A stretch of 64,000 nt of DNA from a virus. Its lineage: Duplodnaviria; Heunggongvirae; Uroviricota; Caudoviricetes. Location of the stretch: the IMG/VR virus record IMGVR_UViG_3300039208_000529, positions 48,443 through 112,442 of that record, one strand, 5' to 3'. Shown piece by piece: positions 1 through 64,000 of this stretch. The position numbers were made by a program, and so were the translations under genes. Within the stretch, counting starts at the first letter, position 1. Each line of letters begins with the position of its first letter. Below the pieces are notes generated by a model. That model was not told where the DNA came from and did not search any database. It saw nothing but the letters and a program-made list of their open reading frames with translations.

Positions 1-1
1 A

Positions 2-184
2 CAATATATGCAAAATGTCAAGGATACATTATTAGACAAAGATATTGAAGATGAGGTTTCTAAAGAATTGCGTCGTAGAGCAGAGAAAGTCATCAAGAAT
101 CAAGATGAAAAGGAAAAAAAGAAAGCTCCGGTTAGAAAGAAAAAAGTAACTAAAAAGGTTATGGCCAGGAAAAAGAAATCATGA
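2..184 (+). CDS. 3' end of hypothetical protein with Lys-rich C-terminus (partial)
   Basis: Open frame from window start (...DEVSKELRRRAEKV...KKVMARKKKS*); its TGA overlaps the next ATG (ATGA). Confidence 0.7.
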   Translation, partial: QYMQNVKDTLLDKDIEDEVSKELRRRAEKVIKNQDEKEKKKAPVRKKKVTKKVMARKKKS

Positions 185-825
185 CTTGGAAACTTCAATT
201 AATTCGTCCAGAAGCAACAATTAAAAAGTCAATTAATGTAAATTGGCAAGAAACCATGATTGATATTGTTCCTTGGATTGAAACCAAATTGTTTCCAGCT
301 ATGGTACATGGAGGGTTAGGAATTAAAGGAATTGCTGATACGCCATTTTATAAATTTATTACCAGCCCAGAAGGATTAAGTCAGTTAGGTATTGAAAAAG
401 ATCAGCCGCCAAAACTTCTTGAAGCATATAAAACTAAAGCGTTTAAAGTTATTCAGCGTGGGAGGTCTATAAGAATACAATTTGGTGATGTGGCTCAGCT
501 TAAGCTAGCTACTCCTCATCCCGCGTCAGGTACTGGTTTTTTACAAATTAAATCCTGGTTAGAATGGATCGTTGATGCCAAGACAGTTGGTAGCGGCTTT
601 GTGCCGAGAAATCGAATTCCAGGCAATGCTAAAAAGAAGATTAGACTTGGCTCTCCTCTTGGTGGCCTCATGCTTCGTAGAGGAGTTTTTGGAAGTAGTG
701 GTTTGTGGAGATTCCCATCTAGTTTATTAAATTATGAGGATGATTGGTTTAAAGAAAATATAAAAGCTATTCAAGACGCTATCACTAAAAGAATAACAGA
801 GGTTTTTGTTAATAAATTACGATGA
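181..825 (+). CDS. hypothetical protein upstream of tape measure (possible tail completion/assembly)
   Basis: 214-aa ORF coupled by ATGA overlaps on both sides; function inferred from position only. Confidence 0.6.
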   Translation: MTWKLQLIRPEATIKKSINVNWQETMIDIVPWIETKLFPAMVHGGLGIKGIADTPFYKFITSPEGLSQLGIEKDQPPKLLEAYKTKAFKVIQRGRSIRIQFGDVAQLKLATPHPASGTGFLQIKSWLEWIVDAKTVGSGFVPRNRIPGNAKKKIRLGSPLGGLMLRRGVFGSSGLWRFPSSLLNYEDDWFKENIKAIQDAITKRITEVFVNKLR

Positions 826-3800
826 ACAAGATTCAGTTAGATGCCGTTCTTAGATTAGTTGATGTAAAAATTAATCCGAGAGTGTTCCAGCAAATTAGTA
901 GATCTGTGGCAGGTATGCCCGCCGGTCTTCAGGCTACTACAAAGGGAATAGCTGCTGCGAATACTCAGGCGACTGGATTAAATAGAACTCTTAAGCAAAC
1001 CGCCACACAACTTTCCACTAGTGAACGAGCGGCCAGATTATTCTTGCAGCGTATGGCACAATTTGCCGTTCTATTGCCAGCATTCGCAACCTTGAATAGA
1101 TCGTTGCAGGGCGGCGTTAAGTTTCTCTTTGAATTCGATAAAGAGCTGCGTAATATTGTTCGTATTAATATCGAAGGACTTATTGATCGTCTTGATGAGA
1201 TTGGTGATAGAGCACTTACGATTGGTAAAAACTTTGGTCAAAGTGCTACTGAAGTAGCAGCTTCTATTAGATTGTTTGCACAGGCGGGTTTTGAGATTGA
1301 GCAAGCATTTCGCCTTACTGAGGCTGCTACGCTGGCAACCAAGACGAGCACGCTTGACTTAGCCAATTCTCAGGAACTTTTGGTTGCTATTATTAAACAG
1401 TTTGATGTTGAGGCCCAGGGAGCTGAAGCCGCATTAGACAAGTTTGTGCGAGTTGAAGACCTGGCTGCTGCTGGTGCCCAAGATCTGGCCGAGGCTCTTA
1501 GAACTGGTGGTAACGCTCTTGCATTCGCTAGCAAGAGTCTGGATGATACCATTGGTCTTATTGCAGCTCTTCGTGAACAGTCTCGAAAATCTGGAAGAGA
1601 AATTGGTACGTTCTTCAAAACTTTATCAACTAGATTGCTGGCTGCTGGTGAGGCTCGTAATGCTGTTGAAGCTCTTGGTGTTCAAGTTGAAAATGCTGAT
1701 GGTTCTTTAAGACCGCTACTAGCAATTTTGAACGATCTGAAAACTGCATTTGATGGTTTGACTGAAGCTCAAGCCGCCAACGCCGCCAAGGCAATTGGTG
1801 GTATTCGACAGTTTGAATCTCTCTTGGCTACGTTGAACTCGCTTGAGAGAGCTAATGAGCTTTCTGCTGGAGCATCTGATTCCTTAGGAACACAACAGGA
1901 AAAGTTGGCTGTTGTTTCTCAAAGTCTCGACTTTCAGTTACAGCAACTTATTGCTTCTGGTCAAGAGTTAGCTAAATCGCTAGGTGATGCTGGTTTGGTT
2001 GATACTCTTAGTGATGCTTTAAAGTTAGTTAACTTGCTCTTTAGTGCGTTTACTAGAACACTTGAAGCAGTAAAAGATATTGGTGTAAATATTACTCCGT
2101 TGCTTGCTATCGGTGGATTGACGCTTGGTCGGAGCATCTTTGGTGGTCGAGGAGGTCCAGGTGGTGGAGCAGCTCAAGGTGGTCCTTCTCCACAGATTGC
2201 TGCCGCAACATCGCAGTTTCCAAAGTTTACTGATGCACTTAGAAAAGCAACACTTAATAGTGGACGCAGCTTTGATGTATTAAACAGAGAGTTGGTAATG
2301 TCGGCACGTATACTTGGATTAAATAGTCGTGCTTTGAATACGAACACTGCCGCTATTAGTACAACAACTAGAAGATCTAGATTACTTGCAAATGCGTTCG
2401 CACAGACTACTAAAGCAGTTAAAACTGCTGGTGCTGCCGTTGCGAAACCACTTGAGAATGCTGGTGTGCGTATTGTTGCTTTGACTGCCGCAGCTACTAC
2501 AGCTGCCGCTGTTTTAGATGGTACCGCTGGCCAGGTCGCTCAGGCAGGCTTACAATTTGCATTTTTTGGTGCGAAGGCTGGGCTGGCAGCAGCTGGTCTT
2601 GAAGCCTTTAGACAGATTTTGAAAACCCTTGAGACGGAGCGTCAAGGAGAGAGAGAAATCAGAGCCCTTGAGCGTCGTGAATCTAGTATTGCTGCGGTTG
2701 CCGGTCAGGTAGCAATTGATGAGCAAAGTACATCGAGGTTAGCGTTTGCCCTGAGTGAAGCATTTCAAAACGCTCAAGGTCGACAGGGAGAGATTGCTTT
2801 CCAGACTATAGGTCGTCGATTCCTTGAAGGTGAAGCATTGGCAACAAGGGGAGCCTCAGTTCAGGCATTGCGTGACGTTAATCCGTTTGAAGTTATTACT
2901 AGACCTGGAGTAATTCAGTCATTAAGTAATTTAAACAACACTTTCTTTAGTAATATTGAGGCCGTTAACGAGTTGCGGGCTTCTTTTGATGATGCTGGTG
3001 ATAGTACGTTAAGTACAGGGCAACAGCTTAAATTACTGCGAGCTGCATTTGGAGAAGTACAAGAAGAGATTAATGAGACTACTGGTACCTTACAAAGATC
3101 GTTAATTGCAACGTTCGCAGAATTTAAAAAGCGAGAAGAGATAATTGGTCTTGGCAAGAGTATCTTTGATCTTAATGAAACGATAGATCGTGCCAGACTG
3201 GCTCCGGAAAAGTTAGCTGACGGTATTGATATTTTACGTCAAGAACTTGAAAAAGCTGAACTTGACTCCGTGTTTGATTTGGACGCTATCAATAGACAGA
3301 GAGATGCACTTGTTAGATTGTCCGAAGGTATTAATCCTTCTCGTGCTCGTGAACTGTCTGCTGAAATTAGAAATCTTTTAGGAAAAGGTCTTGATGCCGC
3401 TGTTGATGGTGGTGCAGCAACTGCTGGTGAGAAATTTCAGGAATTGATCTTTAATCTACTTCCTGAAGAGGCGGCTTTTGCTCAGCAAGTTGCTAAGCTT
3501 GAAGTTGAAGCTAGAAAGATCGAAGAAAACAGATTTGCTGCTCGTCAGAAACTAGAGGAAGAGTTAAACTCTAGAACAAAGAAATTGTTAGAGGATGAAA
3601 AACAGGCCGCCGAAGAAGCTGCTTTGGCCACAGATAAGTTCAAGATTGCTCTTGAACAAATCGGAGTAGGTTTTGGTGCGGCCGATTTAGATCAGTTGAT
3701 AAATTTGAGTCAAGAAGATTTGAGAAATATTATTTCTGGAGACTTGGATATCGGCGGAGCTTTAGGTGATGTTATTAAATCTGCATTTGGTGATGAAGTT

Positions 3801-5948
3801 CTTAAGGCTCAAGGCGAGTTGTCTGCCGCACAGTTAGAGACAGAACTGACTACTAGACAACTTGCTGCTCAGTTATCTGAACTTGATGATGAAATTGAGA
3901 AGTTAGGTAAAACTGAAGCCGGTACCGAAGACGACCTGAAAAAAAGACAATTGCAAATTGAACGAAATGCTGCCGCTTCCCAATTAGAGCAAGCAGCTCG
4001 CGAAGGAGCTTTGAAGCAAGCCGAAGCTACACTTGGATTATTACAAGCTGAGCAAAGAGAGGCTGATAAAGCAGCTGAGGCTGAGCGTCGTAGATTGCAG
4101 GCTTTAGAAGATCTCAATGCTGCTACAAATGACTTTGAAAATCAATTAAGAGATGCCAAGATGGCATTTGAAGATTTTGAAGCAGCTAGATTACAAGAGC
4201 TATTTCAAGAAGAAGCAAATGCTCAAGCTGAATTAAAACAAACTCAACAGGAAGTTTTAAGTAGCACAGAACAGTTAGACGAAGCTTACAAAAATCTAAA
4301 TAGAGCTATATTGGATTTTAATGGTGCAGTTGCAGAAGCTCAAATTAAATCTAATTTACTATCTAGAGATATTGGAGTATTGACTGGTGCTATATCTACA
4401 TTTCAGGGTAGACTAGGTAGTCTTGAAAGTTCTTTTAATAGCGTACTTCAGGATGCAAATATTACTCTTGAACAGAGAATTGCATTAGAGAGACAGCTTG
4501 CTGAAGAAACGTTGTCCTTCTTAGAACAGGCTCAGAATGAAATTGTCAGTGCTGGGTTATCTATCTTTGGTCAAACTGGAGCTGAAAATAGACAACTTCA
4601 AGAAGGGATTGCAGGACTAAACTTTGTTGCTCAGCAGCTTGGTGGTACATTTGAGAATTTCTTAGGTTTAAGTGCTACTGACTTACAGAATGTTGGACAG
4701 CAGCTATTGTCTCTACCAGTGGATTTTAGACAAAGTATTCTTGATGCTCTTTCGTTTTTGCCGAGTACAGTTAGTATTGGCGGATTTAGTGTTGATCAGT
4801 TGGAAACTGTATTAGGTCAAGTTGGAGCCGGTGTAGCTCCTGATGAAGGGTTGCCGTCAATTGAAGAACTTACTAATGAACAAGTTGAACAACTTAAGAC
4901 CTTGCAAGGATTAGCTTCTCAGGATGCTCAATTGCAGATTTCTCAGGTTATCGCTGCACAAGAGCAATTAGATGTTTCCAGAGAACAATTAGAGGCTGCT
5001 AAAATTTTAGAAGCTAGAGCAATTGAAAATCTTCAAGAGGTTAGAGCTGGCGTTGCTGAACAAGTATCTATTCTGAATGAAGCGAATATACTAAACTCAG
5101 AGTTGACAGACAAAGTTATAGCAGCTGGTGATGCTACTGCGTTGAGGCAGATTGAGAAAGAAGCACAATTATTTGCAGATCAAAATAATGTCTTTAGGGA
5201 TGTAGGTAAATTTATTGTAGATGGAATTTCGTCTACTATAGGTTCTAGACTGTCATTGATTGAAGCTACTGCTGCTGTTGGTTCTGCGGCGGCCGGATAT
5301 GTTCCAAATATGGCTGGAGGTAATTTAACTCCTAGCGAAGCTGCTGCACTTTTGAGAGCGGGGGCTCGCGAGAAAAAAGCTATGCCCGGTGGTGCTGGTC
5401 TTGCTGTTGCGAACACTAGCGAAGCGATTATTCCGATGCGTAATCGTGGATTTATTCCTAACTTCCAAGAAGGTAATTTAGATATTGCTGCTGGTATTCA
5501 AGCCATTAAAGGAATTAATGAAACAGTTGTCGCTGCGATTGCTCGGTCGGTTACGCAGACTCTAACTGATTTACAGCGATCTGATAATAACATACCAGAA
5601 TTGGATGAAGTTACAGCAGTGTTGTCAGATATTAGAGGAGTTTTGAACGATATCTCAGAAAGCAACACTGTCATTCAAACGAACACATCGTCTGATGCTG
5701 GAGAAACAACTACTACTCCTACGGCTGGGTCTACCGAAAGAGTTAATATTACTTTGCAGACTAACCAGAATAATACAGTAACAGTGACTGGTCTTGAGAG
5801 TTTAAGAGAACAGTTAAGGGATGCTGTTAGAGAGAATACATTAGCACAAGTAGATGAACAGATCGAGCCATTGTTAGCTGAGCTGGATGCGATTTTCCAA
5901 GTTCTTAGAGAGAGAGGTTTGTTGACGAGCTTCGGTCAACCAGGATAA
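822..5948 (+). CDS. phage tail tape measure protein
   Basis: 1708 aa, Ala/Leu/Glu/Gln-rich and helical; TP901-like core (AQDLAEALRTGGNA...TIGLIAALREQSRKSGREIGTFFKT, LGVQVENADGSLRPL); hydrophobic mid-region; followed by tail genes. Confidence 0.9.
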   Translation: MNKIQLDAVLRLVDVKINPRVFQQISRSVAGMPAGLQATTKGIAAANTQATGLNRTLKQTATQLSTSERAARLFLQRMAQFAVLLPAFATLNRSLQGGVKFLFEFDKELRNIVRINIEGLIDRLDEIGDRALTIGKNFGQSATEVAASIRLFAQAGFEIEQAFRLTEAATLATKTSTLDLANSQELLVAIIKQFDVEAQGAEAALDKFVRVEDLAAAGAQDLAEALRTGGNALAFASKSLDDTIGLIAALREQSRKSGREIGTFFKTLSTRLLAAGEARNAVEALGVQVENADGSLRPLLAILNDLKTAFDGLTEAQAANAAKAIGGIRQFESLLATLNSLERANELSAGASDSLGTQQEKLAVVSQSLDFQLQQLIASGQELAKSLGDAGLVDTLSDALKLVNLLFSAFTRTLEAVKDIGVNITPLLAIGGLTLGRSIFGGRGGPGGGAAQGGPSPQIAAATSQFPKFTDALRKATLNSGRSFDVLNRELVMSARILGLNSRALNTNTAAISTTTRRSRLLANAFAQTTKAVKTAGAAVAKPLENAGVRIVALTAAATTAAAVLDGTAGQVAQAGLQFAFFGAKAGLAAAGLEAFRQILKTLETERQGEREIRALERRESSIAAVAGQVAIDEQSTSRLAFALSEAFQNAQGRQGEIAFQTIGRRFLEGEALATRGASVQALRDVNPFEVITRPGVIQSLSNLNNTFFSNIEAVNELRASFDDAGDSTLSTGQQLKLLRAAFGEVQEEINETTGTLQRSLIATFAEFKKREEIIGLGKSIFDLNETIDRARLAPEKLADGIDILRQELEKAELDSVFDLDAINRQRDALVRLSEGINPSRARELSAEIRNLLGKGLDAAVDGGAATAGEKFQELIFNLLPEEAAFAQQVAKLEVEARKIEENRFAARQKLEEELNSRTKKLLEDEKQAAEEAALATDKFKIALEQIGVGFGAADLDQLINLSQEDLRNIISGDLDIGGALGDVIKSAFGDEVLKAQGELSAAQLETELTTRQLAAQLSELDDEIEKLGKTEAGTEDDLKKRQLQIERNAAASQLEQAAREGALKQAEATLGLLQAEQREADKAAEAERRRLQALEDLNAATNDFENQLRDAKMAFEDFEAARLQELFQEEANAQAELKQTQQEVLSSTEQLDEAYKNLNRAILDFNGAVAEAQIKSNLLSRDIGVLTGAISTFQGRLGSLESSFNSVLQDANITLEQRIALERQLAEETLSFLEQAQNEIVSAGLSIFGQTGAENRQLQEGIAGLNFVAQQLGGTFENFLGLSATDLQNVGQQLLSLPVDFRQSILDALSFLPSTVSIGGFSVDQLETVLGQVGAGVAPDEGLPSIEELTNEQVEQLKTLQGLASQDAQLQISQVIAAQEQLDVSREQLEAAKILEARAIENLQEVRAGVAEQVSILNEANILNSELTDKVIAAGDATALRQIEKEAQLFADQNNVFRDVGKFIVDGISSTIGSRLSLIEATAAVGSAAAGYVPNMAGGNLTPSEAAALLRAGAREKKAMPGGAGLAVANTSEAIIPMRNRGFIPNFQEGNLDIAAGIQAIKGINETVVAAIARSVTQTLTDLQRSDNNIPELDEVTAVLSDIRGVLNDISESNTVIQTNTSSDAGETTTTPTAGSTERVNITLQTNQNNTVTVTGLESLREQLRDAVRENTLAQVDEQIEPLLAELDAIFQVLRERGLLTSFGQPG

Positions 5949-5952
5949 TTAA

Positions 5953-7458
5953 ATGAATATTTTATCTTCAGTTACTAATCCGCCCCTATCAGCAGTTAAG
6001 GTACTTTATAATAATTGTCGTTTAGTACCTGGACCGCTTATTGATTGGACCGTTGAATCTCAGTTTGATGACGCCGGAGTAAGAACAAGCGATAAAAATA
6101 GGCTAACGCTAACTGGAACTGTTCTTATTACTCCTTCTGGTAGTTATGAGCAGATGTATACTAAGCAAGAGGAACTTCGTTCTGCGTTTAGTGTTGACAA
6201 TAAAGATTTAGTGATTTTAGCTGGCCCAGGTAACAAAACTCTAGCAGAAGATGCAGTTATCTGTTCTGGTCTAACGCCGAAAGTTATTTCGTTAAATATT
6301 GCACCAGATATTCATGTTACTAGGTTTGATTATACTATTGAACTTGAAGATCTTGTTGCCGCTTCTGGTGTTAGTGGAGTTACTTCTAGTCTTAGTAACC
6401 AGTGGTCTTTCTCGGAAAACCCAGACAGTTGTACACTTGAGGTAACTCATACGGTAAGTGCTACTGGGCCAGATCGTGAATCTGATAAATTTGATCAGGC
6501 ACTAAGAGCAGTAAAACCTCTTCTTGGAATAGACCAACTTCCTATTCAGATACCGTGTTTTGTTGAGCCGAATGCTTCTGGATTGTTTAATATAACTCAT
6601 CCATCTAATGCAGCAGGCGGACCGATATTTGAAGTATCTATGCAACGCGAAGAGGTTGCTGATGTAGCAAATGGTACATATTCTGTCACTGAAGTATTTA
6701 CTATTGTTAGTGGAGTTCCATTTTATTTTACTTCTAGAACAGAAGCATTTGATGAAGACCAGGCTGGAATAGCAACAGTAACAATTGCTGGGACTGTACA
6801 GGGTCTTGGAAGAACATTGTCTCCAAGCTTTGGTGCCGTTGGTGGAGTGGGTTTTGACAGAGCCTGTTCGGGTTTTATTAATCACGTCAAGCCTCAGTTG
6901 CCAGCTGACGCTTCCGGAGTATATCAAAAATATAAACAAACTATTGGCAGCGGACTAAATGTTAATAATCCAACTAGTTTCTCTATCTCACAAAACAAAT
7001 GTAGAGGTACCGTTGGTTTTTCTGTCACTTACAGCGATGATTTGGCAGCGAACCTTCCGAGTGGTATTTCCACTAGAACATGTGCAGTTAATATCAGTGA
7101 AGGTATAAGAGTTTTTGCTAGCCACCCAATTCCATTTAGAAGACTGGGACCAATCGTTCAAGATATTAAAACTACTAGCGAAGGATCTATTTCCATTCAA
7201 TGCCAAGTTCAGGCCAAAAATACCGGAGATAATGTTGCTGACACAAATAGAGCAATTGCTTTCTTAGAAGAAGAGATTAATAGACTTAAAGCTCAACATG
7301 CAAATCCTGCTAATTTTATTGATATCAGAATTTCTGGAATCGAACAGAGCATTGATGACATTGCGTTGACTAGTTCTGCTACAGCAAACTTCATCTTTAC
7401 GGTTGATATCGCCAATGTTCAGAGCGTTAGTTCGGATATTAGTTTGAGAACGCTATGA
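5953..7458 (+). CDS. putative tail tip/distal tail structural protein
   Basis: 501 aa, beta-rich Ser/Thr/Gly composition, directly after the tape measure. Confidence 0.55.
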   Translation: MNILSSVTNPPLSAVKVLYNNCRLVPGPLIDWTVESQFDDAGVRTSDKNRLTLTGTVLITPSGSYEQMYTKQEELRSAFSVDNKDLVILAGPGNKTLAEDAVICSGLTPKVISLNIAPDIHVTRFDYTIELEDLVAASGVSGVTSSLSNQWSFSENPDSCTLEVTHTVSATGPDRESDKFDQALRAVKPLLGIDQLPIQIPCFVEPNASGLFNITHPSNAAGGPIFEVSMQREEVADVANGTYSVTEVFTIVSGVPFYFTSRTEAFDEDQAGIATVTIAGTVQGLGRTLSPSFGAVGGVGFDRACSGFINHVKPQLPADASGVYQKYKQTIGSGLNVNNPTSFSISQNKCRGTVGFSVTYSDDLAANLPSGISTRTCAVNISEGIRVFASHPIPFRRLGPIVQDIKTTSEGSISIQCQVQAKNTGDNVADTNRAIAFLEEEINRLKAQHANPANFIDIRISGIEQSIDDIALTSSATANFIFTVDIANVQSVSSDISLRTL

Positions 7459-8018
7459 GACCCATTTTTATAAGAATACCAAAGACCGGAAGCCTTAGCA
7501 TTCTTAATGCTATAGGAGATAATATATATATTTCTAAGCATCGTTCTGCAAAATGGGTGCAAGAACATTATAAAGAAGATTGGCGAAATAGATTCACTTT
7601 TTCTTTTGTCAGAAATCCGTGGGATGCATTTGTTTCTACTTATTTCTTTAGATTTAAAGAGTTCGCTGAAAAAGATAGTATGTATGATTTTAGAAGTCAA
7701 ATACGTCGCATGTTGAGAAGAAAACCTTTTAAAAAAGGAGTTCATAATAGATCTATAGATCAAGTTGAGTTTTTAGATCAGTTTGCATATATCTCGGACG
7801 AGAACGATGAAATTTGTGTAGATTTTGTAGGTCGGTTTGAAAACTTACAAGATGACGTTAATCATCTATGTAAAGAGCTTGATTTAGAAGAGGTTAGCTT
7901 GGGACACTTCAACAAGACCGATCATTTGGATTACAGATATTACTATGACGATGATTTAGCTGAATTAGTTGGCAAATGCAGCGAAGATCTTATTGATACT
8001 TTTGGATATGAGTTTTAA
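7455..8018 (+). CDS. sulfotransferase family 2 protein
   Basis: 5'-PSB-like FIRIPKTGSLS, 3'-PB-like FVRNPWDAFVS, C-terminal VDFVGRFENLQDD and YRYYY...D..GYEF motifs. Confidence 0.85.
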   Translation: MRPIFIRIPKTGSLSILNAIGDNIYISKHRSAKWVQEHYKEDWRNRFTFSFVRNPWDAFVSTYFFRFKEFAEKDSMYDFRSQIRRMLRRKPFKKGVHNRSIDQVEFLDQFAYISDENDEICVDFVGRFENLQDDVNHLCKELDLEEVSLGHFNKTDHLDYRYYYDDDLAELVGKCSEDLIDTFGYEF

Positions 8019-8020
8019 TT

Positions 8021-8581
8021 ATGGTTACTTTCCCAGTAGTAGAGTGGATACAACAAGATCCTACAGTTGACCCATCTGGTAGTAGACATCTAAAAAGTGG
8101 TGGTGCTGGCTTCGTTAAGTTACTCGGTACAGCCGCTGGTCAAGAATTAGATTTTGGGACTGTTAATATTACAGGATCTGGTGCCGTAAGTGATACGAGA
8201 CTTGTATATGCCCGCGTCGATAGTTTTGGAGACGCTAGTGGTGTGTTTAATATGAAATTTTTCCTAACGTCAACGTCAGCGTTCAATCTTGGTGTTTATA
8301 GATTTCTAGAAAGTAAACAATTACATTTTGTTCCTAGCTTGACGCTTGATCCTGCTGCACAAGATACATCAGTGGTTGTACCAGGGACCACTAACCTATT
8401 AGGAACAATTCAGTTTCCGCAGTTTCAATCCGGTGCCCCGTGGGTCAGTGGCGTACAAGATATTGATGTTACACAATACATCTATCTTGCTTTAGAACTT
8501 CAATCTGATGTGCCTGTTGGAACTTATGGTGGAGCAGGAGCTGGATCGTTTAGGTATAGATTATTATATGATTTTTCGTAA
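8021..8581 (+). CDS. putative virion structural protein (paralog of 9328..9969)
   Basis: Shares SG/G-x-RHL near the N-terminus and QYIYL..L....P.G..G..G.G.FR..L.Y.F at the C-terminus with 9328..9969. Confidence 0.55.
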   Translation: MVTFPVVEWIQQDPTVDPSGSRHLKSGGAGFVKLLGTAAGQELDFGTVNITGSGAVSDTRLVYARVDSFGDASGVFNMKFFLTSTSAFNLGVYRFLESKQLHFVPSLTLDPAAQDTSVVVPGTTNLLGTIQFPQFQSGAPWVSGVQDIDVTQYIYLALELQSDVPVGTYGGAGAGSFRYRLLYDFS

Positions 8582-9156
8582 TGAATTATGGACCTCAATA
8601 TAACGAAAGAGATGTTTTAGAGCGATTCTTTGAAAAGAAGACTGGCGGTTTGCTTGTTGAAGTAGGTGCTGCGGATGGCACCGACAACTCGCATACTGCG
8701 TTCCTGATAGACGAATATAATTGGACGGCTGTTCTTATTGAGCCACATCCACAGTATTTTCATGTTTTAAGCGAACATTATGCTTTGTGTGATAGAGTTT
8801 ATCTAGTAAACAAAGCTATACATAAAGAAGAAGGGTTGCACGACTTCTATTTGAGTGGACAAATTTCAAGACTAGATTATATAAAGTCTGCTCCTAAAGT
8901 ACGTGTTGATTGTGTTCGTCTTGATAATCTGTTGAAAAGCTTAAAAATAGATAGGATTGATTTTTTGTCAGTGGATGCTGAAGGAATGGATCTTGTTGTT
9001 TTAGACACTTTTGATTGGGATGAGTGGAGGCCGGCTTTGGTTTGTGTTGAACACAGTATGGGTCGTGATGAACTAAAAACTTATATGCACAAACATGATT
9101 ACAAATTTGTTGAAGATAATATAGGGAATTCGTTTTTTGCCGATGGACGAAATTAA
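8581..9156 (+). CDS. FkbM-family SAM methyltransferase
   Basis: LLVEVGAADG, LIEPHP and IDFLSVDAEGMD motifs. Confidence 0.85.
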   Translation: MNYGPQYNERDVLERFFEKKTGGLLVEVGAADGTDNSHTAFLIDEYNWTAVLIEPHPQYFHVLSEHYALCDRVYLVNKAIHKEEGLHDFYLSGQISRLDYIKSAPKVRVDCVRLDNLLKSLKIDRIDFLSVDAEGMDLVVLDTFDWDEWRPALVCVEHSMGRDELKTYMHKHDYKFVEDNIGNSFFADGRN

Positions 9157-9322
9157 GCTTGAAAAAATGGGACCAGAATTATCACAAGAACATCAGCTTC
9201 CTCGTGGAGTTAAAGCTATGGTTCTTGGAGATCAGATAATATTTGTTCGCAGTATAGCTGGACGACTGATGCCGGTTTCTGCGGAACAACAGAGATTATT
9301 GACTGAAGAATTTATTAAATAA
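9137..9322 (+). CDS. small hypothetical protein
   Basis: 61-aa ORF filling the gap between neighbours. Confidence 0.5.
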   Translation: MPMDEIKLEKMGPELSQEHQLPRGVKAMVLGDQIIFVRSIAGRLMPVSAEQQRLLTEEFIK

Positions 9323-9327
9323 TTAAA

Positions 9328-9969
9328 ATGGTATTTCCAGAAATTAGAGTGTTCCAATGGAATACGGATGAAATTGCAAGTCCTGTTGGAACTCGGCATC
9401 TTCCTGGCGGATCCTTTGCTTACAAACAAAGAGTTTCGCTTGGGTGTGGAGCATTTAATTCCAATAAACCTGGAACCACGTCTGGAGCTTTGTTATTTGA
9501 AGGCACAAGGTTTGACGTTGTAAATGGGGCCGCACCGTCCCATGACGAATCAATTGTTGCCGCAATTACTTTTAATCTCGCTAATAGTGGAGTTGGCGTT
9601 TCTGACTTAAGACTTTATCTTGTGGATGATACGGCTTTAGTTCAGCCCGCTACTGATCGTGGCATTGATCCTGCTTTTGTTCAAATAACTACCAGCGGCA
9701 CCTGGCTCGGTCCGCAGCCGATTCTACCATCTGGAGCAGGTACCCGCCTAACAAGATCTATTCCTTTTACAGCTAATGTTAGAAGACAAGATGGTCAAAT
9801 AGGACTTGTTGGACAAGACGACGTTAATTCGTCTCAGTTTGTTTATATGAATTTAATTTTACCGTTTGGGTTTCCTTTGGGTGACTTTGGGATTTGTGGA
9901 TCTGGTGCCCTTAGGTTTGGTTTAATTTTTAACTACTTTCCTAACGATCATATTTTACAGTTCGGTTAG
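9328..9969 (+). CDS. putative virion structural protein (paralog of 8021..8581)
   Basis: Motif similarity to 8021..8581; beta-rich composition. Confidence 0.55.
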   Translation: MVFPEIRVFQWNTDEIASPVGTRHLPGGSFAYKQRVSLGCGAFNSNKPGTTSGALLFEGTRFDVVNGAAPSHDESIVAAITFNLANSGVGVSDLRLYLVDDTALVQPATDRGIDPAFVQITTSGTWLGPQPILPSGAGTRLTRSIPFTANVRRQDGQIGLVGQDDVNSSQFVYMNLILPFGFPLGDFGICGSGALRFGLIFNYFPNDHILQFG

Positions 9970-9980
9970 TGTAATATATA
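9967..9980 (+). promoter_or_regulatory. candidate late promoter motif TAGTGTAATATA
   Basis: Similar motif TAGTGTATTATT at 20948; both open intergenic leaders ending in a strong SD. Confidence 0.4.
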
Positions 9981-10039
9981 ATTGAAGGGGAATGCAACCC
10001 TAGCCTATTAGAACGTTCGTAAAATAGGAGGAATAATAA

Positions 10040-10225
10040 ATGGCTACTTTTAATGCAACTTCAAGCACCAATAACGTAAACCAAGTTCTTTGGGGCTGGA
10101 GCACCACGCTTGAGTACCGTACGGATCGGGCCGTTACGGGTACTGCTTTGCATGGTCTTGTTCAGTCTGTCCAGAATCTTGGCGTTGGTGTTGCTGAAGG
10201 TGAGCCGTTCACGTTACTAACTTAA
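10040..10225 (+). CDS. small protein with strong RBS, probable virion component
   Basis: AGGAGG at 10026-10031, 8 nt before the ATG; followed by a terminator. Confidence 0.75.
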   Translation: MATFNATSSTNNVNQVLWGWSTTLEYRTDRAVTGTALHGLVQSVQNLGVGVAEGEPFTLLT

Positions 10226-10252
10226 TGTAAACGGGTTATCTTATAAAAACAG

Positions 10253-10284
10253 AGGCTGTGGTCTTCATAGATCACAGCCTTTTA
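10253..10284 (+). terminator. intrinsic terminator
   Basis: AGGCTGTGGTC-TTCATA-GATCACAGCCT 11-bp stem (one G.U) followed by T-rich TTTAGTTTATTT. Confidence 0.75.
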
Positions 10285-10335
10285 GTTTATTTATCTGTGG
10301 GCATAGTCGTGTGATTTAGCCCAGGAGTAAGGTGA

Positions 10336-10797
10336 ATGGTGACAGCAGAATTTGAACATGATGGCGACGTAGGTATACTTACGGTCGTTACCCATTTTGG
10401 GACAACCCATAAGATTGATTGCAAAAAGCAACCTACGGAAACTTTTCGTTTAGGTGGCACGGCGGTAAATGAAGTGATTGCTTATGAAGGGGTAGTGACC
10501 GATGTTGTGAACGCTTCATTTAAAGCTTTTATAACTTCTGAAAAGACTTTTGCTGGTAATGGAGTATTATCTCCTGAAGGTTGGAAAAACTCCCCTGAGC
10601 TGCATTGTTATGTTACAGAATATTATCCTTTGGATATGGAGGGTAAACGTCCTGGCTGGCTGGTTAGTCGGATGCCAATTAAAGATGCGAATCGTATTTT
10701 TATAAATTTGGACGCGATTGATGGTGGAGGAAACGTTATTAAAAGATATCGTGTTTCGCCTTTTTTTGGTGACTATATTGTTCTGGAGAATGTTTGA
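10336..10797 (+). CDS. hypothetical protein
   Basis: 153-aa ORF with AGGAG upstream. Confidence 0.65.
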   Translation: MVTAEFEHDGDVGILTVVTHFGTTHKIDCKKQPTETFRLGGTAVNEVIAYEGVVTDVVNASFKAFITSEKTFAGNGVLSPEGWKNSPELHCYVTEYYPLDMEGKRPGWLVSRMPIKDANRIFINLDAIDGGGNVIKRYRVSPFFGDYIVLENV

Positions 10798-13700
10798 TGG
10801 CGTTTCCTATTGATGATTATGCACTTATTGGATTTTGGCCGTTAAACGAATCGAGCGGTACGCCAGTTTTTCGTAATTATGCTCCACGAACAGCAAACGG
10901 TGCAACAAGTGGTATTTCATTTGATTTACATGTTCATGCTACAAATCCTGCGATTGGTGTTTCTGTAAGACAGCATCAATCTCTGTGGCCGGGAACTGAT
11001 ACTCAATTCAATTTTAATTCTGGTATTTTTCATACAGGATATAGAGTTCAAGGGAACTATAATAAAGCGACAGCTGACATTGGTCCTCATGAAAAGATTT
11101 TGACGGTTGGAGCCGGCGGGCGACGAAGTAAAGAGTTTATGACTACGCCTGCTATTGACGGTAGTGGATGGACGGTTGGTATGTGGGTTCTTCCATTGTC
11201 GAATGGGGATACTACTACATCTACGAACCAACAACATGGTGAAAGACATCCTATTATTTCCAAGGGGTTACGGTCTAGCACAGGTTCTACATCTGCCGGC
11301 TTTTCTTTTGGTGTGTATGGGAATTTAAGCGAATCGACTCCAAATACTCCAGCATCCAGAGAGCTTGTAGCTTTTGGTGAAGATTTTGGTGCGACACAGT
11401 TTATTAGTACGCCGATTGAATCAGGAAAGTTTACGCATCTTACGTTAAGATATGAATATGACTTCTCTGCTAGCAATGAAAGATTGACATTATATAAAGA
11501 TGGAATCGTTCAGTCTAGCAGTGTATATGCAGTAAGTGATGCATTTACTCTTACGGCTGCGAATACATCTTTTGCTGATGCGGTATTGTCTATTGGTGGT
11601 GGACTAGATACAGGAACTAGTACGAATTTTTACGAATATGCTGCCGGTTGGGGACATCTTGTTTCTGGTGTTTACGCTTTCGAAAGACCTCTAAGCGATG
11701 CTGAAGTTTTGACTATACATGGTGGTCAAGGTCTTCAGCCTGATGAAGGCGTGTTCCCGAAAGGAACGCAAGATCTTACTCTTCAACATCCAGAACTAAT
11801 TGCATATTATCCATTCTTGTCTCCTGGATATGTTGATGTTGGTCCGAATCATGAGCCGTTGATTTCAGAAACTGATGAAGGATCTGTCAACAGTACGTTT
11901 GGGACAACGATTTCTTACTATGGAATTACTGGTCCATTTGGACGTGGTGGTGCTTATAATGAAGCTGGAACTTCCAGGGCCATCATGGCTAGCAGTGGAT
12001 TAATGCAACGAATTATTGATGCCAAGAGTTTTACTGTCGCTGGATATTTTGCACCGAATGCTGATTCTTCTACTGCGGACGTAAATTATCAAAGAAATAT
12101 GTTGTTTGCTTGTGGAGCGACAGACTCTGATGTAACGCCAACTCCAACAAATGACAATATGTGTTTCTTTGTGAGTACCAGTGGCGATGCGGGTACTCTT
12201 AGATATTCTGCACGTTTCTATGAAGATGGTGATACTGGAACAGAATTAGCACTCCTTGCGAAGGAAGCTGATATATGGCGTAGTGTTTATAGTCACTATG
12301 CTGTTGTTTATGACGATCAGACTCGCGGCGTTGCTTTTTATGTTGGTGGCTATCTACAGGAGAGCGGAACGCTAGGTGCTTCCTTGGTTGGTCAAATGAG
12401 AAAAGTTGTTGGTGCTGGCTTTAACATGACATTCTTGGGGTCTGTAGATAATACTGATGCTCAGGGCTTTGTATCCAATGGCGGAATTGATTGTGCAGGA
12501 TCTGAGTTTGCCATTTTTGGTCGTCCGTTACAACCACATGAAATCAACTATTTAGCTCAAAGCGGTATTAATGTCGACTCTCTATTGCTTACTCCTGCGG
12601 ATCCAAGACTTAGAGGTTATTGGAAGGGAACAGAAGCTAGCGATGAGAATCTTTTGAACGTGGAAGATAGAGCTGTTGTTTGGGAAAAGAATCCTGCGAA
12701 CTTGACACAGGTTCAATCTGATTTTTGGTGGGATGATATGTATACTCAAATTAATACAACTCCACCTTATGGAGAATTCCCACTATTTAATCAAGTAAGA
12801 CCAACACCATCTGATCCTCAGCAAGCAAGTTTTGGAAATCTTGGAATGACATCTGGTGTTTGGGCAATGCGTGGTGGGTCTCCAGGCAATATGGGTCTTA
12901 CTGCTGCTATTGTAGATGAAAAATTGTCTTCTTATGGTGCTCCTCCTGTGAGATTTAGACCGTTTATGTCTGAGCGTGATGGACCAATTCCTCATTATGC
13001 CAACAGCTTCTTGTTATCTTTCGAAGTAACTCCAAGCGGTGTTATTCATGCTCAAGGTGTTGCAGGAAACTCTGCACAATATAATTCTAGGATAATTTAT
13101 TTTGGAAATGGTAATGCTAATGAAGATTACATTGTGCACTTAGAGCAAGCTTCTGGTGTTATTCAGGCGGTTCTTACTGGACGCTACAATGCAACAAATA
13201 GACAAGTATTGTTTGCACCAAATTTGCCTTATGGTGCTCCTAGTAGAGTAACTTTTTGGATTCGTCCAGATATCCCATACGTTATGGATAGCTTGGCCGG
13301 AGCGGATGATCTTCGTGCAACAGCCTTTATTGATGGTGTGCATGTTGACGAGAGAGTCTTAACTTTCGATAATACTAGAATTAGTCCAAATACTTTAGTT
13401 AGTGCAAGCTCAGATGATTCTAGAGCTATTTTTCAGGTTGGTGGATTTGCGGTAGAAGATACATTCTCTACTCAGCAGTCAACCAATGTTGGATTAGGCG
13501 AGATATACATGCGTAATGTTTTCATTATGAATGGTCATATAACACCTAATGAAGTAGTGCATTTAGCTACTAGTGGAATTACAGACTCTGTTCCAACAGG
13601 CTTTAATACGACACAGGATACTACGGAAGTTAACATCAACGACACAGCGTTGGAGGGTTACTATAGATTTACTGGTGGAGTATTTGGTAGAGGAACAAAG

Positions 13701-13832
13701 GATCTTAGTAACAATTCAAACGATCTAACCGACATTGCTAAGATCTATAAAGATGGTGGAAATTTTGTCAGTCCAACAGACAATGCTTTTGATAATTTAA
13801 GATTCTTCCCGGGCCCATTTAAAAATGGCTAA
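10797..13832 (+). CDS. multi-LamG (concanavalin A-like jelly-roll) adhesin/tail fibre protein, part 1
   Basis: Repeated LamG starts (LIGFWPLNE, LIAYYPF, LRGYWKG, LEGYYRF) with WTVGMWV, FTHLTLRY, LYKDG and FERPLSDAEV-type cores; GGAG precedes ATG 10797. Confidence 0.75.
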   Translation: MAFPIDDYALIGFWPLNESSGTPVFRNYAPRTANGATSGISFDLHVHATNPAIGVSVRQHQSLWPGTDTQFNFNSGIFHTGYRVQGNYNKATADIGPHEKILTVGAGGRRSKEFMTTPAIDGSGWTVGMWVLPLSNGDTTTSTNQQHGERHPIISKGLRSSTGSTSAGFSFGVYGNLSESTPNTPASRELVAFGEDFGATQFISTPIESGKFTHLTLRYEYDFSASNERLTLYKDGIVQSSSVYAVSDAFTLTAANTSFADAVLSIGGGLDTGTSTNFYEYAAGWGHLVSGVYAFERPLSDAEVLTIHGGQGLQPDEGVFPKGTQDLTLQHPELIAYYPFLSPGYVDVGPNHEPLISETDEGSVNSTFGTTISYYGITGPFGRGGAYNEAGTSRAIMASSGLMQRIIDAKSFTVAGYFAPNADSSTADVNYQRNMLFACGATDSDVTPTPTNDNMCFFVSTSGDAGTLRYSARFYEDGDTGTELALLAKEADIWRSVYSHYAVVYDDQTRGVAFYVGGYLQESGTLGASLVGQMRKVVGAGFNMTFLGSVDNTDAQGFVSNGGIDCAGSEFAIFGRPLQPHEINYLAQSGINVDSLLLTPADPRLRGYWKGTEASDENLLNVEDRAVVWEKNPANLTQVQSDFWWDDMYTQINTTPPYGEFPLFNQVRPTPSDPQQASFGNLGMTSGVWAMRGGSPGNMGLTAAIVDEKLSSYGAPPVRFRPFMSERDGPIPHYANSFLLSFEVTPSGVIHAQGVAGNSAQYNSRIIYFGNGNANEDYIVHLEQASGVIQAVLTGRYNATNRQVLFAPNLPYGAPSRVTFWIRPDIPYVMDSLAGADDLRATAFIDGVHVDERVLTFDNTRISPNTLVSASSDDSRAIFQVGGFAVEDTFSTQQSTNVGLGEIYMRNVFIMNGHITPNEVVHLATSGITDSVPTGFNTTQDTTEVNINDTALEGYYRFTGGVFGRGTKDLSNNSNDLTDIAKIYKDGGNFVSPTDNAFDNLRFFPGPFKNG

Positions 13833-15570
13833 TATTTCAACACAAGCTAGTGGTATTTCCTATATTGGAAATGCTCCAGCCGGCGACACCAGTACTTCTG
13901 CACCATTTGCAGTGTCTGGTGCGGGTTTTAATACGCCTAGAGATGGTTTTTCTGTTGGTTTCTGGTATGCACAAAGATTTGTTCCGGCTGCATTAAATGA
14001 TAGTGCTCTTATCATTAGCTATGGCAAAGTTCCGGGAGCATTTAATCTCAATACTGACGTTAATGCTGGTTGGGCCATTTATCTAGACGATAATTCTAAT
14101 ATTAAAATGGGGCTGTCTATTGATGGCACGTTGAATTTAGAGCCGGATAGTGTTGCCAGTGCAGGGAACGTTAGATGTGGTCTTGAACGGAATGCGGTTG
14201 ATGCGAATCCCGACTTTATTGACAATTTTACAAGAGGGATGACGCTCCCGGGTCATATCGATGGATGGAATCATTTTACATGGACATATGATCCTTCTGG
14301 ATCCGGCGTAGTAAAGTGTTATTTCAATGGCGGTTTAGTGGACCAGCGAGATATGCTGGGACAAAAACCAAATCAACCTGATTTCCATGGCCAAATGATG
14401 AGCGTTTTTGGTGGTTTAGTAGGAGATTGGGACTGGACTGACGATGACATTTTTGATGAACATGGTGCTCTTACAGATCTTTTCTACTTTTCGAGAGCAT
14501 TAAATGAAAAAGAAGTAAAGTACATTGCTTATCACGGCATTGCTGATGCTCCTGCGATTCCAATAGCCAGTGGATTAGTAGGTGGATATATTGCGGGACA
14601 AGATACTGCGTCAGGAATTATAGGCGGATATATTCAAGGTCAAACTGATGTATCCGGTATTGTTGGCGGGTATATCGTTGGCTCCATTGCAAGCAGTGGA
14701 TTATTAGGTGGTTATATTTCTGGAATTAACTCACCAATGTCGGGTATTATTGGTGGATATATTGTTGGTTCAACTGCCTCATCTGGACTTCTTGGAGGAC
14801 TGTTATTAGGTGCTGACATAGGTAGCGGTCTTCTTGGTGGATATATCTTGGGAGGTCTTTCTGGTAATCTTGAGTTTGACGCGGTGTTTAGTGTTTCGGT
14901 TATGGCTGCTCAAGATTATGATGCTATCACTCAAATATCACAAACTATTAATGATGATTTTGATGCCAAGGTAGTTGTGTTTGAAGATGAGTGTTTGCCA
15001 TTAGTTGCAATTGAAACTCCATCAGAATCGGTTAGTGGCTTGGCTCCACCGTTTGATCAATATTTTGTTGGTAAAGCTTCTGGATTACAAAATAAAACTA
15101 TTACTAAAACTAGATGGCGTTTTGGCGATTTTACTCCGCCCGTTGAAGTTTCTGAAAGTGGTGCCGGTTGTTATCCGGTAAGTCATACGTTTGCTCAAAG
15201 TGGTTTCTTTATTGTTAAATTTGAGGCTATTGATTCTGATGGAGTACATGCTTCCGCAACCAGAATCGTTAATGCCGCTTCTGGTATTGATCCAGTCCTT
15301 ATTGCACTATCTGGGATTCCTCAGGCTGGAAATGCTGCATTAGTTGTAGATTTTACAACAACTATTGCGAGCACACCTATTGGAGTGAGTGTACTAAATA
15401 AATTGCTGGATTTTGATGATGGACAGACTACTATCAGTTTAAATCCAACACATTCGTATACGGAACTAGGTGTTTATAATCCTATCTGGTGTGTCCGAGA
15501 CTCTCGTGGCGTTGTTTGGTGCGATAGTTTACAGCCAGGACTTGATCTGTTCACATCAGGAGGGGGCTAG
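13825..15570 (+). CDS. LamG core + Gly-rich repeats + two PKD-like domains, part 2
   Basis: FSVGFW, WNHFTWTYD, CYFNG, LTDLFYFSRALNEKEV; PKD-like WRFGD...SHTFAQSG and LDFDDG...NPTHSYTELGVY. Confidence 0.75.
   Translation: MANISTQASGISYIGNAPAGDTSTSAPFAVSGAGFNTPRDGFSVGFWYAQRFVPAALNDSALIISYGKVPGAFNLNTDVNAGWAIYLDDNSNIKMGLSIDGTLNLEPDSVASAGNVRCGLERNAVDANPDFIDNFTRGMTLPGHIDGWNHFTWTYDPSGSGVVKCYFNGGLVDQRDMLGQKPNQPDFHGQMMSVFGGLVGDWDWTDDDIFDEHGALTDLFYFSRALNEKEVKYIAYHGIADAPAIPIASGLVGGYIAGQDTASGIIGGYIQGQTDVSGIVGGYIVGSIASSGLLGGYISGINSPMSGIIGGYIVGSTASSGLLGGLLLGADIGSGLLGGYILGGLSGNLEFDAVFSVSVMAAQDYDAITQISQTINDDFDAKVVVFEDECLPLVAIETPSESVSGLAPPFDQYFVGKASGLQNKTITKTRWRFGDFTPPVEVSESGAGCYPVSHTFAQSGFFIVKFEAIDSDGVHASATRIVNAASGIDPVLIALSGIPQAGNAALVVDFTTTIASTPIGVSVLNKLLDFDDGQTTISLNPTHSYTELGVYNPIWCVRDSRGVVWCDSLQPGLDLFTSGGG
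14569..14865 (+). repeat. about 7 degenerate 14-aa (42-nt) coding repeats SG[LI][VIL]GGY[I]xG
   Basis: SGLVGGYIAG, SGIIGGYIQG, SGIVGGYIVG, SGLLGGYISG, SGIIGGYIVG, SGLLGGLLLG, SGLLGGYILG. Confidence 0.9.
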
Positions 15571-15572
15571 GT

Positions 15573-18500
15573 ATGAATTTAGTATTTAATCCAAACAGCA
15601 TTACTGTCAGTGGTGTTGGCGTACCTCTTAACGGTATAGCCTGGCCTTCTGGTCAATTTGTGTTTAATGAGCCTGGTTCACAGCTCTGTGCATTTCTATC
15701 TTCTGTAAATGCTAGCTTTGGTTTTAATCTTACTCCACACAATTTTCAGATGGAATGGATCCCATGCGGAGATCCATGTGCGTTCCATGGGGCATCTGGT
15801 CAATTGCCAGACATTGGGCATAATCTTGAGTTGTTTATTGGAGACTTCTTTCTAAGAGGTATTGTTACACACGCTGATTACACTTCCAGTGTAGGTGGAA
15901 CAATTGTTAATGTGACGGTAGAAGATGAGCGACGTAAACTTAAGAAAGTAAAGATTCATACAGAAGATATCGGTGAAAACGTTCCAAGCGGTATCGTTTC
16001 GGTTGCTCGTGCTTATAGACGAATTAATGGATTAACAGATGTTAATGGTGATCCATCTGATCCACTCATTAAAGAATACAAAAGAATTTTAGAGTTTGGT
16101 GCGACGTATAATCAAATTGTTCAAGCAATTGATTTAACATTTAACGAAGGTAATGCAGCTATTCCTGTTGCGGATATTCCAACCGTTCAGCAAATTGAAG
16201 CGAATATTGGTGGAACTGTTGATGCTATTCGTTTTCATTTTAACTTAACTACGTTAGACGAAGTGTTGACCCGTGTTCTGCAAGATACTGGTTATGATTG
16301 GTATTGGAGCATGGATGGACAGAAGGTTAATCTTGTCAATAAAAAAGCAGTGTTTGATATCCAGGAAAATGATATACTTGATTTAGTTTCTGAATTCGGC
16401 AGTGTCAGCGGCTTGAATGAGACAAAGCAAGTTGGCTTTGGTCAAGATATTGTACCGGATCCAACTAGATTTAGAGTCTTAGGTGGTCATCAAGAAGGTG
16501 TAATTAACTCTCCACTATTGAGTCCTATCGATGGATTGGATACAAGCGTTTTTGATGACAATATCGTTTTCACGAAGATTTGGGATCAACTTAGTATTGG
16601 CTTCTACGACAACGACGGCTTTTATAGAACATATATTCCAAGCGAAAAGGAGTTGCAATTAGCTCTTGCTGGAATTGAACAATGGAGTTATTTTAAGATC
16701 TATCAAACAGCTGATCCTGCTGACGATCCTCCTGGATATGGCCTCGCAGCTGACGCCGGATCCATTGCAGCACAGCACCCAACGTTTCAGAGTAGAATTG
16801 ATCCATTGATGCCTTTGGCTGGTTTGGCTACTGGGGCAGCAGAATCTGGCATTAGAGTCATTAGCAATAGACGAGACGAAGAACACAATTGGACAATTGC
16901 TTTTTATAATCGTGTTAGAAATCATGCTTCGAGACACTATGGTAGATCATATGTATTAGAAAATCTTATTTTCACAGAATCTTCAGGATTTTATAGACTA
17001 GTAGATTCTGCTTGGGCAAACGTCGAAAATCAAGTTCAAGGATTTACTTTATCGGCATCCGGAACGCAAACAACTAGCGGCGTGTTCGTACAGGACTATG
17101 AAATCAATAGAGACCTTGGTCCTATTAGTCCTTTTGTTACTGATGATTTTAGAGTTTCTGCACACTGTGTGTTGCCTGTAGATACAGTATATGGACCTCA
17201 AGGAGACGACGTTCCTGCTAGTTTTGGCAACTGGACGGAAGATGCTCCTCCGTTTAATCCAAATGGAAGTGGAGAACATTATATTCCAGTTTCTCTTAGT
17301 GTTGTTGGTCAGCGAGTAATTAATCCTCGCAGTGACGACTTATATGCTTTCGAAGCGTTCCCAGAGGGAACATTGTGGTGTCAGTTACCTATTAATGCCG
17401 GTCCATCTGGAGGCTTACTTGAAGACACTATCATTTCTAACCTTGCAACCTTATTAACTACGAATCAAAAATTGACTGGATCAGGATTACTGGATATTAT
17501 TAATCCCGCAGTTAGTTTGAATTCGTATGATTCTTTGTCTGGCGTTGCCGTACCAGTTCAAGCCAGAAATAGATATGGACAAAATTATCCAACACAATGG
17601 GTCGAAGGGGACCTGCACTTTCAGCAGGATGAAGATGTTCAATTAGATGATCAGTTTGTTCCTTGGGCATTTTCGCCAGAGGGCAATCAAACATCACTCG
17701 AAGTTATGACGGATCGTGCAATACGGCGTGTCACCGGTAAGACCGTCCCGCGTAGCTCGTCACGCTATGCAGATTTCATTCAAGTTGGACTACCTCTTCT
17801 TTCATTTGATGCGTTTGCTCAGCAAGGTATTGGACCATCTGGTCTGTACGGCGAGATCAGTCATGGTGTTAATGAGCTAAATATTAGTTTTGGTTTTGAT
17901 GGATTTACTACTAGATATAAAATTCAATCATATTTTCCTAAGTTTGGAAAGGACGCTCCTCTTGGTGAAAGAGTTCGTGCTCAACTAAACGGCATTGTAA
18001 ATCCAATTGATTTTACTGATCTTGAGCTTCTTGATCCTATTCCTGGAGATCCCAATAATCCAGTTCTTCCAGGAGATCCGTTAATTGGTCCTGTGTTCTT
18101 TGATTCTGAAGATAGAGCGGTAAGAGTTCAAATTAATGAAGTTAAGAATGTGTTTACACTTTCGAGTGTGCCAGGCACCGAAACAGATGAAAGATATAGA
18201 GGGGTCGATCAAAATCGATATACTAAACCGCCAATTAATCTATCATCCAGTCAATTAGATTTTACGGATGGAGCTATTTGTATTGACGGATTTTTGAACA
18301 TTGGCGACCAAGCAATGTATCATACTGACGATTTCCAACTTCCTGGCGGAAATGTAGTGTTAAGGTACTTTACTCAAGGTCGTCCTTTTGCAAATGGTAC
18401 AATTGTTCAAGTTGAAAGACTAAATGCCGCAGACTCTACTAAGTATGATGTTACGATTGTAGATCCAACAGCATCTTTGAACGGTGTTGATAGAGCTATT

Positions 18501-18905
18501 TTTGGATTAGAAGTGTTAAACGGAACAGTTTCTATTGGAGAGAAAACAACATTAGCTGCTCAGGGTAACGCAAATATTAAACCTGGCACAAACAATGGGG
18601 ATGGTATTTTTATTAATGGTACTACATCTAGTGCTGCCGGTGTTACTCCCGTTGAAATTATAGCCGTATCCAATCAAGGTACATCTAATGCATTAGCCTC
18701 TTGTAGGCTTCTTGATAATACTGGTGCTGTTATTACGTCTGGAACGCTGTTTACTAGTGTTGTTCCAATTCCATATAGACAATTTGCAGCATCGGGTGAT
18801 AGAGGATTTTTAGCTCAAACAAGCGTACCTAGTGGTTTGGGTGGTACAGCAACTGTTAACTTTATCGAGATTGTTAAGCCCGCATTTTTCAGATTTAGAA
18901 TATAA
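15573..18905 (+). CDS. large putative tail hub/baseplate structural protein
   Basis: 1110 aa; N-terminal hub-like pattern (ASFGFNLTP, LFIGDFFLRGIV, GYDWYW); tail module context. Confidence 0.55.
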   Translation: MNLVFNPNSITVSGVGVPLNGIAWPSGQFVFNEPGSQLCAFLSSVNASFGFNLTPHNFQMEWIPCGDPCAFHGASGQLPDIGHNLELFIGDFFLRGIVTHADYTSSVGGTIVNVTVEDERRKLKKVKIHTEDIGENVPSGIVSVARAYRRINGLTDVNGDPSDPLIKEYKRILEFGATYNQIVQAIDLTFNEGNAAIPVADIPTVQQIEANIGGTVDAIRFHFNLTTLDEVLTRVLQDTGYDWYWSMDGQKVNLVNKKAVFDIQENDILDLVSEFGSVSGLNETKQVGFGQDIVPDPTRFRVLGGHQEGVINSPLLSPIDGLDTSVFDDNIVFTKIWDQLSIGFYDNDGFYRTYIPSEKELQLALAGIEQWSYFKIYQTADPADDPPGYGLAADAGSIAAQHPTFQSRIDPLMPLAGLATGAAESGIRVISNRRDEEHNWTIAFYNRVRNHASRHYGRSYVLENLIFTESSGFYRLVDSAWANVENQVQGFTLSASGTQTTSGVFVQDYEINRDLGPISPFVTDDFRVSAHCVLPVDTVYGPQGDDVPASFGNWTEDAPPFNPNGSGEHYIPVSLSVVGQRVINPRSDDLYAFEAFPEGTLWCQLPINAGPSGGLLEDTIISNLATLLTTNQKLTGSGLLDIINPAVSLNSYDSLSGVAVPVQARNRYGQNYPTQWVEGDLHFQQDEDVQLDDQFVPWAFSPEGNQTSLEVMTDRAIRRVTGKTVPRSSSRYADFIQVGLPLLSFDAFAQQGIGPSGLYGEISHGVNELNISFGFDGFTTRYKIQSYFPKFGKDAPLGERVRAQLNGIVNPIDFTDLELLDPIPGDPNNPVLPGDPLIGPVFFDSEDRAVRVQINEVKNVFTLSSVPGTETDERYRGVDQNRYTKPPINLSSSQLDFTDGAICIDGFLNIGDQAMYHTDDFQLPGGNVVLRYFTQGRPFANGTIVQVERLNAADSTKYDVTIVDPTASLNGVDRAIFGLEVLNGTVSIGEKTTLAAQGNANIKPGTNNGDGIFINGTTSSAAGVTPVEIIAVSNQGTSNALASCRLLDNTGAVITSGTLFTSVVPIPYRQFAASGDRGFLAQTSVPSGLGGTATVNFIEIVKPAFFRFRI

Positions 18906-20950
18906 TGGTATTACAATCAGGATTACCTCCATACGAATACGCAGTTAGAAAGCTTCCGTTTCGAGTTCCGGATCCTACGACAGATCCTTCTGTTGCTATA
19001 GGTCCATCTGGTATTTTACTGGAGCAGGCCCAGTTCGTGATTACTGCCGAGCGTCGTCGGTTTAATAAAGCAATTGAAAGTCATATTCTTCCGGACTTCA
19101 ATTTGTATGTTAATGATAATATATCTGCTGTTCAATACGAGCCAAAGGCAGACGGGTCAACGTTGCCGGAATTTCCTGGGTCTTTGATTTTCGTTGACTA
19201 TATAGAGGAAACGAGAGCAGCACTTGAAGATTTGTTTACAGACATGTCTAATGATACGGCTTTTGGGTCTGCTGAAATTAAAGCAGATTGGTTGCAAAAT
19301 CTATATTTTGCTCCAAGTGGGTTTCTTGCTGACCAGTTTGGTACAGTCGGTAACTATATCCATAGAATTCCTTCAGAATTTGGTCCAGTGCTTGAGTTGG
19401 CTCCAGATGTCCTTGGTGCTTCTGGAGTTTTGTATGATGTGGATTTTGGTGAGTTAATGTGGAATCCGTATCCATATATTACAAATATCCAATTCGCCGA
19501 CGCTCATGGTAAAACTTCTCAAGGATTTAATGATAGATTTAATATTCAGGCTCAGCCAGTATTTCCGGCGTTCCAAACTACCGCTGGAGGATTGATTGAT
19601 TTAACAGGGCGAGAACCAACATCTTTGTCAGATGCATATACCACAAGCCATATTTCTAGCAATACTGTCAGATTAGATGGTTATATGTTGACTAGCTTAA
19701 CGAAGTATAGGCTTGGCACTGGATTTACTTTTGATCAAACTGATGATTTTACGTTCAGTTCTGTAACTACTAGACCAGTTCCTGCTCCTGGGAATTTGGA
19801 TCTAGCAAGAGCGTTTTTAACTCCAAAGGCACAAACATCTGGCGTGTATAAAATACTTGCTATGAATGAAAGAGCTGATTTTCCTGATACTGCCGTAGAA
19901 TCTGGAACTATTAGTGTTTGGCCAAGATCGAATCGAGCATATCCTGCTGGTGGTAATCAAGCTGCAACTAGTTTTAATCTTGGTTATCATGTTTATAATG
20001 ATGCAATTTGGATAACAGATAATTCTGTTCTTAATGGCACAGATTCTAAGCCTTCTGGTTTGGCAATATTGTCACCATATACAGGACATTTTCAGTGGGT
20101 ACGTTATGCTGAGCTTGTTAATGATACATCCACATCTTTAAATTGGCCAGACTATGTTGGATTAGAAAGAACCGCAACTAATACAGTTTACAGAGTTTCG
20201 CCAACAATTGTTAAGACTCTTACTGCCGTTTCTGGACATGTAGCGTTTCAAGAATTTGATGACATGTTAGATTATACTGGAGAAACCTTAACGACGAGTA
20301 CGGTCGGTGATCCGGCTAATCCTGATGAGTTTCCTCTTGGTGGAGATCCAGACGAGTTTGCAGATATGTGTTTTGATGGTTCGAACTATTGGGTTACCAA
20401 TAACGAAAATGTTGGCTTTGATGTATGGCGTTTTAACTCTTCGTTTGTGTACACTGGACAATTTATTGTCGTGTCTCCAGATCCAGTAGCGACAGGCACT
20501 TTTAATACAAGAATGGCTTTTGTTGATGGTGCTCTTAGAGTTTATAGGGCGTCTATTCCGTTAGCTCCAACACTTTTAAATCAAAGTGGTATTTATACAG
20601 TAAGCATTACGGAGCCATCTGACATTGGCGGTAATGATGCGGCCCAAGGCGGCACGTTAGATTTGGCTACCCCAAAAAACATCAATGGGGCACCATTCTT
20701 TGGCGTTCAATTGTTTGCCGAAATATTCGATCTTTTTGAAGTTAGCGGTGCAAGTCATGTTGATGATGGAGTTTATTGTTTAATTAGATTTCAATCTAGT
20801 AGTAATCCAGCATCCACAAAACGCATTCATCTCATACGAATTGTAGAATCTACTACAACTTGGGAAATTGTTGCGGTTTATCAGTTAGTTGCTTTAAATA
20901 CTAGCACGTCTTTTCTAAAAAGATACGAGATGCTTTTCATGCCAATCTAG
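18905..20950 (+). CDS. putative structural protein with C-terminal beta-propeller-like region
   Basis: 681 aa; YNDAIWIT, MCFDGSNYWVT and MAFVDGALRVY blade-like strands. Confidence 0.5.
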   Translation: MVLQSGLPPYEYAVRKLPFRVPDPTTDPSVAIGPSGILLEQAQFVITAERRRFNKAIESHILPDFNLYVNDNISAVQYEPKADGSTLPEFPGSLIFVDYIEETRAALEDLFTDMSNDTAFGSAEIKADWLQNLYFAPSGFLADQFGTVGNYIHRIPSEFGPVLELAPDVLGASGVLYDVDFGELMWNPYPYITNIQFADAHGKTSQGFNDRFNIQAQPVFPAFQTTAGGLIDLTGREPTSLSDAYTTSHISSNTVRLDGYMLTSLTKYRLGTGFTFDQTDDFTFSSVTTRPVPAPGNLDLARAFLTPKAQTSGVYKILAMNERADFPDTAVESGTISVWPRSNRAYPAGGNQAATSFNLGYHVYNDAIWITDNSVLNGTDSKPSGLAILSPYTGHFQWVRYAELVNDTSTSLNWPDYVGLERTATNTVYRVSPTIVKTLTAVSGHVAFQEFDDMLDYTGETLTTSTVGDPANPDEFPLGGDPDEFADMCFDGSNYWVTNNENVGFDVWRFNSSFVYTGQFIVVSPDPVATGTFNTRMAFVDGALRVYRASIPLAPTLLNQSGIYTVSITEPSDIGGNDAAQGGTLDLATPKNINGAPFFGVQLFAEIFDLFEVSGASHVDDGVYCLIRFQSSSNPASTKRIHLIRIVESTTTWEIVAVYQLVALNTSTSFLKRYEMLFMPI

Positions 20951-21035
20951 TGTATTATTGATAGCGTTGAGCGGGGAGCTTATAGCTGAAAACAAGGAGT
21001 GTTCTTCGGATAGCTTCTTTTTTAGGAGATAGAAA
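20948..21035 (+). promoter_or_regulatory. candidate late promoter plus structured 5' leader
   Basis: TAGTGTATTATT, then a cUUCGg hairpin and T-run directly before AGGAG. Confidence 0.4.
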
Positions 21036-21707
21036 ATGGTATCTGGTATTAGATTTTTTGCTTGTTCAGGAGCTTTGGGTGGCACAGCCTCGATTCGTGC
21101 AATACCCAATATTGAGATTTTTAATTTTGAGCCTCGTGCTACTAATTCACCAAATAGAATGGGATTCTTTGGTGTTGGTGGTGCTCCAAATAGCCCAGTG
21201 ATTGTAGGTTTTTATCAAGATAGAACGCATAGATGTGATCATTTAGGTGCGGATCTTGGTCAAATGGTAAATGTTAAATTTAATGGATCGACAGGAGCTT
21301 TTGTTTCTGGCGTAAATATTTCTGTTACGGGTCATGCTTTAGAAGACATTCCGCAAAATTCAGGAACTCTGTTGTGTAGATTCACTGAGCCGAATGGAAC
21401 TGCTGTGATTACGCAAAACGGTGTTTTTAGGGCCATCAATTTAACTGCTGCTTCTGGAGCAGCTGATGTTACTGGATCAAATAGGGCTACTGGCGTTACT
21501 ATTCAGGCTGCTCAGTTAGCAGATACGGATGGGGAAGGTGGAGACACGTCTTGGACGACTATTTCAAGCGGTGGTAGCGATCTTGGATTAGCTGACCAAA
21601 GTGCTTCTGCGACAATTCATGATTATCATTTAATTGTTAGTGCGACCCCAAGTGCTGCTGGTAGAAAAATTGATTTTGCTTATTACATCCAGCTAGAATT
21701 TCTATAA
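21036..21707 (+). CDS. putative virion structural protein
   Basis: 223 aa, AGGAG RBS, Gly/Ala/Thr/Ser-rich beta composition; last gene before the terminator. Confidence 0.6.
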   Translation: MVSGIRFFACSGALGGTASIRAIPNIEIFNFEPRATNSPNRMGFFGVGGAPNSPVIVGFYQDRTHRCDHLGADLGQMVNVKFNGSTGAFVSGVNISVTGHALEDIPQNSGTLLCRFTEPNGTAVITQNGVFRAINLTAASGAADVTGSNRATGVTIQAAQLADTDGEGGDTSWTTISSGGSDLGLADQSASATIHDYHLIVSATPSAAGRKIDFAYYIQLEFL

Positions 21708-21730
21708 AAAGAGCTTGCGTTAGGATGTAA

Positions 21731-21761
21731 GACGGCGATCAAATGATCGCCGTTTTTGTTT
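21731..21761 (+). terminator. intrinsic terminator ending the structural module
   Basis: GACGGCGATC-AAAT-GATCGCCGTT stem followed by TTTGTTT. Confidence 0.85.
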
Positions 21762-21787
21762 GACACCCTATTGCTAGCTGCCATTAT
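21760..21787 (+). promoter_or_regulatory. sigma70-type promoter for the replication module
   Basis: Perfect TTGACA (21760-21765), 16-nt spacer, extended -10 TG-C-CATTAT; GGAG RBS before ATG 21807. Confidence 0.65.
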
Positions 21788-21806
21788 GAGAGTAATTGGA
21801 GATATA

Positions 21807-22214
21807 ATGACATTAGCATTTAGTTCAAAACATCCTCATGTACAACAGAATAGGTGGATAGCTTCTTTATCTGATGGAAGCACTGTTTTTGAGGATAAAA
21901 CTCCTGGCTTAAAATCTGCATGGATTCGTTTGTCGGACTATCTGCGGAGCAATAATCTTGCAATAACAAACTTAAGGTTGGAATGTTATGGCCAGAGAAT
22001 TACACTGATTCCGGCTCGCGAAGGAATTGATGGCTATTGGCAGTCATCTAAGATTTGTAGTATGCTCAACGGTCCAGTAGTTGAATTTTACTGGAGAGGG
22101 GTTGGATATATAAAAGATGGCATGATACATATTACATGGGTTGGTCAGGATGGCTCTATAACACAAGAAACAAGGGCAGCAGAAAATGACGCAGGAAATA
22201 TTTTCGCCAAATAA
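21807..22214 (+). CDS. hypothetical protein
   Basis: ORF track begins at a TTG (21756) inside the terminator; the RBS-preceded ATG at 21807 is more plausible. Confidence 0.65.
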   Translation: MTLAFSSKHPHVQQNRWIASLSDGSTVFEDKTPGLKSAWIRLSDYLRSNNLAITNLRLECYGQRITLIPAREGIDGYWQSSKICSMLNGPVVEFYWRGVGYIKDGMIHITWVGQDGSITQETRAAENDAGNIFAK

Positions 22215-22638
22215 TTATGAATCAATAACAACGCCAGGAGTTTATCATGATGCAGCGAATATGTTAGTCGAGCTGTTGATTTTAAATAGAGATATAACAG
22301 TTGATGAATATCCATGGAGAGGATGTGGGGGTCGAGAATGGGGACGACTAGTTGCTGCCATTAAAAGGTTGATCAAAGATTTTGAAATAATGCCTGATCA
22401 ACTTGCTTACTATATTTTTAAATGTAGTCCTCAAGATATAAATAGCACAGAATTCGCTAAAATGGCTGTTGTTGCAAAGAAGCTTCTTCGTAGTTATGAC
22501 ATAGAACAACTAGTTGTGCTTTATTCAGAACGCAGAGAAAATGCAAAGCCTTCAGTTTTACAGCAAGCTGGCTATAAACGTATAAAAGAAAAAACATTAA
22601 CAGACTTACTGAAGGAGTTAGAGGATGGCCAAACGTAG
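22186..22638 (+). CDS. hypothetical protein
   Basis: 150-aa ORF overlapping both neighbours. Confidence 0.65.
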   Translation: MTQEIFSPNNYESITTPGVYHDAANMLVELLILNRDITVDEYPWRGCGGREWGRLVAAIKRLIKDFEIMPDQLAYYIFKCSPQDINSTEFAKMAVVAKKLLRSYDIEQLVVLYSERRENAKPSVLQQAGYKRIKEKTLTDLLKELEDGQT

Positions 22639-23803
22639 AAAGAAACAAGAAACTTCGGAATTTACTTCGCCAGATTTCGGTTTCTTTAAGCAGGAAATTG
22701 AATCTGAAGATGGTATTAGGTTGATGTCGGCGGCCGAAGTCGGTGATCCGGCCCCCAATCGTTCAGGATCCTACAACCTGGACGCAGACCTTTCGATTCC
22801 TTTTCCAGAAGGTAGAATCATTGAATTATACGGGGATGAAGGTGCTTGTAAAACTACGCTTGCTTTAGAAGTTGCTGGCCAAGCTTGTTTAAGTGGCAAG
22901 ATTGCACTCTATGTTAATATGGAGAAAAGTCTTAATCTGTCTTTGATGAGAACGGTGCGATCATTGCGTCCGTTTTTAGATAAGGCATTAGAAAGACTTA
23001 AGGAAGGTAAAGATTTTGATCCTGATGAATGTCCTCTTTGGATTGTTAGAGCTTCAACTGGTGAGCAAGCTTTAGAAACTATTCGGAAGTTTGCAGCAAT
23101 GTTTCCTGGTGGAATTACTATTTTAGATTCTATTGATGCAGCTCAACCAGAAGCCGTGTTGTCTGGGAATATTGGAGATAGAAAAGTTGGAAATCTTCCT
23201 CAGTTAATGTCTGACGCAATGAGAAAGCTTGTTGATGTTGCAGAAAAAAATAGAGTGTGCATGATATTCATTAATCAAGTTAGAGAAAAAATTGGTGTTA
23301 TGTACGGAGATCCAAGAGAAACGTCTGGCGGCCGGGCAATGAAATTTTATTCCTCTCAAAGAATTCAACTCATGAAGCCGGGTAAAGCTCAGATTTTTTC
23401 AGACAGTGATGGTAATAAAATTGGTGTTATTGTTAGATACAAGGTTGTAAAAAATAAGGTGGCTCCTGATGGACAAGAAGGCGAGTTTCCTATTCTTTTA
23501 AGAAATGGAATATTTCGAGAACAAGAGATCATATCTCAATGTTTGAATTTTGGTTTACTTAAATTTGGCGGTAGGGGAGGCAAACAAGTTCTATTGCCAG
23601 TCCTAGATAGAGAGACGGGAGTACCAATAAAAGAAGATGGTGAGATTAAGACGGTAGCCATGAAGCAATTCAATGCTGCGTTGAGACTGTTAATGGACAT
23701 CCAATTACGCGATATGTTATCTGGTCAACTTGATGCTGCTATAAACAGCGAAGATACAGATTTGTTAGAGGAATTAATTGATGAAATTTCGGACATTGAA
23801 TAA
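22625..23803 (+). CDS. recA: RecA/UvsX recombinase
   Basis: GRIIELYGDEGACKTTLAL, ILDSIDAA, IFINQVREKIGVMYGDPRETSGGRAMKFYSSQRI, KVVKNKVAP. Confidence 0.93.
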   Translation: MAKRRKKQETSEFTSPDFGFFKQEIESEDGIRLMSAAEVGDPAPNRSGSYNLDADLSIPFPEGRIIELYGDEGACKTTLALEVAGQACLSGKIALYVNMEKSLNLSLMRTVRSLRPFLDKALERLKEGKDFDPDECPLWIVRASTGEQALETIRKFAAMFPGGITILDSIDAAQPEAVLSGNIGDRKVGNLPQLMSDAMRKLVDVAEKNRVCMIFINQVREKIGVMYGDPRETSGGRAMKFYSSQRIQLMKPGKAQIFSDSDGNKIGVIVRYKVVKNKVAPDGQEGEFPILLRNGIFREQEIISQCLNFGLLKFGGRGGKQVLLPVLDRETGVPIKEDGEIKTVAMKQFNAALRLLMDIQLRDMLSGQLDAAINSEDTDLLEELIDEISDIE

Positions 23804-24197
23804 TAGAGATGTTCGTATTGAAATTATTCCTAGTAGATATCCTATGCGTTCACGCAGTAATTCTAGATCATACGGACAATATAATCTAGGTAAACAAATT
23901 AGGTCGTTATATGGACAGGGTGCACAAATCTTAGAGGAGTTTCCTATACCGGAGACTAGATTATCGTTAGATTTTTTTATGCCCAATCATGCTCTTGCTT
24001 TTGAATTTCAAGGGTTACAGCACGATGAGTTCAATTCTCACTTTCATGTTGACAAGGATGGCTTTGAGCGTCAAAAGATAAGAGACCAAAGGAAACGTGA
24101 ATGGTGTGAGATTAATGACATCATCTTAGTTGAGGTTCGAGATCCCAATATATCTGTTGGTGATCTTATGGAGTTAGTACAGGAGTTCCGTGGCTAA
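23778..24197 (+). CDS. DUF559/Vsr-like PD-(D/E)XK-type endonuclease
   Basis: LSLDFFMP...AFEFQGLQH...QKIRDQRKREWCEINDIILVEV. Confidence 0.65.
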   Translation: MMKFRTLNNRDVRIEIIPSRYPMRSRSNSRSYGQYNLGKQIRSLYGQGAQILEEFPIPETRLSLDFFMPNHALAFEFQGLQHDEFNSHFHVDKDGFERQKIRDQRKREWCEINDIILVEVRDPNISVGDLMELVQEFRG

Positions 24198-25686
24198 TAC
24201 AGCATCTGAAAAATTATTAATATCTGGACTGGCAAGATATCCAGATAGTTTCTTTGAATATATTCAATACTTGGACGTAGACGATTTTAGTCATCAAAAG
24301 ACTCGCATGACTTTTGAATCAATGCGTTCTCTCTTTTTAGAAAAAGAGGCGGAAAAGATAAGCAAAGCAAAGCTTGTTTCTGAAGCAAAAGCACTTGGTC
24401 ATGGTAATTATCTTTCTGTAATTGATGACGGCAAGTGGTTGGATGAGGTCTTATCTGAAGTAGTTACTATTCAAGAAATCGGACAGCATTTTCTTGAAGT
24501 AAAAAGACAGTCTCTTATTAAGAAGTATATGCAGGCTTCTCAAGACGTAAGAGATTATTTGAGAAATACATCAGATTCATTATCTGATATTATCAGCAAG
24601 GTTGAAGATACTGTAGTTAGCAAAGTCACGATGTTAGATCGCGGCGAGCGAGCTATTAAGTATCTGACGGAAGATGCACGTAAACGCATCGAATCTTTAG
24701 CTAAAGATCCTGGTCATGTTGGTCTTGATATCGGATATCCGATATGGCAGTCTAGAGTTGGTCAAATAAGAAATGGATCTATTACGTTTGTTGTTGGTAC
24801 AACCGGAAGCGGTAAGAGTCAATTTGGTTTACGTGCTGCTTTAACTACTGCTCACAAATTACATTTGCCAGTTTTGATTTTGGATAGTGAGCTAAATGAG
24901 AACGATCAACTTGTTAGATTAGTTGCGATGCTTGCGAAAATTCCTTATGAAATTATTGAGACTGGATATTGGACTCTTACTGAGAGTGAATTAAGAGCGG
25001 AAGGTGTTACCGATCAAGCAGAGCTAGATCGTATTAAAGAATATAAAAATAGATTACAAGACGATAGATATTGGCAGATAGTAGAGAGTTTACCAATCGA
25101 ATATATGTCTATTTCCGGAATGGGGGTTAAAGAAGTCATTCCACATATTAGACGATGGTTATTAACAAAAGTAAAGCCAACGAAAGAAGCTAAGCACCCG
25201 CAGTGTTTGATAGTATATGATTATATCAAATTGGCAACAGTTGACGAGATTAGTGGAGGAAGAATAGCTGAGTGGCAAATGCATGGATTGAACGTTGCGG
25301 CATTGCACGATCTTGTTACTAGATATAACGTTCCATGTATGGCATTTGGTCAAACTAATAATGAAATTGATGAAGGGATTAAATGTGTGGCAGGAGGAAA
25401 GCGTATTAGCGAAAACGTTACGTCGGTTTCTTACTTTAAAAGAAAAAATGATGATGAGCGTGCATTTGATTCTAACGGATCACATTTGAGCAGGATTTTT
25501 AAAGCTAGATATGGTCGCGGTACTCCAAACGCTTATATTAATTTTGATGTTGATCTTAGCTTTGGAGAATTTAGAGAATTAGCTGTTGGTACAGTCAATT
25601 TCAATGAGGAACGTCGCAGACGAATGCAACAACAAAGAAATGCTGCGAGCAGAAGGGGCGGTGACGATGACGATGATGAGACTTAA
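24190..25686 (+). CDS. dnaB: DnaB-like replicative helicase
   Basis: N-terminal DnaB-like region, Walker A GTTGSGKS, LIVYDYIKL, FKARYG; next to primase. Confidence 0.85.
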   Translation: MANTASEKLLISGLARYPDSFFEYIQYLDVDDFSHQKTRMTFESMRSLFLEKEAEKISKAKLVSEAKALGHGNYLSVIDDGKWLDEVLSEVVTIQEIGQHFLEVKRQSLIKKYMQASQDVRDYLRNTSDSLSDIISKVEDTVVSKVTMLDRGERAIKYLTEDARKRIESLAKDPGHVGLDIGYPIWQSRVGQIRNGSITFVVGTTGSGKSQFGLRAALTTAHKLHLPVLILDSELNENDQLVRLVAMLAKIPYEIIETGYWTLTESELRAEGVTDQAELDRIKEYKNRLQDDRYWQIVESLPIEYMSISGMGVKEVIPHIRRWLLTKVKPTKEAKHPQCLIVYDYIKLATVDEISGGRIAEWQMHGLNVAALHDLVTRYNVPCMAFGQTNNEIDEGIKCVAGGKRISENVTSVSYFKRKNDDERAFDSNGSHLSRIFKARYGRGTPNAYINFDVDLSFGEFRELAVGTVNFNEERRRRMQQQRNAASRRGGDDDDDET

Positions 25687-26740
25687 TAACGAAGATCGTA
25701 AACAATTACGCAAGCATGCCAATAGAAATATTACGTATTTATTGGATCAGCTTGGAGTATCGTATTCTGAACGGGGAAATTTAATTCAAGCTAGTTGTCC
25801 ATGTTCTCAGCACGGTGGCGATAGAGATAACGATACGGCTTTTAGTTGGCGTGTAGACATTGGTTATTGGGTTTGTTGGAGTCATGCATGTGAGGAAGTT
25901 TACGGCAATGATATATTTGGTTTAGTACGCAGTGTATTGAATCTTAAATTTCATGAAAGTATAGCTTGGTTAAATGATAGATTTAAAGAGCACGGGATAA
26001 ATACTTCAGAAAAGATCTCTGGTCCAACAAACGCTGGGAAAGAAATATTTCATATCCATGAGCCTTTAGATGAAAATCGTCTTAGATTTTTGAAGCCTAA
26101 TCCGGAATATCTTATTAATAGAGGATTTGATCCTGATGTATTGAGAAGATATGAGGTTGGTTCTTGGCATCGTTTGGGAACTTATATGCACGACCATGTT
26201 GTAGTTCCAGTAAGAGATCATGAAAATCATTTGGTGGGATTTACTGGACGAACAATACATAATAAGGATTGGCATGAAAAACGTGGTATAAAGTACATTA
26301 AATGGAAACACAGTAGATACTATGATCGCTTTCCAAGAACCGGTGATTTTTTTACTGGATCTATATTATACAACTTATATAGAGCGAAGAAGTATATCGG
26401 AGAAAACAAGATATTAATACTTGTTGAAGGACCGCTTGATGGATTCAAATTAGACATGGCTGGTATTTACAATTGGGTTGCCACTTTAGGTACAAAATTT
26501 GGACCAAATCATAGAAGTTTGTTGGTGCAGTTAGGAATCAACAAATTGTATGTCGCATATGATAACGATTCTCCAAGGGGCCCAAAACAAGAAAGCCCAG
26601 GTCAAAAAGGATGGGAAAGAGTACAGAGTATTGTTGGTGATCTCTTTGAGCTTGAAAGAGTGCCTCTGCCTATCGACGAAGATCTTGGTTCAATGTCCGT
26701 TCCTACCATCAGACAAGTATTTGATTATGTTAAAACTTAA
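25673..26740 (+). CDS. dnaG: DnaG-like primase
   Basis: Zn finger CPCSQH...WVCWSHAC, GFTGR, Toprim LVEGPLDG and AYDND; start at ~25673 preferred over track start 25586. Confidence 0.88.
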   Translation: MMRLNNEDRKQLRKHANRNITYLLDQLGVSYSERGNLIQASCPCSQHGGDRDNDTAFSWRVDIGYWVCWSHACEEVYGNDIFGLVRSVLNLKFHESIAWLNDRFKEHGINTSEKISGPTNAGKEIFHIHEPLDENRLRFLKPNPEYLINRGFDPDVLRRYEVGSWHRLGTYMHDHVVVPVRDHENHLVGFTGRTIHNKDWHEKRGIKYIKWKHSRYYDRFPRTGDFFTGSILYNLYRAKKYIGENKILILVEGPLDGFKLDMAGIYNWVATLGTKFGPNHRSLLVQLGINKLYVAYDNDSPRGPKQESPGQKGWERVQSIVGDLFELERVPLPIDEDLGSMSVPTIRQVFDYVKT

Positions 26741-27716
26741 ATCTATTTCTCCGAGTAGAATAAAAACCTTTGATACATGTCTTTTTCAGTATTGGCTTAC
26801 TTACCATACTGACATTGAACTTAAGTCAAACTGGGGTGCTGCACATGGGTCGTTGATTCATGATGTACTAGAGAATTATTCGAATGGTAATGATGCAGAT
26901 TGGATCAGTAGATTATATAGAGGCTATGGTGGACTGTTGCACACCTTGGATAGATATGGAAAACCAGAGGTAATGGAGAGTCCTCTAAGGTGGGCTAAGC
27001 CTGAAGATTTTGCAAACAAAAAGCCGTTGTGCGATACGTGCCCCTTTGCTGCCGACGATGCCACTTGTTCTATTTCCAGAGAGTTCCTTGATGATCTTAG
27101 CGGCTGCCCACGAGGTTTGTTTGAAGGCTCTATTGTTATGATGGAAAAGACAATAGAAAGATATACTGAAGTATGGGATAAGCTGTTAAAAGATAAAGAT
27201 GGCAATATTATCGGCACAGAATATGGTTATAATTTACCGATAAATGGTACGGAAGTTCCAATGATTGGTATTATGGACCTTGTTATTGAAGAAGATAAAG
27301 ATACAATTAGAATTATTGATTATAAAACGGGTTCATGGACACAAGACTATAAGCAATGTTGTGAAGATATTCAAGTTCAGATGTATGACTTGGCGGCTTA
27401 TAAAGAATTTGTTCTTGACGTTAACAACAAGGGATATCAATATAAGAATATTATATTAACTTTTGACTATTTTACAAAGTCTCCGGTTACCTTAGCGTTC
27501 GACAATGATCAAAGAGAAGAAGTAGAAAATAAAGTTTTAGATAAAATCAGACAAATTCAATCTACTGATTGGATTAATAGAATTGTAAATAATAACTCTG
27601 AATTCTCCGAACGTAAGGCTTGGAAATGTAGAGCTATGTGCGACACTACTGTTTGTGGCGAAAAATGGAACGGTAACTTTAAAGCTAGTGAGGTTATTAA
27701 TGACGAGACTGCCTGA
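26727..27716 (+). CDS. PD-(D/E)XK nuclease, AddB/Cas4-like Fe-S type
   Basis: SPSRIKTFDTCLFQY, GIMDLV...IIDYKTG, QMY, C-terminal CRAMCDTTVC; start at 26727 preferred. Confidence 0.8.
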   Translation: MLKLKSISPSRIKTFDTCLFQYWLTYHTDIELKSNWGAAHGSLIHDVLENYSNGNDADWISRLYRGYGGLLHTLDRYGKPEVMESPLRWAKPEDFANKKPLCDTCPFAADDATCSISREFLDDLSGCPRGLFEGSIVMMEKTIERYTEVWDKLLKDKDGNIIGTEYGYNLPINGTEVPMIGIMDLVIEEDKDTIRIIDYKTGSWTQDYKQCCEDIQVQMYDLAAYKEFVLDVNNKGYQYKNIILTFDYFTKSPVTLAFDNDQREEVENKVLDKIRQIQSTDWINRIVNNNSEFSERKAWKCRAMCDTTVCGEKWNGNFKASEVINDETA

Positions 27717-28287
27717 TGATCACTTGTCTGCTCTGATGGAATATGGTATTGATCGTGTACATCGTAGATTGTTCTTAGGAGATATCGAAGAACAAAATGT
27801 AATTAATGTAATTAAAGGTATTTATTTCTTTGAGGCAGAAGATAAAGAAAAACCTATTGAGTTGTTTATTAGTTCATATGGTGGTGACTTAGATGAGATG
27901 TTTGGTTTATACGATGTGTTGAATACCATTGAATGTCCTATTGTTACGGTTGCTGTTGGAAAATGTCAAAGTGCGGCCCCGCTTTTAGTCGCTGCTGGCA
28001 AACTGGGAGAAAGATATGCACTGCCTCATACTTCGTTTATGTTTCATCAATCATCTGCCGATGGGGATGAATATGCTGGTCAACTTAGTAGAATTGAGGC
28101 AGAAATAAAACAACATAGAGCAATGGAAGAACAATGGTATGCCTTATTAGAGAAGCATTCTAAAAAACCGGCGTCGTTTTGGAAAAAATTAGGCAAACTA
28201 CCGAACGATACTTTTTATAGTGCTGAAGAGGCAATTGAGTTTGGTATAGTAGATCAATTGTGGAATCAAAGGGAGGGAGATGAGTAA
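27700..28287 (+). CDS. clpP: ClpP-family protease
   Basis: PIELFISSYGGD, GKCQSAA (catalytic Ser), FMFHQ (His), DTFYSAEEAIEFGIVD; GAGG RBS before 27700. Confidence 0.9.
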   Translation: MTRLPDDHLSALMEYGIDRVHRRLFLGDIEEQNVINVIKGIYFFEAEDKEKPIELFISSYGGDLDEMFGLYDVLNTIECPIVTVAVGKCQSAAPLLVAAGKLGERYALPHTSFMFHQSSADGDEYAGQLSRIEAEIKQHRAMEEQWYALLEKHSKKPASFWKKLGKLPNDTFYSAEEAIEFGIVDQLWNQREGDE

Positions 28288-28910
28288 TGGCGGTATACAA
28301 ATTTTGGTGTAATAAAGAAGGACATATTTTTGAAACTAAAATACCTAAAAACAGATATGAATCATTTATTCGTAAATGTGAGTCACTTAAAAAAGTTTGT
28401 CCAAAATGTAAGCCAGAGAACGTAAGAATTTTTCCTCTGGAGGATTCTGACGGATGTAAAATATATAGGTGTCCGAAAAATCATGTGAATACGATGTGTT
28501 TGTTTAAAGATGGTATGGTTCATGTGTCGTGCAATAATGTCTTTACTAACTTTTTGGAAACAAAGGGAGATAACGCCGAGCAGCTCGTTGTCGAACTAGT
28601 TGACGATGGAACGATTTGTTGTCAGTATGAAGGTGAGTGTGGATTACCTCTTGTGGCTATAGATGACACTCAGTTCGTTAGGCCAAATGTTTCGTTTATT
28701 AAAACCAGAGTTAGAGTTGGAGACATTTGGGATAAAGCTGGGGTAGCAGATCCTGTTGCTGGTAGTTATGATGGTGATTTTTATTATAAAGAAAGCGAGT
28801 TTGAAAAGAGAAACAAAGAGCGTTTGAGTAGAATGAGGCGTGAACGCAACATCTCAAAAGATAGGCTTCCTGGAAAACCGTTGAACGAACCGACCAATCC
28901 TGACGAATGA
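28287..28910 (+). CDS. Cys-rich putative zinc-binding protein
   Basis: CNKEGH, CPKC, CPKNH and CQYEGEC clusters. Confidence 0.6.
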   Translation: MAVYKFWCNKEGHIFETKIPKNRYESFIRKCESLKKVCPKCKPENVRIFPLEDSDGCKIYRCPKNHVNTMCLFKDGMVHVSCNNVFTNFLETKGDNAEQLVVELVDDGTICCQYEGECGLPLVAIDDTQFVRPNVSFIKTRVRVGDIWDKAGVADPVAGSYDGDFYYKESEFEKRNKERLSRMRRERNISKDRLPGKPLNEPTNPDE

Positions 28911-31900
28911 CTTTTATACATCTAAGCGTACATTCTAAAGCGTCAATGCTTTATGGATCTGCTGATATTAAGAAGCTTGTTAAAAAGGCAAAAGAATGTA
29001 ATCAGCAGGCGATTGCTTTGACTGACTATAGTAATCTTTTTAATGCTGTCAATTTCTACAAAGAGGCAACTCATGTAGGTATTAAACCAATTTTAGGTGT
29101 CGATGTTTTGTTCTGCGAAGATTGTGACGAGTACAAAGAACAAAAGATCAGACAAACTAATCATTTGGTACTTCTGGCAGAAAATGATATTGGATGGAAA
29201 AATATTACGCGAATAGTGGCGGAATCAAATACTGGCGACAATTTCTATTTTAGTCCTAGAATTGATTTTAAGATCTTAGAGAAATATTCTGATGGTATTA
29301 TAGCTCTAGCTGGCGGTACGTTTGATGGCGTCATTTCATACTATCTTTATGACAAAAAGGGTGATGATGGTTCGATTAGAGACAGTGCTGCTCCGTTCAA
29401 AGCACAAGCGTTAGTTCGTAGATTCATTAAGATTTTTGGGACCGATCGGTTCTTTCTAGAAGTTCAAGATCATGGCCATGATATCCAGCGTGAAGTTAAC
29501 AATAAACTTAGAAACATTGCTATCAAATATGGCATAAAAACAGTTGCTACCAATAATGTTCATTATGTGGATAAGAGCGACGCTGAAGCTCATAAAACTT
29601 TGCTGTCTATGAATGTTGATAGATACAACAGAACTACAAGTACAGACTTTTCGCGTGAAGAATATTATCTTAAATCGAGAGAAGAAATGTGCTTACATGA
29701 CAGCGAGATCGCTACAGCTGTTGAAATTGGTGAGCGATGCAATGTATTAATTGATGTTGCTAAACGTCGGCTTCCTAAGTATGCTTTCTTGCCAGAGGGC
29801 GAGACCGCAGATGGTTACCTGCGTAAACTGGTGATGGATGGTTTAGCATATATTATTCAAGGAAAGAAAAATGCCGATGATTATATGGCTAGAGTTGAAC
29901 GTGAATTGTCGGACATTCATGAAATGGGATTCGACGATTACTTCTTGATTGTTCATGATGTTATTTCTTGGTGCCAAAAAGAAAAGATGTTGATTGGCCG
30001 AGGTCGAGGTAGTGCTGGAGGTAGTTTGGTTAGTTATTGTCTCGGCATTACGGACATTGATCCTCTTAAATATGGTTTAATTTGGGAACGCTTCCTAAAC
30101 AAAGGCAGAGGAGGATTACCTGATATTGATAGCGACGTTCCTCAGTCAAAACGCAAAGCTGTAATTGATTATATCAAAAGTCGTTTTGGGGCAAATAACG
30201 TTGCTCAGATTGTTAACTACAATGCCATGAAAGCCAAAGGTATTCTAAAAGAAGTTTTTAGAGTTTATGGTATGGAGTTTGAGGAAGCAAATAGGATTAC
30301 TGCACTTATTCCAAATAAGAACGAAGACCATGTAGACATAAGTCTTGATGAAGCCTTGGCTACCGTCCCCGCATTGAGAGAATATGAGAAAAAGTATAAA
30401 GCATGGTTTTCTATAGCTAGATCATTAGAGGGATGCTACAAGGCTACAGGTATTCATGCGGCCGGTATTGTTATTTCAGATACTCCGTTTGAAGAGAGTA
30501 GTTATCCTTTGGCAAGAGCTAAAGATGGTACGCTAATCTTCGGTTGGGATATGCAAACTGTAGATACTTTAAGTCTTTTGAAACTTGATATTCTTGGTCT
30601 TACCACTCTTGACGATGTACAAACGACATTTGATCTAGTGAAAAACAGGCGAGGTTTGGATGTTACTAGACAAAGTATTCCTCTGAATGATTCTTCAACC
30701 TATGCTATGATTGGAGCCGGCTTTACAGTTGGAGTATTTCAGATTGAGAAACAGCTTGGGCAGGTTTGGAGTAAAAACCTAGAGCCATCTAATATTGAAG
30801 AGATTAGTGATCTTTGTAGTATAATTCGTCCAGGACCATTAGACTCTGGTATGGCAGAGCAATATCAGGAAGTTAAAGCTGGAAGAACTGATCCGGATTA
30901 TATTCATAACAAACTAGAGCCTATATTAAGTAAGACTTACTCTGGTTGCTTATATCAAGAGCAGGTAATTGAAATTTGTCGGCAGCTTTCTGGAATGTCG
31001 TCGATTGATGCTGATAAAGTTCGCAAGGCCATGGGCAAGAAAAAGCCAGAAGAGATGGCTAAATGGAAAAAAATATTTATAGATGGTTGTTACAATTACT
31101 CTAACATTGATATTATAACAGCGGAACAGATTTGGAGCTTTATTGAAACCTTCGCAGGATATGGATTTAATAAATCTCATGGTGTAGGATATGGTCTTTT
31201 AACATATGAGACCGCTTACCTAAAAACAAACTATACTGTAGAATTTTTATGTGCAAAGCTACGTCATACTGATGGTGACTTTGATAAAATTAGTGCACTT
31301 GTTTATGATGGCAAGCTCTTTAATATAAACGTGGTTCCGCCAAGTGTTAAAAATGGTAACAGTAATTTTGCAATTATAGATGACAACAACATTGCTTTTG
31401 GATTGACTTCAGTTAAGGGCGTGGGAATTGCAGCTATTACAGACATCAAGACTGTTGCAAATAACGTAAGTAATTTTGATGACATATTGTGGAAGATAAA
31501 ACTAACTAAGAATAAGATTACTAGTGCGGTTGTTGCAGCACTCATTAAAAGTGGAGCCTTTGATTCTTATGGTGAGCCTCGTGTCAGAATGTTGGCAAAA
31601 CATAATTTGATGGAAGGATTAAGCAAGACGGAATTGAAGAATATTGACTCCCTTATGAAGAGAGAGCCAGATATCAAAGATTGGGTTCGTTTTGTAAGAG
31701 GTCTATCTGATGACAGCAAAACTGATATTATTAAGAACAAGTATGGAATACGTGTTCCAGACGCTCGCCGTCGTCCAAAGTTACAAGAGCTGTTAAGAGA
31801 ATATGATGCAGCCGATTTGTTTGATGGGAAGATACAGAATATTGGTTGGGAAAAACAATACTTAGGAATATCTCTGAGCGGCAATGAAGCTGAAATGTTT

Positions 31901-32188
31901 AATGCTAGGAATAAGTGTGCAGAGCTGATGAGAAGCGGTGAGCCAAACGATGGATTTGAAATCGCGGTGTGTGTAGATTCAGCTAGAGAACATATTTGTG
32001 GTAACGGAAAAACTATGGCTTTTGTTTCTGCGAGGGACGATACTTATGCCATGAACAATATTGTTGTTTTTCCTCAACAGTTTGAAAAATTTCATGATCT
32101 TTTAATAGAAGGAAATATTCTAAAAATTAGTGGTAAGATTAGCGACAGACGTTCTCTTGTAGCTAATAAAATTAAGAGGCTAAGATGA
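28907..32188 (+). CDS. dnaE: DNA polymerase III alpha subunit (C family)
   Basis: PHP domain, GRGRGSAGGSLV, WERFLN...LPDIDSD, LLKLDILGL, GYGFNKSH, C-terminal OB fold; no intein. Confidence 0.96.
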   Translation: MTFIHLSVHSKASMLYGSADIKKLVKKAKECNQQAIALTDYSNLFNAVNFYKEATHVGIKPILGVDVLFCEDCDEYKEQKIRQTNHLVLLAENDIGWKNITRIVAESNTGDNFYFSPRIDFKILEKYSDGIIALAGGTFDGVISYYLYDKKGDDGSIRDSAAPFKAQALVRRFIKIFGTDRFFLEVQDHGHDIQREVNNKLRNIAIKYGIKTVATNNVHYVDKSDAEAHKTLLSMNVDRYNRTTSTDFSREEYYLKSREEMCLHDSEIATAVEIGERCNVLIDVAKRRLPKYAFLPEGETADGYLRKLVMDGLAYIIQGKKNADDYMARVERELSDIHEMGFDDYFLIVHDVISWCQKEKMLIGRGRGSAGGSLVSYCLGITDIDPLKYGLIWERFLNKGRGGLPDIDSDVPQSKRKAVIDYIKSRFGANNVAQIVNYNAMKAKGILKEVFRVYGMEFEEANRITALIPNKNEDHVDISLDEALATVPALREYEKKYKAWFSIARSLEGCYKATGIHAAGIVISDTPFEESSYPLARAKDGTLIFGWDMQTVDTLSLLKLDILGLTTLDDVQTTFDLVKNRRGLDVTRQSIPLNDSSTYAMIGAGFTVGVFQIEKQLGQVWSKNLEPSNIEEISDLCSIIRPGPLDSGMAEQYQEVKAGRTDPDYIHNKLEPILSKTYSGCLYQEQVIEICRQLSGMSSIDADKVRKAMGKKKPEEMAKWKKIFIDGCYNYSNIDIITAEQIWSFIETFAGYGFNKSHGVGYGLLTYETAYLKTNYTVEFLCAKLRHTDGDFDKISALVYDGKLFNINVVPPSVKNGNSNFAIIDDNNIAFGLTSVKGVGIAAITDIKTVANNVSNFDDILWKIKLTKNKITSAVVAALIKSGAFDSYGEPRVRMLAKHNLMEGLSKTELKNIDSLMKREPDIKDWVRFVRGLSDDSKTDIIKNKYGIRVPDARRRPKLQELLREYDAADLFDGKIQNIGWEKQYLGISLSGNEAEMFNARNKCAELMRSGEPNDGFEIAVCVDSAREHICGNGKTMAFVSARDDTYAMNNIVVFPQQFEKFHDLLIEGNILKISGKISDRRSLVANKIKRLR

Positions 32189-32391
32189 TGTATGTATATG
32201 ATTTTGAAGCTATAAGTTTAACAAATGAACAGAAGTACTTACTTGAAATGCAAGAAATTGATCCATCTGTTTTAAGCGAAATGGTCAAGGAATTGATTAA
32301 TAAAAGAGTTAAAGATGGGTGGGAGCCTCTCTATCCGTTTACGTTTCCTACCTTGTGGTTTAGAAAAGGTTTTCACGACGAAAACAAATGA
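32185..32391 (+). CDS. small hypothetical protein
   Basis: 68-aa ORF coupled to dnaE and the sigma gene. Confidence 0.55.
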   Translation: MMYVYDFEAISLTNEQKYLLEMQEIDPSVLSEMVKELINKRVKDGWEPLYPFTFPTLWFRKGFHDENK

Positions 32392-33053
32392 TGACCGATT
32401 TTACAGAACAAGAAGTCGTCGAAATACTGAACCAGTATAGTTCTTTAGTTGATCGTATAGCAAAGAATACTTTTAAGTCGTCGCCTGCTATTGATTATGC
32501 TGATTTATGTCAGGTCGGTGAGCTTGCAGTTTTAAGGGCTGTTAAAACTTACGATCCTAGTTGTGGAGCTAATATTAAGTCATATGTATATAACGTAGTA
32601 AGACGGGATATTTACAACGAGGCTGCTAGATTTTTAGGAGTTTTTACTGTAGACCACAAAGTAACAGAGATCGCAGCGAAAGCAAATAGGTTGTTTGAAA
32701 AAGGAAAGAGTGATGCTGAAATTGCAGAAATTCTATCCAACCAGATTAAGAGCCGAAATTTTGACGAATCACATATTCGAGATATGCGAATGGCATACAC
32801 AAGACGGGCTGCTTATATAATTTCAGATGATGAGGGAGATTCCGCCGAGGAAGAATCAATAGAAGACCTTCTTTCTTCTATTCCAAGCAACAATGTTGAA
32901 AAGTTTATTCTTAACGAGAGAATTATGGGATTATTGTCAGCAGATGCTGCTTCCGAAGCTCTTGGTGTATCTCTAAATAAGATATATAAGATAGAACGTA
33001 TTTTGAAGCAACGGATTGAGCGTGCAATATCAGGGAGGACTGATGAGTTATAA
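32388..33053 (+). CDS. phage RNA polymerase sigma factor (sigma70 family)
   Basis: Region 2-like DLCQVGELAVLRAVKTYDP...KSYVY; region 4-like HTH AASEALGVSLNKIYKIE. Confidence 0.8.
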   Translation: MMTDFTEQEVVEILNQYSSLVDRIAKNTFKSSPAIDYADLCQVGELAVLRAVKTYDPSCGANIKSYVYNVVRRDIYNEAARFLGVFTVDHKVTEIAAKANRLFEKGKSDAEIAEILSNQIKSRNFDESHIRDMRMAYTRRAAYIISDDEGDSAEEESIEDLLSSIPSNNVEKFILNERIMGLLSADAASEALGVSLNKIYKIERILKQRIERAISGRTDEL

Positions 33054-34845
33054 GAAGAGAATTTTATTTGTTGGCGAAGCTAGTTTTTTGAACACTGGTT
33101 TTTCTAATATTTATAGACAGCTATTACAAAAGTTGGCAGCAACTGGGAAATATGAACTTGCTGAATTTGGTAGTTATGCTCGTCAAGATCATCCTGATGT
33201 TCAGAATTTTATTAACGGTCGCTGGAAATTTTACGGTAACATGCCAATGAATGAACAAGAGGCACAAGTTTATAACCAAATTTGTCCTCATCCTCGTGCT
33301 CGTGGAAGCAATACAAACCAGTTTGGCGAATGGAAATTTAATAGCGTTGTGGCTGATTTTAAACCTGATATTGTAGTAGACATTCGAGATTGGTGGATGC
33401 TTGAATACCAAGAAAGAAGTGTTTTTCGTCCTTGGTTTAAATGGGTTGTTATGCCAACCGTTGATGCTGAGCCTCAACAAGAAGAATGGATTCAAACCTA
33501 TGAAAATGCTAATGTAGTGTTGGCCTATTCTGATTTTGGAATTAATACCTTAAAAAGACAGTCTGCTAATGTGCTTGGTAAATCTAAAATGAAAGTATTT
33601 CCTAAGCCAATGCGTCCAGGAGTTGATCTATCTGTTTTTAAGCCGACAGATAAAAATGATGCTAGAGAGCACTTCAATTTGTCTAAAGATATACCTATTA
33701 TCGGCACAGTGATGAGAAATCAAAGTAGAAAGTTGTATCCAGATCTTATTGATGCTTTCGCTCATATGAAAAATAAATATCAAGGCAATGAGCGTGTTGA
33801 TAAAGCAGTTCTAGCGATCCATTCTGCTTGGCCAGACAATCAACATTCATATGACTATCCTCGTCATATCATGCGACTAGAATCTTACAGTTGGATGCCA
33901 TACCATAAAAAAGGTATTCGTTCAGATGTATTACAGACTATGTTATGTTGGGCGTGTAAACAAAGCCATATTACGTTTGCAATGAATTTGTGGAATAAGC
34001 CTATTGATAGCGGCAGAATAAGATTGCCGTGTCCATACTGTGGACAAAACGAAGCCTCTCCTCCAAATACTGGAGTTGGATTTTCTCGTGAGGAATTGGC
34101 TAATTTTTATAACGCTATTGATCTATATGTTCAATGTTCTATTTGTGAAGGCGATGGAATGCCTATTCAAGAGGCTAAAGCTTGTAAGGTTCCTACCTTA
34201 GTGATGGATTATACTGCTATGCGTGAAAAAGGACGCTTTCCAGCAGAATATACTCATTTAAAAGAACTGAATGTTTCCGAAAAAGACTATACATGTCATA
34301 AAGGTGGAGACATTATTGAAGTAGAGCGTTACTATATGGAGCCTGAGACTTCGTGTAAGCGTGCTCTTCCTAGTATTGAAGATTTGGCAGATAAGATGTA
34401 TCAGATGATTTCTGATCCTGTGAGGCTCGCCAAGATGGGAGAAGAGGCTCGCGAATGTGTAGAAGAAAATTATGATTGGGACAAGGTATGGAAACAATGG
34501 GAATTTGTTTTCGACAAAATTTCTGTTATTGACAGAAATGAAACTTGGGAATCTCCTGTAGAGCAAGTAGAGGAAGTTAGAGCAATAGATATTCCAGATG
34601 GAATGGATGACCAAGCTTTTATTAATTGGCTATACACACATGTTTTGAAGTATCCATGTATAGATCCTAACGGAGCTAATATGTGGCTTCAAAATCTTAA
34701 GCAGGGAGTACCACGAGAACAATTAAGAGATCATTTTGTTAAGTTAGGAAATCAGCAATCTGATGCTACGAAAGTTAGAAATCAAATTAGAGCACAGATT
34801 GATGGAGTTACTGTAGAGCTTGAAAATAAGCAGGAGTGGTTGTAA
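33043..34845 (+). CDS. GT4 (GT-B) glycosyltransferase with C-terminal DUF4214-like domain
   Basis: GTVMRNQSRK, FYNAIDLYVQCSICEGDGMPIQEAKAC; C-terminal DDQAFINWLY..VL...D..G...W...L..G..R; GGGAGG RBS before 33043. Confidence 0.85.
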   Translation: MSYKKRILFVGEASFLNTGFSNIYRQLLQKLAATGKYELAEFGSYARQDHPDVQNFINGRWKFYGNMPMNEQEAQVYNQICPHPRARGSNTNQFGEWKFNSVVADFKPDIVVDIRDWWMLEYQERSVFRPWFKWVVMPTVDAEPQQEEWIQTYENANVVLAYSDFGINTLKRQSANVLGKSKMKVFPKPMRPGVDLSVFKPTDKNDAREHFNLSKDIPIIGTVMRNQSRKLYPDLIDAFAHMKNKYQGNERVDKAVLAIHSAWPDNQHSYDYPRHIMRLESYSWMPYHKKGIRSDVLQTMLCWACKQSHITFAMNLWNKPIDSGRIRLPCPYCGQNEASPPNTGVGFSREELANFYNAIDLYVQCSICEGDGMPIQEAKACKVPTLVMDYTAMREKGRFPAEYTHLKELNVSEKDYTCHKGGDIIEVERYYMEPETSCKRALPSIEDLADKMYQMISDPVRLAKMGEEARECVEENYDWDKVWKQWEFVFDKISVIDRNETWESPVEQVEEVRAIDIPDGMDDQAFINWLYTHVLKYPCIDPNGANMWLQNLKQGVPREQLRDHFVKLGNQQSDATKVRNQIRAQIDGVTVELENKQEWL

Positions 34846-34846
34846 A

Positions 34847-35563
34847 ATGACTGAAAATACTAAAGAATGGGCAGAGAATTTGTTGAAGCAAGGTGTTGAT
34901 ATTACTTTTGTGCTTGATAGATCTGGATCTATGTCTTCTATGGCAGACGATGCAGAGGGTGGAATGAATCAGTACGTTAAAGATAGACAAGATGAACCAT
35001 TTGATACGCGATTTACTTTTATTCGCTTTGACAATGAATACGAAGTTGTTTATGATGCCGTGCCAGTGGACGAGGTTGGTGAAATCAAAGTCGAACCCCG
35101 TGGAGCTACCGCCTTATTGGATGCAGTTGGTAGAGCAATTAACGAAACTAAAACAAGAATCGGTGCTATGTCAGAAGATCAACGTCCTAAGAAAGTTTTG
35201 TTTGTGATATTGACTGATGGTTATGAAAATGCTAGCCGCGAATTTTCTAGAGATACAGTTAAAGAGATGATTAAAACTCAGACAGATGACCACAATTGGT
35301 CTTTTGTTTTCTTAGGTGCTAATCAAGATGCATTTGCAGAAGCTGGTGGATTGGGCGTTATGCGTGGTAATGCTATTAATTTCACTGGAACTGCTAGTGG
35401 AATTAGCAGTGCTCTTAGCTACACTTCTCAGCAGACTAAAACTTATTCGTGTTCGCCACAAAATGTAGCAATGAATTTCTTTGATGGCAATGAGAATGTA
35501 GACGACGTTGTTAATGTTAATGATAACGATTCATCCGAAGGATTTACTGTAACCAAATCATGA
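34847..35563 (+). CDS. von Willebrand factor A domain protein
   Basis: MIDAS FVLDRSGSMS, TALLDA, ILTDGYENAS. Confidence 0.88.
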   Translation: MTENTKEWAENLLKQGVDITFVLDRSGSMSSMADDAEGGMNQYVKDRQDEPFDTRFTFIRFDNEYEVVYDAVPVDEVGEIKVEPRGATALLDAVGRAINETKTRIGAMSEDQRPKKVLFVILTDGYENASREFSRDTVKEMIKTQTDDHNWSFVFLGANQDAFAEAGGLGVMRGNAINFTGTASGISSALSYTSQQTKTYSCSPQNVAMNFFDGNENVDDVVNVNDNDSSEGFTVTKS

Positions 35564-36783
35564 AATTACTTTTTTGCGGTCCAGTTCTAGACTTTAGTGG
35601 GTTTGCTCATTCAAGTAGAAATTTTCTGCGTTGTTTGCAGCAGGACATAGAGTTAGATGTTGTCGTCAGAGCTTTAAAATATGATAAGCTTGATAGTGGA
35701 CAAGAGTTTGTTGTAGAATCTTGGTTATCTGAAGCACTTAAAAAGGATCTACAGAACATAGATGCCTGTATTCAGATGACTACATGTAATGTTGAAGCCG
35801 TTCCTATTCCTGGAATATGTAACGGTTTATATACTTTTCTTGAAACAGATAGAGTACAGCAATCTTGGGCGGCAAAGGCTCAGTCATTTGATTTTTTGAT
35901 GGTTCCTTGTAAGGCTAATGCTCAAGCTTTAATGAGATCTGGAGTTACAAAACCAATACTTGTTTGTCCTCCCCCTTGTGACACAGATGTTTATAAAAAA
36001 GAATATTTGCCATTCCAAATTAAGGATGTTGGAGATAGAACTGTATTCTATAATATTTGTCAATTAAGTACTAAAAAAGGTATCGACGCTTTATTGCGTG
36101 CTTATTATGCTGCTTTTGCAGATTGTCCAGATGATGTGTTATTAGTATTAAAAACATATATCAACATGAATGATCGCAGCAAAGATTCAGAAATCGTAAA
36201 GGGATACATTGACAGAATGAAAGTTTCTTGTCGTATTCCTGTTCAAAAACTTCCACCAGTTTTACCTATATTAGGTACGGTGTCTGATGATGAGATTAAT
36301 AGCTTGCATGAAGCAGGGCATGCGTACGTATGTTCTTCTAGAGCAGAAGGATGGGGTATTCCTGTTTTTGATGCTTTGGCACATGGCAAGACTGTGATTT
36401 CTAATGCTTCTGGTGGACTAGAAGACTATGTTAGGAATGAATTTGCGTTGGTATATGGCGGAACGTCAACATTTTTCTTTGATGCTCCACACCAAGATCC
36501 TGGACTGTTTACTGGACTTGAGCAATGCTTTGAACCATCTCCTGTAGAAATGGCTTTTCTAATGAGGAAATTTCATTTGCTTCGTAAAGATCATTCTGGC
36601 GAAGATGCTAAAAAAGAGTGGGAAGGTATTTTAACTAGACGCGAGAATGCCTCTCAATTAGGGGACAAGTTTGATTATAGAGTTGTTTCTAGCAAAGTAA
36701 CTACTCAAGTAAAAGAAGCCTTTTCTTCCTGGAAAGAAAATGGCTGTGTGCAATTTAATGCAAACAAGGACTTGGTAGAATGA
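35560..36783 (+). CDS. GT4 glycosyltransferase
   Basis: KKGIDALLRAY, SSRAEGWGIPVFDALAHG. Confidence 0.88.
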   Translation: MKLLFCGPVLDFSGFAHSSRNFLRCLQQDIELDVVVRALKYDKLDSGQEFVVESWLSEALKKDLQNIDACIQMTTCNVEAVPIPGICNGLYTFLETDRVQQSWAAKAQSFDFLMVPCKANAQALMRSGVTKPILVCPPPCDTDVYKKEYLPFQIKDVGDRTVFYNICQLSTKKGIDALLRAYYAAFADCPDDVLLVLKTYINMNDRSKDSEIVKGYIDRMKVSCRIPVQKLPPVLPILGTVSDDEINSLHEAGHAYVCSSRAEGWGIPVFDALAHGKTVISNASGGLEDYVRNEFALVYGGTSTFFFDAPHQDPGLFTGLEQCFEPSPVEMAFLMRKFHLLRKDHSGEDAKKEWEGILTRRENASQLGDKFDYRVVSSKVTTQVKEAFSSWKENGCVQFNANKDLVE

Positions 36784-37091
36784 GCTTGACAGATTGGGCC
36801 AAAGAACTTTTAGATAAGCCTTGGATTAAATCGAGACAATATAGAGAAATAAGAATTATATTTAGAGAATTACCGGTTGAGTCTGAAATATATGACATGA
36901 CGACAAATAAAAAGATGAAGCATGTTAAAAATATATCAATAGAGGGAGCCATTGATGCATCATGTTGGATGGCAACGCTTGAATGTTTTAAGATAATGTG
37001 TGAAAACGTAGGGGGAATAGAAGGCAAAACAGAGTTTTCTGACGAGACATATTTTGAAAAAGTTCTAGTGAAAGAGTTTGTAATATCATGA
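36780..37091 (+). CDS. hypothetical protein
   Basis: 103-aa coupled ORF with N-terminal WAKELL. Confidence 0.6.
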   Translation: MSLTDWAKELLDKPWIKSRQYREIRIIFRELPVESEIYDMTTNKKMKHVKNISIEGAIDASCWMATLECFKIMCENVGGIEGKTEFSDETYFEKVLVKEFVIS

Positions 37092-38107
37092 ACCAACAAC
37101 AAATTTATTATGAGCCGCAGATGCAATCTATCGCAGAGCGAGTGAATACTCCTGTGCGATTGGTACAATGTATCCAATGCCACAATGAAGAAGAATTTAT
37201 CGGCCGAACTCTTTCTTCTATTTACAGCGTAGTAGATAGAATTATTGTTATCGAGGGAGCAGTAGAAAACCGTCCTTACTCTACAGAAGACGGTCATTCT
37301 ACTGATAGAACTTTAGAAATTATTGAAGATTTTAAAAAGAATCATGACCCAGATAATAAAGTGATGTTAATTAAAATTTCCAAGCATTGGAAGAATCTTG
37401 AAGAAATTAAGCAGACCTTTTTGGATCTTTGTTTTCCTGGCGATTGGATAATTATTAATGATGCAGATGAATTCTATCGACCTGAAGATATTCTTAGACT
37501 GAGAGCGGCCATTGAACTTAATCCGCATGCCTGTGAATTTGTTCCAAACTTTTTACATTTTTATCGTGATGTGTGGCATGTGGCTGTTCCTGGTCCAGAA
37601 TGGCAGCCACAACATCAACGTATTTTTAAATTTGTGCGAGGAATGAGGTACAATAGTCATCCTGTCGTTACTGATCCGGCCGGTCACTGTACTTATTTTT
37701 CGTCTCATTATCAGCATCGTCGTGTTATGCTTAATGATTTTTGGATCTATCACTATGGATATGCTCGTTCAAATATGGATGAGATTATGAGACGAAAACA
37801 AGAATACTATAAGGGTGAGCTTGCTAAACACGGCGAAGCTAATGTTAAGTTTGATCAGAAGGTGAAAGATTGGTTTGATGGCACTGAACTCGTACTGGAA
37901 TTCACAGGGCAACATCCTGATGCTATTAAGGGACATCACATCTTTGAAAAGCCAACCCGTGTATATGAAGCTGGTTCTAAATCATGGGTTGACGATGAGT
38001 TTTACGGAAAGGCTATTCGAGGAGAGTCATATGGTAACATCTGGCTCTGTATGACTGGACAAGCTCAGCCACCGATGTCTCATTATCATAATGGCATGAC
38101 TATTTAG
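37088..38107 (+). CDS. GT2 (GT-A) glycosyltransferase
   Basis: HNEEEFIGRTL, DGHSTDRTLEI, WIIINDADEF. Confidence 0.85.
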   Translation: MNQQQIYYEPQMQSIAERVNTPVRLVQCIQCHNEEEFIGRTLSSIYSVVDRIIVIEGAVENRPYSTEDGHSTDRTLEIIEDFKKNHDPDNKVMLIKISKHWKNLEEIKQTFLDLCFPGDWIIINDADEFYRPEDILRLRAAIELNPHACEFVPNFLHFYRDVWHVAVPGPEWQPQHQRIFKFVRGMRYNSHPVVTDPAGHCTYFSSHYQHRRVMLNDFWIYHYGYARSNMDEIMRRKQEYYKGELAKHGEANVKFDQKVKDWFDGTELVLEFTGQHPDAIKGHHIFEKPTRVYEAGSKSWVDDEFYGKAIRGESYGNIWLCMTGQAQPPMSHYHNGMTI

Positions 38108-38115
38108 GAGAAATA

Positions 38116-38586
38116 ATGAAAAATTGGTTTAAAACGACGTTTTTATATAAATGGTTTCGTATAATATATGACCCAATTTATTTTAAAAGAGTATTGGGGA
38201 AAAATTTGTTTGCAGAATCTTTTACTCCTGATAAATCTGTAGGTCATCAACACGTATGGAAACCTGTTTCTGTACAGCCATCAATAATGGGTGCTAGAGC
38301 TGTTTCTACATGTATCTGTGGAATGAAGTTGTTACATTCTCGTGAGCATTTTGAAGAATGTAAGAATCATGATTGGGAGTTTCTTAGTCGTCATTCTGAT
38401 TCACATTTTGTATGTTTCAGATGCAAAGAGTGTCATGAGACAACATTGGTTCCGTCTCATGCTATTAGTAACGAATTAAGTGCTGGTAACGACGTTACGT
38501 ATGATAGTAATCATAAAGGCGTGAAAGTGTACAGAGATAATAAATTTGTCAAAGAGATAAAATACAAAGACATTTTAGATGCCTAA
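38116..38586 (+). CDS. hypothetical Cys/His protein
   Basis: AGGAG RBS; H..W...C.CG and H.W...C.EC repeats. Confidence 0.65.
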   Translation: MKNWFKTTFLYKWFRIIYDPIYFKRVLGKNLFAESFTPDKSVGHQHVWKPVSVQPSIMGARAVSTCICGMKLLHSREHFEECKNHDWEFLSRHSDSHFVCFRCKECHETTLVPSHAISNELSAGNDVTYDSNHKGVKVYRDNKFVKEIKYKDILDA

Positions 38587-39397
38587 ACTATCTTATCTAG
38601 TTTCTACTTATGACTCTGCTCATTATCTAGACCTACATCTAGAAAATCTAATTAAAAATCAGACAGATTCGGATTTTGAGGTTATAGTAGTGAACCCAGA
38701 TTCGCCTAGTACGGATGGTTTTATTGCTAGAAAATGGGAAGATGTAGACAGCAGAATTAAGTACATTTATTGGCCACATCGTGAGCCGTATGGTGCTTCG
38801 TGGTTGCGTGCTTGGAAAAATGCAAGAGGAAAGTTTGTCGTCAATAGTAATACTGACGATTTTCATCAACCGATGTTTACTGCTAAATTTTATGAAGCTA
38901 TGAGTAGAGCTTCTGACGATGTTGGTTTTTGTTATTCTGGCCTTGTGGTAATCAACGAGAATGGTGATATTGTTGGAGGAGGGAACAAGCCACCTTTTAA
39001 TCATGAATTAATGAGTAGAGAGTGTTGGGCTGGTCCACAAGTATGCTGGAGAAACGACGAAAAGTTTAATAATAGTTTGGATTGGGACTTAATGCAAACT
39101 AGGGCCGATGAGTACCATTCTGCGTTTGATTATTGGCTTTGGTTATATTTTATGTCCAAGGGATATGATGGTGTTGTGATTCCAGAGCAGCTTACGATCT
39201 ATACACAGCGTTCTGATTCAATAGAAAACAGTAACAAATGGGCCAACAATTGGGAGACATACTCGGCTATCTCTGAGTTTTTCCCTCATAATTTCAAAAA
39301 CCATTTAAAGCATGCCAAAGAATTTATTGAATTCGATAATCGTCCTCATAGAGAAGATTGGATTGCCACAATGCAGAAAGGCAAGAAATGGAAATAA
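38579..39397 (+). CDS. GT2 glycosyltransferase
   Basis: SYLVSTYDSAHYL, FEVIVVNPDS, NSNTDD. Confidence 0.8.
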   Translation: MPKLSYLVSTYDSAHYLDLHLENLIKNQTDSDFEVIVVNPDSPSTDGFIARKWEDVDSRIKYIYWPHREPYGASWLRAWKNARGKFVVNSNTDDFHQPMFTAKFYEAMSRASDDVGFCYSGLVVINENGDIVGGGNKPPFNHELMSRECWAGPQVCWRNDEKFNNSLDWDLMQTRADEYHSAFDYWLWLYFMSKGYDGVVIPEQLTIYTQRSDSIENSNKWANNWETYSAISEFFPHNFKNHLKHAKEFIEFDNRPHREDWIATMQKGKKWK

Positions 39398-39741
39398 TTG
39401 AGAAGCCTTGGGGCCGCGAAAAGATTGTTGAACTAAATGACAAATACTGCATGAAAATCTTAGAAATTAATGCGGGCAAAAGATTGAGCTTGCAATATCA
39501 TAAGATTAAAAGAGAAACGATGTACTGTCTATATGGCATTGGTGAATTGGAAGTTTATGCTTTAGACGGTGCTCAAAAAGTTTTTTCAATGTTGCCCGGT
39601 CGATTCTTTACTATTAGTCCTGGACAGGTGCATCGTATTATTGCTGGAAAGCATTCTAATCTAGTTGTTATGGAGGCGTCCACTCCGGAAATGGACGACG
39701 TAATTAGAGTTCAAGACGATTATGGCAGAACTGAAGATTAA
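39388..39741 (+). CDS. cupin, mannose-6-phosphate isomerase type II C-terminal-like
   Basis: EKPWG...KILEINAGKRLSLQYH...RETMY...PGQVHRI...EASTPE.DDVIRVQDDYGR. Confidence 0.85.
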   Translation: MEIIEKPWGREKIVELNDKYCMKILEINAGKRLSLQYHKIKRETMYCLYGIGELEVYALDGAQKVFSMLPGRFFTISPGQVHRIIAGKHSNLVVMEASTPEMDDVIRVQDDYGRTED

Positions 39742-39949
39742 TAAAGATACAAAACGTTGGGCTTTTGATCTGTTAGTTAGCACTGATCCGCAGATTAAAG
39801 AACTGCGTGATGCATTGATTACTGAGATGGCATACAATATGTATCTTGAACATAATTTAAAGCCTGGAACAATTCCGTTCAACAAGCTGAAAACAGAAGA
39901 GAGACGTGAATATTTTCAACGAGTTGAGGAACTAATATATAATGACTAA
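39722..39949 (+). CDS. hypothetical protein
   Basis: 75-aa coupled ORF with N-terminal WAFDLL. Confidence 0.55.
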   Translation: MAELKINKDTKRWAFDLLVSTDPQIKELRDALITEMAYNMYLEHNLKPGTIPFNKLKTEERREYFQRVEELIYND

Positions 39950-40994
39950 AATCAAAGTAATGCACTATCTTACCAATCTTGGGTTGGGAGGTACAGAAAA
40001 GACATGTCAGCTATTTGCTAATAACATGAATACTTCAGATTTTGATGTTTATCTTGCATATGAAAAAGCTGGAGATAAGACTAGGTTGGATCTGTTCAAA
40101 TGTAATAAAGTTGAAGTAGATAAGAATTCGGACTCTTTAAATGAAGTTATCAAATCTTTTCAGATAGATATTTTTCATGTCTATAGATCCGGCTTTCCTG
40201 AGTATCCTGTTCCTGGAAAGGATATAAACGTAAATAGTTTTGTAGAAACGAATGTGTTTGGAATGTTAGACAGAAATCCAAAGATTAATCGTAGTCTTTT
40301 CATGAGCGAGTGGCTTATGTTCGATGTTTGTCGTAAGATAGGTGGCAGACACGAAAGATTTGATTTTGTAAACAACCCTGTTGAGAGTCCGTGTACTGAT
40401 GAAAACATGCGGACTCAGTTTCCCGAAGACGCAATTATTCTTGGGAGATGTGGCAGACCAGATAATGGAATTTATAATGATATCAATGTTCAGGCCGCCA
40501 GAATTTTACGGCTTCAAGGCTATCCTATTCATATACTTGCGGTGGCTCCTCCGACTAATATGGTTAACGATTGTCGTCAGTTTGATGTACCTCTTGTTGT
40601 CATAGAGCCGACTATTGATCCTATAGTATTAAGTAAGTTTTATAATACAATTGATATTTATGCTCACGCAAGAGCGGATGGCGAGACGTTTGGAGTAAAT
40701 ATTGCAGAAGCAATGATTCACAGCAATCCTGTTGTAACCCATATTGCTACTCCAAGTTTTCCAGGAATGGGAGTTTTTCAAGCACAAACGAAACTGGTTG
40801 ATGACGGAATTACTGGATTTGTGGTCCAAAATGATTGTAACGAGTATGCTGAAGCTCTTAAGAAACTGATTGACAGTAAAAACCTGCGTGATAGAATGGG
40901 TATAGCTGGTCTCGAAAAAGCGAATCATGAGTTTCATGTTGATGCTTGTGTTCAAAAACTTGAGAGGATTTATAAAGAGGTAATGTATGTCTAA
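39942..40994 (+). CDS. GT4 glycosyltransferase
   Basis: LGLGGTEK, DIYAHARADGETFGVNIAEAM, DGITGFVV. Confidence 0.88.
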   Translation: MTKIKVMHYLTNLGLGGTEKTCQLFANNMNTSDFDVYLAYEKAGDKTRLDLFKCNKVEVDKNSDSLNEVIKSFQIDIFHVYRSGFPEYPVPGKDINVNSFVETNVFGMLDRNPKINRSLFMSEWLMFDVCRKIGGRHERFDFVNNPVESPCTDENMRTQFPEDAIILGRCGRPDNGIYNDINVQAARILRLQGYPIHILAVAPPTNMVNDCRQFDVPLVVIEPTIDPIVLSKFYNTIDIYAHARADGETFGVNIAEAMIHSNPVVTHIATPSFPGMGVFQAQTKLVDDGITGFVVQNDCNEYAEALKKLIDSKNLRDRMGIAGLEKANHEFHVDACVQKLERIYKEVMYV

Positions 40995-41190
40995 GATGTA
41001 TGAAGTTAGGGCACAGTGGCCAGTCGTGGTTGAGGGATTGTTTTATGTTGTTGCCGATAGTGAAGAGCACGCTGTCAGTCTGGTTGAAAATGGAGCTGTA
41101 GATCCAGCCTGGGATGATTTTGTTGATACTTCAAGAGATCAGATTGAGATATTAGAAGCAAACGAAACAGATGATGCTGACTCAGACTGA
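40987..41190 (+). CDS. small acidic hypothetical protein
   Basis: 67-aa ORF with GAGG upstream. Confidence 0.55.
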   Translation: MSKMYEVRAQWPVVVEGLFYVVADSEEHAVSLVENGAVDPAWDDFVDTSRDQIEILEANETDDADSD

Positions 41191-41524
41191 AGAACTTAAG
41201 TATATAATGCGAGATTTTGACCTTGCTGCTGTGAGGCTTGATGTTTCTACTTCTGTTGAATCGTTTGATCTTTGTACAGTAGGTAGTAGAGCAACTAAAA
41301 CATTCCAAGGAAAGCGGACATTTAATTTTTCTGTTAGTTTTCTTCGCCCTCGTACTGAATGGAAAAATATTGAAGCTGGTAAGGAATCAGAGGAAAATCT
41401 TCAGGTTTTTTTTGGTTTAATAAAAGAACTTGGGTTTTATATTCACTCTAGAACTGAAGAGTATCATACTGACGGAACAATTGTAGTAAATATAGATGGG
41501 GAGATTATAGGTGTCAAAAATTAA
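41171..41524 (+). CDS. hypothetical protein
   Basis: 117-aa coupled ORF. Confidence 0.55.
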   Translation: MMLTQTEELKYIMRDFDLAAVRLDVSTSVESFDLCTVGSRATKTFQGKRTFNFSVSFLRPRTEWKNIEAGKESEENLQVFFGLIKELGFYIHSRTEEYHTDGTIVVNIDGEIIGVKN

Positions 41525-42638
41525 AGTTGTGCATCATACCAAAACGGTTGGTTATAGCGGTACTGATCGTACAGCACAATTATTTTGTAAATATCTTGCT
41601 AAGAGCGATCGATATGAGCCGTTTATTGTTTATAGACAACCTGATGGCAATAATCAGAGACTGGACGTTGCTCGTAAATGGTTGGGCGACGATCACGTCA
41701 TTCCTTATAGTGTGAGTTTTGGTAAGCGTGGTCGAATTCCTCCTTATATGCCAGATAGCGATAACTTACACGAAGTATTGAAAGTTATTGATCCTCAAAT
41801 TATTCATATGCATAGATCTGGTTATAGCGAATGGCCTGGTTTCAAATATCTTTATCCACAAGCTAAATGGGTAGAAACCAATATCTTTGGCTTTAATGAC
41901 ACAAATCCTGAACGTCAATTTGATTTAAATGTCTATATTTCTGAATATATTAAAGATGTAGCAATGCGTGCCGGCAATCAGGACGGCCCTGTTTTATATA
42001 ATCCAATAGAGCAGCCACATCTTGATGTGACAATTGAAAATATTATAGCATGTAAGGTACATCTTGCAGCCAATCATGGCATACCACATATGGTTGAAGG
42101 TAAGCGACCAGTGTTAATTGGTCGTGTTGGTAGGGCCGATAACTTTGATCCAATTTCATTACTAGCTTTTGCTAAGATTGAAAAAAGTAATCCCGAAGCT
42201 TATTATTTCGTTGTTAATGCTTGTGATCAGTGGAGATCTACAGCTGAGCGTTTAAAAATCAAGAATATATTCTTTTTAGACCCTATTATTAGTGATGAAG
42301 CTTTATCTAGATTTTATATGGGATTAGATATATATGCTCATGCTAGATCTGACGGTGAGTGTTGCCCATGTAACATTCAAGAAGCAATGATGCATGGTGT
42401 TCCTGTTGTGTCGCATTATGGATCAACATATAATGGGCATCCCGAGATTATAGAATCTACTGGTTTTGTTGTTCCGATTGCCGACCACGAAGCTTACGCC
42501 GAGGTTTTGGGACAGTTAGTGAATGATCAAGAACAAAGAGCCTACTATGGTCGGGAAGGTCGTCGTAGAGCGATGAGATATTTTGATGCTGAGTGTGTTA
42601 CAAATCATCTAATCAAGATGTATGATTCAATTCTATGA
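41511..42638 (+). CDS. GT4 glycosyltransferase (paralog of 39942..40994)
   Basis: DIYAHARSDGECCPCNIQEAMMHG; IGRVGRAD. Confidence 0.88.
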   Translation: MSKIKVVHHTKTVGYSGTDRTAQLFCKYLAKSDRYEPFIVYRQPDGNNQRLDVARKWLGDDHVIPYSVSFGKRGRIPPYMPDSDNLHEVLKVIDPQIIHMHRSGYSEWPGFKYLYPQAKWVETNIFGFNDTNPERQFDLNVYISEYIKDVAMRAGNQDGPVLYNPIEQPHLDVTIENIIACKVHLAANHGIPHMVEGKRPVLIGRVGRADNFDPISLLAFAKIEKSNPEAYYFVVNACDQWRSTAERLKIKNIFFLDPIISDEALSRFYMGLDIYAHARSDGECCPCNIQEAMMHGVPVVSHYGSTYNGHPEIIESTGFVVPIADHEAYAEVLGQLVNDQEQRAYYGREGRRRAMRYFDAECVTNHLIKMYDSIL

Positions 42639-42973
42639 ATAAAGAGACTACAAAATGGGCAAGAGAATTGCTAGAAACTCTTCCTCCAGAGTGGATAAAG
42701 TTAATTCCAGAAAGATTTTGGCACGAATCATACCATCCAAACGAAGCTTTACTTTTGGTAAGAGGTAAAGACATTAGCCGCATTCAAGTACAAGAAGAAA
42801 TTTCAACGATGAGATATCCGTCAACGGTTAACGTTCCTCAGACTGATATTTTTTCTGTAACTTGGCCAATTAATTATGATAAAATACATGAATTTACTGT
42901 TTGTAAAAGAGAAACTGTCGTAAAACATAATAAATCCCTTATAGTATATGTCGATGAAAACTATTTACGTTGA
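42635..42973 (+). CDS. hypothetical protein
   Basis: 112-aa ORF with N-terminal WARELL. Confidence 0.55.
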   Translation: MNKETTKWARELLETLPPEWIKLIPERFWHESYHPNEALLLVRGKDISRIQVQEEISTMRYPSTVNVPQTDIFSVTWPINYDKIHEFTVCKRETVVKHNKSLIVYVDENYLR

Positions 42974-43316
42974 TTTTGATGGTGTAATTCACAGCTATGT
43001 TTCTGAGTTTACTGAAGCTCATGAGATCAATGATCCCCCTCTTCCGGGAGCATTGAAATGGTTGGAAGGTTTGGTTGATCAGTTTCATGTGTTTATTTAC
43101 TCTACCAGACTTGTTCATGGAGCTGAAGTAGAAAGAGCTATAGTAGATTGGCTTGTAAAGCACGGTATGTCTATGTACCAAGTAGATAAGCTTGGTTTTA
43201 CAGCAGTAAAACGTGGAGCAAGTGTATACATTGATGATAGGTGCTGGAGATATGAAGGTGGTGCATATCCTACTACACAAGAACTTCAGGATTTTAAACC
43301 GTGGAATAAAAGATGA
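42948..43316 (+). CDS. HAD-superfamily hydrolase (5'-nucleotidase-like)
   Basis: YVDFDGVI motif I, YSTR, K and YIDD motif IV. Confidence 0.75.
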   Translation: MSMKTIYVDFDGVIHSYVSEFTEAHEINDPPLPGALKWLEGLVDQFHVFIYSTRLVHGAEVERAIVDWLVKHGMSMYQVDKLGFTAVKRGASVYIDDRCWRYEGGAYPTTQELQDFKPWNKR

Positions 43317-43714
43317 GTATTGATTTTAGTCAATTTCGAGCTAAACCTATTCGTCGTAGGTTTACAAAGGAAACCGAGCCGAGATGGAAGACGAAAGATG
43401 GAACTGTAATGCTCATGTCTCAAATGGAAGATTCTCATCTTATCAATGCTATAAAAATGGTGATGAGAAAAATCTATAAAGAATACAAAGATAACTTTGA
43501 TCTTTCTGGGGATAAGCTAGTCGAGTTTATAGAATATAATCCGTTAAGAACTTTTGGGATTAAAGATCTATTGAATGAAGCAAAATCAAGAAAAAGTATT
43601 GACTGCTCCATGTTTGGGTCATACGCCAGATCTTTGTCAGCCCGAGAAGAGGTTAACGATAAAGAATCTGTTAAACGTTGGGCATCGAGATTGTTAGATT
43701 TATTAAATGACTAA
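43313..43714 (+). CDS. hypothetical protein
   Basis: 133 aa; W.TKDG..M..S.MEDSHLIN; C-terminal WASRLL. Confidence 0.6.
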   Translation: MSIDFSQFRAKPIRRRFTKETEPRWKTKDGTVMLMSQMEDSHLINAIKMVMRKIYKEYKDNFDLSGDKLVEFIEYNPLRTFGIKDLLNEAKSRKSIDCSMFGSYARSLSAREEVNDKESVKRWASRLLDLLND

Positions 43715-44420
43715 AATAATTTCATTTTCATTATGGGGTAATGATCCAAAGTATTGTCAGGGTGCTATTAAGAATGCAGATTTAGCCGCAGAAATTTATC
43801 CTGATTGGACATGTCGTTTTTATTGTGGAGCAAGTGTTCATTCTAATATCATATCCAATTTGTTAGATCGCGACAATACAGATATTCTTTGTCATGGTCA
43901 GGATGGCGATTGGACGGGTATGTTTTGGCGATTTGAACCTGCTAGTGAAAATGATGTAGAAGCAATGATTTCGAGAGATTGTGATTCAAGGTTGAGTTAC
44001 CGCGAAAAAGCTGCTGTAGACGAATGGATTGAAAGCGATAAGGGATTTCACATCATGCGAGATCATCCCTGGCATGGTTCCAAGATATTAGGAGGTATGT
44101 GGGGAGTCAAACGCGGAGTGTTGTCAGACATGCGAAATCTTATGTCAAACTGGGATCAACAGAACAGATGGCAAACTGATCAAGATTTTCTTAATGAAGT
44201 AATCTATCCGAGAATTGTTAATGATTCTATGGTTCATGCACAATTTTTTGCCATGGAAGAACATGCGATTCCTTTTCCTGGCTTTCGAGATGGGTTAGAA
44301 TTTGTTGGTCAAGTTTTCGATGAAAACGATATAACTGTTTCTGAACATCAACACGTACTTTTTAAAGCATTAAAAATGCAAGGCGAACCCGTAAGACAAT
44401 TACCTGATTATCTAAGATGA
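43707..44420 (+). CDS. putative GT-A-like glycosyltransferase
   Basis: ISFSLWG...Y..GA..N, DxD-like SRDCDSR, FHIMRDHPWH, ILGGMWG, DQDFL. Confidence 0.6.
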   Translation: MTKIISFSLWGNDPKYCQGAIKNADLAAEIYPDWTCRFYCGASVHSNIISNLLDRDNTDILCHGQDGDWTGMFWRFEPASENDVEAMISRDCDSRLSYREKAAVDEWIESDKGFHIMRDHPWHGSKILGGMWGVKRGVLSDMRNLMSNWDQQNRWQTDQDFLNEVIYPRIVNDSMVHAQFFAMEEHAIPFPGFRDGLEFVGQVFDENDITVSEHQHVLFKALKMQGEPVRQLPDYLR

Positions 44421-44740
44421 ATGACTCATTTTTGAAACGTTTACGCAAACTAAGCGTAGAGCGATGTGAACAATATTTTTTCCCTATTAATCATTGGAGC
44501 GTGCTTGAGTGGGCCGGTGCAGCGGCCGGAGAGGCTGGTGAAACTGCCAATGTAGCCAAGAAGATAAAGCGAGGCGACAAGAATCCATGGATCCTTAAAG
44601 ATCAGCTCGCAGATGAAATTGCTGATACTGTTATTTATTTAGATTTGTTATGTGCTAGCGAGGGAATTGATCTTGAAGACGCCATTCGGCACAAATTTAA
44701 CAAAGTATCCCAAGAACACGGTTATGAGAAAGAACTATGA
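44417..44740 (+). CDS. MazG-like NTP pyrophosphohydrolase
   Basis: GEAGETANVAKK...DEIADTVIYL. Confidence 0.85.
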   Translation: MNDSFLKRLRKLSVERCEQYFFPINHWSVLEWAGAAAGEAGETANVAKKIKRGDKNPWILKDQLADEIADTVIYLDLLCASEGIDLEDAIRHKFNKVSQEHGYEKEL

Positions 44741-45804
44741 GAGCTTTATCATTCGACGACATTCAGTTAGTTCCTCGTTTTAATAATATTCCAAGTCGTA
44801 AAGATGTAAGTACCAGAGTGCAATTTGGCGATCTTACATTGGATGTTCCAATATTTTCGTCCAACATGGATACAATCACTGACTCTAAAATGGCTCGTAC
44901 TATGTATAAGCTGGGTGGGTTGGGGTTTCTACATAGATTCTGTTCTATTGAAGAGAACATTTCTATGTATGATTACGCAACTAAGGAATGGCAAAATACT
45001 AGAGAGCCACGCAAAATAGAGGCTGAAGCCGTTGTTTCACTAGGTGTTAATGAAGGATTAGATCGATTTCATGCCCTATATGAAATAGGTGCTCGTTATT
45101 TTTGCATTGATGTAGCACATGGTCACAGTGAATCTGTTGGCAGGATGATAAAGTCACTGAAGAAATTTAGCGATGATATTTATGTTGTGGCTGGAAATGT
45201 ATGTACAAGAATGGGAGCGGAGTATCTAGCTGGCTGTGGAGCAGATGCAATTAAAATTGGTGTCGGTCCCGGCAGTGCATGTACAACAAGAATTAAAACT
45301 GGTTTTGGTATTCCGCAATTCACAGCTATTAGAGAATGCTCACGAGTCAATGTTTTCAAGATTGCTGATGGAGGCATTCGTACTCCAGGAGACGCCGTGA
45401 AAGCTTTTGCTGCTGGAGCAGATGCTATTATGCTTGGTGGAATGTTGGCTGGCTGTGATGAGACTCCTGGCGAATTGATCACTGATATTGCACAAGATTT
45501 TCGCGGCGATTGGAAGGCGACTAACGATAGTTACAAAATCTTCCGTGGTATGGCCTCGAAAGAAGCTCAAGATGATTTTATGGGATCTATGTCAGACTGG
45601 AAAGCAGCAGAGGGTGTTGAAATAACAGTTAAAGTCAAAGGTCCAGCTTCAAATGTAGTCAATGAATTAATGGGCGGCATTCGAAGTGGAATGACATATT
45701 GTGGAGCGAATAATATTCGTGAGATTAGAGAGCGTGCTGAATGGGTAGAAATTTCACCAGCCGGTGCAGCTGAAGCTAAACCCCACGGAGAAGGAAGATT
45801 ATGA
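44737..45804 (+). CDS. IMPDH/GMP reductase family enzyme without CBS domain (GMPR-like flap)
   Basis: LSFDDI, IDVAHGHS, AGNV, GVGPGSACTTR, ADGGI, FRGMAS, EGV, GIRSGMTY. Confidence 0.92.
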   Translation: MRALSFDDIQLVPRFNNIPSRKDVSTRVQFGDLTLDVPIFSSNMDTITDSKMARTMYKLGGLGFLHRFCSIEENISMYDYATKEWQNTREPRKIEAEAVVSLGVNEGLDRFHALYEIGARYFCIDVAHGHSESVGRMIKSLKKFSDDIYVVAGNVCTRMGAEYLAGCGADAIKIGVGPGSACTTRIKTGFGIPQFTAIRECSRVNVFKIADGGIRTPGDAVKAFAAGADAIMLGGMLAGCDETPGELITDIAQDFRGDWKATNDSYKIFRGMASKEAQDDFMGSMSDWKAAEGVEITVKVKGPASNVVNELMGGIRSGMTYCGANNIREIRERAEWVEISPAGAAEAKPHGEGRL

Positions 45805-46181
45805 AATTCAGTTACTTAAGAAAAGACGACGATGGTCATTGGTATCTTGTTCCAGAAGAAGATGTTGAACGCTTCGATAAATTGATGGAAGAATCTTATC
45901 AAGTAGATTCTGATTCGGATAGATTTTATGAAGTCTGCGAACTCATAAGTCAATTTCCTAGCTGTGAAAACATCAGAGATCTGAAGATTATTATGAACAA
46001 ACCAAGAACAGAAATGATTTGCAAGGGATGTGGTTGTTTTTCTAGTGCTCAGTATTGTCATCATTGTTCAACGAATCCGCTATATCCTAAACTAATTGCG
46101 GCAGAACAAAAAATTGCTGAGTTAGAAAAAAAGCTAGCTTATGCAGGTTGGGAGACTAATCCAGACAGAATGGGAAAATGA
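45801..46181 (+). CDS. hypothetical protein (possible fusion of two small genes)
   Basis: N-terminal KDDDGHWYLVP half; C-terminal CKGCGC...CHHC half. Confidence 0.55.
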   Translation: MKFSYLRKDDDGHWYLVPEEDVERFDKLMEESYQVDSDSDRFYEVCELISQFPSCENIRDLKIIMNKPRTEMICKGCGCFSSAQYCHHCSTNPLYPKLIAAEQKIAELEKKLAYAGWETNPDRMGK

Positions 46182-47062
46182 GAATATTAGTTTCTTACAG
46201 AGGAATTCCTCAATCGCCAGGCTGGGCGACCGGCGATATGGTTGTCAAGGCTCTTAGAGAACTTGGTCACGAAGTTCACGCATATGCTAAGAATTATCAA
46301 ACCAGCACTTGGGTAGAATGTCATTTACTGCACCCTCATTTGCAGATAGACTATGACTTATGGATATTTATGGAGTGCAATGATGGCGATCAACAATATC
46401 TTGGCTTAAAAGACGTAAAGACCAAAAAGAAAGTTTCCTGGACATTCGACAATTCATACTATCCCGACAATCTAGCGTCCCTTCTTTCCTATTTCCAGTT
46501 TGATTATCACTTCTTGGCTAATCCACTATTGTTAAACCAATTTCCGAATAGTCATTATTTACCCTATGCCTGTGATCCTGAACTACATTCTAGGTCTTTC
46601 GATAGAAAGAGAGAACATTTTTGTACTTTAGTTGGGTCAATTCGTGAAGATAGAAAAAATCTTGCTAAGTCTCTTAAAAAACATAATGTTGATTTAAAGC
46701 TTATTGGGGAAGTGTTTCGAGAAGAATATATTGATACACTAGGATCTTCTCGTATAATTGTAAATCAGAATCCTGGAGTTGGTGCCGGATTACTTAACAT
46801 GCGAACATTTGAAGCTCCTGCGGCTGGAGCATTACTTTTAATGGAACGTCGAGACTATGAAGCGAATCCGGGAATATTACGAAATAACAAAGACTGTATT
46901 GTTTTTGACTCTGATAGTCATCTTGCTGAGTTGTTATCTAACCTGGAAAAGGATACAACTGGCTTGGTTGAAAATCTACGTATGGCTGGACAATCTTCCG
47001 TTTTGAGTCAACATACATACGTAAAACGCTGCAAACAATTGTTGGATATAGTTAATGCTTAA
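46178..47062 (+). CDS. CgeB-like GT-B glycosyltransferase
   Basis: LPYACDP, SRIIVN, NMRTFEAPAAGALLL, HTY..R. Confidence 0.8.
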   Translation: MRILVSYRGIPQSPGWATGDMVVKALRELGHEVHAYAKNYQTSTWVECHLLHPHLQIDYDLWIFMECNDGDQQYLGLKDVKTKKKVSWTFDNSYYPDNLASLLSYFQFDYHFLANPLLLNQFPNSHYLPYACDPELHSRSFDRKREHFCTLVGSIREDRKNLAKSLKKHNVDLKLIGEVFREEYIDTLGSSRIIVNQNPGVGAGLLNMRTFEAPAAGALLLMERRDYEANPGILRNNKDCIVFDSDSHLAELLSNLEKDTTGLVENLRMAGQSSVLSQHTYVKRCKQLLDIVNA

Positions 47063-47717
47063 ATTAAACCAAGCTATTGGATCATATTTGGAAGATCCCG
47101 AAGGGTATACAGATCTCGCAGAGTATTCTTTTAAAGAAGAATTAAAGCTTGGCGGTTGGTGTCCGGCAACAATCATGTCTTTTTTAAACACTGCTGTTTC
47201 CAGTATGCCTGAAGATCAGTATTATCTAGAAATAGGAAGCTGGTGTGGTAGAAGTTTATGTGCGGCATTAAAAAACAATGATAAGCGGGCAATTGTAATT
47301 GATCCTTTAGATCATATTGCTGGCGGTAAACAAGTCTTTGATGAATGGAGTCGTAATGTAAGATCGGCTGGTATTGAAGATAGAGTTGCTCTGCATAGAG
47401 TTAGAGCAGAGCAATTTATTGGTGATCTTCCATCTATTGGAATTTTCTTTTATGATGGCAGTCATGACTCTGGGCACACTTATGAAGGACTATCTCGATA
47501 CGAGCGATTCTTAGCAGATGAGGCAATAATTATTGTGGATGATTATTTTATTTATGGCGGAAATAATCAGCAAGTATTGCCTGGACATTCTTTGAATATA
47601 CAGGATCCAGTTAAGGCGGATACAGATAGATGGATTGCTGAAAACAAAGGTAAGATTAGTATGATTCATATCACTAAGTTTTTACATGGTCAGGCTATTA
47701 TACATTATAAGCGATGA
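47055..47717 (+). CDS. class I SAM methyltransferase (Methyltransf_24-like)
   Basis: YLEIGSWCGRS, FFYDGSHD, IIVDDY. Confidence 0.82.
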   Translation: MLKLNQAIGSYLEDPEGYTDLAEYSFKEELKLGGWCPATIMSFLNTAVSSMPEDQYYLEIGSWCGRSLCAALKNNDKRAIVIDPLDHIAGGKQVFDEWSRNVRSAGIEDRVALHRVRAEQFIGDLPSIGIFFYDGSHDSGHTYEGLSRYERFLADEAIIIVDDYFIYGGNNQQVLPGHSLNIQDPVKADTDRWIAENKGKISMIHITKFLHGQAIIHYKR

Positions 47718-48370
47718 AGGTAAGCGTTTTAATTTGTGCTCATAGTCAAGATGAAAACTACGACAAGCTGCTTTGTCGAGCACTTGAGTCGCTAGCTATT
47801 CAGAGCTACGATGATTTTGAAACTGTTTTAGTACTAGACGAATGTTGGGATGGTACTAGATCGGCGGTAAAGCCTTATGAATATGTGCTAAACATGAGAA
47901 TATACGATAGACCACATAAACAAGGGTTAGCTATTGCTAAAAACTTTGGTCTTGAACGTTGTAATGGTGAATGGATTGCTTTTCTTGATGCAGATGACAG
48001 ATATATGTCTTGTAAACTTGAAGTTCAGATGAACTTTCTGGAACATAATCCGCATGTAAGTGTTTGCGGTACTCTTGCGTGGGATTGGTACAATGAATTT
48101 GATATGAAGCCTTCTTGTTTTCAGCCCGGACAATACCAAACTCACGACCAAGTTATGCAGAGATTACCAAGCGAGAATGTCATGTGTCATGGCAGCATTA
48201 TGGTTAAGCACGATGCACTGAAAGCTGTTGGTAATTATCCGACAGACAAGATTTATTTGGGTCGAGAAGATTGGGAACTTTGGCAGCGTATGGCTAATGC
48301 GGGATTTGTGTTTCATAACATTCCAGAGAGACTATATATTTATAGTATGGGAACTAGTGTTGAGCGATAA
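47714..48370 (+). CDS. GT2 glycosyltransferase
   Basis: VSVLI, GLAIAKNFGL, WIAFLDADD, KLEVQ, EDWELWQR. Confidence 0.9.
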   Translation: MKVSVLICAHSQDENYDKLLCRALESLAIQSYDDFETVLVLDECWDGTRSAVKPYEYVLNMRIYDRPHKQGLAIAKNFGLERCNGEWIAFLDADDRYMSCKLEVQMNFLEHNPHVSVCGTLAWDWYNEFDMKPSCFQPGQYQTHDQVMQRLPSENVMCHGSIMVKHDALKAVGNYPTDKIYLGREDWELWQRMANAGFVFHNIPERLYIYSMGTSVER

Positions 48371-48372
48371 AG

Positions 48373-48567
48373 ATGTGGATCTTGATTGAAACAGACTTTG
48401 ATAACAACGATGCAAATTGTTGCTGGGGTCCTTTTAAAGACTTTTCTGAAGCTGCTGACTTTGGAAATCGTAGAATTGCCTTATTGGCTAACGAGTGGGA
48501 CGGTGAAGAAGATGGCTTCTTGATTAATTGTTTAAAGTGGGAAATTCGTCGGTTAAATACACCATGA
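48373..48567 (+). CDS. small hypothetical protein
   Basis: 64-aa ORF filling the gap. Confidence 0.5.
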   Translation: MWILIETDFDNNDANCCWGPFKDFSEAADFGNRRIALLANEWDGEEDGFLINCLKWEIRRLNTP

Positions 48568-49550
48568 AAATATTATACGTAGGACTATTATACGATTACG
48601 GCCGACGAGAACAGGGCTTTTCTTATGAGCACAATAATATTGAAGCTGGTTTTCGAGATTGTGCCGAAAAGGATTTGTTTCATGTAGATTATTTATGGCC
48701 CGATAATAACACGGTTATCGAATCTGATGGTGAGTTTAGAAATTATCATTGGCCGGAAGATCTTTTGAATATAATTCCTAGATATGATGCCATATTCCAC
48801 GTTGCTTTTAATGAGCATCTGGATTTTCCAGAACAAGCTGCTAAGCTCGCTCTTAGATTAGATATTCCCGTCATTCAATGGGACTGTGATGCAAGTTGGC
48901 GATTTCACAATTGGATTATCAACCGAAAAGATAGAGTTAGCCATTTTGTGACAACGCATTCTGCTACAGTTGAGTGGTATAAGCAAAATAGCATGAATGT
49001 TATACGAAGTCAGTGGGCCGGATCTCCACTTTATATCAAAGATTCTACGGTAGAAAAAAAATATGATGTTAGTTTTATAGGACAAAAACATGGAATACGA
49101 CCTGAAATTCTTCAAAAACTTTATCAACGAGGCATCGAAGTTCATTTGTTTGGTAACTATTGGGATGATTGGCCTAACTGGCACGGCTATATCTCAGACT
49201 TCGCATCTGTCATCTCGGTATTCAATCAATCGAAAATCTGTCTCAATCTCTCAAACCCTTGGCACATCGGAACGATGCCGCAAATCAAAGGTAGACACTT
49301 TGAGATCCCTCAATGTGGTAGTTTCCAGTTATCAACGCCAGCCGACGACTTACAAACGTACTTCGACTTTGGTAAGGAAATCGTCGTGGCAGAGACAGCC
49401 GATCAGCTCGCGGACTATATATATTACTACCTCGACAACGACAATGAAAGAACCGAAATCGCCTTGGCGGGCGAGGAGAAAACGAAACGTGAACACCAAT
49501 GGTCGCACAGGCTTGTGGACATATTCAGGGAGATAGGTTATGATGTTTAA
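48564..49550 (+). CDS. CgeB-like GT-B glycosyltransferase
   Basis: WDCDASW, YDVSFIG, SKICLNLS, KGRHFEIPQCGSFQL, EIALAG, EHQWSHR. Confidence 0.85.
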   Translation: MKILYVGLLYDYGRREQGFSYEHNNIEAGFRDCAEKDLFHVDYLWPDNNTVIESDGEFRNYHWPEDLLNIIPRYDAIFHVAFNEHLDFPEQAAKLALRLDIPVIQWDCDASWRFHNWIINRKDRVSHFVTTHSATVEWYKQNSMNVIRSQWAGSPLYIKDSTVEKKYDVSFIGQKHGIRPEILQKLYQRGIEVHLFGNYWDDWPNWHGYISDFASVISVFNQSKICLNLSNPWHIGTMPQIKGRHFEIPQCGSFQLSTPADDLQTYFDFGKEIVVAETADQLADYIYYYLDNDNERTEIALAGEEKTKREHQWSHRLVDIFREIGYDV

Positions 49551-49758
49551 TCATGGTACTGCTACTTTTAAAGATGATCAATATTTTAAGGAGCTTAGAG
49601 TACAAAATAAAAATGGAATAATTACTGCTTATCTCCCTGAACAAAATATTTTTGCAGTTCATTTTGGAGGTCCAGAGTGGATTACATTTAACTGGACGGA
49701 AGAAGAATTTTTAGAGAAATTTGAGGTAGAATTAAATGAAGGGCCACAACCCCTATAA
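49540..49758 (+). CDS. small hypothetical protein
   Basis: 72-aa coupled ORF. Confidence 0.5.
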   Translation: MMFNHGTATFKDDQYFKELRVQNKNGIITAYLPEQNIFAVHFGGPEWITFNWTEEEFLEKFEVELNEGPQPL

Positions 49759-50383
49759 AAATACTCCAGACGATCATGATTTCATGGAAGAAGAGCATAT
49801 TGCTCGCTTCTTGCGAAATGATGGAACCGGCGTCGATAACTTAGGCCGCCGATCATTAGGCAATATTGTAAAAAGTCATGGTCATCCAGATGTATTAGAT
49901 ATAGCCTGCGGTACTGCTGTTAATTGGGAAACGTTTAAAAAATTTAATATGCCGTGTAATTACACAGGGCTTGATAGAACTAAGAATCTGTTAACTCACG
50001 CAAAGGAACTTTATGGAGATGAAATTTCTTTAGTTGAGGGGTATGCTCAAGACTTACCATTTAAAGACAACAGTTTTGATATTGTAATTCTCAGGCATAT
50101 TCTTGAACATCTTCAAGAAGGATATGAAGATGTAATTAAAGAGGCCCTTCGTGTAACGAGAAAAGAGCTTGTGGTTGTGTTCTTTTTAGATCTTACAATA
50201 TCAGAAGAAGATCGCATCCAAGAGTCAGATCCCGATGAAAACGGCTGTACGTATTTTTGGAATGAATACAGCCACTCTAAGTTTATGCGTTTTGTTTCAA
50301 GCCTTGGTGTTCGTCCTGCTGTTGGATATATACGCAGTCCAGACGCAGCACACGCAGATACTATTTTTAGGTTAATCAAATGA
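49736..50383 (+). CDS. class I SAM methyltransferase (Methyltransf_11-like)
   Basis: VLDIACGT, YTGLD, EGYAQDLPFKDNSFDIV...HILEHL. Confidence 0.88.
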   Translation: MKGHNPYKNTPDDHDFMEEEHIARFLRNDGTGVDNLGRRSLGNIVKSHGHPDVLDIACGTAVNWETFKKFNMPCNYTGLDRTKNLLTHAKELYGDEISLVEGYAQDLPFKDNSFDIVILRHILEHLQEGYEDVIKEALRVTRKELVVVFFLDLTISEEDRIQESDPDENGCTYFWNEYSHSKFMRFVSSLGVRPAVGYIRSPDAAHADTIFRLIK

Positions 50384-51087
50384 GATGGAGCTTTGGTATC
50401 ATAACGGCCGGCGGTGAATCCGATCGTATTAAAAAAATTGTGCAAAAAATACGCTGTCAAACGTGGAATTGTAATACTGACAAATATGAGATAATTATTA
50501 TTGGCGGATATAAACCAGACTTTCTAGGCGGCAGACCAGCATCAGAATCTATTATAGTTCATCTTCCATTTAAAGAAGGTGAAAAAGCTGGTTGGATTAC
50601 TAAGAAAAAAAATATGATAGGCAGAGCTGCCCAGTTCCAAAATATATGTATAATGCATGATTATGTTGCTCCATCCGGGTACTGGTTGGATGGATTTAAG
50701 AGATTTGGTAGTGACTGGCTAACATGTATGACAAAGATAGAAAACAAAGATGGTGGACGTTTTAGAGATTGGTGTGCAATCCATAATGACGCATGGATGA
50801 AGCCTCCGATTGATGATCAGCAACCTCCGGAGGGATTGGGGCGTTTGCTTGATTATAAAGATAACACGGCCGGAAGATGGCAATATTATTCCGGTGCATA
50901 TTTCTGCGTAAAGAAGACGGTTCTCCAAGAGGTTCCGCTGGATAATAATAGAGTTTGGGGCCAGGGCGAAGATGTACAATGGAGTCGTCTATTATATAAA
51001 CAATATGGCCAACAGGCATTTACAATGAATCCGCATTCTTATGTCAGGTTCTTAAAGCAGAAGGAGAGGGCCCCGTGGGAAAAATAA
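50380..51087 (+). CDS. putative GT-A-like glycosyltransferase
   Basis: WSFGIIT, YEIIIIG, WITKKKN, ICIMHDY, WGQGEDVQWS. Confidence 0.65.
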   Translation: MRWSFGIITAGGESDRIKKIVQKIRCQTWNCNTDKYEIIIIGGYKPDFLGGRPASESIIVHLPFKEGEKAGWITKKKNMIGRAAQFQNICIMHDYVAPSGYWLDGFKRFGSDWLTCMTKIENKDGGRFRDWCAIHNDAWMKPPIDDQQPPEGLGRLLDYKDNTAGRWQYYSGAYFCVKKTVLQEVPLDNNRVWGQGEDVQWSRLLYKQYGQQAFTMNPHSYVRFLKQKERAPWEK

Positions 51088-51695
51088 AATTGGTATGTTT
51101 TGATCTAGATGGCGTTTTGGTGGATGCACCCGAATGGCACTATCAAGCTCTAAATAAAGCACTGACAGAAGTATGTTCCATTTCTATTTCCAGAGAAGAT
51201 CATGAATCAACTTATAATGGACTTCCGACAAAACAAAAATTAGATTTGTTGGGACTGACTCCAGAAGAAAAATCTAGAGTATATGAACTTAAACAGGAAT
51301 ATACTGTAAAAGCTATAGAAGAAAATGCTTACTTTGACGATGGTAAGGTTAAACTTCATTCTAACTTGGTTGACAAGAAAATTTCCATTGCTGTTGTAAC
51401 GAACGCTATTCGTGAGACGGCTGAATTGATGTTGGTTCGTACAGGACAAATGAAATTTATTAATTATCTTGTCAGCAATGAAGACGTGCAGAATTGCAAA
51501 CCTCATCCAGAGGGGTATTGGAAGGCTATGTCATTGTTTGGAGTCTCTCCAAGAGAAACTTTGATTGTGGAGGACTCCGATAAAGGCTTTGAGGCTGCGA
51601 TTCAAACGACGGCACACGTATGTAGAGTTAAAAATCCATCAGATGTTACTTGGGAAAATATTGAGGCAGTAATTGAACAAGCAAATCAATATTAA
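51075..51695 (+). CDS. HAD-superfamily phosphatase
   Basis: FDLDGVLVD, VVTN, KPHPEGY, VEDSDKG; AGGAG RBS with GTG start. Confidence 0.9.
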   Translation: MGKIKLVCFDLDGVLVDAPEWHYQALNKALTEVCSISISREDHESTYNGLPTKQKLDLLGLTPEEKSRVYELKQEYTVKAIEENAYFDDGKVKLHSNLVDKKISIAVVTNAIRETAELMLVRTGQMKFINYLVSNEDVQNCKPHPEGYWKAMSLFGVSPRETLIVEDSDKGFEAAIQTTAHVCRVKNPSDVTWENIEAVIEQANQY

Positions 51696-52671
51696 TTATT
51701 TAGCTCATAGGCGAGATCTTACTTATCAGAAGCTGTCGTTTCAATTTTTGAAACGAATGCATCAGTCTACTAAGGATAAAATAAGAATAAGTTTACTTGT
51801 TAATGATTACAGTGGAGTAGCACGCTGGGAAAGCTTGTCTAAAGATCTTGAGCAGTCTGGTATAGAAACGTTTATCGCGTACTTTCCAGAAGAAGATAAT
51901 TATAGAAGGAAAATTAGATGGGCAACATCTCAGAATTTTGAGTATTCCATAAAGATGGACGAGGATTGTTTTATGAATCAATATATGTGGGAGTTTATGA
52001 TTAATCATGCTTTTGCATTAGACGATCCTCAAAATTTAATGATTAGTCCAGTGTTGTCTAACGGAATTCCTAGTTGTGAGTTTTTTATTCACGACATTTT
52101 AACTGAAGCAGAACAGTCTGGTATGTACAAGAGTTTTCAACAGCATAAATTTGCTGAAGTTTGGAATATGGATTATTCTATTCTTAATGAATGTACTGTC
52201 GACTGTTATGAGCCATGGACGACGAACAGATGGTTTGAAACACTTGACAAAATTGATACCCCTCTTAAGGGAATTCATCCGATTAGGTTTTCTCCCAACG
52301 CTCATTTTATTTTGAATCTTTATGTATTGGCACACATACGAGAGTTTCTAGAAAATCATAACTTTTACTTTCATGGCTTTAAATCTCCATATACTTGCAA
52401 TAGTATATTTTTAGCTAAAACCAAGTTGTGGCACGACACATTTCATGACAAATCGTTGTGTGATCGTGCAGCTAAACAGCTTGGAACTTGGGCATATGCG
52501 TTTGATGAAATTCAATTGAACGAATATAGACATTTGAATGATATGAATGTATTATTCATTAGAGGAGGATTTGGGATTCATTCGATGTTTAATACTCTTT
52601 ATAAATTTGATAGTCGTGCTCGCGATTATGAAAATAATTTTGTGCAGCAATTGGCTTTATCATGTCCATAG
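51673..52671 (+). CDS. putative GT-A-like protein
   Basis: YSIKMDEDCFM DxD-like motif; island context. Confidence 0.5.
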   Translation: MNKQININYLAHRRDLTYQKLSFQFLKRMHQSTKDKIRISLLVNDYSGVARWESLSKDLEQSGIETFIAYFPEEDNYRRKIRWATSQNFEYSIKMDEDCFMNQYMWEFMINHAFALDDPQNLMISPVLSNGIPSCEFFIHDILTEAEQSGMYKSFQQHKFAEVWNMDYSILNECTVDCYEPWTTNRWFETLDKIDTPLKGIHPIRFSPNAHFILNLYVLAHIREFLENHNFYFHGFKSPYTCNSIFLAKTKLWHDTFHDKSLCDRAAKQLGTWAYAFDEIQLNEYRHLNDMNVLFIRGGFGIHSMFNTLYKFDSRARDYENNFVQQLALSCP

Positions 52672-53528
52672 CAGTTATTGTAGTTGCTGGCGGCGAACGT
52701 CAGAATGTATGTGTTTGGCCGACATATTACAATTGTGATGCTGGAGTAGATCATGACTTGATAGTTGTGCATCGTAACATGCAGCATGTTCCTAGTGTCT
52801 TTAATGTGCGAGGCAATGTCATTTACGAAAATAAATGTTTTCCAGACGGAGAGCTTCCTCACAAAGCTTTTGGTGCATATCGTCACTATTGCGAGAAATA
52901 CATTAATGACTACGAATATTTTGCTTTTGTTTCTGATGATGTCTTTTTCAAGAGAGATAATTGGCTACTACAAGCATGTGAAATGTTAGATAAATATGAC
53001 AAGTTGGGTCTTGTCGCAACCCAAATTTTTAACGGTAATTGTGGCCAGTATCCACATCCAAGTCATGCTAGAGCACCTATTTGGTTTAGTAAGTCATCAG
53101 CTCTCAAGAAAATACGTTGGGAATTTGACTCTGATCATGATGGAGAGATGAGAATAGCCTATCAGTTTTTAGTTGCTGGATATTTTAGTGCTCAGATAGG
53201 ACATAAAATTGATTTTGCTTATGATGCAGATCAAAAAGATCATATTGCGGTTTTGTGGGAACGTGACAAATACGGATGTAATAAAGATAAATACTCTACT
53301 GAAGAAATAGAACAATTAGATGCTTTTCTTACAGTTAGACTTTTAGAAAATGACGTATCGGACCTTGACATTCATTCTCCTTTTAGTCATATTGGTACTA
53401 GAAACGTCATTCGAGATTTACAGCCTTTCGATGGCTTGCTTTATGATAACAGCGTAGGTCTGGCAGTAAATTATACTAGGGTAGAGCGTCATAATTTTGG
53501 AACATATATTTTATCGTCATGGACTTAG
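52662..53528 (+). CDS. putative GT-A-like protein
   Basis: YFAFVSDDVFF...WL; island context. Confidence 0.5.
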   Translation: MSIAVIVVAGGERQNVCVWPTYYNCDAGVDHDLIVVHRNMQHVPSVFNVRGNVIYENKCFPDGELPHKAFGAYRHYCEKYINDYEYFAFVSDDVFFKRDNWLLQACEMLDKYDKLGLVATQIFNGNCGQYPHPSHARAPIWFSKSSALKKIRWEFDSDHDGEMRIAYQFLVAGYFSAQIGHKIDFAYDADQKDHIAVLWERDKYGCNKDKYSTEEIEQLDAFLTVRLLENDVSDLDIHSPFSHIGTRNVIRDLQPFDGLLYDNSVGLAVNYTRVERHNFGTYILSSWT

Positions 53529-54211
53529 AAACATTATTATATAAAGAGTTGCCGCCAACGTTTACTGATTTTGCCGGAAATCAGCGAGCTTTTCATGAGG
53601 CATTTGTTCGTAATGCAGAGCTTGGTACTCCAATTAAGGATGTTTTAGAGCTTGGTGTTTGTCGTATCAATCGAGACTTTATGAGTCCAGATGTTTATGG
53701 TCAATCCACAAAAACGTTGAATGTACTATGTGAATTTTTTAATTCTACTGAACTAATTTCTATCGACATTGACGAAAAAGCTCGCGAGACAGTAGAGCAT
53801 TGTAAGAAATGGTTGAAAGACCGAGGTTGGGGCTTTAGAGAACATAATTTTATATGCTCTAACAGTATTGAATTTGATGTAAAATTTCACTTGCCAGATG
53901 GTGTAGACTTTATTTTCTTAGATACCAATCACGATGATAATTATCCTGAGCGTTTAGGCATCAAAGGCGAAACAGGCGGAGCCGGAATGACATACAAAGA
54001 GATTTGTTATTATGCTCCACACTTGACAGAAAATGGCCGTTTGTTTATGCACGATACGATGCATTTTTATCATCCTAAAGCTTATGGTGTAAATACTGAA
54101 GGTGCAGTAAGACGTTTCTTGGATGAGAATCCTGGCTTTAAGTTTAGAGAACATGGCTTGAATCAACATGGTTTGGGAGAAATTGTTAGGAAGGATTCTA
54201 AAGTATGGTAG
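53519..54211 (+). CDS. class I SAM methyltransferase (Methyltransf_24-like)
   Basis: VLELGV, LISIDID, DFIFLDTNH, LFMHDT. Confidence 0.8.
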   Translation: MDLETLLYKELPPTFTDFAGNQRAFHEAFVRNAELGTPIKDVLELGVCRINRDFMSPDVYGQSTKTLNVLCEFFNSTELISIDIDEKARETVEHCKKWLKDRGWGFREHNFICSNSIEFDVKFHLPDGVDFIFLDTNHDDNYPERLGIKGETGGAGMTYKEICYYAPHLTENGRLFMHDTMHFYHPKAYGVNTEGAVRRFLDENPGFKFREHGLNQHGLGEIVRKDSKVW

Positions 54212-54354
54212 ATTTTTTTAGAAAATTAATGTGTAGAATTGGGTGGCATACTCCTAAACAAAGTTCAACAGAAGTTGCTGGGATTAATATAAAATCTATT
54301 TGTTCCAGATGCAATAGAAGTATTATGTTAGATTCTCAAGGAAACTGGTTCTAA
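54205..54354 (+). CDS. 49-aa Cys/His protein not in the ORF track
   Basis: MVDFFRKLMCRIGWHTP...CSRCNR...GNWF*; fills the gap exactly; AGGA upstream. Confidence 0.6.
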   Translation: MVDFFRKLMCRIGWHTPKQSSTEVAGINIKSICSRCNRSIMLDSQGNWF

Positions 54355-54356
54355 AA

Positions 54357-55067
54357 ATGAAAGCTTTGATACCGATGGCAGGTGAAGGTAGCCGTTTCGT
54401 AGCGGCGGGCTATACTTTTCCCAAGCCTCTTATCGATGTTAACGGCAAGCCCATGATACAGGTCGTTGTCGATACTCTTCCTGTTTGTAGTGAATACATA
54501 TTTCTATGCAGAAAAGAACACATAGAAAAATATCAATTAGAAGATATGCTTCAAAGTATTACTGGCGGTTGTTCTAAAGTTGTTGTCGTGGATAAACTTA
54601 CTGAAGGTGCTGCATGTACAGCCTTGTTGGCAGAACATCACATTGACAACAATGAGCCTCTTTTAATTGCTAACTCGGATCAATATGTAGAGTTTGATCA
54701 CAGAAACTTCAACATTCTACGTCGTCATGCAAATCTCGATGGCATTGTATTTACGTTTAATGCTTCACATCCCAAATGGAGTTTTGTCGATGTAGATTCT
54801 AAAACCTTGCAAGTTACTAGAGTTGTTGAAAAACAACCTATTTCTAATATTGCTACATGCGGTATTTACTATTGGAGCAAAGGAAGTGATTTCTGTCGTT
54901 ATGCTCATCAAATGATCAAAGCTAATAGACGTGTTAATGGAGAATTTTATATTGCCCCTGTTTATCAAGAGGCACTGCAAACAGCAAGATTTATGCTTGT
55001 GCCGTTTTTTGTTAATAAAATGTCCGGACTTGGAACCCCTGAAGACCTTGAGAATTTTTTAAGATAA
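54357..55067 (+). CDS. BcbE-like sugar-phosphate nucleotidyltransferase (GT2_BcE-like)
   Basis: IPMAGEGSRF...PKPLIDV.GKPMI, EGAACT, ANSDQ, ATCGIYYW, NGEFYIAPVY, GLGTPEDL. Confidence 0.85.
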   Translation: MKALIPMAGEGSRFVAAGYTFPKPLIDVNGKPMIQVVVDTLPVCSEYIFLCRKEHIEKYQLEDMLQSITGGCSKVVVVDKLTEGAACTALLAEHHIDNNEPLLIANSDQYVEFDHRNFNILRRHANLDGIVFTFNASHPKWSFVDVDSKTLQVTRVVEKQPISNIATCGIYYWSKGSDFCRYAHQMIKANRRVNGEFYIAPVYQEALQTARFMLVPFFVNKMSGLGTPEDLENFLR

Positions 55068-55612
55068 TGCTTTTAGTATCAAATAATTTGTTTCGTAGAG
55101 AGATTACTTATCCGCCCAATGCTGTTGTGCGTATCAATTTAGCTTGGGCACATACGCCAGAACTTTTGGCTAAAGCAGTGGACACTGATCACGATGTGTT
55201 TTTGGATTTCCCAATCGGTAGGTCTAAGCCTCCATACAACAACTATTCATTAAAAGATGTTTATGACTTTGTTCAGCAATACGATAACATCAAATATGTT
55301 GCAATTTCAAATGTTCATCATAAAGGATACTTAGCTGATGCTATTGAGGTTTTTGGTGATAGTGTTATTCTTGTTCCAAAGATTGAAAGTTTGGAGGGTA
55401 TTAAGAATATTCATGATATTATCGCAGCATTGCCTACTGAACGTAAGGTATTAATGTTGGATCATGACGATTTATGTGCAGATCTTATTAAAAATGGTAT
55501 TCCTCCTAATGACATGTATACTGTACATGTTGCCAACCTTATCGAAGCCTGCAACAATGATGGTGCAGAACTTCTCAGAACACAAGGGGTTGTTTTTAAC
55601 TCACAATGGTAA
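55067..55612 (+). CDS. pyruvate kinase/HpcH aldolase-like barrel protein (short)
   Basis: VVRINLAW, FLDFP, PKIESLEGIKNIHDII, LMLDHDDL. Confidence 0.65.
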   Translation: MLLVSNNLFRREITYPPNAVVRINLAWAHTPELLAKAVDTDHDVFLDFPIGRSKPPYNNYSLKDVYDFVQQYDNIKYVAISNVHHKGYLADAIEVFGDSVILVPKIESLEGIKNIHDIIAALPTERKVLMLDHDDLCADLIKNGIPPNDMYTVHVANLIEACNNDGAELLRTQGVVFNSQW

Positions 55613-56556
55613 AGCTTCCAACCGTTCTTGCGTCCTCTGTAATTAGATCTACTCATCGTGGAGACAGTCATGGTGGCATATATAAGATTAATTTAGAAAC
55701 ATCTGAAATCAATCAGTTGCTTGATTGGAATAATCCAGATATTAATTGGGAGGGCCGAGGAGGAGATCGTGGGATTCGCGGCCTCGCCTTTTTTGGCAAT
55801 CTGTTATATGCTGTAGCAGGAAATGAATTGTTTGCATTTAAGTTAGGAGATGATGGCAAGCTTGTTAAGGTTGCGTCCTACACTACTCCATACATGAAAT
55901 TAACGCATGAAGCATGGCGTCACAGAGATAAACTGTATATTTGCTCTGGTGGAGCAGATTGCATACTTATATTTGATCTTGTGCAAAAAGATTGGACGTA
56001 TAGCTGGTATCATAACAAGGAATCTCATCCTGAAACTCTTTGGTTTAATCCTAAAAATATGGAAGAGCCTTACGCCAATCCTACAGAAGGCTTCATGCAT
56101 CTTGACAGCGTATATGCTAATGATGATAACATGTGGTATTCAGGAGCATACACTGATAGTTTGTGGGTGAAGGATCTTAGAGTTAATGGAGTTACTGGAC
56201 GTATCAAGCTCGTGTATGACGATACGCACAATGCTCGACCCTGGAAAGGTGGTTATTTATATAATCTTTCTAGACATAGTAAAACGGTGTGGGAAAAAAA
56301 TGGCAAGATTCAAGACGAGTGGCATACTCCTCACCGCCCTCTTGAAGAACTTACATATACTCATTTGCCACGCGATCATGCTGTTCAAGGATATACTCGT
56401 GGTATGGTTACTTATGGAGAATATGTAATTGTTGGTACTTCTCCTGCCGCAATAAATGTCTTTAAGATCGGTCAGTTTAATCCTATAAAAACTGTTCATC
56501 TTACTAATGATATTAGAAACTCAATTTGTGGAATGGTTCTAAATGAGTGGGAATAA
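55606..56556 (+). CDS. beta-propeller protein (TIGR03032/DUF4915-like)
   Basis: Repeated blades (RGLAFFGNLLYAV, THEAWRHRDKLYIC, HLDSVYA, YTRGMVTYGEYVIVGTS). Confidence 0.55.
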   Translation: MVKLPTVLASSVIRSTHRGDSHGGIYKINLETSEINQLLDWNNPDINWEGRGGDRGIRGLAFFGNLLYAVAGNELFAFKLGDDGKLVKVASYTTPYMKLTHEAWRHRDKLYICSGGADCILIFDLVQKDWTYSWYHNKESHPETLWFNPKNMEEPYANPTEGFMHLDSVYANDDNMWYSGAYTDSLWVKDLRVNGVTGRIKLVYDDTHNARPWKGGYLYNLSRHSKTVWEKNGKIQDEWHTPHRPLEELTYTHLPRDHAVQGYTRGMVTYGEYVIVGTSPAAINVFKIGQFNPIKTVHLTNDIRNSICGMVLNEWE

Positions 56557-57028
56557 CTATATTATGATTGCCCATAGAGGCAATATAAATGGTCCAAACC
56601 CTGAGCGAGAGAACGCTCCTGATTATATTCAGGAAGCACTTGATGCCGGATATGATGTTGAAGTTGATCTTTGGCATGTTGATGGAAAATGGTTTCTAGG
56701 ACATGACGAACCAAAATATGAAATTGATCCAAGATTTTTAGTTAATGAAAACCTATGGATTCATTGCAAGAATACGGCAGCGTTAGACGAAATTCAAATG
56801 ATGATGAATGTCCTAAGTAGATTACGTAAACCAAACTATTTTTGGCACGAAGAAGATGAGCGTACATTAACTAGTCAGGGTTTGATTTGGACTTATCCAG
56901 GAAAAGAATTGGCCCATCTCTCTATTGCTGTATTGCCTGAGCGATTTCCAGATTGGGACATCAGTAAAGCTATAGGATTTTGCAGCGATTATATAGCTAC
57001 AATTATCGATAGATTGGATGATGAATGA
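56543..57028 (+). CDS. PI-PLC/GDPD-like phosphodiesterase family protein
   Basis: IAHRGN.NG...EN.PDYI..AL..GYDVEVDLW, LGHDEP, WIHCKN. Confidence 0.75.
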   Translation: MSGNNYIMIAHRGNINGPNPERENAPDYIQEALDAGYDVEVDLWHVDGKWFLGHDEPKYEIDPRFLVNENLWIHCKNTAALDEIQMMMNVLSRLRKPNYFWHEEDERTLTSQGLIWTYPGKELAHLSIAVLPERFPDWDISKAIGFCSDYIATIIDRLDDE

Positions 57029-58056
57029 AAGTTTTAATCACTGGTGCTAATGGTTTTGTTGGACGACATGTGGTACGTGAGCTTGAGAATAATCACGAGC
57101 TTTTGATACCTGATTCTAGTGAATTAAATCTGCTTCCTGTTATCTCAGCAAGTGGCGTCCATACCAATAATGGGTGGTGTTTACCGCAATGGCCCGATGG
57201 TATTCATGATACATATAGATACCTTTTGACAAAAGGTGTAGATGCTGTTATCCATCTTGCAGCAACTTGTGGTGGTATTGGTATCAATGCAGATAATCCT
57301 GGTCGATTTATATACGAGAATCTTCAAATGGGAATCAATGTGCTTGAGGCAGCCCGTTTAGCAGAAGTACGGAAGGTGGTATTACTTGGTTCTGTATGTT
57401 CCTATCCTAAGTTTGCGAGAATACCTTTCCATGAAGAAGATATGTGGGACGGTTACCCCGAAGAAACTAACGCTCCATATGGTATAGCTAAAAAAACTAT
57501 TATGGAGATGGGTGCCGCGTACTCGCGGCAATATAAAATGAACGTAACTAATCTTGTGCCCGTAAACATGGTTGGAGAATATGACAATTTTGATGAATAT
57601 AGCAGTCATGTTATTCCTGCCCTGATTAAGAAGTTTGAGTTGCCGCAATACCGTGACTGGTATCGCGGCAATCTTGAAGAAGATGGTGATTTTGGTCTTC
57701 GTGGTCAATTGAAAGATCCATATGTTGAGTTATGGGGTACCGGTTCTGCTTCGCGAGAGTTTTTATACGCTGGCGATTGTGCTAGAGCAATTGGAATTGC
57801 TTTGGAAAAGCATACTGGGCCCGATCCTATTAATCTGGGAACAGGAAAAGAAATTACCATTAAAGATTTGGCTATTCTTATCAAACATCTTGGTGGTTAT
57901 GATGCGGAAATTTTGTGGGATGAAAGCAGGCCAGATGGTCAGCCGCGTAGATGTTTAGATACTACTCGTGCCAAGCATATTTTACGTTGGGAAGCAACAA
58001 CTTCCATCGAGAGAGCCATTTGTAAAACGATTGATTGGTATCGAGAGAATAAATGA
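57025..58056 (+). CDS. fcl: GDP-L-fucose synthase (epimerase/reductase)
   Basis: ITGANGFVG, HLAA.CGGIGIN...PG.FIYENL, GSVCSYP, YGIAK, SHVIPALIKKF, WGTGSASREFL. Confidence 0.9.
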   Translation: MKVLITGANGFVGRHVVRELENNHELLIPDSSELNLLPVISASGVHTNNGWCLPQWPDGIHDTYRYLLTKGVDAVIHLAATCGGIGINADNPGRFIYENLQMGINVLEAARLAEVRKVVLLGSVCSYPKFARIPFHEEDMWDGYPEETNAPYGIAKKTIMEMGAAYSRQYKMNVTNLVPVNMVGEYDNFDEYSSHVIPALIKKFELPQYRDWYRGNLEEDGDFGLRGQLKDPYVELWGTGSASREFLYAGDCARAIGIALEKHTGPDPINLGTGKEITIKDLAILIKHLGGYDAEILWDESRPDGQPRRCLDTTRAKHILRWEATTSIERAICKTIDWYRENK

Positions 58057-58553
58057 ATAGACAGTATGAGACTCATATTCCGGTGCTCGAATTTATAATG
58101 GATAATTTTGATATTCAAAGTGTCTTAGAGCTTGGAATGGGAAGATCCAGTACAAATTTCTTTAAAAAGTTTACTGATATCTCTATAGTGAGTGTCGATT
58201 CTAGTCAAACCTATGCAAAAATATTAGAGTCAACAGAAAATCATAAGGTAGTTGTTAGCCCTCTTTTGCAGTATGTTATGCAACGTGAAGATCAATATGA
58301 TCTAGCTTTCGTTGATGGGAATCCTGCAAACGAAAGGTGGCTATGCGTGAAAGAATTATTTAATAAGGCGGGAATTATTGTGGCACATGACACAGCTCCA
58401 AAAGACGATTGGAACTACCACTATTCTAAGATAGAACTACCCGAAAATTTTGTTAGAATAGATTATAAGAAGGATTATCCTTGGACTTCAGTATATACAG
58501 CAAGAGATGATGCTAAAGAAAAAATTTTAAGATTTTGTATGGATACGATGTAG
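58053..58553 (+). CDS. putative SAM methyltransferase-like protein
   Basis: VLELGMG.SST, DLAFVDG, IVAHDT. Confidence 0.65.
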   Translation: MNRQYETHIPVLEFIMDNFDIQSVLELGMGRSSTNFFKKFTDISIVSVDSSQTYAKILESTENHKVVVSPLLQYVMQREDQYDLAFVDGNPANERWLCVKELFNKAGIIVAHDTAPKDDWNYHYSKIELPENFVRIDYKKDYPWTSVYTARDDAKEKILRFCMDTM

Positions 58554-58563
58554 GATCAATAGA

Positions 58564-58716
58564 ATGCCAGAACAAAGAGAAGTAGAAATATGGAAATGTG
58601 ACAATTGCGGCCATATTGACCATTTTGAAAAAGAGGTATTATGCTGGCAATGTAATGGTGCTGGAGAAATGATTTTTCAAGGCAAGCAATGGGTTGATGT
58701 AAAGGAGGAGGGATAA
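58564..58716 (+). CDS. 50-aa rubredoxin-like zinc ribbon protein not in the ORF track
   Basis: MPEQREVEIWKCDNCGH...LCWQCNG...; AGGA upstream. Confidence 0.6.
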   Translation: MPEQREVEIWKCDNCGHIDHFEKEVLCWQCNGAGEMIFQGKQWVDVKEEG

Positions 58717-58717
58717 T

Positions 58718-59104
58718 ATGTGTGACCTTAGAAATATTGTGGCAATTAGATTGGATGACGGCACGATTGAACGCTATGATAGCGGTGTACCTGCTGCATA
58801 TTTCAGTGCCGAATTTGCCAAAGAGCAAAATGAGCTATCTGTTTCCGAAGTAACTAAACCTGGATTATACCGATGTAGTGCTGCTCCATGCTGTGGAGCT
58901 GGCTTCAGATATTTTGATGGGTCCTCTTGGATTGAAGAAGGCAGCGGCTGGAAAGTTAAAGAATTACTTATCGAAGAGAGTGCTTGCAATACAGCTTTCC
59001 AGATGATGATACATCACGGTTTAAAATGTGAACACGTTGAGATAGATGACTATAGTCAATTGCCTGAAAAATATACTATTAGAGTGGTGATGAAGGATGA
59101 ATAA
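58718..59104 (+). CDS. hypothetical protein
   Basis: Strong GGAGGAGGG RBS; 128 aa. Confidence 0.65.
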   Translation: MCDLRNIVAIRLDDGTIERYDSGVPAAYFSAEFAKEQNELSVSEVTKPGLYRCSAAPCCGAGFRYFDGSSWIEEGSGWKVKELLIEESACNTAFQMMIHHGLKCEHVEIDDYSQLPEKYTIRVVMKDE

Positions 59105-60176
59105 AACAGCTTTGATTAGTGGCGTTAGTGGCCAAGACGGTTATTATCTGTCTAAATATCTATTGGATTTGGGATATCGTGTCGTTGGTATAGTTCGAAG
59201 AACGTCCACACCAAATGATACTCGTCTTAGAACTCTAAAAGGCACGCCGAACTTCGTTCTTGTAGACGGCGACATTACTGATATTTCTTCTATTCAAAGA
59301 CTGGTTAAAACATTTCAACCAGACGAGTTTTACCATCTTGCGGCCCAATCTCATGTAGCCTTGTCCTGGGAATATCCCATTCAAACCGCTGAGACTACTG
59401 GAATTGGTGTTTTGAATTGCCTTGAAGCTTTGAAACAAGAGAAACCAGACTGTCGTTTCTATTTTGCTGGTAGTAGCGAACAGTTTGGTAACAGTATACA
59501 AGGCAAGTTTAAAGTATTTGTTCCTGGCTTAGGATACAAAGGATTGGGAGTAAGGCGAGAACCAGGAGAAGTGCTTTTGAATGAAGATTCTTTAATGAAT
59601 CCTGAGTCTCCTTATGCTGCCGCTAAAGTGTTTGGATATAATATTACGCAAGTTTATAGACGTTCATATGACATGTTTGCAAGCTGTGGAATATTGTTCA
59701 ATCATGAGTCTCCCTTGCGGGGAGAAAACTTTGTTACTAGAAAGATAACAAGTCAACTTGCTCGTGTCAAATGGGGGCTGCAAGAATATGTCGAATTGGG
59801 TAATTTAAACTCTTATCGCGACTGGGGTTTTGCGGGTGATTATGTTCGTGCAATGCATGCCATGTTGCAGCACGACGAACCAGATGATTTTGTTATTGCT
59901 ACTGGAGAAACATATTCGGTGCAAGAGTTTGTAAGCCGTGCCTGTAATTATTTTCAGCTTGATCCTCATAAAGTAATTAAAATTAATCCTAAATTTATTC
60001 GACCAAAAGATGTAGATGTATTAATAGGAAACTCAGAAAAAGCTAGACAAATTCTCAATTGGACGCCAAAATATACTTTTGAGGAGCTTGTACAAATGAT
60101 GTGCAAGTATGACGATCATAGACAGTCTACGGATCCTCAAATGGTTCGTATGGCTGATGAGTATTTGGGAGGATAG
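59097..60176 (+). CDS. gmd: GDP-mannose 4,6-dehydratase
   Basis: ISGVSGQDG.YL, LAAQSHV, SPYAAAK, GILFNHESPLRGENFVTRKIT, GNL...RDWG. Confidence 0.96.
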   Translation: MNKTALISGVSGQDGYYLSKYLLDLGYRVVGIVRRTSTPNDTRLRTLKGTPNFVLVDGDITDISSIQRLVKTFQPDEFYHLAAQSHVALSWEYPIQTAETTGIGVLNCLEALKQEKPDCRFYFAGSSEQFGNSIQGKFKVFVPGLGYKGLGVRREPGEVLLNEDSLMNPESPYAAAKVFGYNITQVYRRSYDMFASCGILFNHESPLRGENFVTRKITSQLARVKWGLQEYVELGNLNSYRDWGFAGDYVRAMHAMLQHDEPDDFVIATGETYSVQEFVSRACNYFQLDPHKVIKINPKFIRPKDVDVLIGNSEKARQILNWTPKYTFEELVQMMCKYDDHRQSTDPQMVRMADEYLGG

Positions 60177-60177
60177 A

Positions 60178-60852
60178 ATGTCGGAAGAAGAGCATGAAAT
60201 CACACAAAGAGAAAAAGATGCTTGGAAAGCCAGTAAAGAAATAAAACCACGTAAGAGAGAATCTTTGAGCCGTGAGCAAACTAAGGTATTTCTTAAGCTG
60301 TTGTCTGAATTACGGAGTCCTGTATATTTTGAGAGAGATTTGGGACTTAGTAAAAGAGATGTCGAGTATTACAAGCGTGAACTTAATATTTCCTCACAAG
60401 ATGAAGCTAGGAGAATGCTTAAGAGGGTTCAAGCAGAGGAAGACAAACGGAAGGACGAGTGGATTCAGGAAAATGTACGTCAGCAGCGAGATGCAGAGCG
60501 TATTGCTAACATTCGTTTACAAGAATTCGAGAGAAAAAAAGAAGCCGATCGTATTGCTCGACGTGAAGCAGCTTTACACAACTTAGATCCAGTAGCTATC
60601 AAGCTTGAAGATAAAGAACGTCAAAAGCGACTTGAGTCTCAGGAGTTAGAAAAACTTCACAGCGTTCGTAATGATTGGAGACTTCCGCTAACTGGAATCA
60701 ATGATGATGAAAAAATCAATCTCTTTAGAAATGATATTATTAACCATGGCATAAGCTTCTGCGTTAATAAATATTCTGCTTCGCCTCAGGCTATTAAATC
60801 CGAAGCTATCAGACTGAGCTTAAAGATTAATTGGGATACAGTCAAGAGATAA
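60178..60852 (+). CDS. charged coiled-coil hypothetical protein
   Basis: GGAGG RBS before 60178; E/K/R-rich helix. Confidence 0.6.
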   Translation: MSEEEHEITQREKDAWKASKEIKPRKRESLSREQTKVFLKLLSELRSPVYFERDLGLSKRDVEYYKRELNISSQDEARRMLKRVQAEEDKRKDEWIQENVRQQRDAERIANIRLQEFERKKEADRIARREAALHNLDPVAIKLEDKERQKRLESQELEKLHSVRNDWRLPLTGINDDEKINLFRNDIINHGISFCVNKYSASPQAIKSEAIRLSLKINWDTVKR

Positions 60853-61568
60853 TGGACAAGAAGAAGTTAGCTGCTCTTTATAAAGAAATGTCTATTGCTC
60901 AAGTTGCTGATCATCTTGGTGTAGCACGCTCAACCGTTTATCATTATCTTGTTAAATTTGGTATTAAGATACGAAGCAAAAGTGATGCACAGCGGAAGCA
61001 TCTTGCAGACTTTCCGCATCAAAGACTTGGTAACAAACATAAAGAAGAAACTAAAAAACAGATATCCGCCTCTAGTAAAAAGTTTTGGGAGAGTCAAGGT
61101 GGTAAAAATCAAAAAGATAGATTGGCTAAACTTCGTAAGAAAGAGTGGAATAACAGCTCTAAGAAAAAACGAAGTAACAAGATCTCGCTTATGAATCAAG
61201 CGAAACGACCAACTCCTGGATCTCTCTCAAAGTTTGGGCTTAGATTTGCCGATTATCTTCGAACGCACGAATCTAGAGTAGATACATGTATTCCGTTGAC
61301 AGCTAAGCATGTTTCTGACATAGTGTTAGAGGATAGAAAGATAGTCATTGAGCTGGTAATGCCAGTATCGGTATATGGAGAAGAAGCCGCTAGAAAACTA
61401 TCTAAGACGTATGAACGCTTATGTAGAGAACTGAACAAGTCTGGCTATCGAGTGGCAATTGTGGAAGATAAATCGAATTCTGTTTCAAATGCTCGCTGTG
61501 AAAGACTGTATGAGAAACTGGTAAGGTTTTTCGGAAGTAAGAAACAAAAAATAACAATAAAATCATGA
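60852..61568 (+). CDS. HTH + NUMOD3-like + degenerate DUF559-like domain (homing-endonuclease-like)
   Basis: SIAQVADHLGVARSTV HTH; GNKHKEETKKQIS NUMOD3-like; DIVLEDRKIVIEL. Confidence 0.6.
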   Translation: MDKKKLAALYKEMSIAQVADHLGVARSTVYHYLVKFGIKIRSKSDAQRKHLADFPHQRLGNKHKEETKKQISASSKKFWESQGGKNQKDRLAKLRKKEWNNSSKKKRSNKISLMNQAKRPTPGSLSKFGLRFADYLRTHESRVDTCIPLTAKHVSDIVLEDRKIVIELVMPVSVYGEEAARKLSKTYERLCRELNKSGYRVAIVEDKSNSVSNARCERLYEKLVRFFGSKKQKITIKS

Positions 61569-62218
61569 GTAGTAGAAAAGACACTAATTGGGAAGAGCAT
61601 CTTCTCGAAGATGAAATAGTCGTAAAAGAAGGCAAGAAGATTGTTAAACTTGTTGGATTGCAACGACTAGCTGAACAAGCTGGACTCATTCGAAGTAGCT
61701 GCACTTTGCAGCATATTCCCGGTAAAAACTTAGGTATTGTCCAATGCATTTATACCACAGAATTTGAAGATGGATTTGTCTCTGTAGGTACTGGCGACTG
61801 CAATGAATTGAATACCGATCAAGAGTTTGTCTGTTATCCAACAGCAATTGCTGAATCTCGTGCTGAATCTCGTTCTCTTAAGAAGGCTTTAGGTATTCGT
61901 CTTCTTACGGCAGAAGAGATTGGGTTTCAAAATGTCGATAGCATGGAGACTTCTCCAAACAAACCAATAGCTGAAAATGTTGTAAAAGCAATTCAGGTAT
62001 TATGCGAAGAGAAAAATATCGAACAAGTTGCCGTTGTAGAGTCGGTAGTAAAAGACAAAGAACGTGCTATTGCTATCTATGAACTTTCTCAGTTAACTAA
62101 CGAGGAAGGACAACGTGCTTTAGAATTTTTAAATGGAAAAAAGTCTGCTGGCTCTAAAAAAACGACCAGTAGATCTGAAAGAAAACAAGAGCTGTTAGAC
62201 AAAAAGAAAGGCACATAA
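61565..62218 (+). CDS. hypothetical protein, possibly Rad52/22-like single-strand annealing protein
   Basis: AIAESRAESRSLKKALGI...AEEI resembles the SSAP C-terminal helix motif; weak. Confidence 0.4.
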   Translation: MSSRKDTNWEEHLLEDEIVVKEGKKIVKLVGLQRLAEQAGLIRSSCTLQHIPGKNLGIVQCIYTTEFEDGFVSVGTGDCNELNTDQEFVCYPTAIAESRAESRSLKKALGIRLLTAEEIGFQNVDSMETSPNKPIAENVVKAIQVLCEEKNIEQVAVVESVVKDKERAIAIYELSQLTNEEGQRALEFLNGKKSAGSKKTTSRSERKQELLDKKKGT

Positions 62219-62219
62219 G

Positions 62220-62579
62220 ATGAAAGTTAGTTATACAACAGCAAACAGAAGAATGACAGTAGAACTAGAGGGAGACACACAGAAATCTGTGTTTGAAGCT
62301 ATCTCTCAATTTCAGGAGGTTTTTGAAGAGACTGCATGCGGCAAATGCGACAGCGAGAGAGTAAGATTTATCGTTCGGGAAGTAGACGGAAATCAGTATT
62401 TTGAACTGCGTTGCCTAGATTGTGGAGCACGTCTTGCCTTCGGGCAACATCGTCAGGGTGGAAGTTTATTCCCTGTTCGAAAAGCCGGCAAAGATGATAA
62501 ATCTGGCCTTGAAGAAGGTACTTGGCTTCCCAGTGGGGGCTGGATGCGTTGGGATAATAAGCAAGGAAAAACTGTATGA
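62220..62579 (+). CDS. zinc-ribbon hypothetical protein
   Basis: CGKC...CLDCGA. Confidence 0.65.
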   Translation: MKVSYTTANRRMTVELEGDTQKSVFEAISQFQEVFEETACGKCDSERVRFIVREVDGNQYFELRCLDCGARLAFGQHRQGGSLFPVRKAGKDDKSGLEEGTWLPSGGWMRWDNKQGKTV

Positions 62580-62965
62580 ATTTGTCATTTAGTGAATATC
62601 AAAAACGAGCTATTAGTACAGCCATTTATAGAGAGAGTAATGACGATTTGGTTCATCATTTGACTGGTGGACAGTATAATGGTCAAATTTCTCAGTTGTT
62701 AAATATGTTATACGCTAGTCTCGGACTTGGCGAAGTTGGAGAATTACAAGGAAAAGTTAAAAAAATCATTAGGGATAGCGGTGGCCATATTTCAGATGAA
62801 ACTAGAGCCGCTATCTCTAAAGAGCTTGGTGATGTTTTATGGTATCTTTCAGTGACGGCTTCAGAATTTGACTTGGATCTTGGAAGTATTGCTGAGCAAA
62901 ACTTGGACAAGCTTGCTAACCGTAAAGAGCGTGGCACTTTAAAGGGAAGTGGCGATAATAGATGA
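62576..62965 (+). CDS. MazG-like NTP pyrophosphohydrolase (second copy)
   Basis: GEVGELQGKVKK..RD...KELGDVLWY...N..KL..R..RG...GSGDNR. Confidence 0.88.
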   Translation: MNLSFSEYQKRAISTAIYRESNDDLVHHLTGGQYNGQISQLLNMLYASLGLGEVGELQGKVKKIIRDSGGHISDETRAAISKELGDVLWYLSVTASEFDLDLGSIAEQNLDKLANRKERGTLKGSGDNR

Positions 62966-63255
62966 GTCCTTTTGAAGGAAAAGAATTAAGAGCCCGATGG
63001 TGCCCTCAATGTGATAAACAAAGACTTCTTAAGCCTCTTGATAAAGAGGTAAGTTACAATAAAGAAGAATTTGAGACAAGAGACGGCTCTAAAGTTAGTC
63101 TATTCACTGATATATGTGAGTATTGCCAAGTAAGGAACTTTAGAAAATATTTTGAGCCGACGAAAGCAGACGCAAAGAAGGTTATGAAAGCTTTAAAAGA
63201 AGCTACCGAAGGTGATAATCCTCAAGATGAAACATCTCTCGAAGAAATGCTCTAA
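62962..63255 (+). CDS. zinc-ribbon hypothetical protein
   Basis: WCPQC...CEYC. Confidence 0.6.
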   Translation: MSPFEGKELRARWCPQCDKQRLLKPLDKEVSYNKEEFETRDGSKVSLFTDICEYCQVRNFRKYFEPTKADAKKVMKALKEATEGDNPQDETSLEEML

Positions 63256-63451
63256 TGAATTAGTAGAGTGGGCAAAGAATTTATTAGAAAACCCACCAGG
63301 CCCGAAAAACACCTTCGGAATAATTAATGCTACTATTTCTATGTTTCCTCCTGCCCCTGACAATAGGGTCAATAATTTTACTGGAACTTTAAACTTTCCG
63401 AGTGGAATAGTAGAAATACGAGACACAATCGGGGAATGGCGAAGCACGTAA
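63212..63451 (+). CDS. hypothetical protein (start uncertain)
   Basis: 79-aa ORF containing WAKNLL near the N-terminus. Confidence 0.5.
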   Translation: MIILKMKHLSKKCSNELVEWAKNLLENPPGPKNTFGIINATISMFPPAPDNRVNNFTGTLNFPSGIVEIRDTIGEWRST

Positions 63452-64000
63452 ATTATTGGTTTGAAACCTGTCCGCCTAAAATTAAGGTGTCTGCTGGATT
63501 AATTGGTTCCGCAGACATTTTAATTATTGGAGGCGGCGTAAGTGGCATAACTTTGTTAGCTCATTTGCTTAGAGCTGGTATACAAAATGTATATCTTGTT
63601 GAAGAAAACACTATAGCTTTTCATGCTTCTGGTCGAAGTTCTGGACAAATTATGCTCAGAGGCGGTAAAAGCTTTACTGAGTTCGAAAAATCTATTGGGA
63701 CAAATGCTACAATAGAATATATTAAATTCATATCTCAGAACGCAAAAAGGTTTGTAAAGGCTCTAGAGGGAGTTAAGTTTGATACTGATCTTAATGTGAA
63801 CGGCGGCATTCATTTAGCAGTCGATGATCAAGAGCTTTCCGTTCTAAAGCGTGAGTATGAGCTGATAGATAAAGCTAATGCTGGAATAGTACCGGCAATG
63901 CTATCAGAAAAAGATGTGTTTAATCTAATTCCATCAAAAAAATCTTTCAAGGGAGGGTTATTTATTCCTGCTGAGGCAACCATTAACCCTTATAAGGTAG
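63436..64000 (+). CDS. FAD-dependent oxidoreductase, DAO/PuuB-like (partial, runs off window)
   Basis: Own translation: MAKHVNYWF...DILIIGGGVSG...YLVEE...ASGRSSG; Rossmann GxGxxG. Confidence 0.85.
   Translation, partial: MAKHVNYWFETCPPKIKVSAGLIGSADILIIGGGVSGITLLAHLLRAGIQNVYLVEENTIAFHASGRSSGQIMLRGGKSFTEFEKSIGTNATIEYIKFISQNAKRFVKALEGVKFDTDLNVNGGIHLAVDDQELSVLKREYELIDKANAGIVPAMLSEKDVFNLIPSKKSFKGGLFIPAEATINPYKV

Follow-up and report, generated by a model that had tools for sequence, protein, structure and literature searches.

In an uncultured 178-kb phage, of which a window of 64,000 nucleotides was analysed (positions below are those of the window, unless indicated otherwise), the proteins of tail tip, baseplate and fibres contain a large excess of the dipeptide Ser-Gly (SG), mostly followed by Ile, Leu or Val; counted as SG[ILV], the excess is ten-fold. 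It is specific for serine, conserved, restricted to certain lineages and proteins, and it co-occurs with glycosyltransferases (GTs) in a clade of uncultured phages with genomes of about 150-180 kb. The most likely explanation, to which we assign a probability of roughly 0.4, is that the motif represents the acceptor site for cytoplasmic O-glycosylation by soluble GTs that the phage itself encodes.

Excess of Ser-Gly in the tail proteins

SG was counted in eight ORFs, those starting at 5953, 8021, 9328, 10794, 13825, 15573, 18905 and 21036, and was found 11, 6, 5, 14, 20, 17, 10 and 6 times, respectively, which adds up to 89, compared to 30 for the reverse dipeptide GS and to 37.4 expected on the basis of composition. 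A sequence-only reading of the window had arrived at about 90 and about 30 by hand; its numbers for the protein with LamG and PKD domains (20 SG and 4 GS) were the same on recount, and the approximate 4 and 7 SG that it gave for the tape measure and DnaE were counted as 4 and 7. Pooled within-protein shuffles, the control that had been proposed alongside, yielded an expectation of 37.6 SG (z 9.4) and left SG as the lone outlier among the 400 dipeptides. By the same procedure TG (27 vs 33.8 expected), AG (35 vs 35.7) and GS (30 vs 37.4) were not enriched, and NG was at expectation (0.96). The extended patterns deviated more strongly: SG[ILV] occurs 52 times where 7.9 are expected (z 15.8; the top of 3000 shuffles was 20) and [PA]SG[ILV] 18 times where 1.0 is expected. 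The enrichment had been attributed to all eight ORFs, which is correct for the pooled set. Per protein the z-score runs from 1.75 for the ORF at 10794, where the effect is weak when taken alone, up to 5.8 for the one at 13825, and the excess extends past the range originally given, even beyond the window (ORFs at 43473-44501 and 117368-121204 of the genome). The ORF at 10794 corresponds to the N-terminal part of a gene that is a single ORF of 1620-1715 aa in the relatives.

Table 1. Features of the window, with SG counts (composition-based expectation between brackets)
Feature	Position	Strand	SG (expected)	Remarks
Tape measure	822..5948	+	4 (7.8)	5 GS; internal negative control
501-aa protein with tail-tube-like (Dit or tube-initiator-like) domains	5953..7458	+	11 (3.7)	directly after tape measure; 9 are SG[ILV]
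Sulfotransferase (PF03567; Sulfotransfer_2-family)	7455..8018	+		between tail genes; absent at same place in relatives
186-aa tail protein	8021..8581	+	6 (1.9)	remote paralogue of 9328 protein
FkbM-family methyltransferase	8581..9156	+		between tail genes; absent at same place in relatives
213-aa tail protein	9328..9969	+	5 (1.8)	5/5 conserved in relatives
1012-aa fibre or baseplate protein	10794..13832	+	14 (9.3)	
581-aa protein with LamG, 14-residue repeat array and 2 PKD domains	13825..15570	+	20 (7.1)	4 GS
Tandem 14-residue array SG[IL][IVL]GGYI.G....	14569..14865	+	9	7 regular units; this genome only
1110-aa central hub	15573..18905	+	17 (7.4)	N-terminal gp27 / Mu gp44 / VgrG-like fold, C-terminal extension
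681-aa tail protein	18905..20950	+	10 (3.8)	C-terminus variable
223-aa tail protein	21036..21707	+	6 (2.4)	in every lineage of clade
Glycan-biosynthesis island	33016..60176	+		at least 9 GTs, 4-5 methyltransferases, sugar-nucleotide enzymes
Core GT4 of island	33016..34845	+		inserted CxxC...CPxC finger (C311, C314, C339, C342); C-terminal DUF4214
GT4/GT1-type genes of island	33016, 35560, 39942, 41511	+		
GT2 genes of island	37088, 38579, 47714	+		
CgeB-like genes of island	46178, 48528	+		
Methyltransferases of island	47055, 49736, 53519, 58053	+		
Nucleotidyltransferase of island	54357	+		
Epimerase of island	57025	+		
GDP-mannose 4,6-dehydratase of island	59097	+		

The residues around SG are biased as well. 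The position that follows the dipeptide is I, L or V in 59% of the cases, compared to 21% after other xG (Fisher p 6e-11), and the position that precedes it is P or A in 33%, compared to 15% before other Ser (p 9e-4), which bears out the earlier impressions of a mostly aliphatic residue behind and a small residue ahead of the motif. Expressed as ratios, P is 3.0-fold and A 2.4-fold enriched at -1 and L/I/V 2-fold at +1; D is at 0.2-fold at -1, and K, R and D are depleted from -1 to -3. The combination [PA]SG is found 29 times, [PA]DG once, and [PA]NG and [PA]TG five times each. Within SG, each of the six codons for Ser and of the four for Gly occurs in proportion to its overall use, and the SG-encoding hexamer counts per frame are 89, 5 and 21, i.e. 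there is no out-of-frame enrichment. The bias therefore resides at the protein level, as the sequence-only reading had maintained, and it is Ser-specific; a cause at the level of DNA or codon pairs is ruled out by the same two observations. Avoidance of deamidation at Asn-Gly or Asp-Gly through a swap to Ser found no support, given that NG is at expectation and that xG[ILV] with a residue other than Ser is as dense as in the control phages (see below).

It could be objected that the excess is merely an artefact of composition, internal repeats or DNA-level bias, as Ser and Gly are abundant in these proteins and a single repeat array supplies nine of the SG. The within-protein shuffles control for composition, however, removal of the array leaves 80 SG and 27 GS with 34 expected, a DNA motif is excluded by the codon use and by the counts in the other frames, and hundreds of homologues conserve the sites, so that we consider such an origin practically out of the question.

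Restriction to the tail apparatus

SG[ILV] is a motif of the tail machinery and not of the capsid: the major capsid protein contains no SG in this genome and 0-2 in five relatives (0.8-1.4 expected), and portal and terminase lack an SG excess. The identity of DnaE, with its seven SG, was confirmed by Pfam. The proposal that the motif marks exposed virion proteins was thus only partly right: it does not hold for the capsid protein, the most exposed of all, and the SG-richest proteins include those of the Dit-like and gp27-like baseplate core, which is partly buried in assembled tails. The 'glycan coat' that had been envisaged is too broad a description for a motif with this distribution. Among the SG-rich proteins the folds are unrelated (Dit-like, gp27-like hub, LamG/PKD fibre) and there is little paralogy, limited to that between the proteins at 8021 and 9328 and a LamG segment common to those at 10794 and 13825, which rules out one common domain family as the carrier of the motif.

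The tail proteins of two control phages, T4 and Synechococcus phage S-CBS4, contain 63 SG and 64 GS (62 expected) and 73 SG and 65 GS (65 expected), respectively. The density of SG[ILV] is 11.5 per 1000 aa here vs 1.2 in T4 and 1.6 in S-CBS4, whereas that of other xG[ILV] is alike (14.6 vs 12.8 and 14.8), which implies that SG[ILV] is additional and does not replace other residues; SG makes up 52 of the 83 counted xG[ILV] here and 11 of the 78 in T4. On the counts for these two phages, the excess is not a generic property of beta-rich tail proteins.

Conservation across the clade

SG is the best-conserved dipeptide type in these proteins, with a value of 0.84 compared to 0.40 for all dipeptides, 0.53 for NG, 0.45 for DG and 0.50 for other xG (Mann-Whitney p 8e-7). 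Conservation of the Ser within SG ranges from 0.85 to 0.93; in sets of 120 and 118 homologues it is 0.93 and 0.91, where other Ser reach 0.51 and 0.48, and exchange of Ser for Thr at SG sites is rare. Near-invariance was found for 10 of the 11 sites of the Dit-like protein (120 homologues), the 681-aa protein retains its seven N-terminal sites at 29-41% identity, and the SGT at residues 109-111 of the 223-aa protein is invariant down to 23% identity. The fibre protein keeps 31 of 34 sites at 42% overall identity; at 25-27% identity few sites are held in common, yet the density is kept up. Judged from these alignments, the SG[ILV] motif is under strong purifying selection.

An SG excess was found in the tail modules of 28 related IMG/VR loci. 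Homologues of the hub at 28-37% identity have no such excess; where they align with SG they carry residues of the D/N/T/K type. It follows that the hub fold does not demand the motif. Lineages with an SG-poor hub still have SG-rich neighbour proteins. The sequence-only reading had named an equal enrichment in homologous tail proteins of GT-less phages as evidence against itself; no enrichment was seen in T4, in S-CBS4 or in these distant hub homologues. Searches for cultured relatives with the Dit-like protein, the hub protein, the 15.7 kb DNA and TerL recovered none closer than 27% TerL identity.

Glycosyltransferases and neighbouring enzymes

The GT island that had been recognized in the window is real, and its content, including the dehydratase, epimerase and nucleotidyltransferase, is given in Table 1; the matches of its GTs were sub-threshold and to generic GT4/GT2 only. 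Several GTs, including the core GT4, are present in 6/6 of the clade genomes examined, and CgeB-like GTs (PF13524) occur here and in all five relatives. The core GT4 has an orthologue in 5/5 related genomes, and the four Cys of its inserted finger are invariant in six orthologues at 36-65% identity. We consider it the candidate writer of a modification at SG; among characterised protein O-glycosyltransferases it had no specific match, and no solved homologue was retrieved.

Outside the clade, protein GTs and the motif are both missing from T4, and S-CBS4 has a distant GT and no motif. Profile searches with the hub and 21036 families for a lineage devoid of GTs or of SG retrieved none; since GTs and the SG excess occur together in all relatives that were found, their association in effect represents one evolutionary event. 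Involvement of the island in DNA hypermodification is disfavoured, be it by weak negative evidence, because a ThyA-type hydroxymethylase, a marker of DNA glycosylation, was sought and not found (ThyX is present). The sulfotransferase and the FkbM-family methyltransferase that lie between the tail genes are unique to this genome and therefore cannot explain a clade-wide motif. Glycan-tailoring enzymes that would recur inside the tail modules of the relatives were looked for and were absent; the SG-poor inserts there encode homing endonucleases of the LAGLIDADG, GIY-YIG and HNH types instead.

Possible functions of the motif

Three things go beyond these observations and are inferred: a modification of the serine, its nature as a glycan, and the identity of the enzyme that writes it. 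The lineage would have equipped loops in the proteins of tail tip, baseplate and fibres with [P/A]-Ser-Gly-[Ile/Leu/Val], at a density of about 10 additional copies per 1000 residues; the clade-conserved, Cys4-finger, DUF4214-tailed GT4 would start the glycan and the variable remainder of the island would extend and methylate it. In its complete form, i.e. a lineage-wide sequon that directs tail-tip-specific cytoplasmic O-glycosylation and spares the capsid, with the GT4 as a writer that converged on the mechanism of TibC (see below) and with extension by the variable 27-kb island, the proposal is a tentative one. O-glycosylation is unproven, and the scarcity of SG in the capsid (0-2), the partial burial of the baseplate core and the fit of the flanks to a type I turn with G1 bulge argue against it.

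The latter fit makes a turn motif a serious rival. A type I beta-turn with a G1 bulge (a 3:5 hairpin loop) follows the pattern P-[D/N/S]-G and accepts D, N, S or T. The phage motif may be a lineage-specific code for such loops that lead into strands, in which the Ser is unmodified and is retained for local hydrogen bonding or assembly kinetics, a possibility that we take about as seriously as the complete proposal above. The succession of P/A, a polar residue and Gly, followed by two hydrophobic residues, is that of the canonical hairpin loop, and its position is just ahead of a beta-strand: coil was predicted for 20 of the 28 modelled sites (4 in helix, 4 in strand), many sites are 0-2 residues before a strand, and the predicted contexts of SG resemble those of other xG. 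Moreover, distant homologues hold D/N/T/G turn residues at the aligned positions. A turn should tolerate D, N or T, however, and within the clade the polar position is not interchangeable: Ser has a near monopoly, is conserved at 0.91-0.93, and SG surpasses both NG and DG in conservation. Furthermore, other xG[ILV] junctions keep their normal density, to which the motif is added; T4 and S-CBS4 do without it in tails that consist of folds of the same kinds; it is not employed in the capsid and other beta-containing proteins that this genome encodes; and some of the invariant sites fall in predicted helices or in low-confidence loops (several sites are in loops with pLDDT below 50).

Ser-specific selection at the level of the motif would also fit with another kind of recognition or modification, such as Ser phosphorylation, acylation or some other non-glycan group, or with docking of a tail-assembly chaperone or contacts between baseplate subunits. 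The limitation of the motif to the proteins of one structure, the tail tip, and its absence from capsid, portal, terminase and tape measure are compatible with this, and no datum specifies a glycan. We nevertheless find it unlikely, as the analysis turned up no candidate kinase, acyltransferase or chaperone, some 90 sites in eight different folds are many for a docking motif, and GTs are the only modifying enzymes that are both conspicuous and conserved across the clade.

Should the serines prove to be glycosylated, the glycan sites of phage tails could be read straight from the sequence. This would open a way to study how phages in the environment shield or adjust the machinery with which they bind receptors, and would provide a compact pair of sequon and transferase for glyco-engineering in bacteria. 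A literature search for a Ser-Gly phage sequon retrieved no paper describing the pattern, and in its complete form the proposed system would be the first sequon-directed protein glycosylation described in phage. If the serines are unmodified, the motif would be a rare, lineage-wide and residue-specific 'turn code', imposed on unrelated folds and forming their best-conserved dipeptide, for which a structural explanation is needed.

Comparison with known systems

A mechanistic parallel to the proposed O-glycosylation is found in the bacterial autotransporter heptosyltransferases (TibC and AAH, with substrates TibA and AIDA-I). TibC is a soluble cytoplasmic GT-B enzyme that modifies many serines of a folded beta-rich protein and needs no lipid carrier to do so, and its catalytic domain carries an inserted Cys4 finger that is needed for substrate recognition (eLife 2014, PMC4358343). 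The phage GT4 also has an invariant inserted Cys4 finger, but it is GT4-like, and a GT9 heptosyltransferase is lacking (PF01075 had no match in the genome); by analogy, the resemblance would be one of mechanism and not of family membership. In mycobacteriophages, phage-encoded GTs reportedly decorate virion proteins in the cytoplasm, in work attributed to Freeman et al. (2023, Cell Host Microbe). The glycans are located on the C-terminal parts of capsid and tail-tube subunits, according to PMC12619734, in which these results are cited. The phage described here differs in that its capsid is without SG and its approximately 90 three-residue motifs are dispersed over tail-tip proteins.

Eukaryotic xylosyltransferases initiate proteoglycan O-xylosylation at Ser-Gly acceptors with acidic flanks. 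The Ser-Gly context, the Ser-specific acceptor and the presence of a Sulfotransfer_2-family enzyme in the phage genome are reminiscent of this system, and the sequence-only reading had invoked it, but the analogy breaks down at the flanks, which are P/A and I/L/V with D, K and R depleted at -1 to -3; a GT14-type enzyme was not found among the ORFs of the window. The crust and exosporium of Bacillus spores offer an example of a particle surface that is glycosylated within the producing cell by CgeB-family and other soluble GTs. The phage shares CgeB-like GTs (PF13524), although this homology concerns the generic GT domain only, and we know of no Ser-Gly sequon in spore glycosylation. The general O-glycosylation motif of the Bacteroidota, D-[ST]-[AILVMT], is different from that of the phage, which is depleted of Asp at -1 and has Gly instead of a hydrophobic residue directly behind the Ser. 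The preference for P/A at -1 and the upstream depletion of K, R and D do resemble the site preferences of other O-glycosylation systems.

Over-representation of Ser-Gly in the tail proteins

The sequence-only reading had proposed that Ser-Gly (SG) followed by I, L or V is an O-glycosylation sequon in exposed virion proteins, and its hand counts proved correct: the eight ORFs (named by window start: 5953, 8021, 9328, 10794, 13825, 15573, 18905 and 21036) hold 89 SG and 30 GS, against 37.4 SG expected, the 13825 protein 20 SG and 4 GS, the tape measure 4 SG and DnaE 7 SG. In within-protein shuffles SG was the sole outlier of the 400 dipeptides (z = 9.4), TG, AG, NG and DG being at or below expectation; SG[ILV] occurred 52 times (7.9 expected) and [PA]SG[ILV] 18 times (1.0 expected). 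The preference for I/L/V at +1 was borne out (59% after SG vs 21% after other residues preceding Gly, xG), and P/A precedes 33% of SG vs 15% of other serines. The bias indeed lies at the protein level: codons at SG sites track overall Ser/Gly usage, and out-of-frame copies of the hexamer are not in excess. Without a 14-residue tandem array, SG still numbers 80 (34 expected). The observation is confirmed and strengthened; a literature search found no published description of the pattern. Across the clade the motif reads hydrophobic(-4,-3)-x-[P 3.0-fold / A 2.4-fold]-S-G-[L/I/V 2-fold]-hydrophobic, with K/R/D depleted upstream; as this logo was built from proteins picked for SG richness, its flanking preferences alone are informative.

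Distribution and conservation of the motif

The source is a single virus contig of 177,556 bp (the window being its bases 48443-112442), with no close cultured phage. Among 50,697 phage records the Dit-like 5953 protein, the 15573 (hub) protein and 15.7 kb of DNA had no match, and the best TerL identity to cultured phages is 27%; metagenomic relatives number in the hundreds (about 150-183 kb). A homologue of the 21036 product (P0235) lies on a 157,945-bp NCBI contig labelled Hydrogenophaga sp., which may point to the host or may be a phage genome binned in error.

Features of the genome and its relatives
Feature	Position	Remark
Tape measure	window 822-5948	
Tail-tip, baseplate and fibre genes (about ten)	window 5953-21707	
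Sulfotransferase	window 7455-8018	inserted among tail genes; private to this genome
FkbM methyltransferase	window 8581-9156	inserted among tail genes; private to this genome
Fibre ORFs	window 10794-13832, 13825-15570	
Tandem array, SG[IL][IVL]GGYI.G....	window 14569-14865	14-residue units; 13825 protein, between LamG and PKD
Replication block	after tail genes	UvsX-like, DnaB, primase, nuclease, ClpP, DnaE, sigma factor
Glycan island	3' of replication block	27 kb
Core GT4	window 33016-34845	
vWA-domain protein	window 34820-35563	in glycan island, directly 3' of core GT4
SG-rich ORFs (180, 220, 803 aa)	genome 117368-121204 (L039:4926-8762)	just after ThyX, far from tail module
Tail-module inserts in relatives	L021:5144-5776, L021:8063-8773, L008:13345-14013	
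Core GT4 orthologue, closest complete relative	L031, G001:C1:115724-117493	one in-frame TGA within match

Two weak paralogies aside, the eight proteins share no sequence relationship. By predicted structure, the 5953 protein has tail-tube-like domains (its Dit and tube-initiator matches are weak) and the 15573 protein a gp27 / Mu gp44 / VgrG-like hub domain; the 13825 protein carries LamG and PKD domains. In all 28 related loci the tail module contained SG-rich ORFs and the neighbouring replication genes were not SG-rich. Terminase, portal and tape measure were at or under expectation, and SG is absent from the major capsid protein (346 aa, identified from ESM Atlas features with scores of 0.98-0.99) and occurs 0-2 times in the orthologues of five relatives. 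Of the proposed restriction to exposed virion proteins, the tail part therefore stands and the capsid does not follow: the motif is a feature of the tail apparatus. L008, L009, L023, L026 and L027 form a sub-lineage whose hub and following protein are poor in SG beside SG-rich neighbours, so the excess is specific to protein and lineage. The three distant SG-rich ORFs, the largest with 19 SG (9.8 expected), matched neither Pfam nor PHROG families; they may encode further fibres.

In IMG/VR relatives of about 72% identity the Ser of SG was retained in 85% of comparisons (other Ser 48%) and very rarely replaced by Thr. Ten of the 11 SG sites of the 5953 protein are near-invariant in 120 homologues of 61-73% identity (conservation 0.93 for Ser in SG, 0.51 for other Ser, 0.67 for all residues), and for the 21036 protein the values over 118 homologues (mean 6.4 SG, 2.3 expected) are 0.91 vs 0.48. 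Over six families SG was the most conserved dipeptide type (0.84 vs 0.40 overall; NG 0.53, DG 0.45, other xG 0.50; p 8e-7). In the fibre protein (10794 and 13825 together) 31 of 34 SG align to SG at an overall identity of just 42%; at 25-27% few sites are common and the density is kept (about 45-50 per 1500 aa vs 17-21 expected).

Possible functions of the motif

The SG motif may be an O-glycosylation site, to which we assign a probability of about 0.4. That inference held up in the kind of sequence-based comparison that the sequence-only reading had suggested, namely the shuffles, the distant hub homologues and the T4 and S-CBS4 tails. A close second in probability, and itself tentative, is a structural turn code without any modification, which is plausible because the flanks match the residue pattern of a type I turn with G1 bulge and which thus stays viable. 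The two structures predicted by AlphaFold (mean pLDDT 76 and 75) place 20 of 28 SG serines in coil, 4 in helix and 4 in strand, with many of the serines 0-2 residues ahead of a strand and several in loops with pLDDT <50; these predicted contexts are like those of other xG dipeptides. Density of other xG[ILV] is alike in the phages (14.6 per 1000 aa here, 12.8 in T4, 14.8 in Synechococcus phage S-CBS4), so that SG[ILV] (11.5 vs 1.2 and 1.6) is added and does not substitute other turn residues.

A demand of the fold was rejected, since hub homologues at 28-37% identity show no excess (3-10 SG vs 5-9 expected) and where SG aligns have D, N, T, K or G instead; those at 41-47% retain it. A generic property of tail proteins was likewise rejected on the two phages compared, proteins of the T4 baseplate and fibres (9173 aa; 63 SG, 64 GS, 62 expected) and S-CBS4 structural proteins (73, 65 and 65) being at expectation; the S-CBS4 structural module holds a distantly related glycosyltransferase (GT). 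No GT-less member was found among the clade relatives examined. That SG serves another modification or a recognition role we consider unlikely.

Glycan island and candidate enzymes

The noted GT island is present, with at least 9 GTs, 4-5 methyltransferases, a nucleotidyltransferase, an epimerase and a GDP-mannose 4,6-dehydratase; several GT1/GT4, GT2 and CgeB-like genes recur in 5/5 near-complete relatives. With ThyX in the genome and no ThyA-type hydroxymethylase, these genes do not point to a role of the island in DNA glycosylation. The core GT4, the first after the sigma factor and a candidate writer of the putative glycan, has orthologues in 5/5 relatives (36-65% identity), a C-terminal DUF4214 and an inserted CxxC...CPxC finger (C311, C314, C339, C342) invariant in 6/6 sequences. 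TibC, a heptosyltransferase acting in the cytoplasm on many serines of the beta-helix of TibA, requires its inserted Cys4 finger for substrate recognition (PMC4358343). The phage enzyme has such an inserted finger too but falls outside family GT9, and the likeness is therefore an analogy only. The orthologues of two distant relatives run to 1059-1228 aa and bear additional domains, a GT2-like portion among them.

Tail-module inserts and the fibre gene

The tail module is an insertion hotspot here and in relatives, where inserts at such positions encode homing endonucleases (LAGLIDADG, GIY-YIG/NUMOD3, HNH-like). The two fibre ORFs, in different frames, overlap by 8 nt and are collinear with a single continuous ORF of 1620-1715 aa in relatives, so that the gene is either genuinely split or interrupted by a frameshift or assembly error in this genome. 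The tandem array supplies 9 SG and has 7 regular units (0-1 in relatives); its 14-residue period is reminiscent of beta-roll or trimeric fibre repeats.

Follow-up and report, generated by a model that had tools for sequence, protein, structure and literature searches.

Probable fission of a phage tail protein gene by a single base inside a lectin-like beta-sandwich domain

Results

The window analysed in this study is a 64,000-nucleotide stretch of the IMG/VR virus record IMGVR_UViG_3300039208_000529. It carries two adjacent genes on the + strand, as are all features described here. ORF1 (10797..13832) encodes 1011 aa, comprising three complete ConA/LamG-like beta-sandwich units and the first ~60 residues of a fourth; its true start is the ATG at 10797, as in the database protein P0003 (1011 aa). 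In ORF2 (13825..15570, 581 aa), the remainder of unit 4 is followed by Gly-rich repeats and a pair of PKD domains. The window also contains the tape measure gene, upstream of both ORFs.

The two genes overlap by the 8 nt ATGGCTAA (13825..13832), which contains the ORF2 ATG (13825-13827, in the +1 frame relative to ORF1) and the ORF1 TAA. ORF1 is read at 13809-13832 as CCG GGC CCA TTT AAA AAT GGC TAA (P G P F K N G stop); the spacing CCC GGG CCC A TTT in the earlier note is not the ORF1 frame, a slip that leaves its main point unaffected. The N-terminus of ORF2 reads (M)ANISTQASGISY.... The +1 frame is closed upstream by a TAA at 13798-13800 and is open only from 13801, so that any frame change is confined to 13801-13829. 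The sole stretch with frames 0 and +1 both open (13801..13832) contains TTT AAA AAT; the ancestral 1-nt insertion lies here, as would any +1 slip. As had been proposed, a +1 slip at TTT or AAA would fuse the ORFs into 1590 aa through GPFK-MANIST. The reported lack of a Shine-Dalgarno (SD) sequence ahead of ATG 13825 also held, and is usual at overlapping junctions in the window, where only 8 of 32 have an SD core.

The internal repeat register places the unit starts at ORF1 residues 11, 335, 606 and 953, with ends near ORF1 residues 310, 588 and 925 and, for the fourth unit, at ORF2 residue 235. Two strands of the jelly-roll, the first one and RFFP, come from the orphan N-terminal segment of unit 4 (13650..13829; LEGYYRF ... 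RFFPGPFKNG), and the C-terminal ~80% of the unit comes from ORF2 residues 1-245 (13825..14559; FSVGFW ... DLFYFSR ... YHGI). The ORF2 head aligned with ORF1 394-596 at a probability of 97% (hhalign, E 7e-11). Pfam Laminin_G_3 (PF13385) matched ORF2 residues 136-232 at profile positions 71-151, the C-terminal half of the domain, with 26.1 bits (E 1.1e-5), short of the 27.6-bit cut-off; the Pfam profile search of ORF1 gave no domain match, and the fused homologues P0005 and P0048 scored 28.7 and 29.3 bits, barely over the same cut-off. Downstream of unit 4, the glycine repeats and PKD domains named in the earlier note were both recovered, the former as seven 14-aa SG[ILV][ILV]GG-type (SG-x-x-GG) repeats in the repeat register (14569..14865). 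The latter (15094..15519; ORF2 residues 424-482 and 497-565) passed the Pfam profiles PF18911 / PF00801, with 48.7 bits for PKD_4 (cut-off 27) and 28.3 bits for PKD (cut-off 23.5).

About 65 related phages carry this large tail protein as a single gene. ORF1 plus ORF2 is colinear with ~48 single database proteins of 1545-1712 aa, with neither gap nor overlap at the junction, and the fused homologues align straight through it without an indel. All 17 of the IMG/VR loci examined are fused, with at least 500 codons open upstream of the junction (the entire 1500-nt flank fetched per locus) and 590-656 codons open downstream. These fused orthologues (e.g. P0005, P0021 and L006-L022), from related uncultured phages of ~150-180 kb, are ~1550-1700 aa long, share 32-39% identity with ORF1 and 41-50% with ORF2, and have the same four ConA/LamG-like units, Gly-rich repeats and two PKD domains in identical order. 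They keep one reading frame, whereas here one extra base divides unit 4 into two genes. A single orthologous ORF colinear with both parts identifies the pair, at the level of sequence comparison, as an apparent gene fission. The claim that a fourth LamG domain is split over two ORFs by one nucleotide was confirmed by the homologue alignment, the repeat register and the structural models. In L003 and L005, where the neighbourhood could be seen, the gene order upstream of the homologue matches the window, FkbM methyltransferase included. Searches of 50,697 cultured or deposited phage records by blastn and tblastn with the region and both proteins gave no match, neither ORF has a PHROGs family, and a Pfam sheath search of the whole contig found nothing.

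The earlier note had raised the possibility that a sequencing or assembly indel in the A5 homopolymer hides one fused ORF. The window contig is a metagenome assembly, the break adjoins the A5 run, and other public homologue assemblies show apparent breaks (in L005 the frame changes twice within ~230 nt, and L003 runs into the end of its contig), all of which suit an artefact. However, two independent assemblies from separate runs (L024 from SRR4039776 and L025 from SRR4039775) are 100% identical to the window, junction included, and two diverged relatives are split at the identical site without the A5 run. At the junction, L004 (81% aa identity) reads TTT AAA GAT GGC TAA with the 8-nt overlap ATGGCTAA, and L002 (65-67% aa identity) reads TTT AAA GAT GAA TAA with the 8-nt overlap ATGAATAA; in both, AAAG replaces the A5 run and synonymous differences flank the junction. 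A fused ORF is the norm among homologues in related phages, with L004 and L002 sharing the split. Together with the purifying selection described below, these observations led us to reject an assembly indel, to which we give a negligible chance. The ATG, the TAA and TTT AAA are conserved in all three split sequences (window, L004, L002), and since the known split clade has three members this conservation rests on three sequences; searches for more members in IMG/VR by peptide patterns and by a DNA pattern downstream of the junction, in metagenome contigs by peptides and DNA pattern, and among proteins under 319 aa found none.

Three other apparent splits were set aside. P0065 begins at the first residue of ORF2, yet the reading frame continues upstream on its contig, L023, and P0065 is accordingly fused. 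P0028 (1029 aa) terminates ~9 nt short of the contig end; elsewhere it is colinear with a fused homologue, so that its break is a contig-end effect. P0050/P0059 (L005) are separated by two frame changes ~230 nt apart elsewhere in the gene, and this separation is an error or a pseudogene and a different event from the split seen here.

Where the other members of a family are fused, a frameshift usually marks a pseudogene, so an inactivating mutation was considered, by which ORF1 alone would be made and ORF2 would be a decaying or unexpressed remnant, or the reverse. Against this, ORF2 remains open in each split sequence, over 581 codons in both the window and L004 and as far as the contig end in L002, and ORF1 and ORF2 each have a dN/dS of 0.06-0.17 with saturated synonymous sites (dS). 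The orphan ORF1 tail is conserved too, with a dN/dS of about 0.10-0.26 over 52-60 codons. Its last 60 codons share 82% aa identity with L002, against 65% for ORF1 overall, and its last 52 codons share ~81% with L004, with 71% between L002 and L004. Inactivation is accordingly very improbable. The split is real, old and preserved by selection; it is shared by diverged relatives, and both parts are under purifying selection.

In AF2 models, the domain of a fused homologue folds as one jelly-roll (pLDDT 82.6, pTM 0.86), with the junction in the loop that connects strands 65-68 and 81-84 (block pLDDT ~61). The top Foldseek matches were lectin-like jelly-roll subdomains (E ~1e-10, TM ~0.5, 14% identity), a likeness at the level of the fold only. 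ORF1 alone was modelled with three sandwich domains (pLDDT 79.5), and without ORF2 its tail (940-1012) formed no strands (pLDDT 30-70). The earlier note had suggested comparing the fusion with two chains by structure prediction, and both forms were obtained: besides the fused fold, a complex of the ORF1 tail with the ORF2 head scored 0.85, against 0.00 for the best control, although for halves of one domain with alignments from fused homologues this score shows fit and not binding in the cell. The score mark was benchmarked on solved complexes (reached by 58 of 80) and mismatched pairs (2 of 110). The model runs agreed in at least 77% of contacts with a partner pLDDT of at least 82, and ORF1 952-958 was paired with ORF2 218-224. 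The predicted first and last strands are thus paired, as in a jelly-roll beta-sandwich.

Of the three explanations offered in the earlier note, these predictions (the break in a loop, the tail unfolded alone and the complex score) most favour two chains that complement each other's strands; the assembly indel was rejected, and recoding is a less likely alternative.

Discussion

We consider it probable that an old one-base gene fission produced this pair, that ORF2 is translated from its conserved ATG through stop-start coupling, and that the two chains rebuild one jelly-roll. The ancestor of the window phage and its two relatives would have gained a single base, probably G and following the AAT/GAT codon, in the stretch of a ~1590-aa tail protein gene that encodes the loop between two strands of the fourth unit. 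The insertion would have brought an out-of-frame ATG, already present, into the downstream frame and made a TAA three bases further, creating the ATGNNTAA stop/start overlap. Ribosomes ending at the ORF1 stop may then restart at the ORF2 ATG by termination-reinitiation coupling, for which an SD is not needed and which would yield two chains in similar amounts; ORF2 synthesis would, on this sequence arrangement, depend on translation of ORF1 to its stop. The products would be separate chains, and the ~60-residue ORF1 tail would complete the ORF2 jelly-roll, with the first strand LEGYYRF of ORF1 pairing with the last ORF2 strand DLFYFSR. Through this pairing the three-lectin module, proximal in the tail appendage, would hold the distal module of Gly repeats and two PKD domains by non-covalent contacts. 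The pieces most likely re-join by sharing one beta-sandwich, not by ribosomal frameshifting.

Coupled gene fission pairs have been described by Antonov et al. (2013, PMC3711429). The junction has in common with them an ORF2 ATG within 10 nt of the stop that is conserved, AT_G at the +1 transition, a weak or absent ribosome-binding site and fused homologues elsewhere. By the criterion of that study, in which the downstream start of a coupled pair lies within ~10 nt of the upstream stop, the 8-nt overlap kept in the window, L004 and L002 falls within range. Co-located, conserved stops and starts and an AT_G consensus at +1 transitions are signatures of coupling or gene overlap (PMC3711429); a conserved AT_G start beside the stop is a sign of gene overlap with coupling and not of frameshifting. 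In the present pair, by contrast, the break interrupts one folded domain instead of separating two, and coupling is deduced here. Genes normally undergo fission at domain boundaries, which counts against a fission here; a break within a conserved domain is usually read, by assumption, as a true frameshift in one gene (PMC3711429).

A programmed +1 frameshift would work differently. The tRNA-Lys on AAA (13821-13823) would re-pair one base on, giving the 1590-aa fusion beside the 1011-aa ORF1 product, and independent initiation of ORF2 may or may not accompany it. TTT AAA R is identical across the three split sequences, and the change from AAA to AAA/AAG (AAA A in the window, AAA G in the relatives) preserves cognate tRNA-Lys pairing; a Lys AAA followed by A or G could in principle permit a +1 slip, which counts against the fission. 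Across the loop, such a product would match the fused homologues exactly in length. Continued production of a fused chain would also fit a break in a conserved domain and the strong conservation of the orphan tail. Coupling and frameshifting are compatible, as some constructs showed frameshifting together with downstream initiation (PMC3711429).

On the other hand, the slip codon is followed by an ordinary A-site codon (AAT in the window, GAT in the relatives), neither a stop nor rare, with the stop two codons later, so a prfB-type pause is absent. None of the three split sequences has an SD-like stimulator upstream. Conserved downstream RNA structure was not found among them: the predicted folds differ, and their z-scores (-3.4, -0.06 and -1.9) are notable in the window only. 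The A5 run gives way to AAAG in the relatives, and in tests shifting reached only about 10% even with seven As (PMC3711429). TTT AAA GAT is present in the fused relative L013, so it simply encodes F-K-D. Met replaces N, the commonest residue in fused homologues, in all three split sequences, which suits a start codon better than a structural residue. Of the features of a programmed +1 frameshift, a re-pairing codon (AAA R) is present here, and a slow A-site codon and a conserved stimulator are absent. We consider such a frameshift unlikely, and more doubtful still that this clade makes two adhesin forms from one locus by non-canonical +1 frameshifting at UUU AAA R. If it did, the 1011-aa form would end in an unfolded half-domain and the 1590-aa form would bear the Gly-repeat/PKD tip, and separate initiation of ORF2 might also occur. 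Transcriptional slippage is unlikely too, as the A run has 5 bases in the window against 3 in the relatives.

Programmed +1 frameshifts are known in prfB, at CUU UGA C with an upstream SD, and in the capsid and tail genes of Listeria phage PSA. The present junction resembles them in a +1 change joining two ORFs of a structural gene and in a codon that re-pairs one base on; it differs in having a conserved start codon and neither a stop or slow A-site codon nor an SD-like or structural stimulator. The preferred reading, a fission with re-joined chains, recalls donor-strand complementation in chaperone-usher pili and engineered split beta-sandwich and beta-barrel proteins, in which strands from one chain complete the beta-sandwich of another. 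Unlike in those systems, the complementation predicted here would have arisen from cutting a once continuous domain.

Gene fission with a stop/start overlap is already known biology. This locus indicates that a frame break in a metagenomic phage, beside a homopolymer and within a domain, can be real and selected instead of an error, and annotators should therefore not by default merge or discard such pairs. A natural beta-sandwich lectin domain has been cut in a loop and apparently still works. The pair offers a simple system for the tolerance of a tail adhesin to fission and for joining modules without a covalent link, and its junction is a clean test case for coupling versus +1 recoding. The ATGNNTAA form occurs at 6 of the 53 junctions in the window, namely ORF1/ORF2 and five other adjacent gene pairs.

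Results

ORF1 and ORF2 are the products of a genuine gene fission that is conserved and cuts through one domain of a tail protein with several lectin units. ORF1 extends on the plus strand from ATG 10797 to TAA 13830-13832, and its database protein has 1011 aa, versus the extension from TTG 10794 that serves as the start in the ORF listing. ORF2 (plus strand, frame +1) runs from ATG 13825 to 15570 and encodes 581 aa. The two genes have 8 bases in common, ATGGCTAA. Because a TAA at 13798-13800 closes the +1 frame, both frames are open together only across 13801-13832.

The source of the window is a 177,556-nt IMG/VR viral contig. A 1708-aa tape measure gene lies about 4.8 kb upstream of the pair, and the neighbors encode large proteins without known family, a sulfotransferase (PF03567, 7455-8018) and an FkbM methyltransferase (PF05050, 8581-9156), the latter two situated between tail structural genes. 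The region is a distal tail, baseplate or fiber module. The relative L003 carries an FkbM methyltransferase gene as well. No match to the Pfam profile Phage_sheath_1 was found across the whole 177.6-kb contig, even though the tape measure protein is 1708 aa long. The 1093-aa DNA polymerase (phrog_405, 28907-32188) is at most about 35% identical to that of any deposited phage, and cultured phages closely related to this lineage are therefore lacking; the nearest matches of the polymerase are Pseudomonas phage Y1 and contigs from uncultured human fecal phages.

ORF1 (32-39% identity) and then ORF2 (41-50%) are colinear with some 48 database proteins, 1545-1712 aa in length. In each of them the end of ORF1 and the start of ORF2 align to neighboring residues with no insertion or deletion. 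Four units share a common register, starting at ORF1 residues 11, 335, 606 and 953 and ending near ORF1 residues 310, 588 and 925 and ORF2 residue 235. Profile-profile comparison matched the ORF2 head to ORF1 394-596 (probability 97%, E 7e-11). The fused fourth unit, modeled with AF2 on the closest fused homologue (P0005, residues 925-1247), was a single compact jelly-roll (pLDDT 82.6, pTM 0.86), with the junction position between strands 65-68 and 81-84 (pLDDT about 61). Its top structural matches were lectin-like jelly-roll subdomains (TM about 0.5, 14% identity), a likeness at the level of fold only. In the window's own fourth unit, Pfam recognized just the C-terminal half, at a borderline 26.1 bits versus 27.6. 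ORF1 modeled alone folded into three sandwich domains, followed by a tail without structure (940-1012, pLDDT 30-70). Since homologue alignment, unit register, profile comparison and structure predictions all agree, the earlier note's description of one LamG domain divided between two genes is right, and so is its account of a fusion of about 1590 aa with Gly repeats and two PKD domains.

The earlier note had also considered an assembly indel. This is ruled out on two grounds. The Logan assemblies of SRR4039776 and SRR4039775 independently give the exact junction, in contigs that match the window at 100% identity (3256 and 2773 nt), and the split recurs in two diverged relatives. The junction reads TTT AAA GAT GGC TAA in L004 (81% aa identity) and TTT AAA GAT GAA TAA in L002 (65-67%; a JGI sample), with synonymous changes in the adjacent codons for Pro and Gly, and in both the ORF2 ATG sits 8 nt before the ORF1 end. 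The A run is three bases in these relatives, so a homopolymer error cannot account for the shared split. SRR4039775 yields both L004 and a contig of the window's phage (L025), two gene-split phages in one run. Comparison of homologues gave both outcomes: a split at the same site in L004 and L002, and a frame open through the junction in all 17 IMG/VR loci, a set fetched using the ORF2 head.

Synonymous change has reached saturation (pS 0.65-0.75), with dN/dS of 0.06-0.17 in both ORFs. The last 60 ORF1 codons (dN/dS 0.10-0.26) are 82% identical to L002, versus 65% for the rest; a dead fourth unit would make this tail useless, and its conservation therefore argues against one. Together with the shared split, these values indicate that the split predates the divergence of the three phages and that both parts, including the orphan ORF1 tail, are still in use.

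Searches of IMG/VR, JGI metagenome contigs and the protein collection recovered no additional member of the split clade, and cultured phages had no detectable homologue. P0065, a candidate second split starting at the same residue as ORF2, was rejected because its contig is open upstream, and P0028 because it ends at a contig end.

Discussion

How ORF2 is expressed is best approached from the junction. ATG and TAA are conserved in all three split sequences, and the form ATGNNTAA is a regular one in this phage, occurring at 6 of 53 junctions. Besides the ORF1/ORF2 pair, these are the junctions at 24190, 38579, 43707, 47055 and 59097, which follow the 8-nt pattern (A/G)TGNNTAA and mostly lack an SD. 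Another 16 junctions are ATGA-type 4-nt overlaps; coupling therefore seems to be how this phage usually expresses its genes. The absent SD at the ORF2 ATG is uninformative, because an SD core precedes the start at only 8 of the 32 junctions that overlap, versus about half of those with a spacer. In the work of Antonov et al. (2013; PMC3711429), a stop and a start that stay within 10 nt of each other across homologues are taken to mark translational coupling, and a consensus AT_G at the +1 transition is noted to indicate gene overlap, not frameshifting. The ORF1/ORF2 junction shares both features with their coupled pairs. On these grounds we favor termination-reinitiation coupling for ORF2.

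A +1 ribosomal frameshift, an option raised in the earlier note, is unlikely. Within the 30-nt interval, Lys AAA, followed by A or G, is the only codon that permits re-pairing at the +1 position in each of the three sequences. The hallmarks of an efficient +1 site are lacking: AAA is followed by a common codon (AAT or GAT), with the stop two codons off, and no SD-like sequence lies upstream. TTT AAA GAT is present in a fused relative too. Runs of seven As shifted only about 10% in tests (PMC3711429), and here there are five or three. Predicted downstream folds are unrelated among the three sequences (z -3.4, -0.06 and -1.9): in the window, the 100 nt after the junction (13824-13923) fold better than shuffles, and the structure is not common to L004 (z -0.06). 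We leave frameshifting a small chance because low-level shifting is possible and because shifting and downstream initiation coexist in some constructs of that study.

Coupled translation would most likely yield two chains that rebuild one jelly-roll. When the ORF1 tail (residues 940-1012) and the ORF2 head (residues 1-245) were modeled as a complex, the score was 0.85 and that of the best control 0.00; among reference cases, 58 of 80 solved complexes attained this value, as did 2 of 110 mismatched pairs. Runs agreed in at least 77% of contacts, with partner pLDDT at least 82; among about 200 predicted contacts, the tightest joined ORF1 952-958 (LEGYYRF) to ORF2 218-224 (DLFYFSR). Since both pieces belong to a single domain and fused homologues supplied the alignments, the score speaks for parts that fit as in the intact domain, not for binding in the cell. 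Given this fit, and with the tail unfolded when ORF1 is modeled by itself, the simplest account would be that the ORF1 tail completes the ORF2 sandwich, which would anchor the distal to the proximal module.

The split probably arose from a single extra base. Fused homologues have PGP-x-x-N/D and then S/A-D/S-L at the junction, for example F-T-N-A-S-L-N-T in the protein P0021 and TTT AAA GAT AGT in the locus L013. One base added after AAT or GAT would produce RAT G.. TAA, bringing the formerly out-of-frame ATG into the downstream frame, with the TAA arising just after. The loop of the hypothetical read-through product (F-K-M-A-N-I-S-T) has the same length as in the homologues. Gene fission of this kind is already known, and the present instance is a tidy and testable one.

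One NCBI relative, L005 (GCA_900163725.1, FUIF01017991.1), was rejected as the same split. Its homologue (3261-8196) is broken at another place, where the frame changes twice within about 230 nt (frames 3, 2, 1), probably an assembly error or a pseudogene. The tail module of this relative also contains a 299-aa gene (725-1624) with AP2 and faint LAGLIDADG matches; it is homing-endonuclease-like and is flanked by genes syntenic with the window.

Follow-up and report, generated by a model that had tools for sequence, protein, structure and literature searches.

An aquatic phage carries an expanded, membrane-free form of a lineage-wide glycosyltransferase module

Positions 33043-60176 of the window, the 64,000-nucleotide stretch of phage DNA analysed here, form a tightly packed 27-kb block with every gene on the plus strand. 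The sugar-building gene block in this aquatic phage is genuine, as an earlier note had observed, and its core reading as a membrane-free, phage-encoded route to a methylated, deoxyhexose-containing glycan holds. The present analysis adds that the island is the expanded form of a glycosyltransferase (GT) module kept throughout the lineage. We tentatively propose that the complex sugar coats a phage-made target, probably virion surface proteins. The contig is 177.6 kb long and 89% complete, so any absent gene might sit in the remaining 11%. The features are as follows.

7455-9156, plus: sulfotransferase (PF03567, phrog_3347), an ORF without assignment and FkbM methyltransferase (PF05050, 6.9e-19)
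28907-32188, plus: DnaE-type DNA polymerase III alpha (PF07733/PF17657/PF02811), conserved upstream anchor of the module
32388-33053, plus: sigma-70 region-2 protein directly 5' of the island (PF04542, 4.9e-9)
33043-34845 (alternative start 33016), plus: GT-609, a GT4 with GT-B fold (PF00534, 2.6e-10, plus DUF4214)
34820-35563, plus: VWA-domain protein (PF00092, 1.8e-5; phrog_7371, 4.8e-58)
35560-36783, plus: GT-407, second conserved GT4 and partner of GT-609 (PF00534, 6.4e-11)
37088-38107, plus: GT2 (PF00535, 3.5e-9)
38579-39397, plus: GT2 (PF00535, 6.7e-15)
39358-39741, plus: cupin of the PMI C-terminal type (PF01050, 4.5e-8; C-terminal part of TIGR01479)
39942-40994, plus: GT4 (PF00534, 4.2e-7)
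41511-42638, plus: GT4 (PF00534, 3e-12)
42948-43316, plus: small HAD-like phosphatase (phrog_1238, 3.7e-15; weak PF18143)
43707-44420, plus: GT-A-like "hexosyltransferase" candidate of a viral family (Atlas only, no Pfam match)
44417-44740, plus: MazG-like pyrophosphatase (PF03819, 9.4e-5)
44737-45804, plus: CBS-less IMPDH/GMP-reductase-like enzyme (PF00478, 1e-95; IMPDH and GMPR both candidates)
46178-47062, plus: CgeB-like GT 1 (PF13524, 9.4e-17)
47055-47717, plus: SAM methyltransferase (Methyltransf_24; PF13578, 1.9e-14)
47714-48370, plus: GT2 (PF00535, 8e-23)
48528-49550, plus: CgeB-like GT 2 (PF13524, 2.8e-28)
49736-50383, plus: SAM methyltransferase (Methyltransf_11; PF08241, 4.2e-18)
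50380-57028, plus: window-specific insertion, missing from relative G001 and holding the next eight entries
50380, plus: GT2-like candidate (no Pfam match)
51075-51695, plus: HAD, beta-PGM-like
51673 and 52662, plus: GT-A-like candidates (no Pfam match)
53519-54211, plus: weak methyltransferase, below the Pfam cut-off
54357-55067, plus: sugar-1-phosphate nucleotidyltransferase (NTP_transferase)
55067, plus: ORF without assigned function
55606-56556, plus: beta-propeller
56543, plus: ORF without assigned function
57025-58056, plus: GDP-L-fucose synthase-like SDR (Fcl/GMER-like; NF047922, 2e-70, 238 bits; PDB 1bws)
58053-58553, plus: weak Methyltransf_24-like (PF13578, 2.8e-5, 25.4 bits against a cut-off of 26.3)
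59097-60176, plus: GDP-mannose 4,6-dehydratase, Gmd (PF16363, 9.2e-108; TIGR01472, 343 bits; PDB 1rpn, 4.9e-91)

Pfam scans bore out the four GT4, three GT2 and two CgeB-like genes previously counted, giving nine GTs with Pfam backing; with weak candidates taken in, the island totals 9-13 GTs and 2-4 methyltransferases. The four genes formerly called GT-A-like (43707, 50380, 51673 and 52662) stand as leads, since all lack a Pfam match and draw support from fold or feature neighbours in Atlas, or from a small number of source names, which point to GT2/GT8-like proteins; the neighbours of 43707 are viral clusters and GT8/GT2-fused proteins (TM 0.8-0.9). Two of the four claimed SAM methyltransferases are solid (47055-47717 and 49736-50383), and the other two fall under the Pfam cut-off. 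Likewise, the HAD at 51075-51695 stands and that at 42948-43316 is weakly HAD-like. The earlier calls of gmd and fcl, a PMI-like cupin and a nucleotidyltransferase were all recovered by the profile matches listed above. The VWA, MazG, IMPDH/GMP-reductase-like and beta-propeller ORFs extend the earlier inventory. A chimeric origin of the block was considered and dropped, because neither GC content nor GC skew shifts along it and two complete genomes bounded by direct terminal repeats (DTR) carry it in synteny. No promoter or terminator signals above chance divide the island from its neighbours.

The island encodes its own GDP-sugar supply, in which Gmd and the Fcl-like epimerase/reductase would yield GDP-L-fucose or a related GDP-6-deoxyhexose. 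The top PDB match of the Fcl-like protein is E. coli GDP-fucose synthetase (1bws, 3.6e-51), and it retains the equivalents of S107, C109, Y136, K140 and H179, that is, intact catalytic residues. The PMI-type cupin, the beta-PGM-type HAD and the sugar-1-phosphate nucleotidyltransferase are plausible feeder steps starting at fructose-6-phosphate.

The lineage carrying the module consists of large uncultured aquatic phages with genomes of about 160-183 kb. Between the DnaE polymerase and an HTH gene lies a core of 8-10 kb, in the order GT-609 (GT4), GT-407 (GT4), a further GT4, GT2-like genes, a LicC-like nucleotidyltransferase and a CgeB-like GT; Gmd and further SDRs lie nearby, and strain-variable tailoring genes lie inside. 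A DnaE match was found 5' of GT-609 in nearly all of 80 related loci, and GT-407 adjoins GT-609 in 70 of them and, in another count, in 44 of 47 loci. Gene order is kept in 46 loci, with GT identities assigned by hhalign and PDB profiles. The GT2 at 47714-48370 (cluster 14) and the CgeB-like gene at 48528-49550 (cluster 13) are common to the wider lineage (12 and 14 loci, respectively). The two GT4 genes at 39942-40994 and 41511-42638 are paralogues, both in BLAST cluster 17. The conserved pair has replication genes, not structural ones, as its neighbours, a position uninformative on late expression.

Individual relatives show constant ends and a changing interior of the island. The sigma-70 region-2 gene is kept in relatives L002 and G001, the VWA-domain gene was found in neither, and the region of the two GT2 genes (37088-39397), which are separated by a small ORF, is 54-75% identical to its counterparts in both. 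The syntenic island of G001 is 18.5 kb long and lacks about 9 kb of the window's genes, while that of G002 shares the ends and has a different interior (APS kinase, TylF methyltransferase and sugar dehydrogenases). Gmd, the conserved 3' end, is present in all five complete relatives. Three of these five carry direct terminal repeats, and the 177.6-kb contig, at its 89% completeness, yielded no tyrosine integrase; on this basis the genome is of the virulent type.

GT-609, the hallmark gene of the lineage, is a GT4 enzyme with a Cys-rich insertion, a DUF4214-like tail and an invariant E-x7-E motif (E369-x7-E377). Chlorovirus GT B736L is its top sequence-profile match and nearest solved structure, and is also the top fold match (3oy2, E 2.4e-19) of its AF2 model (pLDDT 86.8), at a sequence identity of about 15%. 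For B736L, a review gives GDP-mannose as the best ligand (PMC4691112). Ranked below it are GlgM, MshA, sucrose-phosphate synthase, BshA and the methylmannose-polysaccharide mannosyltransferase, and the lipid-acceptor enzymes PimB' and PglA are also among the fold neighbours. The database holds 1,881 GT-609 homologues, on metagenomic phage contigs of 160-183 kb, and IMG/VR holds 142 relatives. The searched phage collection contained no orthologue, giving just six weak matches of 20-30% identity. The family was seen only on phage-like contigs, including some roughly 150 kb long that had been binned into MAGs from many phyla; recent borrowing from a host locus is not apparent. Judged by sequence identity, GT-609 is at least as conserved as the adjoining DnaE polymerase (35-37% where DnaE is 30-32%), and in some orthologues an intein interrupts its most conserved motif, the invariant VMRNQ-SRKL.

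This conservation of the leading GT4 pair, together with the inteins, supports a phage-made acceptor. Moreover, a string of GTs whose order is kept across a very divergent lineage around a variable interior favours a conserved phage-made acceptor over host-serotype conversion. In the proposed scheme, the conserved pair would initiate a conserved core oligosaccharide on that acceptor in the cytoplasm without a lipid carrier, and the variable genes may decorate it with fucose-type sugars and methyl groups, plus sulfate in some relatives. The sulfotransferase trio at 7455-9156 is embedded among tail genes outside the island, and its sulfotransferase is missing from five relatives. The likeliest acceptor would be at least one virion surface protein, and the product a glycan coat whose outer portion differs among strains in a serotype-like manner. 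Against this, the capsid protein lacks a Ser/Thr-rich C-terminal tail such as mycobacteriophages have, and no Ser/Thr-rich terminal extension resembling those of their glycosylated subunits was found on the major capsid or other head and tail proteins. From the earlier interpretation we retain the soluble pathway to a methylated deoxyhexose glycan and, tentatively, a protein acceptor; the DNA option is less favoured, and the argument from missing membrane genes carries less weight.

That the pathway is all-soluble was confirmed. No island ORF peaked at 1.6 or above in the hydropathy scan, and no ORF with at least three TM segments exists anywhere on the 89% complete contig. The Bac_transf, Glycos_transf_4 and Wzy_C families gave no match on the contig while positive controls were detected, and neither a phosphoglycosyl transferase nor a Wzy/ligase was found on its 177.6 kb. 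GT4 and GT2 enzymes of O-antigen and capsule pathways are, however, soluble or peripheral, so the missing membrane genes argue against a host-surface role more weakly than had been claimed. Host-surface remodelling is still compatible with these negatives, and the phage could use the lipid carrier and exporters of its host, in line with how cyanophage "LPS/cell-wall" clusters are commonly interpreted, as host-surface modifiers; cultured cyanomyoviruses have comparable gene sets. In such a case, phage enzymes at the cytoplasmic membrane face would act on host lipid-linked intermediates of LPS, capsule, S-layer glycan or teichoic acid, with host initiating transferases, flippases and ligases doing the rest, and the altered surface of the infected cell might block superinfection, evade grazers or ease release. 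PimB' and PglA among the fold neighbours would fit. We nevertheless consider this explanation rather unlikely, as the leading GTs recur in the same order in phages whose DnaE is just about 30% identical, whereas host surface glycans vary strongly by host, and as the GT-609 family was seen only on phage-like contigs. Classical lysogenic serotype conversion is inapplicable since no integrase was found.

It is improbable that the enzymes make a soluble methylated oligo- or polysaccharide or glycoside which alters host physiology during infection and is not attached to the virion, like mycobacterial polymethylated polysaccharides or compatible solutes. The fold matches following B736L are indeed GT4 enzymes with small soluble acceptors, several methyltransferases are interspersed with the GTs, and carrier or export genes were not found on the contig; but the acceptor cannot be predicted from the order of fold matches within GT4, conserved ends with a strain-variable interior are typical of exposed glycans under selection and not of a metabolite kept inside the cell, and no benefit to the phage is known. 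Most improbable is T4-like DNA hypermodification, in which the GT pair would glycosylate modified bases against restriction and the other genes lengthen the sugar: the pair lies directly 3' of DnaE in nearly all relatives, T4 glucosyltransferases are likewise GT-B enzymes and the island holds a MazG-like pyrophosphatase and a purine enzyme, but the earlier "(or DNA)" option is disfavoured because no ThyA-type dCMP/dUMP hydroxymethylase was found on the contig (positive control detected), ordinary ThyX is present, and 9-13 GTs, Gmd/Fcl and O-methyltransferases go far beyond any known DNA glycan. Tet/JBP profiles gave no match, though their positive control was also silent.

Compared with known systems, the island shares phage-encoded sugar transfer with T4-type DNA glucosylation, which requires the hydroxymethylase not found on this contig, and with the serotype-conversion cassettes (Gtr, Oac and Wzy types) of temperate phages, which require membrane proteins and lysogeny; here neither polytopic membrane proteins nor an integrase was found. 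In the spore crust of Bacillus subtilis (CgeB, Sps enzymes), soluble GTs of the CgeB type and others act with NDP-sugar enzymes to decorate a cytoplasmic protein shell with no lipid carrier or flippase. That system is cellular and developmental, and has only a domain family in common with the island (its two CgeB-like genes). In mycobacteriophages (Freeman et al. 2023, as summarised in PMC12619734), soluble GTs encoded by the phage glycosylate virion proteins while still in the cytoplasm and so give a glycan shield; a cluster F1 example encodes two putative GTs (PMC11256854). Those phages have few such genes and attach the glycans to the C-terminal ends of their capsid and tail-tube subunits, whereas the island has 9-13 GTs plus nucleotide-sugar synthesis, and its capsid protein lacks a comparable tail. 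The autonomous capsid glycosylation of chloroviruses (PBCV-1/NY-2A) is another likeness, given the B736L match; the PBCV-1 glycan core includes L-fucose, and its putative GT A064R has an O-methyltransferase-like domain (PMC4691112). Chloroviruses infect eukaryotes, and attachment to the capsid protein is demonstrated there but only inferred for the present phage. Cyanophages S-SCSM1, S-SCSM2R and P-SSM2 offer earlier examples of clusters that combine Gmd, Fcl and GTs. S-SCSM1 encodes Gmd, Fcl, fucosyltransferases, GTs and MPI (PMC9602691), and S-SCSM2R 13 GTs (PMC12801897); in both cases the authors read cell-wall modification, and such clusters are interpreted as putative host-surface modifiers (PMC9602691, PMC12801897). 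Cyanomyovirus clusters and the island have in common a large, lytic aquatic phage, Gmd and GDP-fucose synthase, a mannose-6-phosphate isomerase-type gene, many GTs and NDP-sugar epimerases. The present phage is not a T4-like cyanophage: it has no psbA, it has a DnaE-type polymerase and a tape-measure protein, and its TerL is nearest to Bacillus phages (27%). Unlike in the cyanomyovirus clusters, the leading GTs of the island are core genes of their lineage, held in fixed order beside the polymerase.

It is well supported that the island uses soluble enzymes to make a complex, methylated glycan containing deoxyhexose. The source contig is a linear sequence of 177,556 bp from an aquatic metagenome, with 40% GC and 89% completeness according to CheckV, and the window covers its bases 48443-112442. 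The terminase, portal and capsid genes are located upstream of the window, and all window genes are on the plus strand, arranged as follows (window coordinates; contig coordinates are marked "genome"):

822-5948, plus strand, tape-measure protein
5953-21707, plus strand, large tail-like proteins
22625-32188, plus strand, RecA, DnaB, exonuclease, ClpP and DnaE-type polymerase
32388-33053, plus strand, sigma-70 region-2 protein, after which the island comes next
33043-60176, plus strand, glycan-building island
33043-34845, plus strand, GT-609, first island gene, a GT4
35560-36783, plus strand, GT-407, second conserved GT4
57025-58056, plus strand, Fcl-like SDR
59097-60176, plus strand, Gmd

The earlier note had listed four GT4, three GT2 and two CgeB-like glycosyltransferases, and Pfam backed all of them. 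Its four methyltransferases fared less evenly, two being solid by Pfam and the remaining two sub-threshold. The four genes it had called GT-A-like (43707, 50380, 51673 and 52662, named by start coordinate) gave zero Pfam matches, and their likeness to GT2/GT8-like proteins comes only from neighbours in fold or feature space or from a few database names. Gmd, the Fcl-like SDR, a PMI-type cupin, a sugar-1-phosphate nucleotidyltransferase and a beta-PGM-type HAD were likewise backed by Pfam and NCBIfam.

Gmd is a full-length SDR (PF16363, 9.2e-108) with gmd (TIGR01472) as its top NCBIfam family. When it was aligned to PDB 1rpn (4.9e-91), an insertion of about 22 aa was observed in the phage protein, while 'SSE' and 'YaaaK' aligned with 'TSE' and 'YgvaK', the catalytic Ser/Thr-Glu and YxxxK being kept. 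Similarly, 'GSVCSYP', 'PYGIAK' and 'SSHVIP' of the Fcl-like protein paired with 'GSSCIYP', 'PYAIAK' and 'NSHVIP' of 1bws, and equivalents of Ser107, Cys109, Tyr136, Lys140 and His179 of E. coli GDP-fucose synthetase are retained. In E. coli GMER, Ser107, Tyr136 and Lys140 form the catalytic triad, with Cys109/His179 as the acid-base pair. Both proteins missed their NCBI equivalog cut-offs (342.7 bits vs 415 for Gmd and 237.7 vs 500 for the Fcl-like protein). They are divergent family members with predicted activity, and the Fcl-like enzyme could yield another GDP-6-deoxyhexose in place of GDP-L-fucose.

Further island genes encode a VWA protein, a MazG-like protein, a CBS-less IMPDH/GMP-reductase-like enzyme and a beta-propeller. 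The MazG-like pyrophosphatase and the IMPDH/GMP-reductase-like enzyme (44417-45804) lie in mid-island among the glycan genes, the latter being 67% identical in the complete relative genome G001. This enzyme (44737-45804), either an IMPDH or a GMP reductase, may replenish or deplete the GTP available for GDP-sugars. The beta-propeller (55606-56556) was predicted confidently (pLDDT 90.9) and has generic fold matches only; it is without a Pfam model and has 115 homologues in phages and MAGs, whose invariant His, Asp, Arg and Asn suggest an enzyme. PHROGs gave nothing useful for most uncharacterised island ORFs. According to its orthologues, GT-609 starts at 33043 (MSYKKRIL) and not at 33016. The ORF behind Gmd (60109-60852 region) is highly charged and K/E-rich, with a probable start at 60179 preceded by GGAGG. 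It spans 60177-60830, which was thus ruled out as a regulatory gap.

The claim that the pathway is all-soluble was confirmed, as no island ORF contains a strong hydrophobic segment and no contig ORF contains three or more. Neither phosphoglycosyl-transferases of either superfamily nor Wzy/ligase-type proteins were found by searches whose controls gave their signal. Sigma-70 promoter and terminator scans of 21-61 kb stayed at chance level, a k-mer search gave no recurrent motif in the intergenic regions, and no Rfam family was present in the window.

GT-609 is predicted to be a CAZy GT4-type retaining GT-B glycosyltransferase. Its AlphaFold model (pLDDT 86.8) shows a two-Rossmann GT-B fold with at least 500 GT-B matches in Foldseek, 3oy2 on top, and E369 and E377 of the C-terminal domain (E-x7-E) are invariant in 38 orthologues. 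By sequence profile and fold alike, the closest match is the chlorovirus glycosyltransferase B736L, for which a review names GDP-mannose as the best-bound ligand (PMC4691112). A complex prediction of GT-609 (residues 1-510) with GT-407 scored 0.00, which gives no verdict on binding either way.

The GT-609 family comprises 142 relatives in IMG/VR and 1,881 homologues in a large protein database (E <= 1e-10), many on 160-183 kb contigs, and the homologues examined came from phage-like contigs only. Among 80 related loci, a DnaE match lay upstream in nearly all and GT-407 stood behind GT-609 in 70. Distant relatives share 35-37% identity in GT-609 vs 30-32% in the best DnaE segment; judged by these identities, GT-609 is conserved at least as well as the replicative polymerase. 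It should be further pointed out that some orthologues reach about 950-980 aa and carry intein/LAGLIDADG domains (P0016, P0051, P0052, P0059, P0103 and P0113), an insert of about 375 aa interrupting the invariant VMRNQ-SRKL motif in P0016. Inteins typically reside at conserved sites of indispensable proteins. No description of an intein in a glycosyltransferase was found in the literature searched.

When the ORFs that follow GT-609 were clustered across 46 loci, a recurrent gene order emerged:

Positions 1-2, GT-609, then GT-407
Position 3, third GT4 (hhalign 97.8%)
Position 4, small unknown
Position 5, GT2-like gene (hhalign 67.6%), sometimes followed by the 47714-type GT2 of the window
Position 6, LicC-like nucleotidyltransferase (PDB 1jyk, 7.4e-11)
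Position 7, CgeB-like GT (hhalign 98.4%), or the window's 48528 type
Position 8, a further GT2-like gene (hhalign 83.9%)
Position 9, often SDRs of the Gmd/Fcl cluster
End, HTH gene and small gene, the same pair as behind the window island

Hence, the 27-kb island represents an 8-10-kb module of the lineage in enlarged form. G001 (161 kb, DTR) has a syntenic island of 18.5 kb with 38-75% identity, which is without the VWA, cupin and MazG genes, two methyltransferases and the entire 50380-57028 block. The more distant complete relative G002 (177 kb, DTR) starts its island with GT-609 and GT-407 and retains the nucleotidyltransferase, HAD, cupin and Gmd at its end, while its interior differs, with four SDRs, an APS kinase, a TylF methyltransferase and a sugar dehydrogenase. 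Also encoded in this island (loci L008 and L092) are glutamine synthetase domains, a trypsin-like peptidase and a DUF2061 protein. Gmd is encoded in each of the five complete relatives. Islands that are conserved at both ends and variable inside follow the pattern of surface-polysaccharide loci under diversifying selection.

The phage collection that was searched contains no cultured relative of the lineage: among 50,697 phage records, megablast gave zero matches to the island, and the GT-609 protein search returned just weak GT matches (20-30% identity), from three cyanophages and one Tetrasphaera phage. TerL is nearest to those of Bacillus phages (27% identity), and a weak resemblance links the capsid protein to its counterpart in Bacillus phage G. 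Neither psbA (Photo_RC) nor a tyrosine integrase was found on the contig, and without an integrase the genome looks virulent. A candidate for identity with the GT-609 lineage is the 'moraphage' lineage, which has four core GT orthogroups (PMC12619734); its genomes exceed 200 kb, compared with 160-183 kb here. When MAG binning was considered as a host clue, GT-609-bearing contigs were binned with at least 10 unrelated phyla, and they look like whole phage genomes that were mis-binned. Loci L094-L107, several of about 150 kb, occur in MAGs labelled Hydrogenophaga, SAR202, Verrucomicrobiales, Flavobacteriales, Omnitrophota, Thermoplasmatales and others. Sequencing-run matches came solely from two DNA runs of one aquatic-metagenome study, probably the source of the contig, with no RNA run among them.

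We infer, with slightly less than even confidence, that the glycan acceptor is phage-made, most likely virion proteins. This is favoured because phages so divergent that they could infect different hosts have kept the initiating enzymes in the same order, because the GT-609 family was seen on phage-like contigs only, and because the genome looks virulent. The capsid protein (genome 40018-41058) and adjacent structural proteins carry no Ser/Thr-rich C-terminal extension, which counts against virion proteins as the acceptor. The main rival, remodelling of the host's lipid-linked envelope glycans, seems rather unlikely in the light of the same three points; on its side, O-antigen-type GTs are soluble and could borrow host carriers and exporters, and the authors who described the most similar clusters known, in cyanophages S-SCSM1 and S-SCSM2R, read them in this way (PMC9602691, PMC12801897). 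That the glycan stays free in the cytoplasm is improbable. DNA, the other target proposed by the earlier note, is a very improbable acceptor, since a profile search whose control gave its signal matched no Thymidylat_synt-family hydroxymethylase and an ordinary ThyX is present (the Tet_JBP search had a silent control).

A broader and more doubtful proposal built on virion proteins as acceptor is that an abundant, uncultured 160-183-kb aquatic phage lineage autonomously glycosylates its own virions by a GT core plus a swappable cassette. The intein-targeted GT4 pair and about five more conserved GTs would build a common core oligosaccharide on a virion protein, to which the cassette would add fucose-type sugars, methyl and sulfate groups. 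Bacteriophages would then possess an O-antigen-like 'viral serotype' system, and the glycosylation of chloroviruses and mimiviruses would have a prokaryotic counterpart. If virions are indeed the target, a major aquatic phage group would generally be glycan-coated, which would matter for adsorption, grazing, particle stability and the sorting of environmental viruses by lectins.

The tail-like proteins (5953-21707; genome 118793-121204) contain 108 SG vs 40 GS dipeptides, with 47 expected, compared with 228 SG, 182 GS and 204 expected in the rest of the proteome; V, I or L follows SG in 57% of cases. The enrichment is real at the sequence level and may represent either a glycosylation sequon or a beta-structure motif. 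An insert among the tail genes (7455-9156) encodes a sulfotransferase, an uncharacterised ORF and an FkbM-type methyltransferase. The sulfotransferase was not found in the five complete relatives, nor an APS kinase in the source genome. Small ORFs also begin or end with a short helix motif, W-A-x-[ED/RK]-L-L (36780-37091, 39722-39949, 42635-42973 and 43313-43714; genome 148981-149220), with five matches vs 1.1 expected from shuffling, four of the five lying among GT genes. The motif ORFs 36780, 42635 and 43313 had no homologue in the related loci, where ORFs of at least 80 aa were clustered; 39722 (75 aa) fell below this threshold.

Like the cyanomyovirus LPS/cell-wall cluster, the island unites GT and NDP-sugar genes in a phage genome, whereas the T4-like backbone is not matched, the contig having no psbA but a DnaE polymerase, a tape-measure protein and a TerL nearest to Bacillus phages. 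Serotype-converting prophage cassettes are temperate and bring a membrane GT, flippase, polymerase or acetyltransferase, while this genome is without polytopic membrane ORF, Wzy_C or integrase. T4-type DNA glycosylation needs a pyrimidine hydroxymethylase for the acceptor base, which was not found here. Mycobacteriophage-type glycans sit on C-terminal tails of capsid and tail-tube subunits; no Ser/Thr-rich tail is seen on the capsid protein or its structural neighbours in the present phage, where glycan attachment is putative. Chloroviruses likewise combine a virus-encoded GDP-fucose pathway with soluble GTs (PMC4691112), and bind the glycan covalently to a capsid protein, to which attachment to virion proteins would be the counterpart here.

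Since other phages are already known to carry clusters of Gmd, Fcl and many GTs, the kind is not new. Reports of such GT and GDP-fucose clusters go back about twenty years, and the label 'host cell-wall modification' is routinely attached to them without proof. Here the same toolkit is a lineage-core trait, and GT-609 and GT-407, together with candidate virion proteins, thus offer a testable handle on what these clusters glycosylate. What differs here is a fixed-order lineage-core GT module with an intein-targeted GT4 in the lead, an adjoining polymerase and a cassette-like expansion.

Follow-up and report, generated by a model that had tools for sequence, protein, structure and literature searches.

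Why do otherwise unrelated proteins of a single phage carry the same short helix at one end? The question is raised by the window, a stretch of 64,000 nucleotides from an uncultured aquatic phage genome of 177,556 bp (~178 kb), for which a preliminary description had listed six WA..LL sites near protein termini. All six are located where that description placed them, in frame on the + coding strand, with their Trp codons at 34868, 36795, 39758, 42656, 43679, and 63269. A six-frame scan of the window found no WA..LL beyond these. Across the whole phage genome, the W-A-x-x-L-L helix stands at one terminus of 11 otherwise unrelated small proteins of 65–238 aa. Nine of these sites are exact WA..LL, all in gene frames and all terminal, and two are WA..VL variants, both on one paralog pair (m10v and m11v). 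The six are real, but they make up only about half of the full set.

The window bearers are all encoded on the + strand. m1 (34847..35563), a vWA protein of MIDAS type with 238 aa, has the tag ...TKEWAENLLKQG... (WA..LL codons 34868-34885, Trp at residue 8), and its start falls at or over a glycosyltransferase gene's stop codon. m2 (36780..37091) is a 103-aa orphan protein with the tag MSLTDWAKELLDKP (codons 36795-36812, Trp at residue 6). m3 (39722..39949) is a 75-aa protein with the tag ...DTKRWAFDLLVSTDP (codons 39758-39775, Trp at residue 13), and its start overlaps a stop codon, that of a cupin sugar-isomerase-like gene. m4 (42635..42973) is a 112-aa orphan protein with the tag MNKETTKWARELLETLPP (codons 42656-42673, Trp at residue 8). 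The ATG codons of m2 and m4 each overlap the stop codon of an upstream glycosyltransferase gene. m5 (43313..43714) is a basic protein of 133 aa and the sole C-terminal bearer; it ends in ...ESVKRWASRLLDLLND-stop (codons 43679-43696), with Trp at residue 123. m6 (63227..63451) is a 74-aa orphan protein with the tag ...NELVEWAKNLLENPPGP (codons 63269-63286, Trp at residue 15). The sites are thus close to termini, as had been claimed.

Database searches tell little about what these proteins do. Pfam, PHROG, and NCBIfam gave no function for most bearers. Against the PDB, Foldseek returned only a generic vWA fold for m1 and no match for the body of m8, another bearer. A related-loci search of IMG/VR found no relatives of m4, and in word-indexed homolog searches m11v and m8 each found only itself. 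Megablast of window positions 34000-44000 gave no match among GenBank phages. The phage DNA was found in two assembly-level DNA runs of one aquatic study and in no listed RNA run, and the region 34800-43800, which holds five of the six window sites, was reproduced without differences by independently assembled contigs from two samples.

Chance as the origin of the motif is excluded. We based the statistics on a gene model of 285 genes and 54,813 aa, in which the 11 bearers make up about 4% of the proteome. Nine exact sites were observed against 0.35 expected and a null maximum of 3 in 2,000 within-protein shuffles. This expectation is near the ~0.2 chance matches of the earlier rough estimate, and the genome-wide scan called for at that time places the motif above background. 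Eight of the nine exact sites lie within residues 1–16, a zone that holds 8.3% of all residues (P = 1.9e-8). Counting the variants, the tag sits 5–15 residues past the start codon in 10 of the 11 bearers and lies 11 residues ahead of the stop codon in one. When patterns were sought without bias over all N-termini, WA..LL ranked first; 8 proteins have it, whereas the shuffled null reached at most 4.

The constraint acts on the peptide and on neither DNA nor RNA. As noted before, codons vary at the conserved positions: Ala is written GCA, GCT, GCC, or GCG, and Leu is TTG, TTA, CTT, CTG, or CTA. The nucleotide identity of the motif is 0.632 compared with 0.626 ± 0.012 in a back-translation null, and its codon use is that of random back-translation. 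RNA at the tag sites folds no better than shuffled sequence (z-scores −0.5 to +0.7). Each bearer gene directly adjoins or overlaps the gene upstream, which leaves no space for a promoter cassette. We reject the earlier alternative, a DNA element seeding new gene ends, as DNA constraint and RNA structure are lacking and the offset from the ATG is variable. That W, A, L, and L have been kept although their codons are fully scrambled at synonymous positions implies purifying selection.

The helix is an add-on to unrelated bodies. In an all-against-all BLASTP, the bearers align just over the ~10-residue motif, in agreement with the claim that the bodies are unrelated. A search for homologs that lack the extension, proposed earlier as a check, found such homologs for three bearer bodies. 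None of 161 vWA homologs of m1 has the tag (0/79 in IMG/VR, 0/82 in metagenomes), and the distance from Met to DRSGS is 23 residues in m1 versus a modal 12 in the homologs. In a scan across metagenomes, m1 had relatives of at most 56% identity, all of them untagged. A degenerate DNA pattern combining the tag with DRSGSM gave six matches across IMG/VR, all due to chance. m8 starts with M-NDIQKWAQKLLDN-PCKYPHV, whereas its untagged homolog starts with M-TTPKYPNV. The body of m3 (residues 28–70) has a homolog in the relative G003, where the N-terminus is different and has no tag. PHROG profiles leave out the tag and begin at residue 15 for m1 and residue 14 for m8. As three bodies come from families without the tag, it was gained several times.

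The structural models agree with such a detachable element. In the AF2 models of m1 and m8, residues 3–13 are predicted as a separate helix (pLDDT 65–67), followed by a linker of 2–4 residues and then a confident body; the vWA fold of m1 begins at residue 16. The median hydrophobic moment of the tag is 0.58; in the proteome, the mean is 0.30 and the 95th percentile is 0.59. In its common form, an N-cap Ser, Thr, Asn, or Asp precedes [K/E]-W-A-x-x-L-L-[D/E], and Pro or Gly usually comes within six residues. In 9 of the 10 N-terminal bearers, Pro or Gly occurs at most six residues past the tag, against a background of 50% (P = 0.01). The single C-terminal instance, m5, indicates that a free N-terminus is not required. 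The codons, the untagged homologs, and the detached AF2 helix together give good support to the earlier inference of a portable peptide conserved at the protein level.

The tag was not found in five whole relatives of the phage. For three complete relatives that share the head module, the N-termini yielded no tag, whatever its sequence, that exceeded the respective null; hence, a tag is no general need of this head type. We also searched a tag profile exhaustively against 1.84 billion representative proteins, with a limited sensitivity that recovers 4 of 12 training sequences at E ≤ 0.001. No phage protein matched beyond the phage's own bearers, four of which were found, including m2 (P0006), m4 (P0007), and m6 (P0008). 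Six other matches were set aside as non-phage-like proteins with at least two tag-like stretches, mostly internal-repeat proteins such as LRR-like ones. From these sequence searches, the tag appears private to the lineage of this phage and missing even from family-level relatives.

Two further candidates were dropped. WEEHLL in a 217-aa protein (window 61565-62218) belongs to a tag-like N-terminus that is ancestral in a conserved family, and the C-terminal WSHRLV of a conserved 328-aa protein (window 48564-49550) has matches in all three relatives. Four weak variants are considered as possible only: WAKYQL (genome 148670-148999), WADDLE (137074-137283), WARWTL (9905-10057), and WWKKVV (19781-20026).

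The motif is probably a docking tag for one common receptor. In this mechanism, a portable amphipathic helix of ~11 residues has been fused terminally to 11 or more unrelated accessory proteins in one phage lineage. The helix face of Trp, Ala, Leu, and Leu would dock into a groove of the receptor, and all bearers would be gathered at the same place, with their variable bodies on a short tether. Our favoured candidate for the receptor, held tentatively and by analogy, is the prohead core. Phage T4's IPI, IPII, and IPIII, which are internal proteins, and its Alt protein have a capsid-targeting sequence (CTS) (Mullaney and Black 1996, as cited in PMC7411985 and PMC3012670), and DarB of phage P1 has an N-terminal packaging signal (PMC9024508). 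For this phage, the docking site might be the interior of the assembling prohead, either the core that a 617-aa protease-scaffold protein forms or the capsid's inner face. Tagged proteins would then be packed in the head and, together with the DNA, be delivered, as are the T4 internal proteins.

Parts of the head inventory are consistent with this. The major capsid protein (MCP) was identified in the genome. In the 617-aa protein, an S78/S77-like protease fold is combined with a coiled-coil scaffold and with a tail that is conserved; the protease assignment is based on Atlas feature and structure leads only, and no Pfam-level match to a T4-type (S77) or HK97-type (S78) protease was found. The phage probably makes a proteolytically matured prohead, with the putative protease as a fold-level lead. 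In the untagged relatives, the scaffold protein is only ~55% identical, compared with 84–88% for the MCP, which leaves room for a private pair of tag and receptor. The genome has no match to a BMC shell protein (PF00936) or an encapsulin (PF04454). Hence, the capsid is the only protein compartment encoded.

The likeness to the T4 CTS extends to several properties. In both cases, a short, portable N-terminal peptide of ~10–20 residues is the sole feature common to unrelated small phage proteins; here, it is found on ten N-terminal bearers. The internal proteins of T4 are small, as are the bearers (65–238 aa), and this phage, like T4, has a prohead with a scaffold core and, at the level of the fold lead, a protease. 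To our knowledge, the sequence of the T4 CTS has no apparent likeness to the tag. Unlike the CTS, the tag does not begin at residue 1 but 2–12 residues past Met, and it is once C-terminal. The T4 L/I-x-E cleavage site does not follow it consistently: L-L-[D/E] or V-L-D occurs in 7 of 11 bearers, with K, V, or R after the tag in the others. No consistent protease site is apparent there, which counts against the prohead as receptor. Also unlike T4, the bearers are dispersed across the genome on both strands, the terminase has at best 27% identity to that of any cultured phage, and terminase and portal are not T4-like. A predicted complex of residues 236–617 of the 617-aa protein with MCP and m8, run without controls, scored 0.00 and speaks neither for nor against the prohead.

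BMC encapsulation peptides, such as those of PduP, PduD, EutC, and CcmN (PMC4594438), offer a second comparison. They too are N- or C-terminal amphipathic helices with a poorly conserved linker to the cargo, borne by unrelated proteins and detected against homologs without the extension. The tag has these features, namely a terminal amphipathic helix and linker that are missing from homologs. Its helix is shorter (~11 versus 15–20 residues), as is its linker (2–6 residues versus mostly 20–90). In BMC peptides only properties are common, whereas in the tag the residues themselves are conserved, and unlike BMC systems, the phage has no BMC shell gene.

Alternatively, the tag may dock to a hub outside the capsid, which we regard as possible: either a host protein present throughout infection or a phage hub. 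RNA polymerase, a chaperone, a protease adaptor reading a recruitment or degradation signal, or a lineage-specific MoxR-type AAA+ ATPase are examples. The add-on, helix, and linker evidence fits such a hub equally well, and hub-binding peptides typically sit at either terminus. Bearer genes lie in a long + strand block behind the tail genes and also in − strand blocks that consist of small genes and neighbour genes for tRNA and nucleotide metabolism. They may, therefore, be expressed at different times, probably in several expression classes, and an always-present hub fits this better than the prohead. A 489-aa AAA_5/MoxR-like ATPase is encoded by the phage and missing from the three relatives, and m1 is a vWA protein, the classical partner class of MoxR. 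However, the ATPase gene (genome 155359-156828) is ~71 kb from m1 and they do not form a conserved pair. An ATPase homolog lies within 10 kb at 0 of 80 loci of untagged vWA homologs; thus, a dedicated vWA-ATPase pairing is not seen. The ATPase also has no match among solved structures or in NCBIfam. For a conserved host hub, the tag would be expected in related phages, yet the five relatives lack it.

Five of the 11 bearers are interspersed among genes of a sugar pathway, a hint that their role may be another one, tied to this island. The helix could be a recognition leader for a modifying enzyme of this sugar island that glycosylates or otherwise modifies the tagged proteins. The gene starts of m1, m2, and m4 at or over glycosyltransferase stop codons, and of m3 over the sugar-isomerase-like one, would suit such a leader. 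We consider it unlikely because the other six bearers are distant from the island and surrounded by small genes without a known function, and the glycosyltransferases are matched in all three relatives, all of which lack the tag. Furthermore, what is conserved is Trp, Ala, and Leu, while an acceptor (Ser, Thr, or Asn) at a fixed position is lacking, and no peptide-modifying enzyme family was found among the lineage-specific island proteins.

That the helix has no present function, and is a relic of common descent or of a past DNA or RNA recombination cassette, or a product of chance, is quite improbable. Duplication did give the tag to the pair m10v/m11v, and the conserved 217-aa protein has its tag-like N-terminus by ancestry. 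Against this, enrichment, position, and pattern discovery exclude chance, DNA similarity is no greater than the peptide demands, and the RNA z-scores stay close to zero. The ATG offset varies, one instance is C-terminal, and the tag was repeatedly gained on untagged families with W, A, L, and L kept despite synonymous scrambling.

Still less credible is that the helices bind one another or their own bodies, in oligomerization or autoinhibition, with no common external receptor. Short amphipathic helices frequently self-associate, and the AF2 confidence of the helix is only moderate, but a helix packed on unrelated bodies is not expected to retain these four residues throughout; the motif does not differ between unrelated folds, and Pro/Gly linkers set it apart from the body. 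Membrane targeting, to which the high hydrophobic moment and an interfacial Trp would point, is the least probable of all, as known bacterial membrane-targeting helices are longer and basic, whereas the tag has about four apolar residues per 11-residue helix, acidic residues at both ends, and a net charge of −3 to +3 (zero or negative in 6 of 11), a pattern that suits anionic bacterial membranes poorly.

Our preferred reading remains a tag that docks to a single common receptor. More speculatively, and with considerable doubt, large phages may repeatedly invent private address codes, and the receptor here may be an undescribed phage-made assembly or sorting device rather than the capsid or a known hub. 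Such a pair of tag and receptor would have originated within a single lineage and would have spread as a dozen unrelated accessory genes acquired it by fusion. Should the motif prove to be an address tag, about a dozen orphan phage proteins could be approached together, and identifying one receptor would tell the site of action of all bearers. It would also provide a minimal tag of ~11 residues to load or co-localize foreign proteins in a phage system. As the tag is missing from family-level relatives, this phage offers a rare chance to trace how a short linear motif is born and spreads.

A six-frame scan found exactly six WA..LL (Trp-Ala-x-x-Leu-Leu) sites in the window, all where the preliminary description had placed them and all in coding frames on the + strand (genes at 34847-35563, 36780-37091, 39722-39949, 42635-42973, 43313-43714, and 63227-63451). 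The window corresponds to bases 48443-112442 of a single 177,556-bp record (40% G+C), which as a whole contains nine exact matches along with two WA..VL variants, each near a terminus and in the frame of its gene; five of these 11 sites are on the - strand, in genes of the same direction. The set of tag-bearing proteins (65-238 aa) is now 11, compared with six originally. The terminal placement noted at first holds throughout, with Trp at positions 6-16 of ten bearers and at residue 123 of 133 in the eleventh (window 43313-43714), which is tagged at the C-terminus. The weaker variants WAKYQL, WADDLE, WWKKVV, and WARWTL (three N-terminal, one in the C-terminal half) may be further members.

The genome-wide scan and pattern discovery that the preliminary description had proposed put the motif above background. 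Shuffling within each protein (2,000 trials on a 285-gene model of the genome) gave a mean of 0.35 and a maximum of 3 WA..LL, compared with 9 observed. The first 16 residues hold 8 of the 9 exact sites versus 8.3% of all residues (P = 1.9e-8). When every four-residue pattern in the first 25 residues of all proteins was enumerated blindly, WA..LL ranked first, with 8 proteins versus a shuffled-null maximum of 4. Window 34800-43800 was reproduced exactly in contigs assembled from two samples.

Five bearers are in the sugar-pathway island. For those at 34847, 36780, and 42635, the gene start touches or overlaps a glycosyltransferase stop codon, and the start of that at 39722 overlaps the stop codon of a cupin gene. 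The remaining six are found either within blocks of small genes on the - strand or beside MazG-like and ribonucleotide reductase genes. Throughout the island (window 33043-50383), conserved genes and small lineage-specific genes alternate almost one-for-one (conservation string 3-0-3-0-3-0...), and the genes matched in all three relatives include many glycosyltransferases. This suggests that lineage-specific ORFs were inserted repeatedly between the pathway genes.

The bearers had been called otherwise unrelated, and in BLASTP comparisons the motif alone aligns, except between the WA..VL paralogs m10v and m11v. Profile matches begin past the tag, at residue 15 in the vWA protein (phrog_7371; window 34847-35563) and at residue 14 in m8, a bearer outside the window (phrog_1933). 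Homologs without the extension, the check suggested earlier, were found for three bodies. None of 161 vWA homologs is tagged (0/79 in IMG/VR, 0/82 in metagenomes), and the distance from Met to DRSGS is 23 residues in the bearer versus a modal 12 in homologs. The N-terminus of m8 reads M-NDIQKWAQKLLDN-PCKYPHV and that of its closest homolog M-TTPKYPNV, without the tag; relative G003 carries the body of the 39722-39949 protein with a different, untagged N-terminus. As these three body families exist without the tag, it was gained independently at least three times and inherited in one paralog family. On another phage contig (L089:~9900-10216, +), an m8-body homolog has another N-terminal extension (...DFAEAKALIQGPP...) ahead of the same domain, which may be an analogous helix-plus-Pro-linker tag of a different lineage.

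The constraint on the tag acts on the peptide only. As the preliminary description had noted, codons vary: all four Ala codons are used, and five codons occur at the Leu positions. Compared pairwise over the 18 bases of the motif, the sites have a mean nucleotide identity of 0.632, versus 0.626 ± 0.012 for the same peptides recoded by the genome's codon usage. At five sites, the surrounding mRNA shows no folding beyond that of shuffled sequence (z -0.5 to +0.7), and the distance from ATG to tag varies. Every bearer abuts or overlaps its upstream gene (gaps -32 to +1), and hence there is no space for a promoter cassette. These results speak against the DNA element seeding gene ends that had been offered as an alternative.

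AlphaFold2 with alignments places a helix at residues 3-13 of the vWA protein and m8 (pLDDT 65-67), followed by a 2-4 residue linker and a confident body. Trp, Ala, and both Leu are on the same helix face, and the median hydrophobic moment of the tag 11-mers is 0.58 (proteome mean 0.30, 95th percentile 0.59). Of the 10 N-terminal bearers, 9 have a Pro or Gly within 6 residues after the tag, versus a 50% background. The tag's net charge, close to zero or below it, speaks against membrane binding.

This is a deeply novel phage, whose terminase large subunit (L002:12272-14323, +) has at most 27% identity to any cultured phage (best, Bacillus phages), and the lineage is known from metagenomes only; twelve IMG/VR contigs carry a related terminase (59-64% identity). 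Pfam and PHROG offer no family for the majority of its head proteins, and a T4-like label is not supported for the head module. Terminal WA..LL is absent from five whole relative records, where pattern counts resemble a reversed-pattern control. In three relatives with full records (CheckV completeness 91-100%), no N-terminal pattern, whatever its sequence, exceeds the null. A looser W...[hydrophobic][hydrophobic] pattern occurs 19 times in our phage versus 5.2 expected, with no excess in the three relatives (5 vs 4.7, 7 vs 4.1, and 4 vs 3.8). An exhaustive HMMER search of 1.84 billion representative proteins with the tag profile hit four bearers from this phage and six non-phage-like proteins, mostly internal-repeat proteins, with at least two tag-like stretches each. 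Nearly all bearer genes lack a counterpart in relatives and are wedged among conserved genes. This shows that the tag is restricted to its own lineage.

A conserved 217-aa protein with function-free annotation (window 61565-62218, +) has an ancestral tag-like N-terminus, TNWEEHLLEDE (TNWEELLEEG, TDWEAELIAG, and TDWEKELQDG in relatives); it could be a native ligand imitated by the tag, or else a coincidence. A 201-aa protein with PCRF and RF-1 release-factor domains (genome 20310-20915, L002:1310-1915, -; E 4e-17 and 2.5e-27) is absent from the three relatives. A lineage-specific 421-aa protein (genome 143807-145072, L005:12807-14072, -) has an SPFH/Band-7 domain (E 4e-7), a membrane-scaffold fold.

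The apolar face of the short terminal helix would dock all bearers on one receptor. Such a common receptor is probable because the tag's anatomy (a short terminal helix with a conserved apolar face, joined by a short linker to unrelated cargo and absent in homologs) matches that of peptides for compartment loading or hub docking, namely the T4 capsid-targeting sequence (CTS; PMC3012670, PMC7411985), the phage P1 DarB signal (PMC9024508), and BMC encapsulation peptides (PMC4594438). The prohead is our tentative first choice of receptor, since the capsid is the sole encoded compartment, a protease-scaffold core is present, and T4 offers a precedent whose logic is, by analogy, exact. No BMC or encapsulin shell genes are encoded in the genome. 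The head module includes terminase, portal, and a 346-aa HK97-type MCP. Its 617-aa head protein (genome 37653-39506, L129:4654-6507, +) looks like a fusion of a prohead-protease-like fold (residues ~8-245; no Pfam protease match), a long coiled coil, a Lys/Pro/Gly-rich stretch, and a conserved C-terminal tail; in tag-less relatives, its identity is ~55% versus 84-88% for the adjacent MCP. Weighing against prohead loading are the spread of bearers over both strand blocks, the lack of a uniform cleavage site, and the tag-less relatives of the same head type.

Possible, and nearly as likely as the prohead, is a non-capsid hub, which could be either a host factor or the lineage-specific 489-aa AAA_5/MoxR-like ATPase (genome 155359-156828, L006:5359-6828, -; Atlas score 0.95-0.97; no PDB or NCBIfam match). 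With its neighbor, a 421-aa protein whose matched PHROG family bears the annotation HNH endonuclease, it may form an McrBC-like or MoxR-like module. Against a role as hub, the ATPase is not consistently paired with vWA homologs. Lower probability is given to a leader for a sugar-island enzyme, to self-association, and to a relic without function.

We found no description of a WA..LL motif in the literature, the sole matches being eukaryotic nuclear-receptor WxxLL/LxxLL helices. New here are the 11-protein set, its peptide-only constraint, repeated gain, and lineage restriction, together with the head-assembly genes as candidate receptors open to test.
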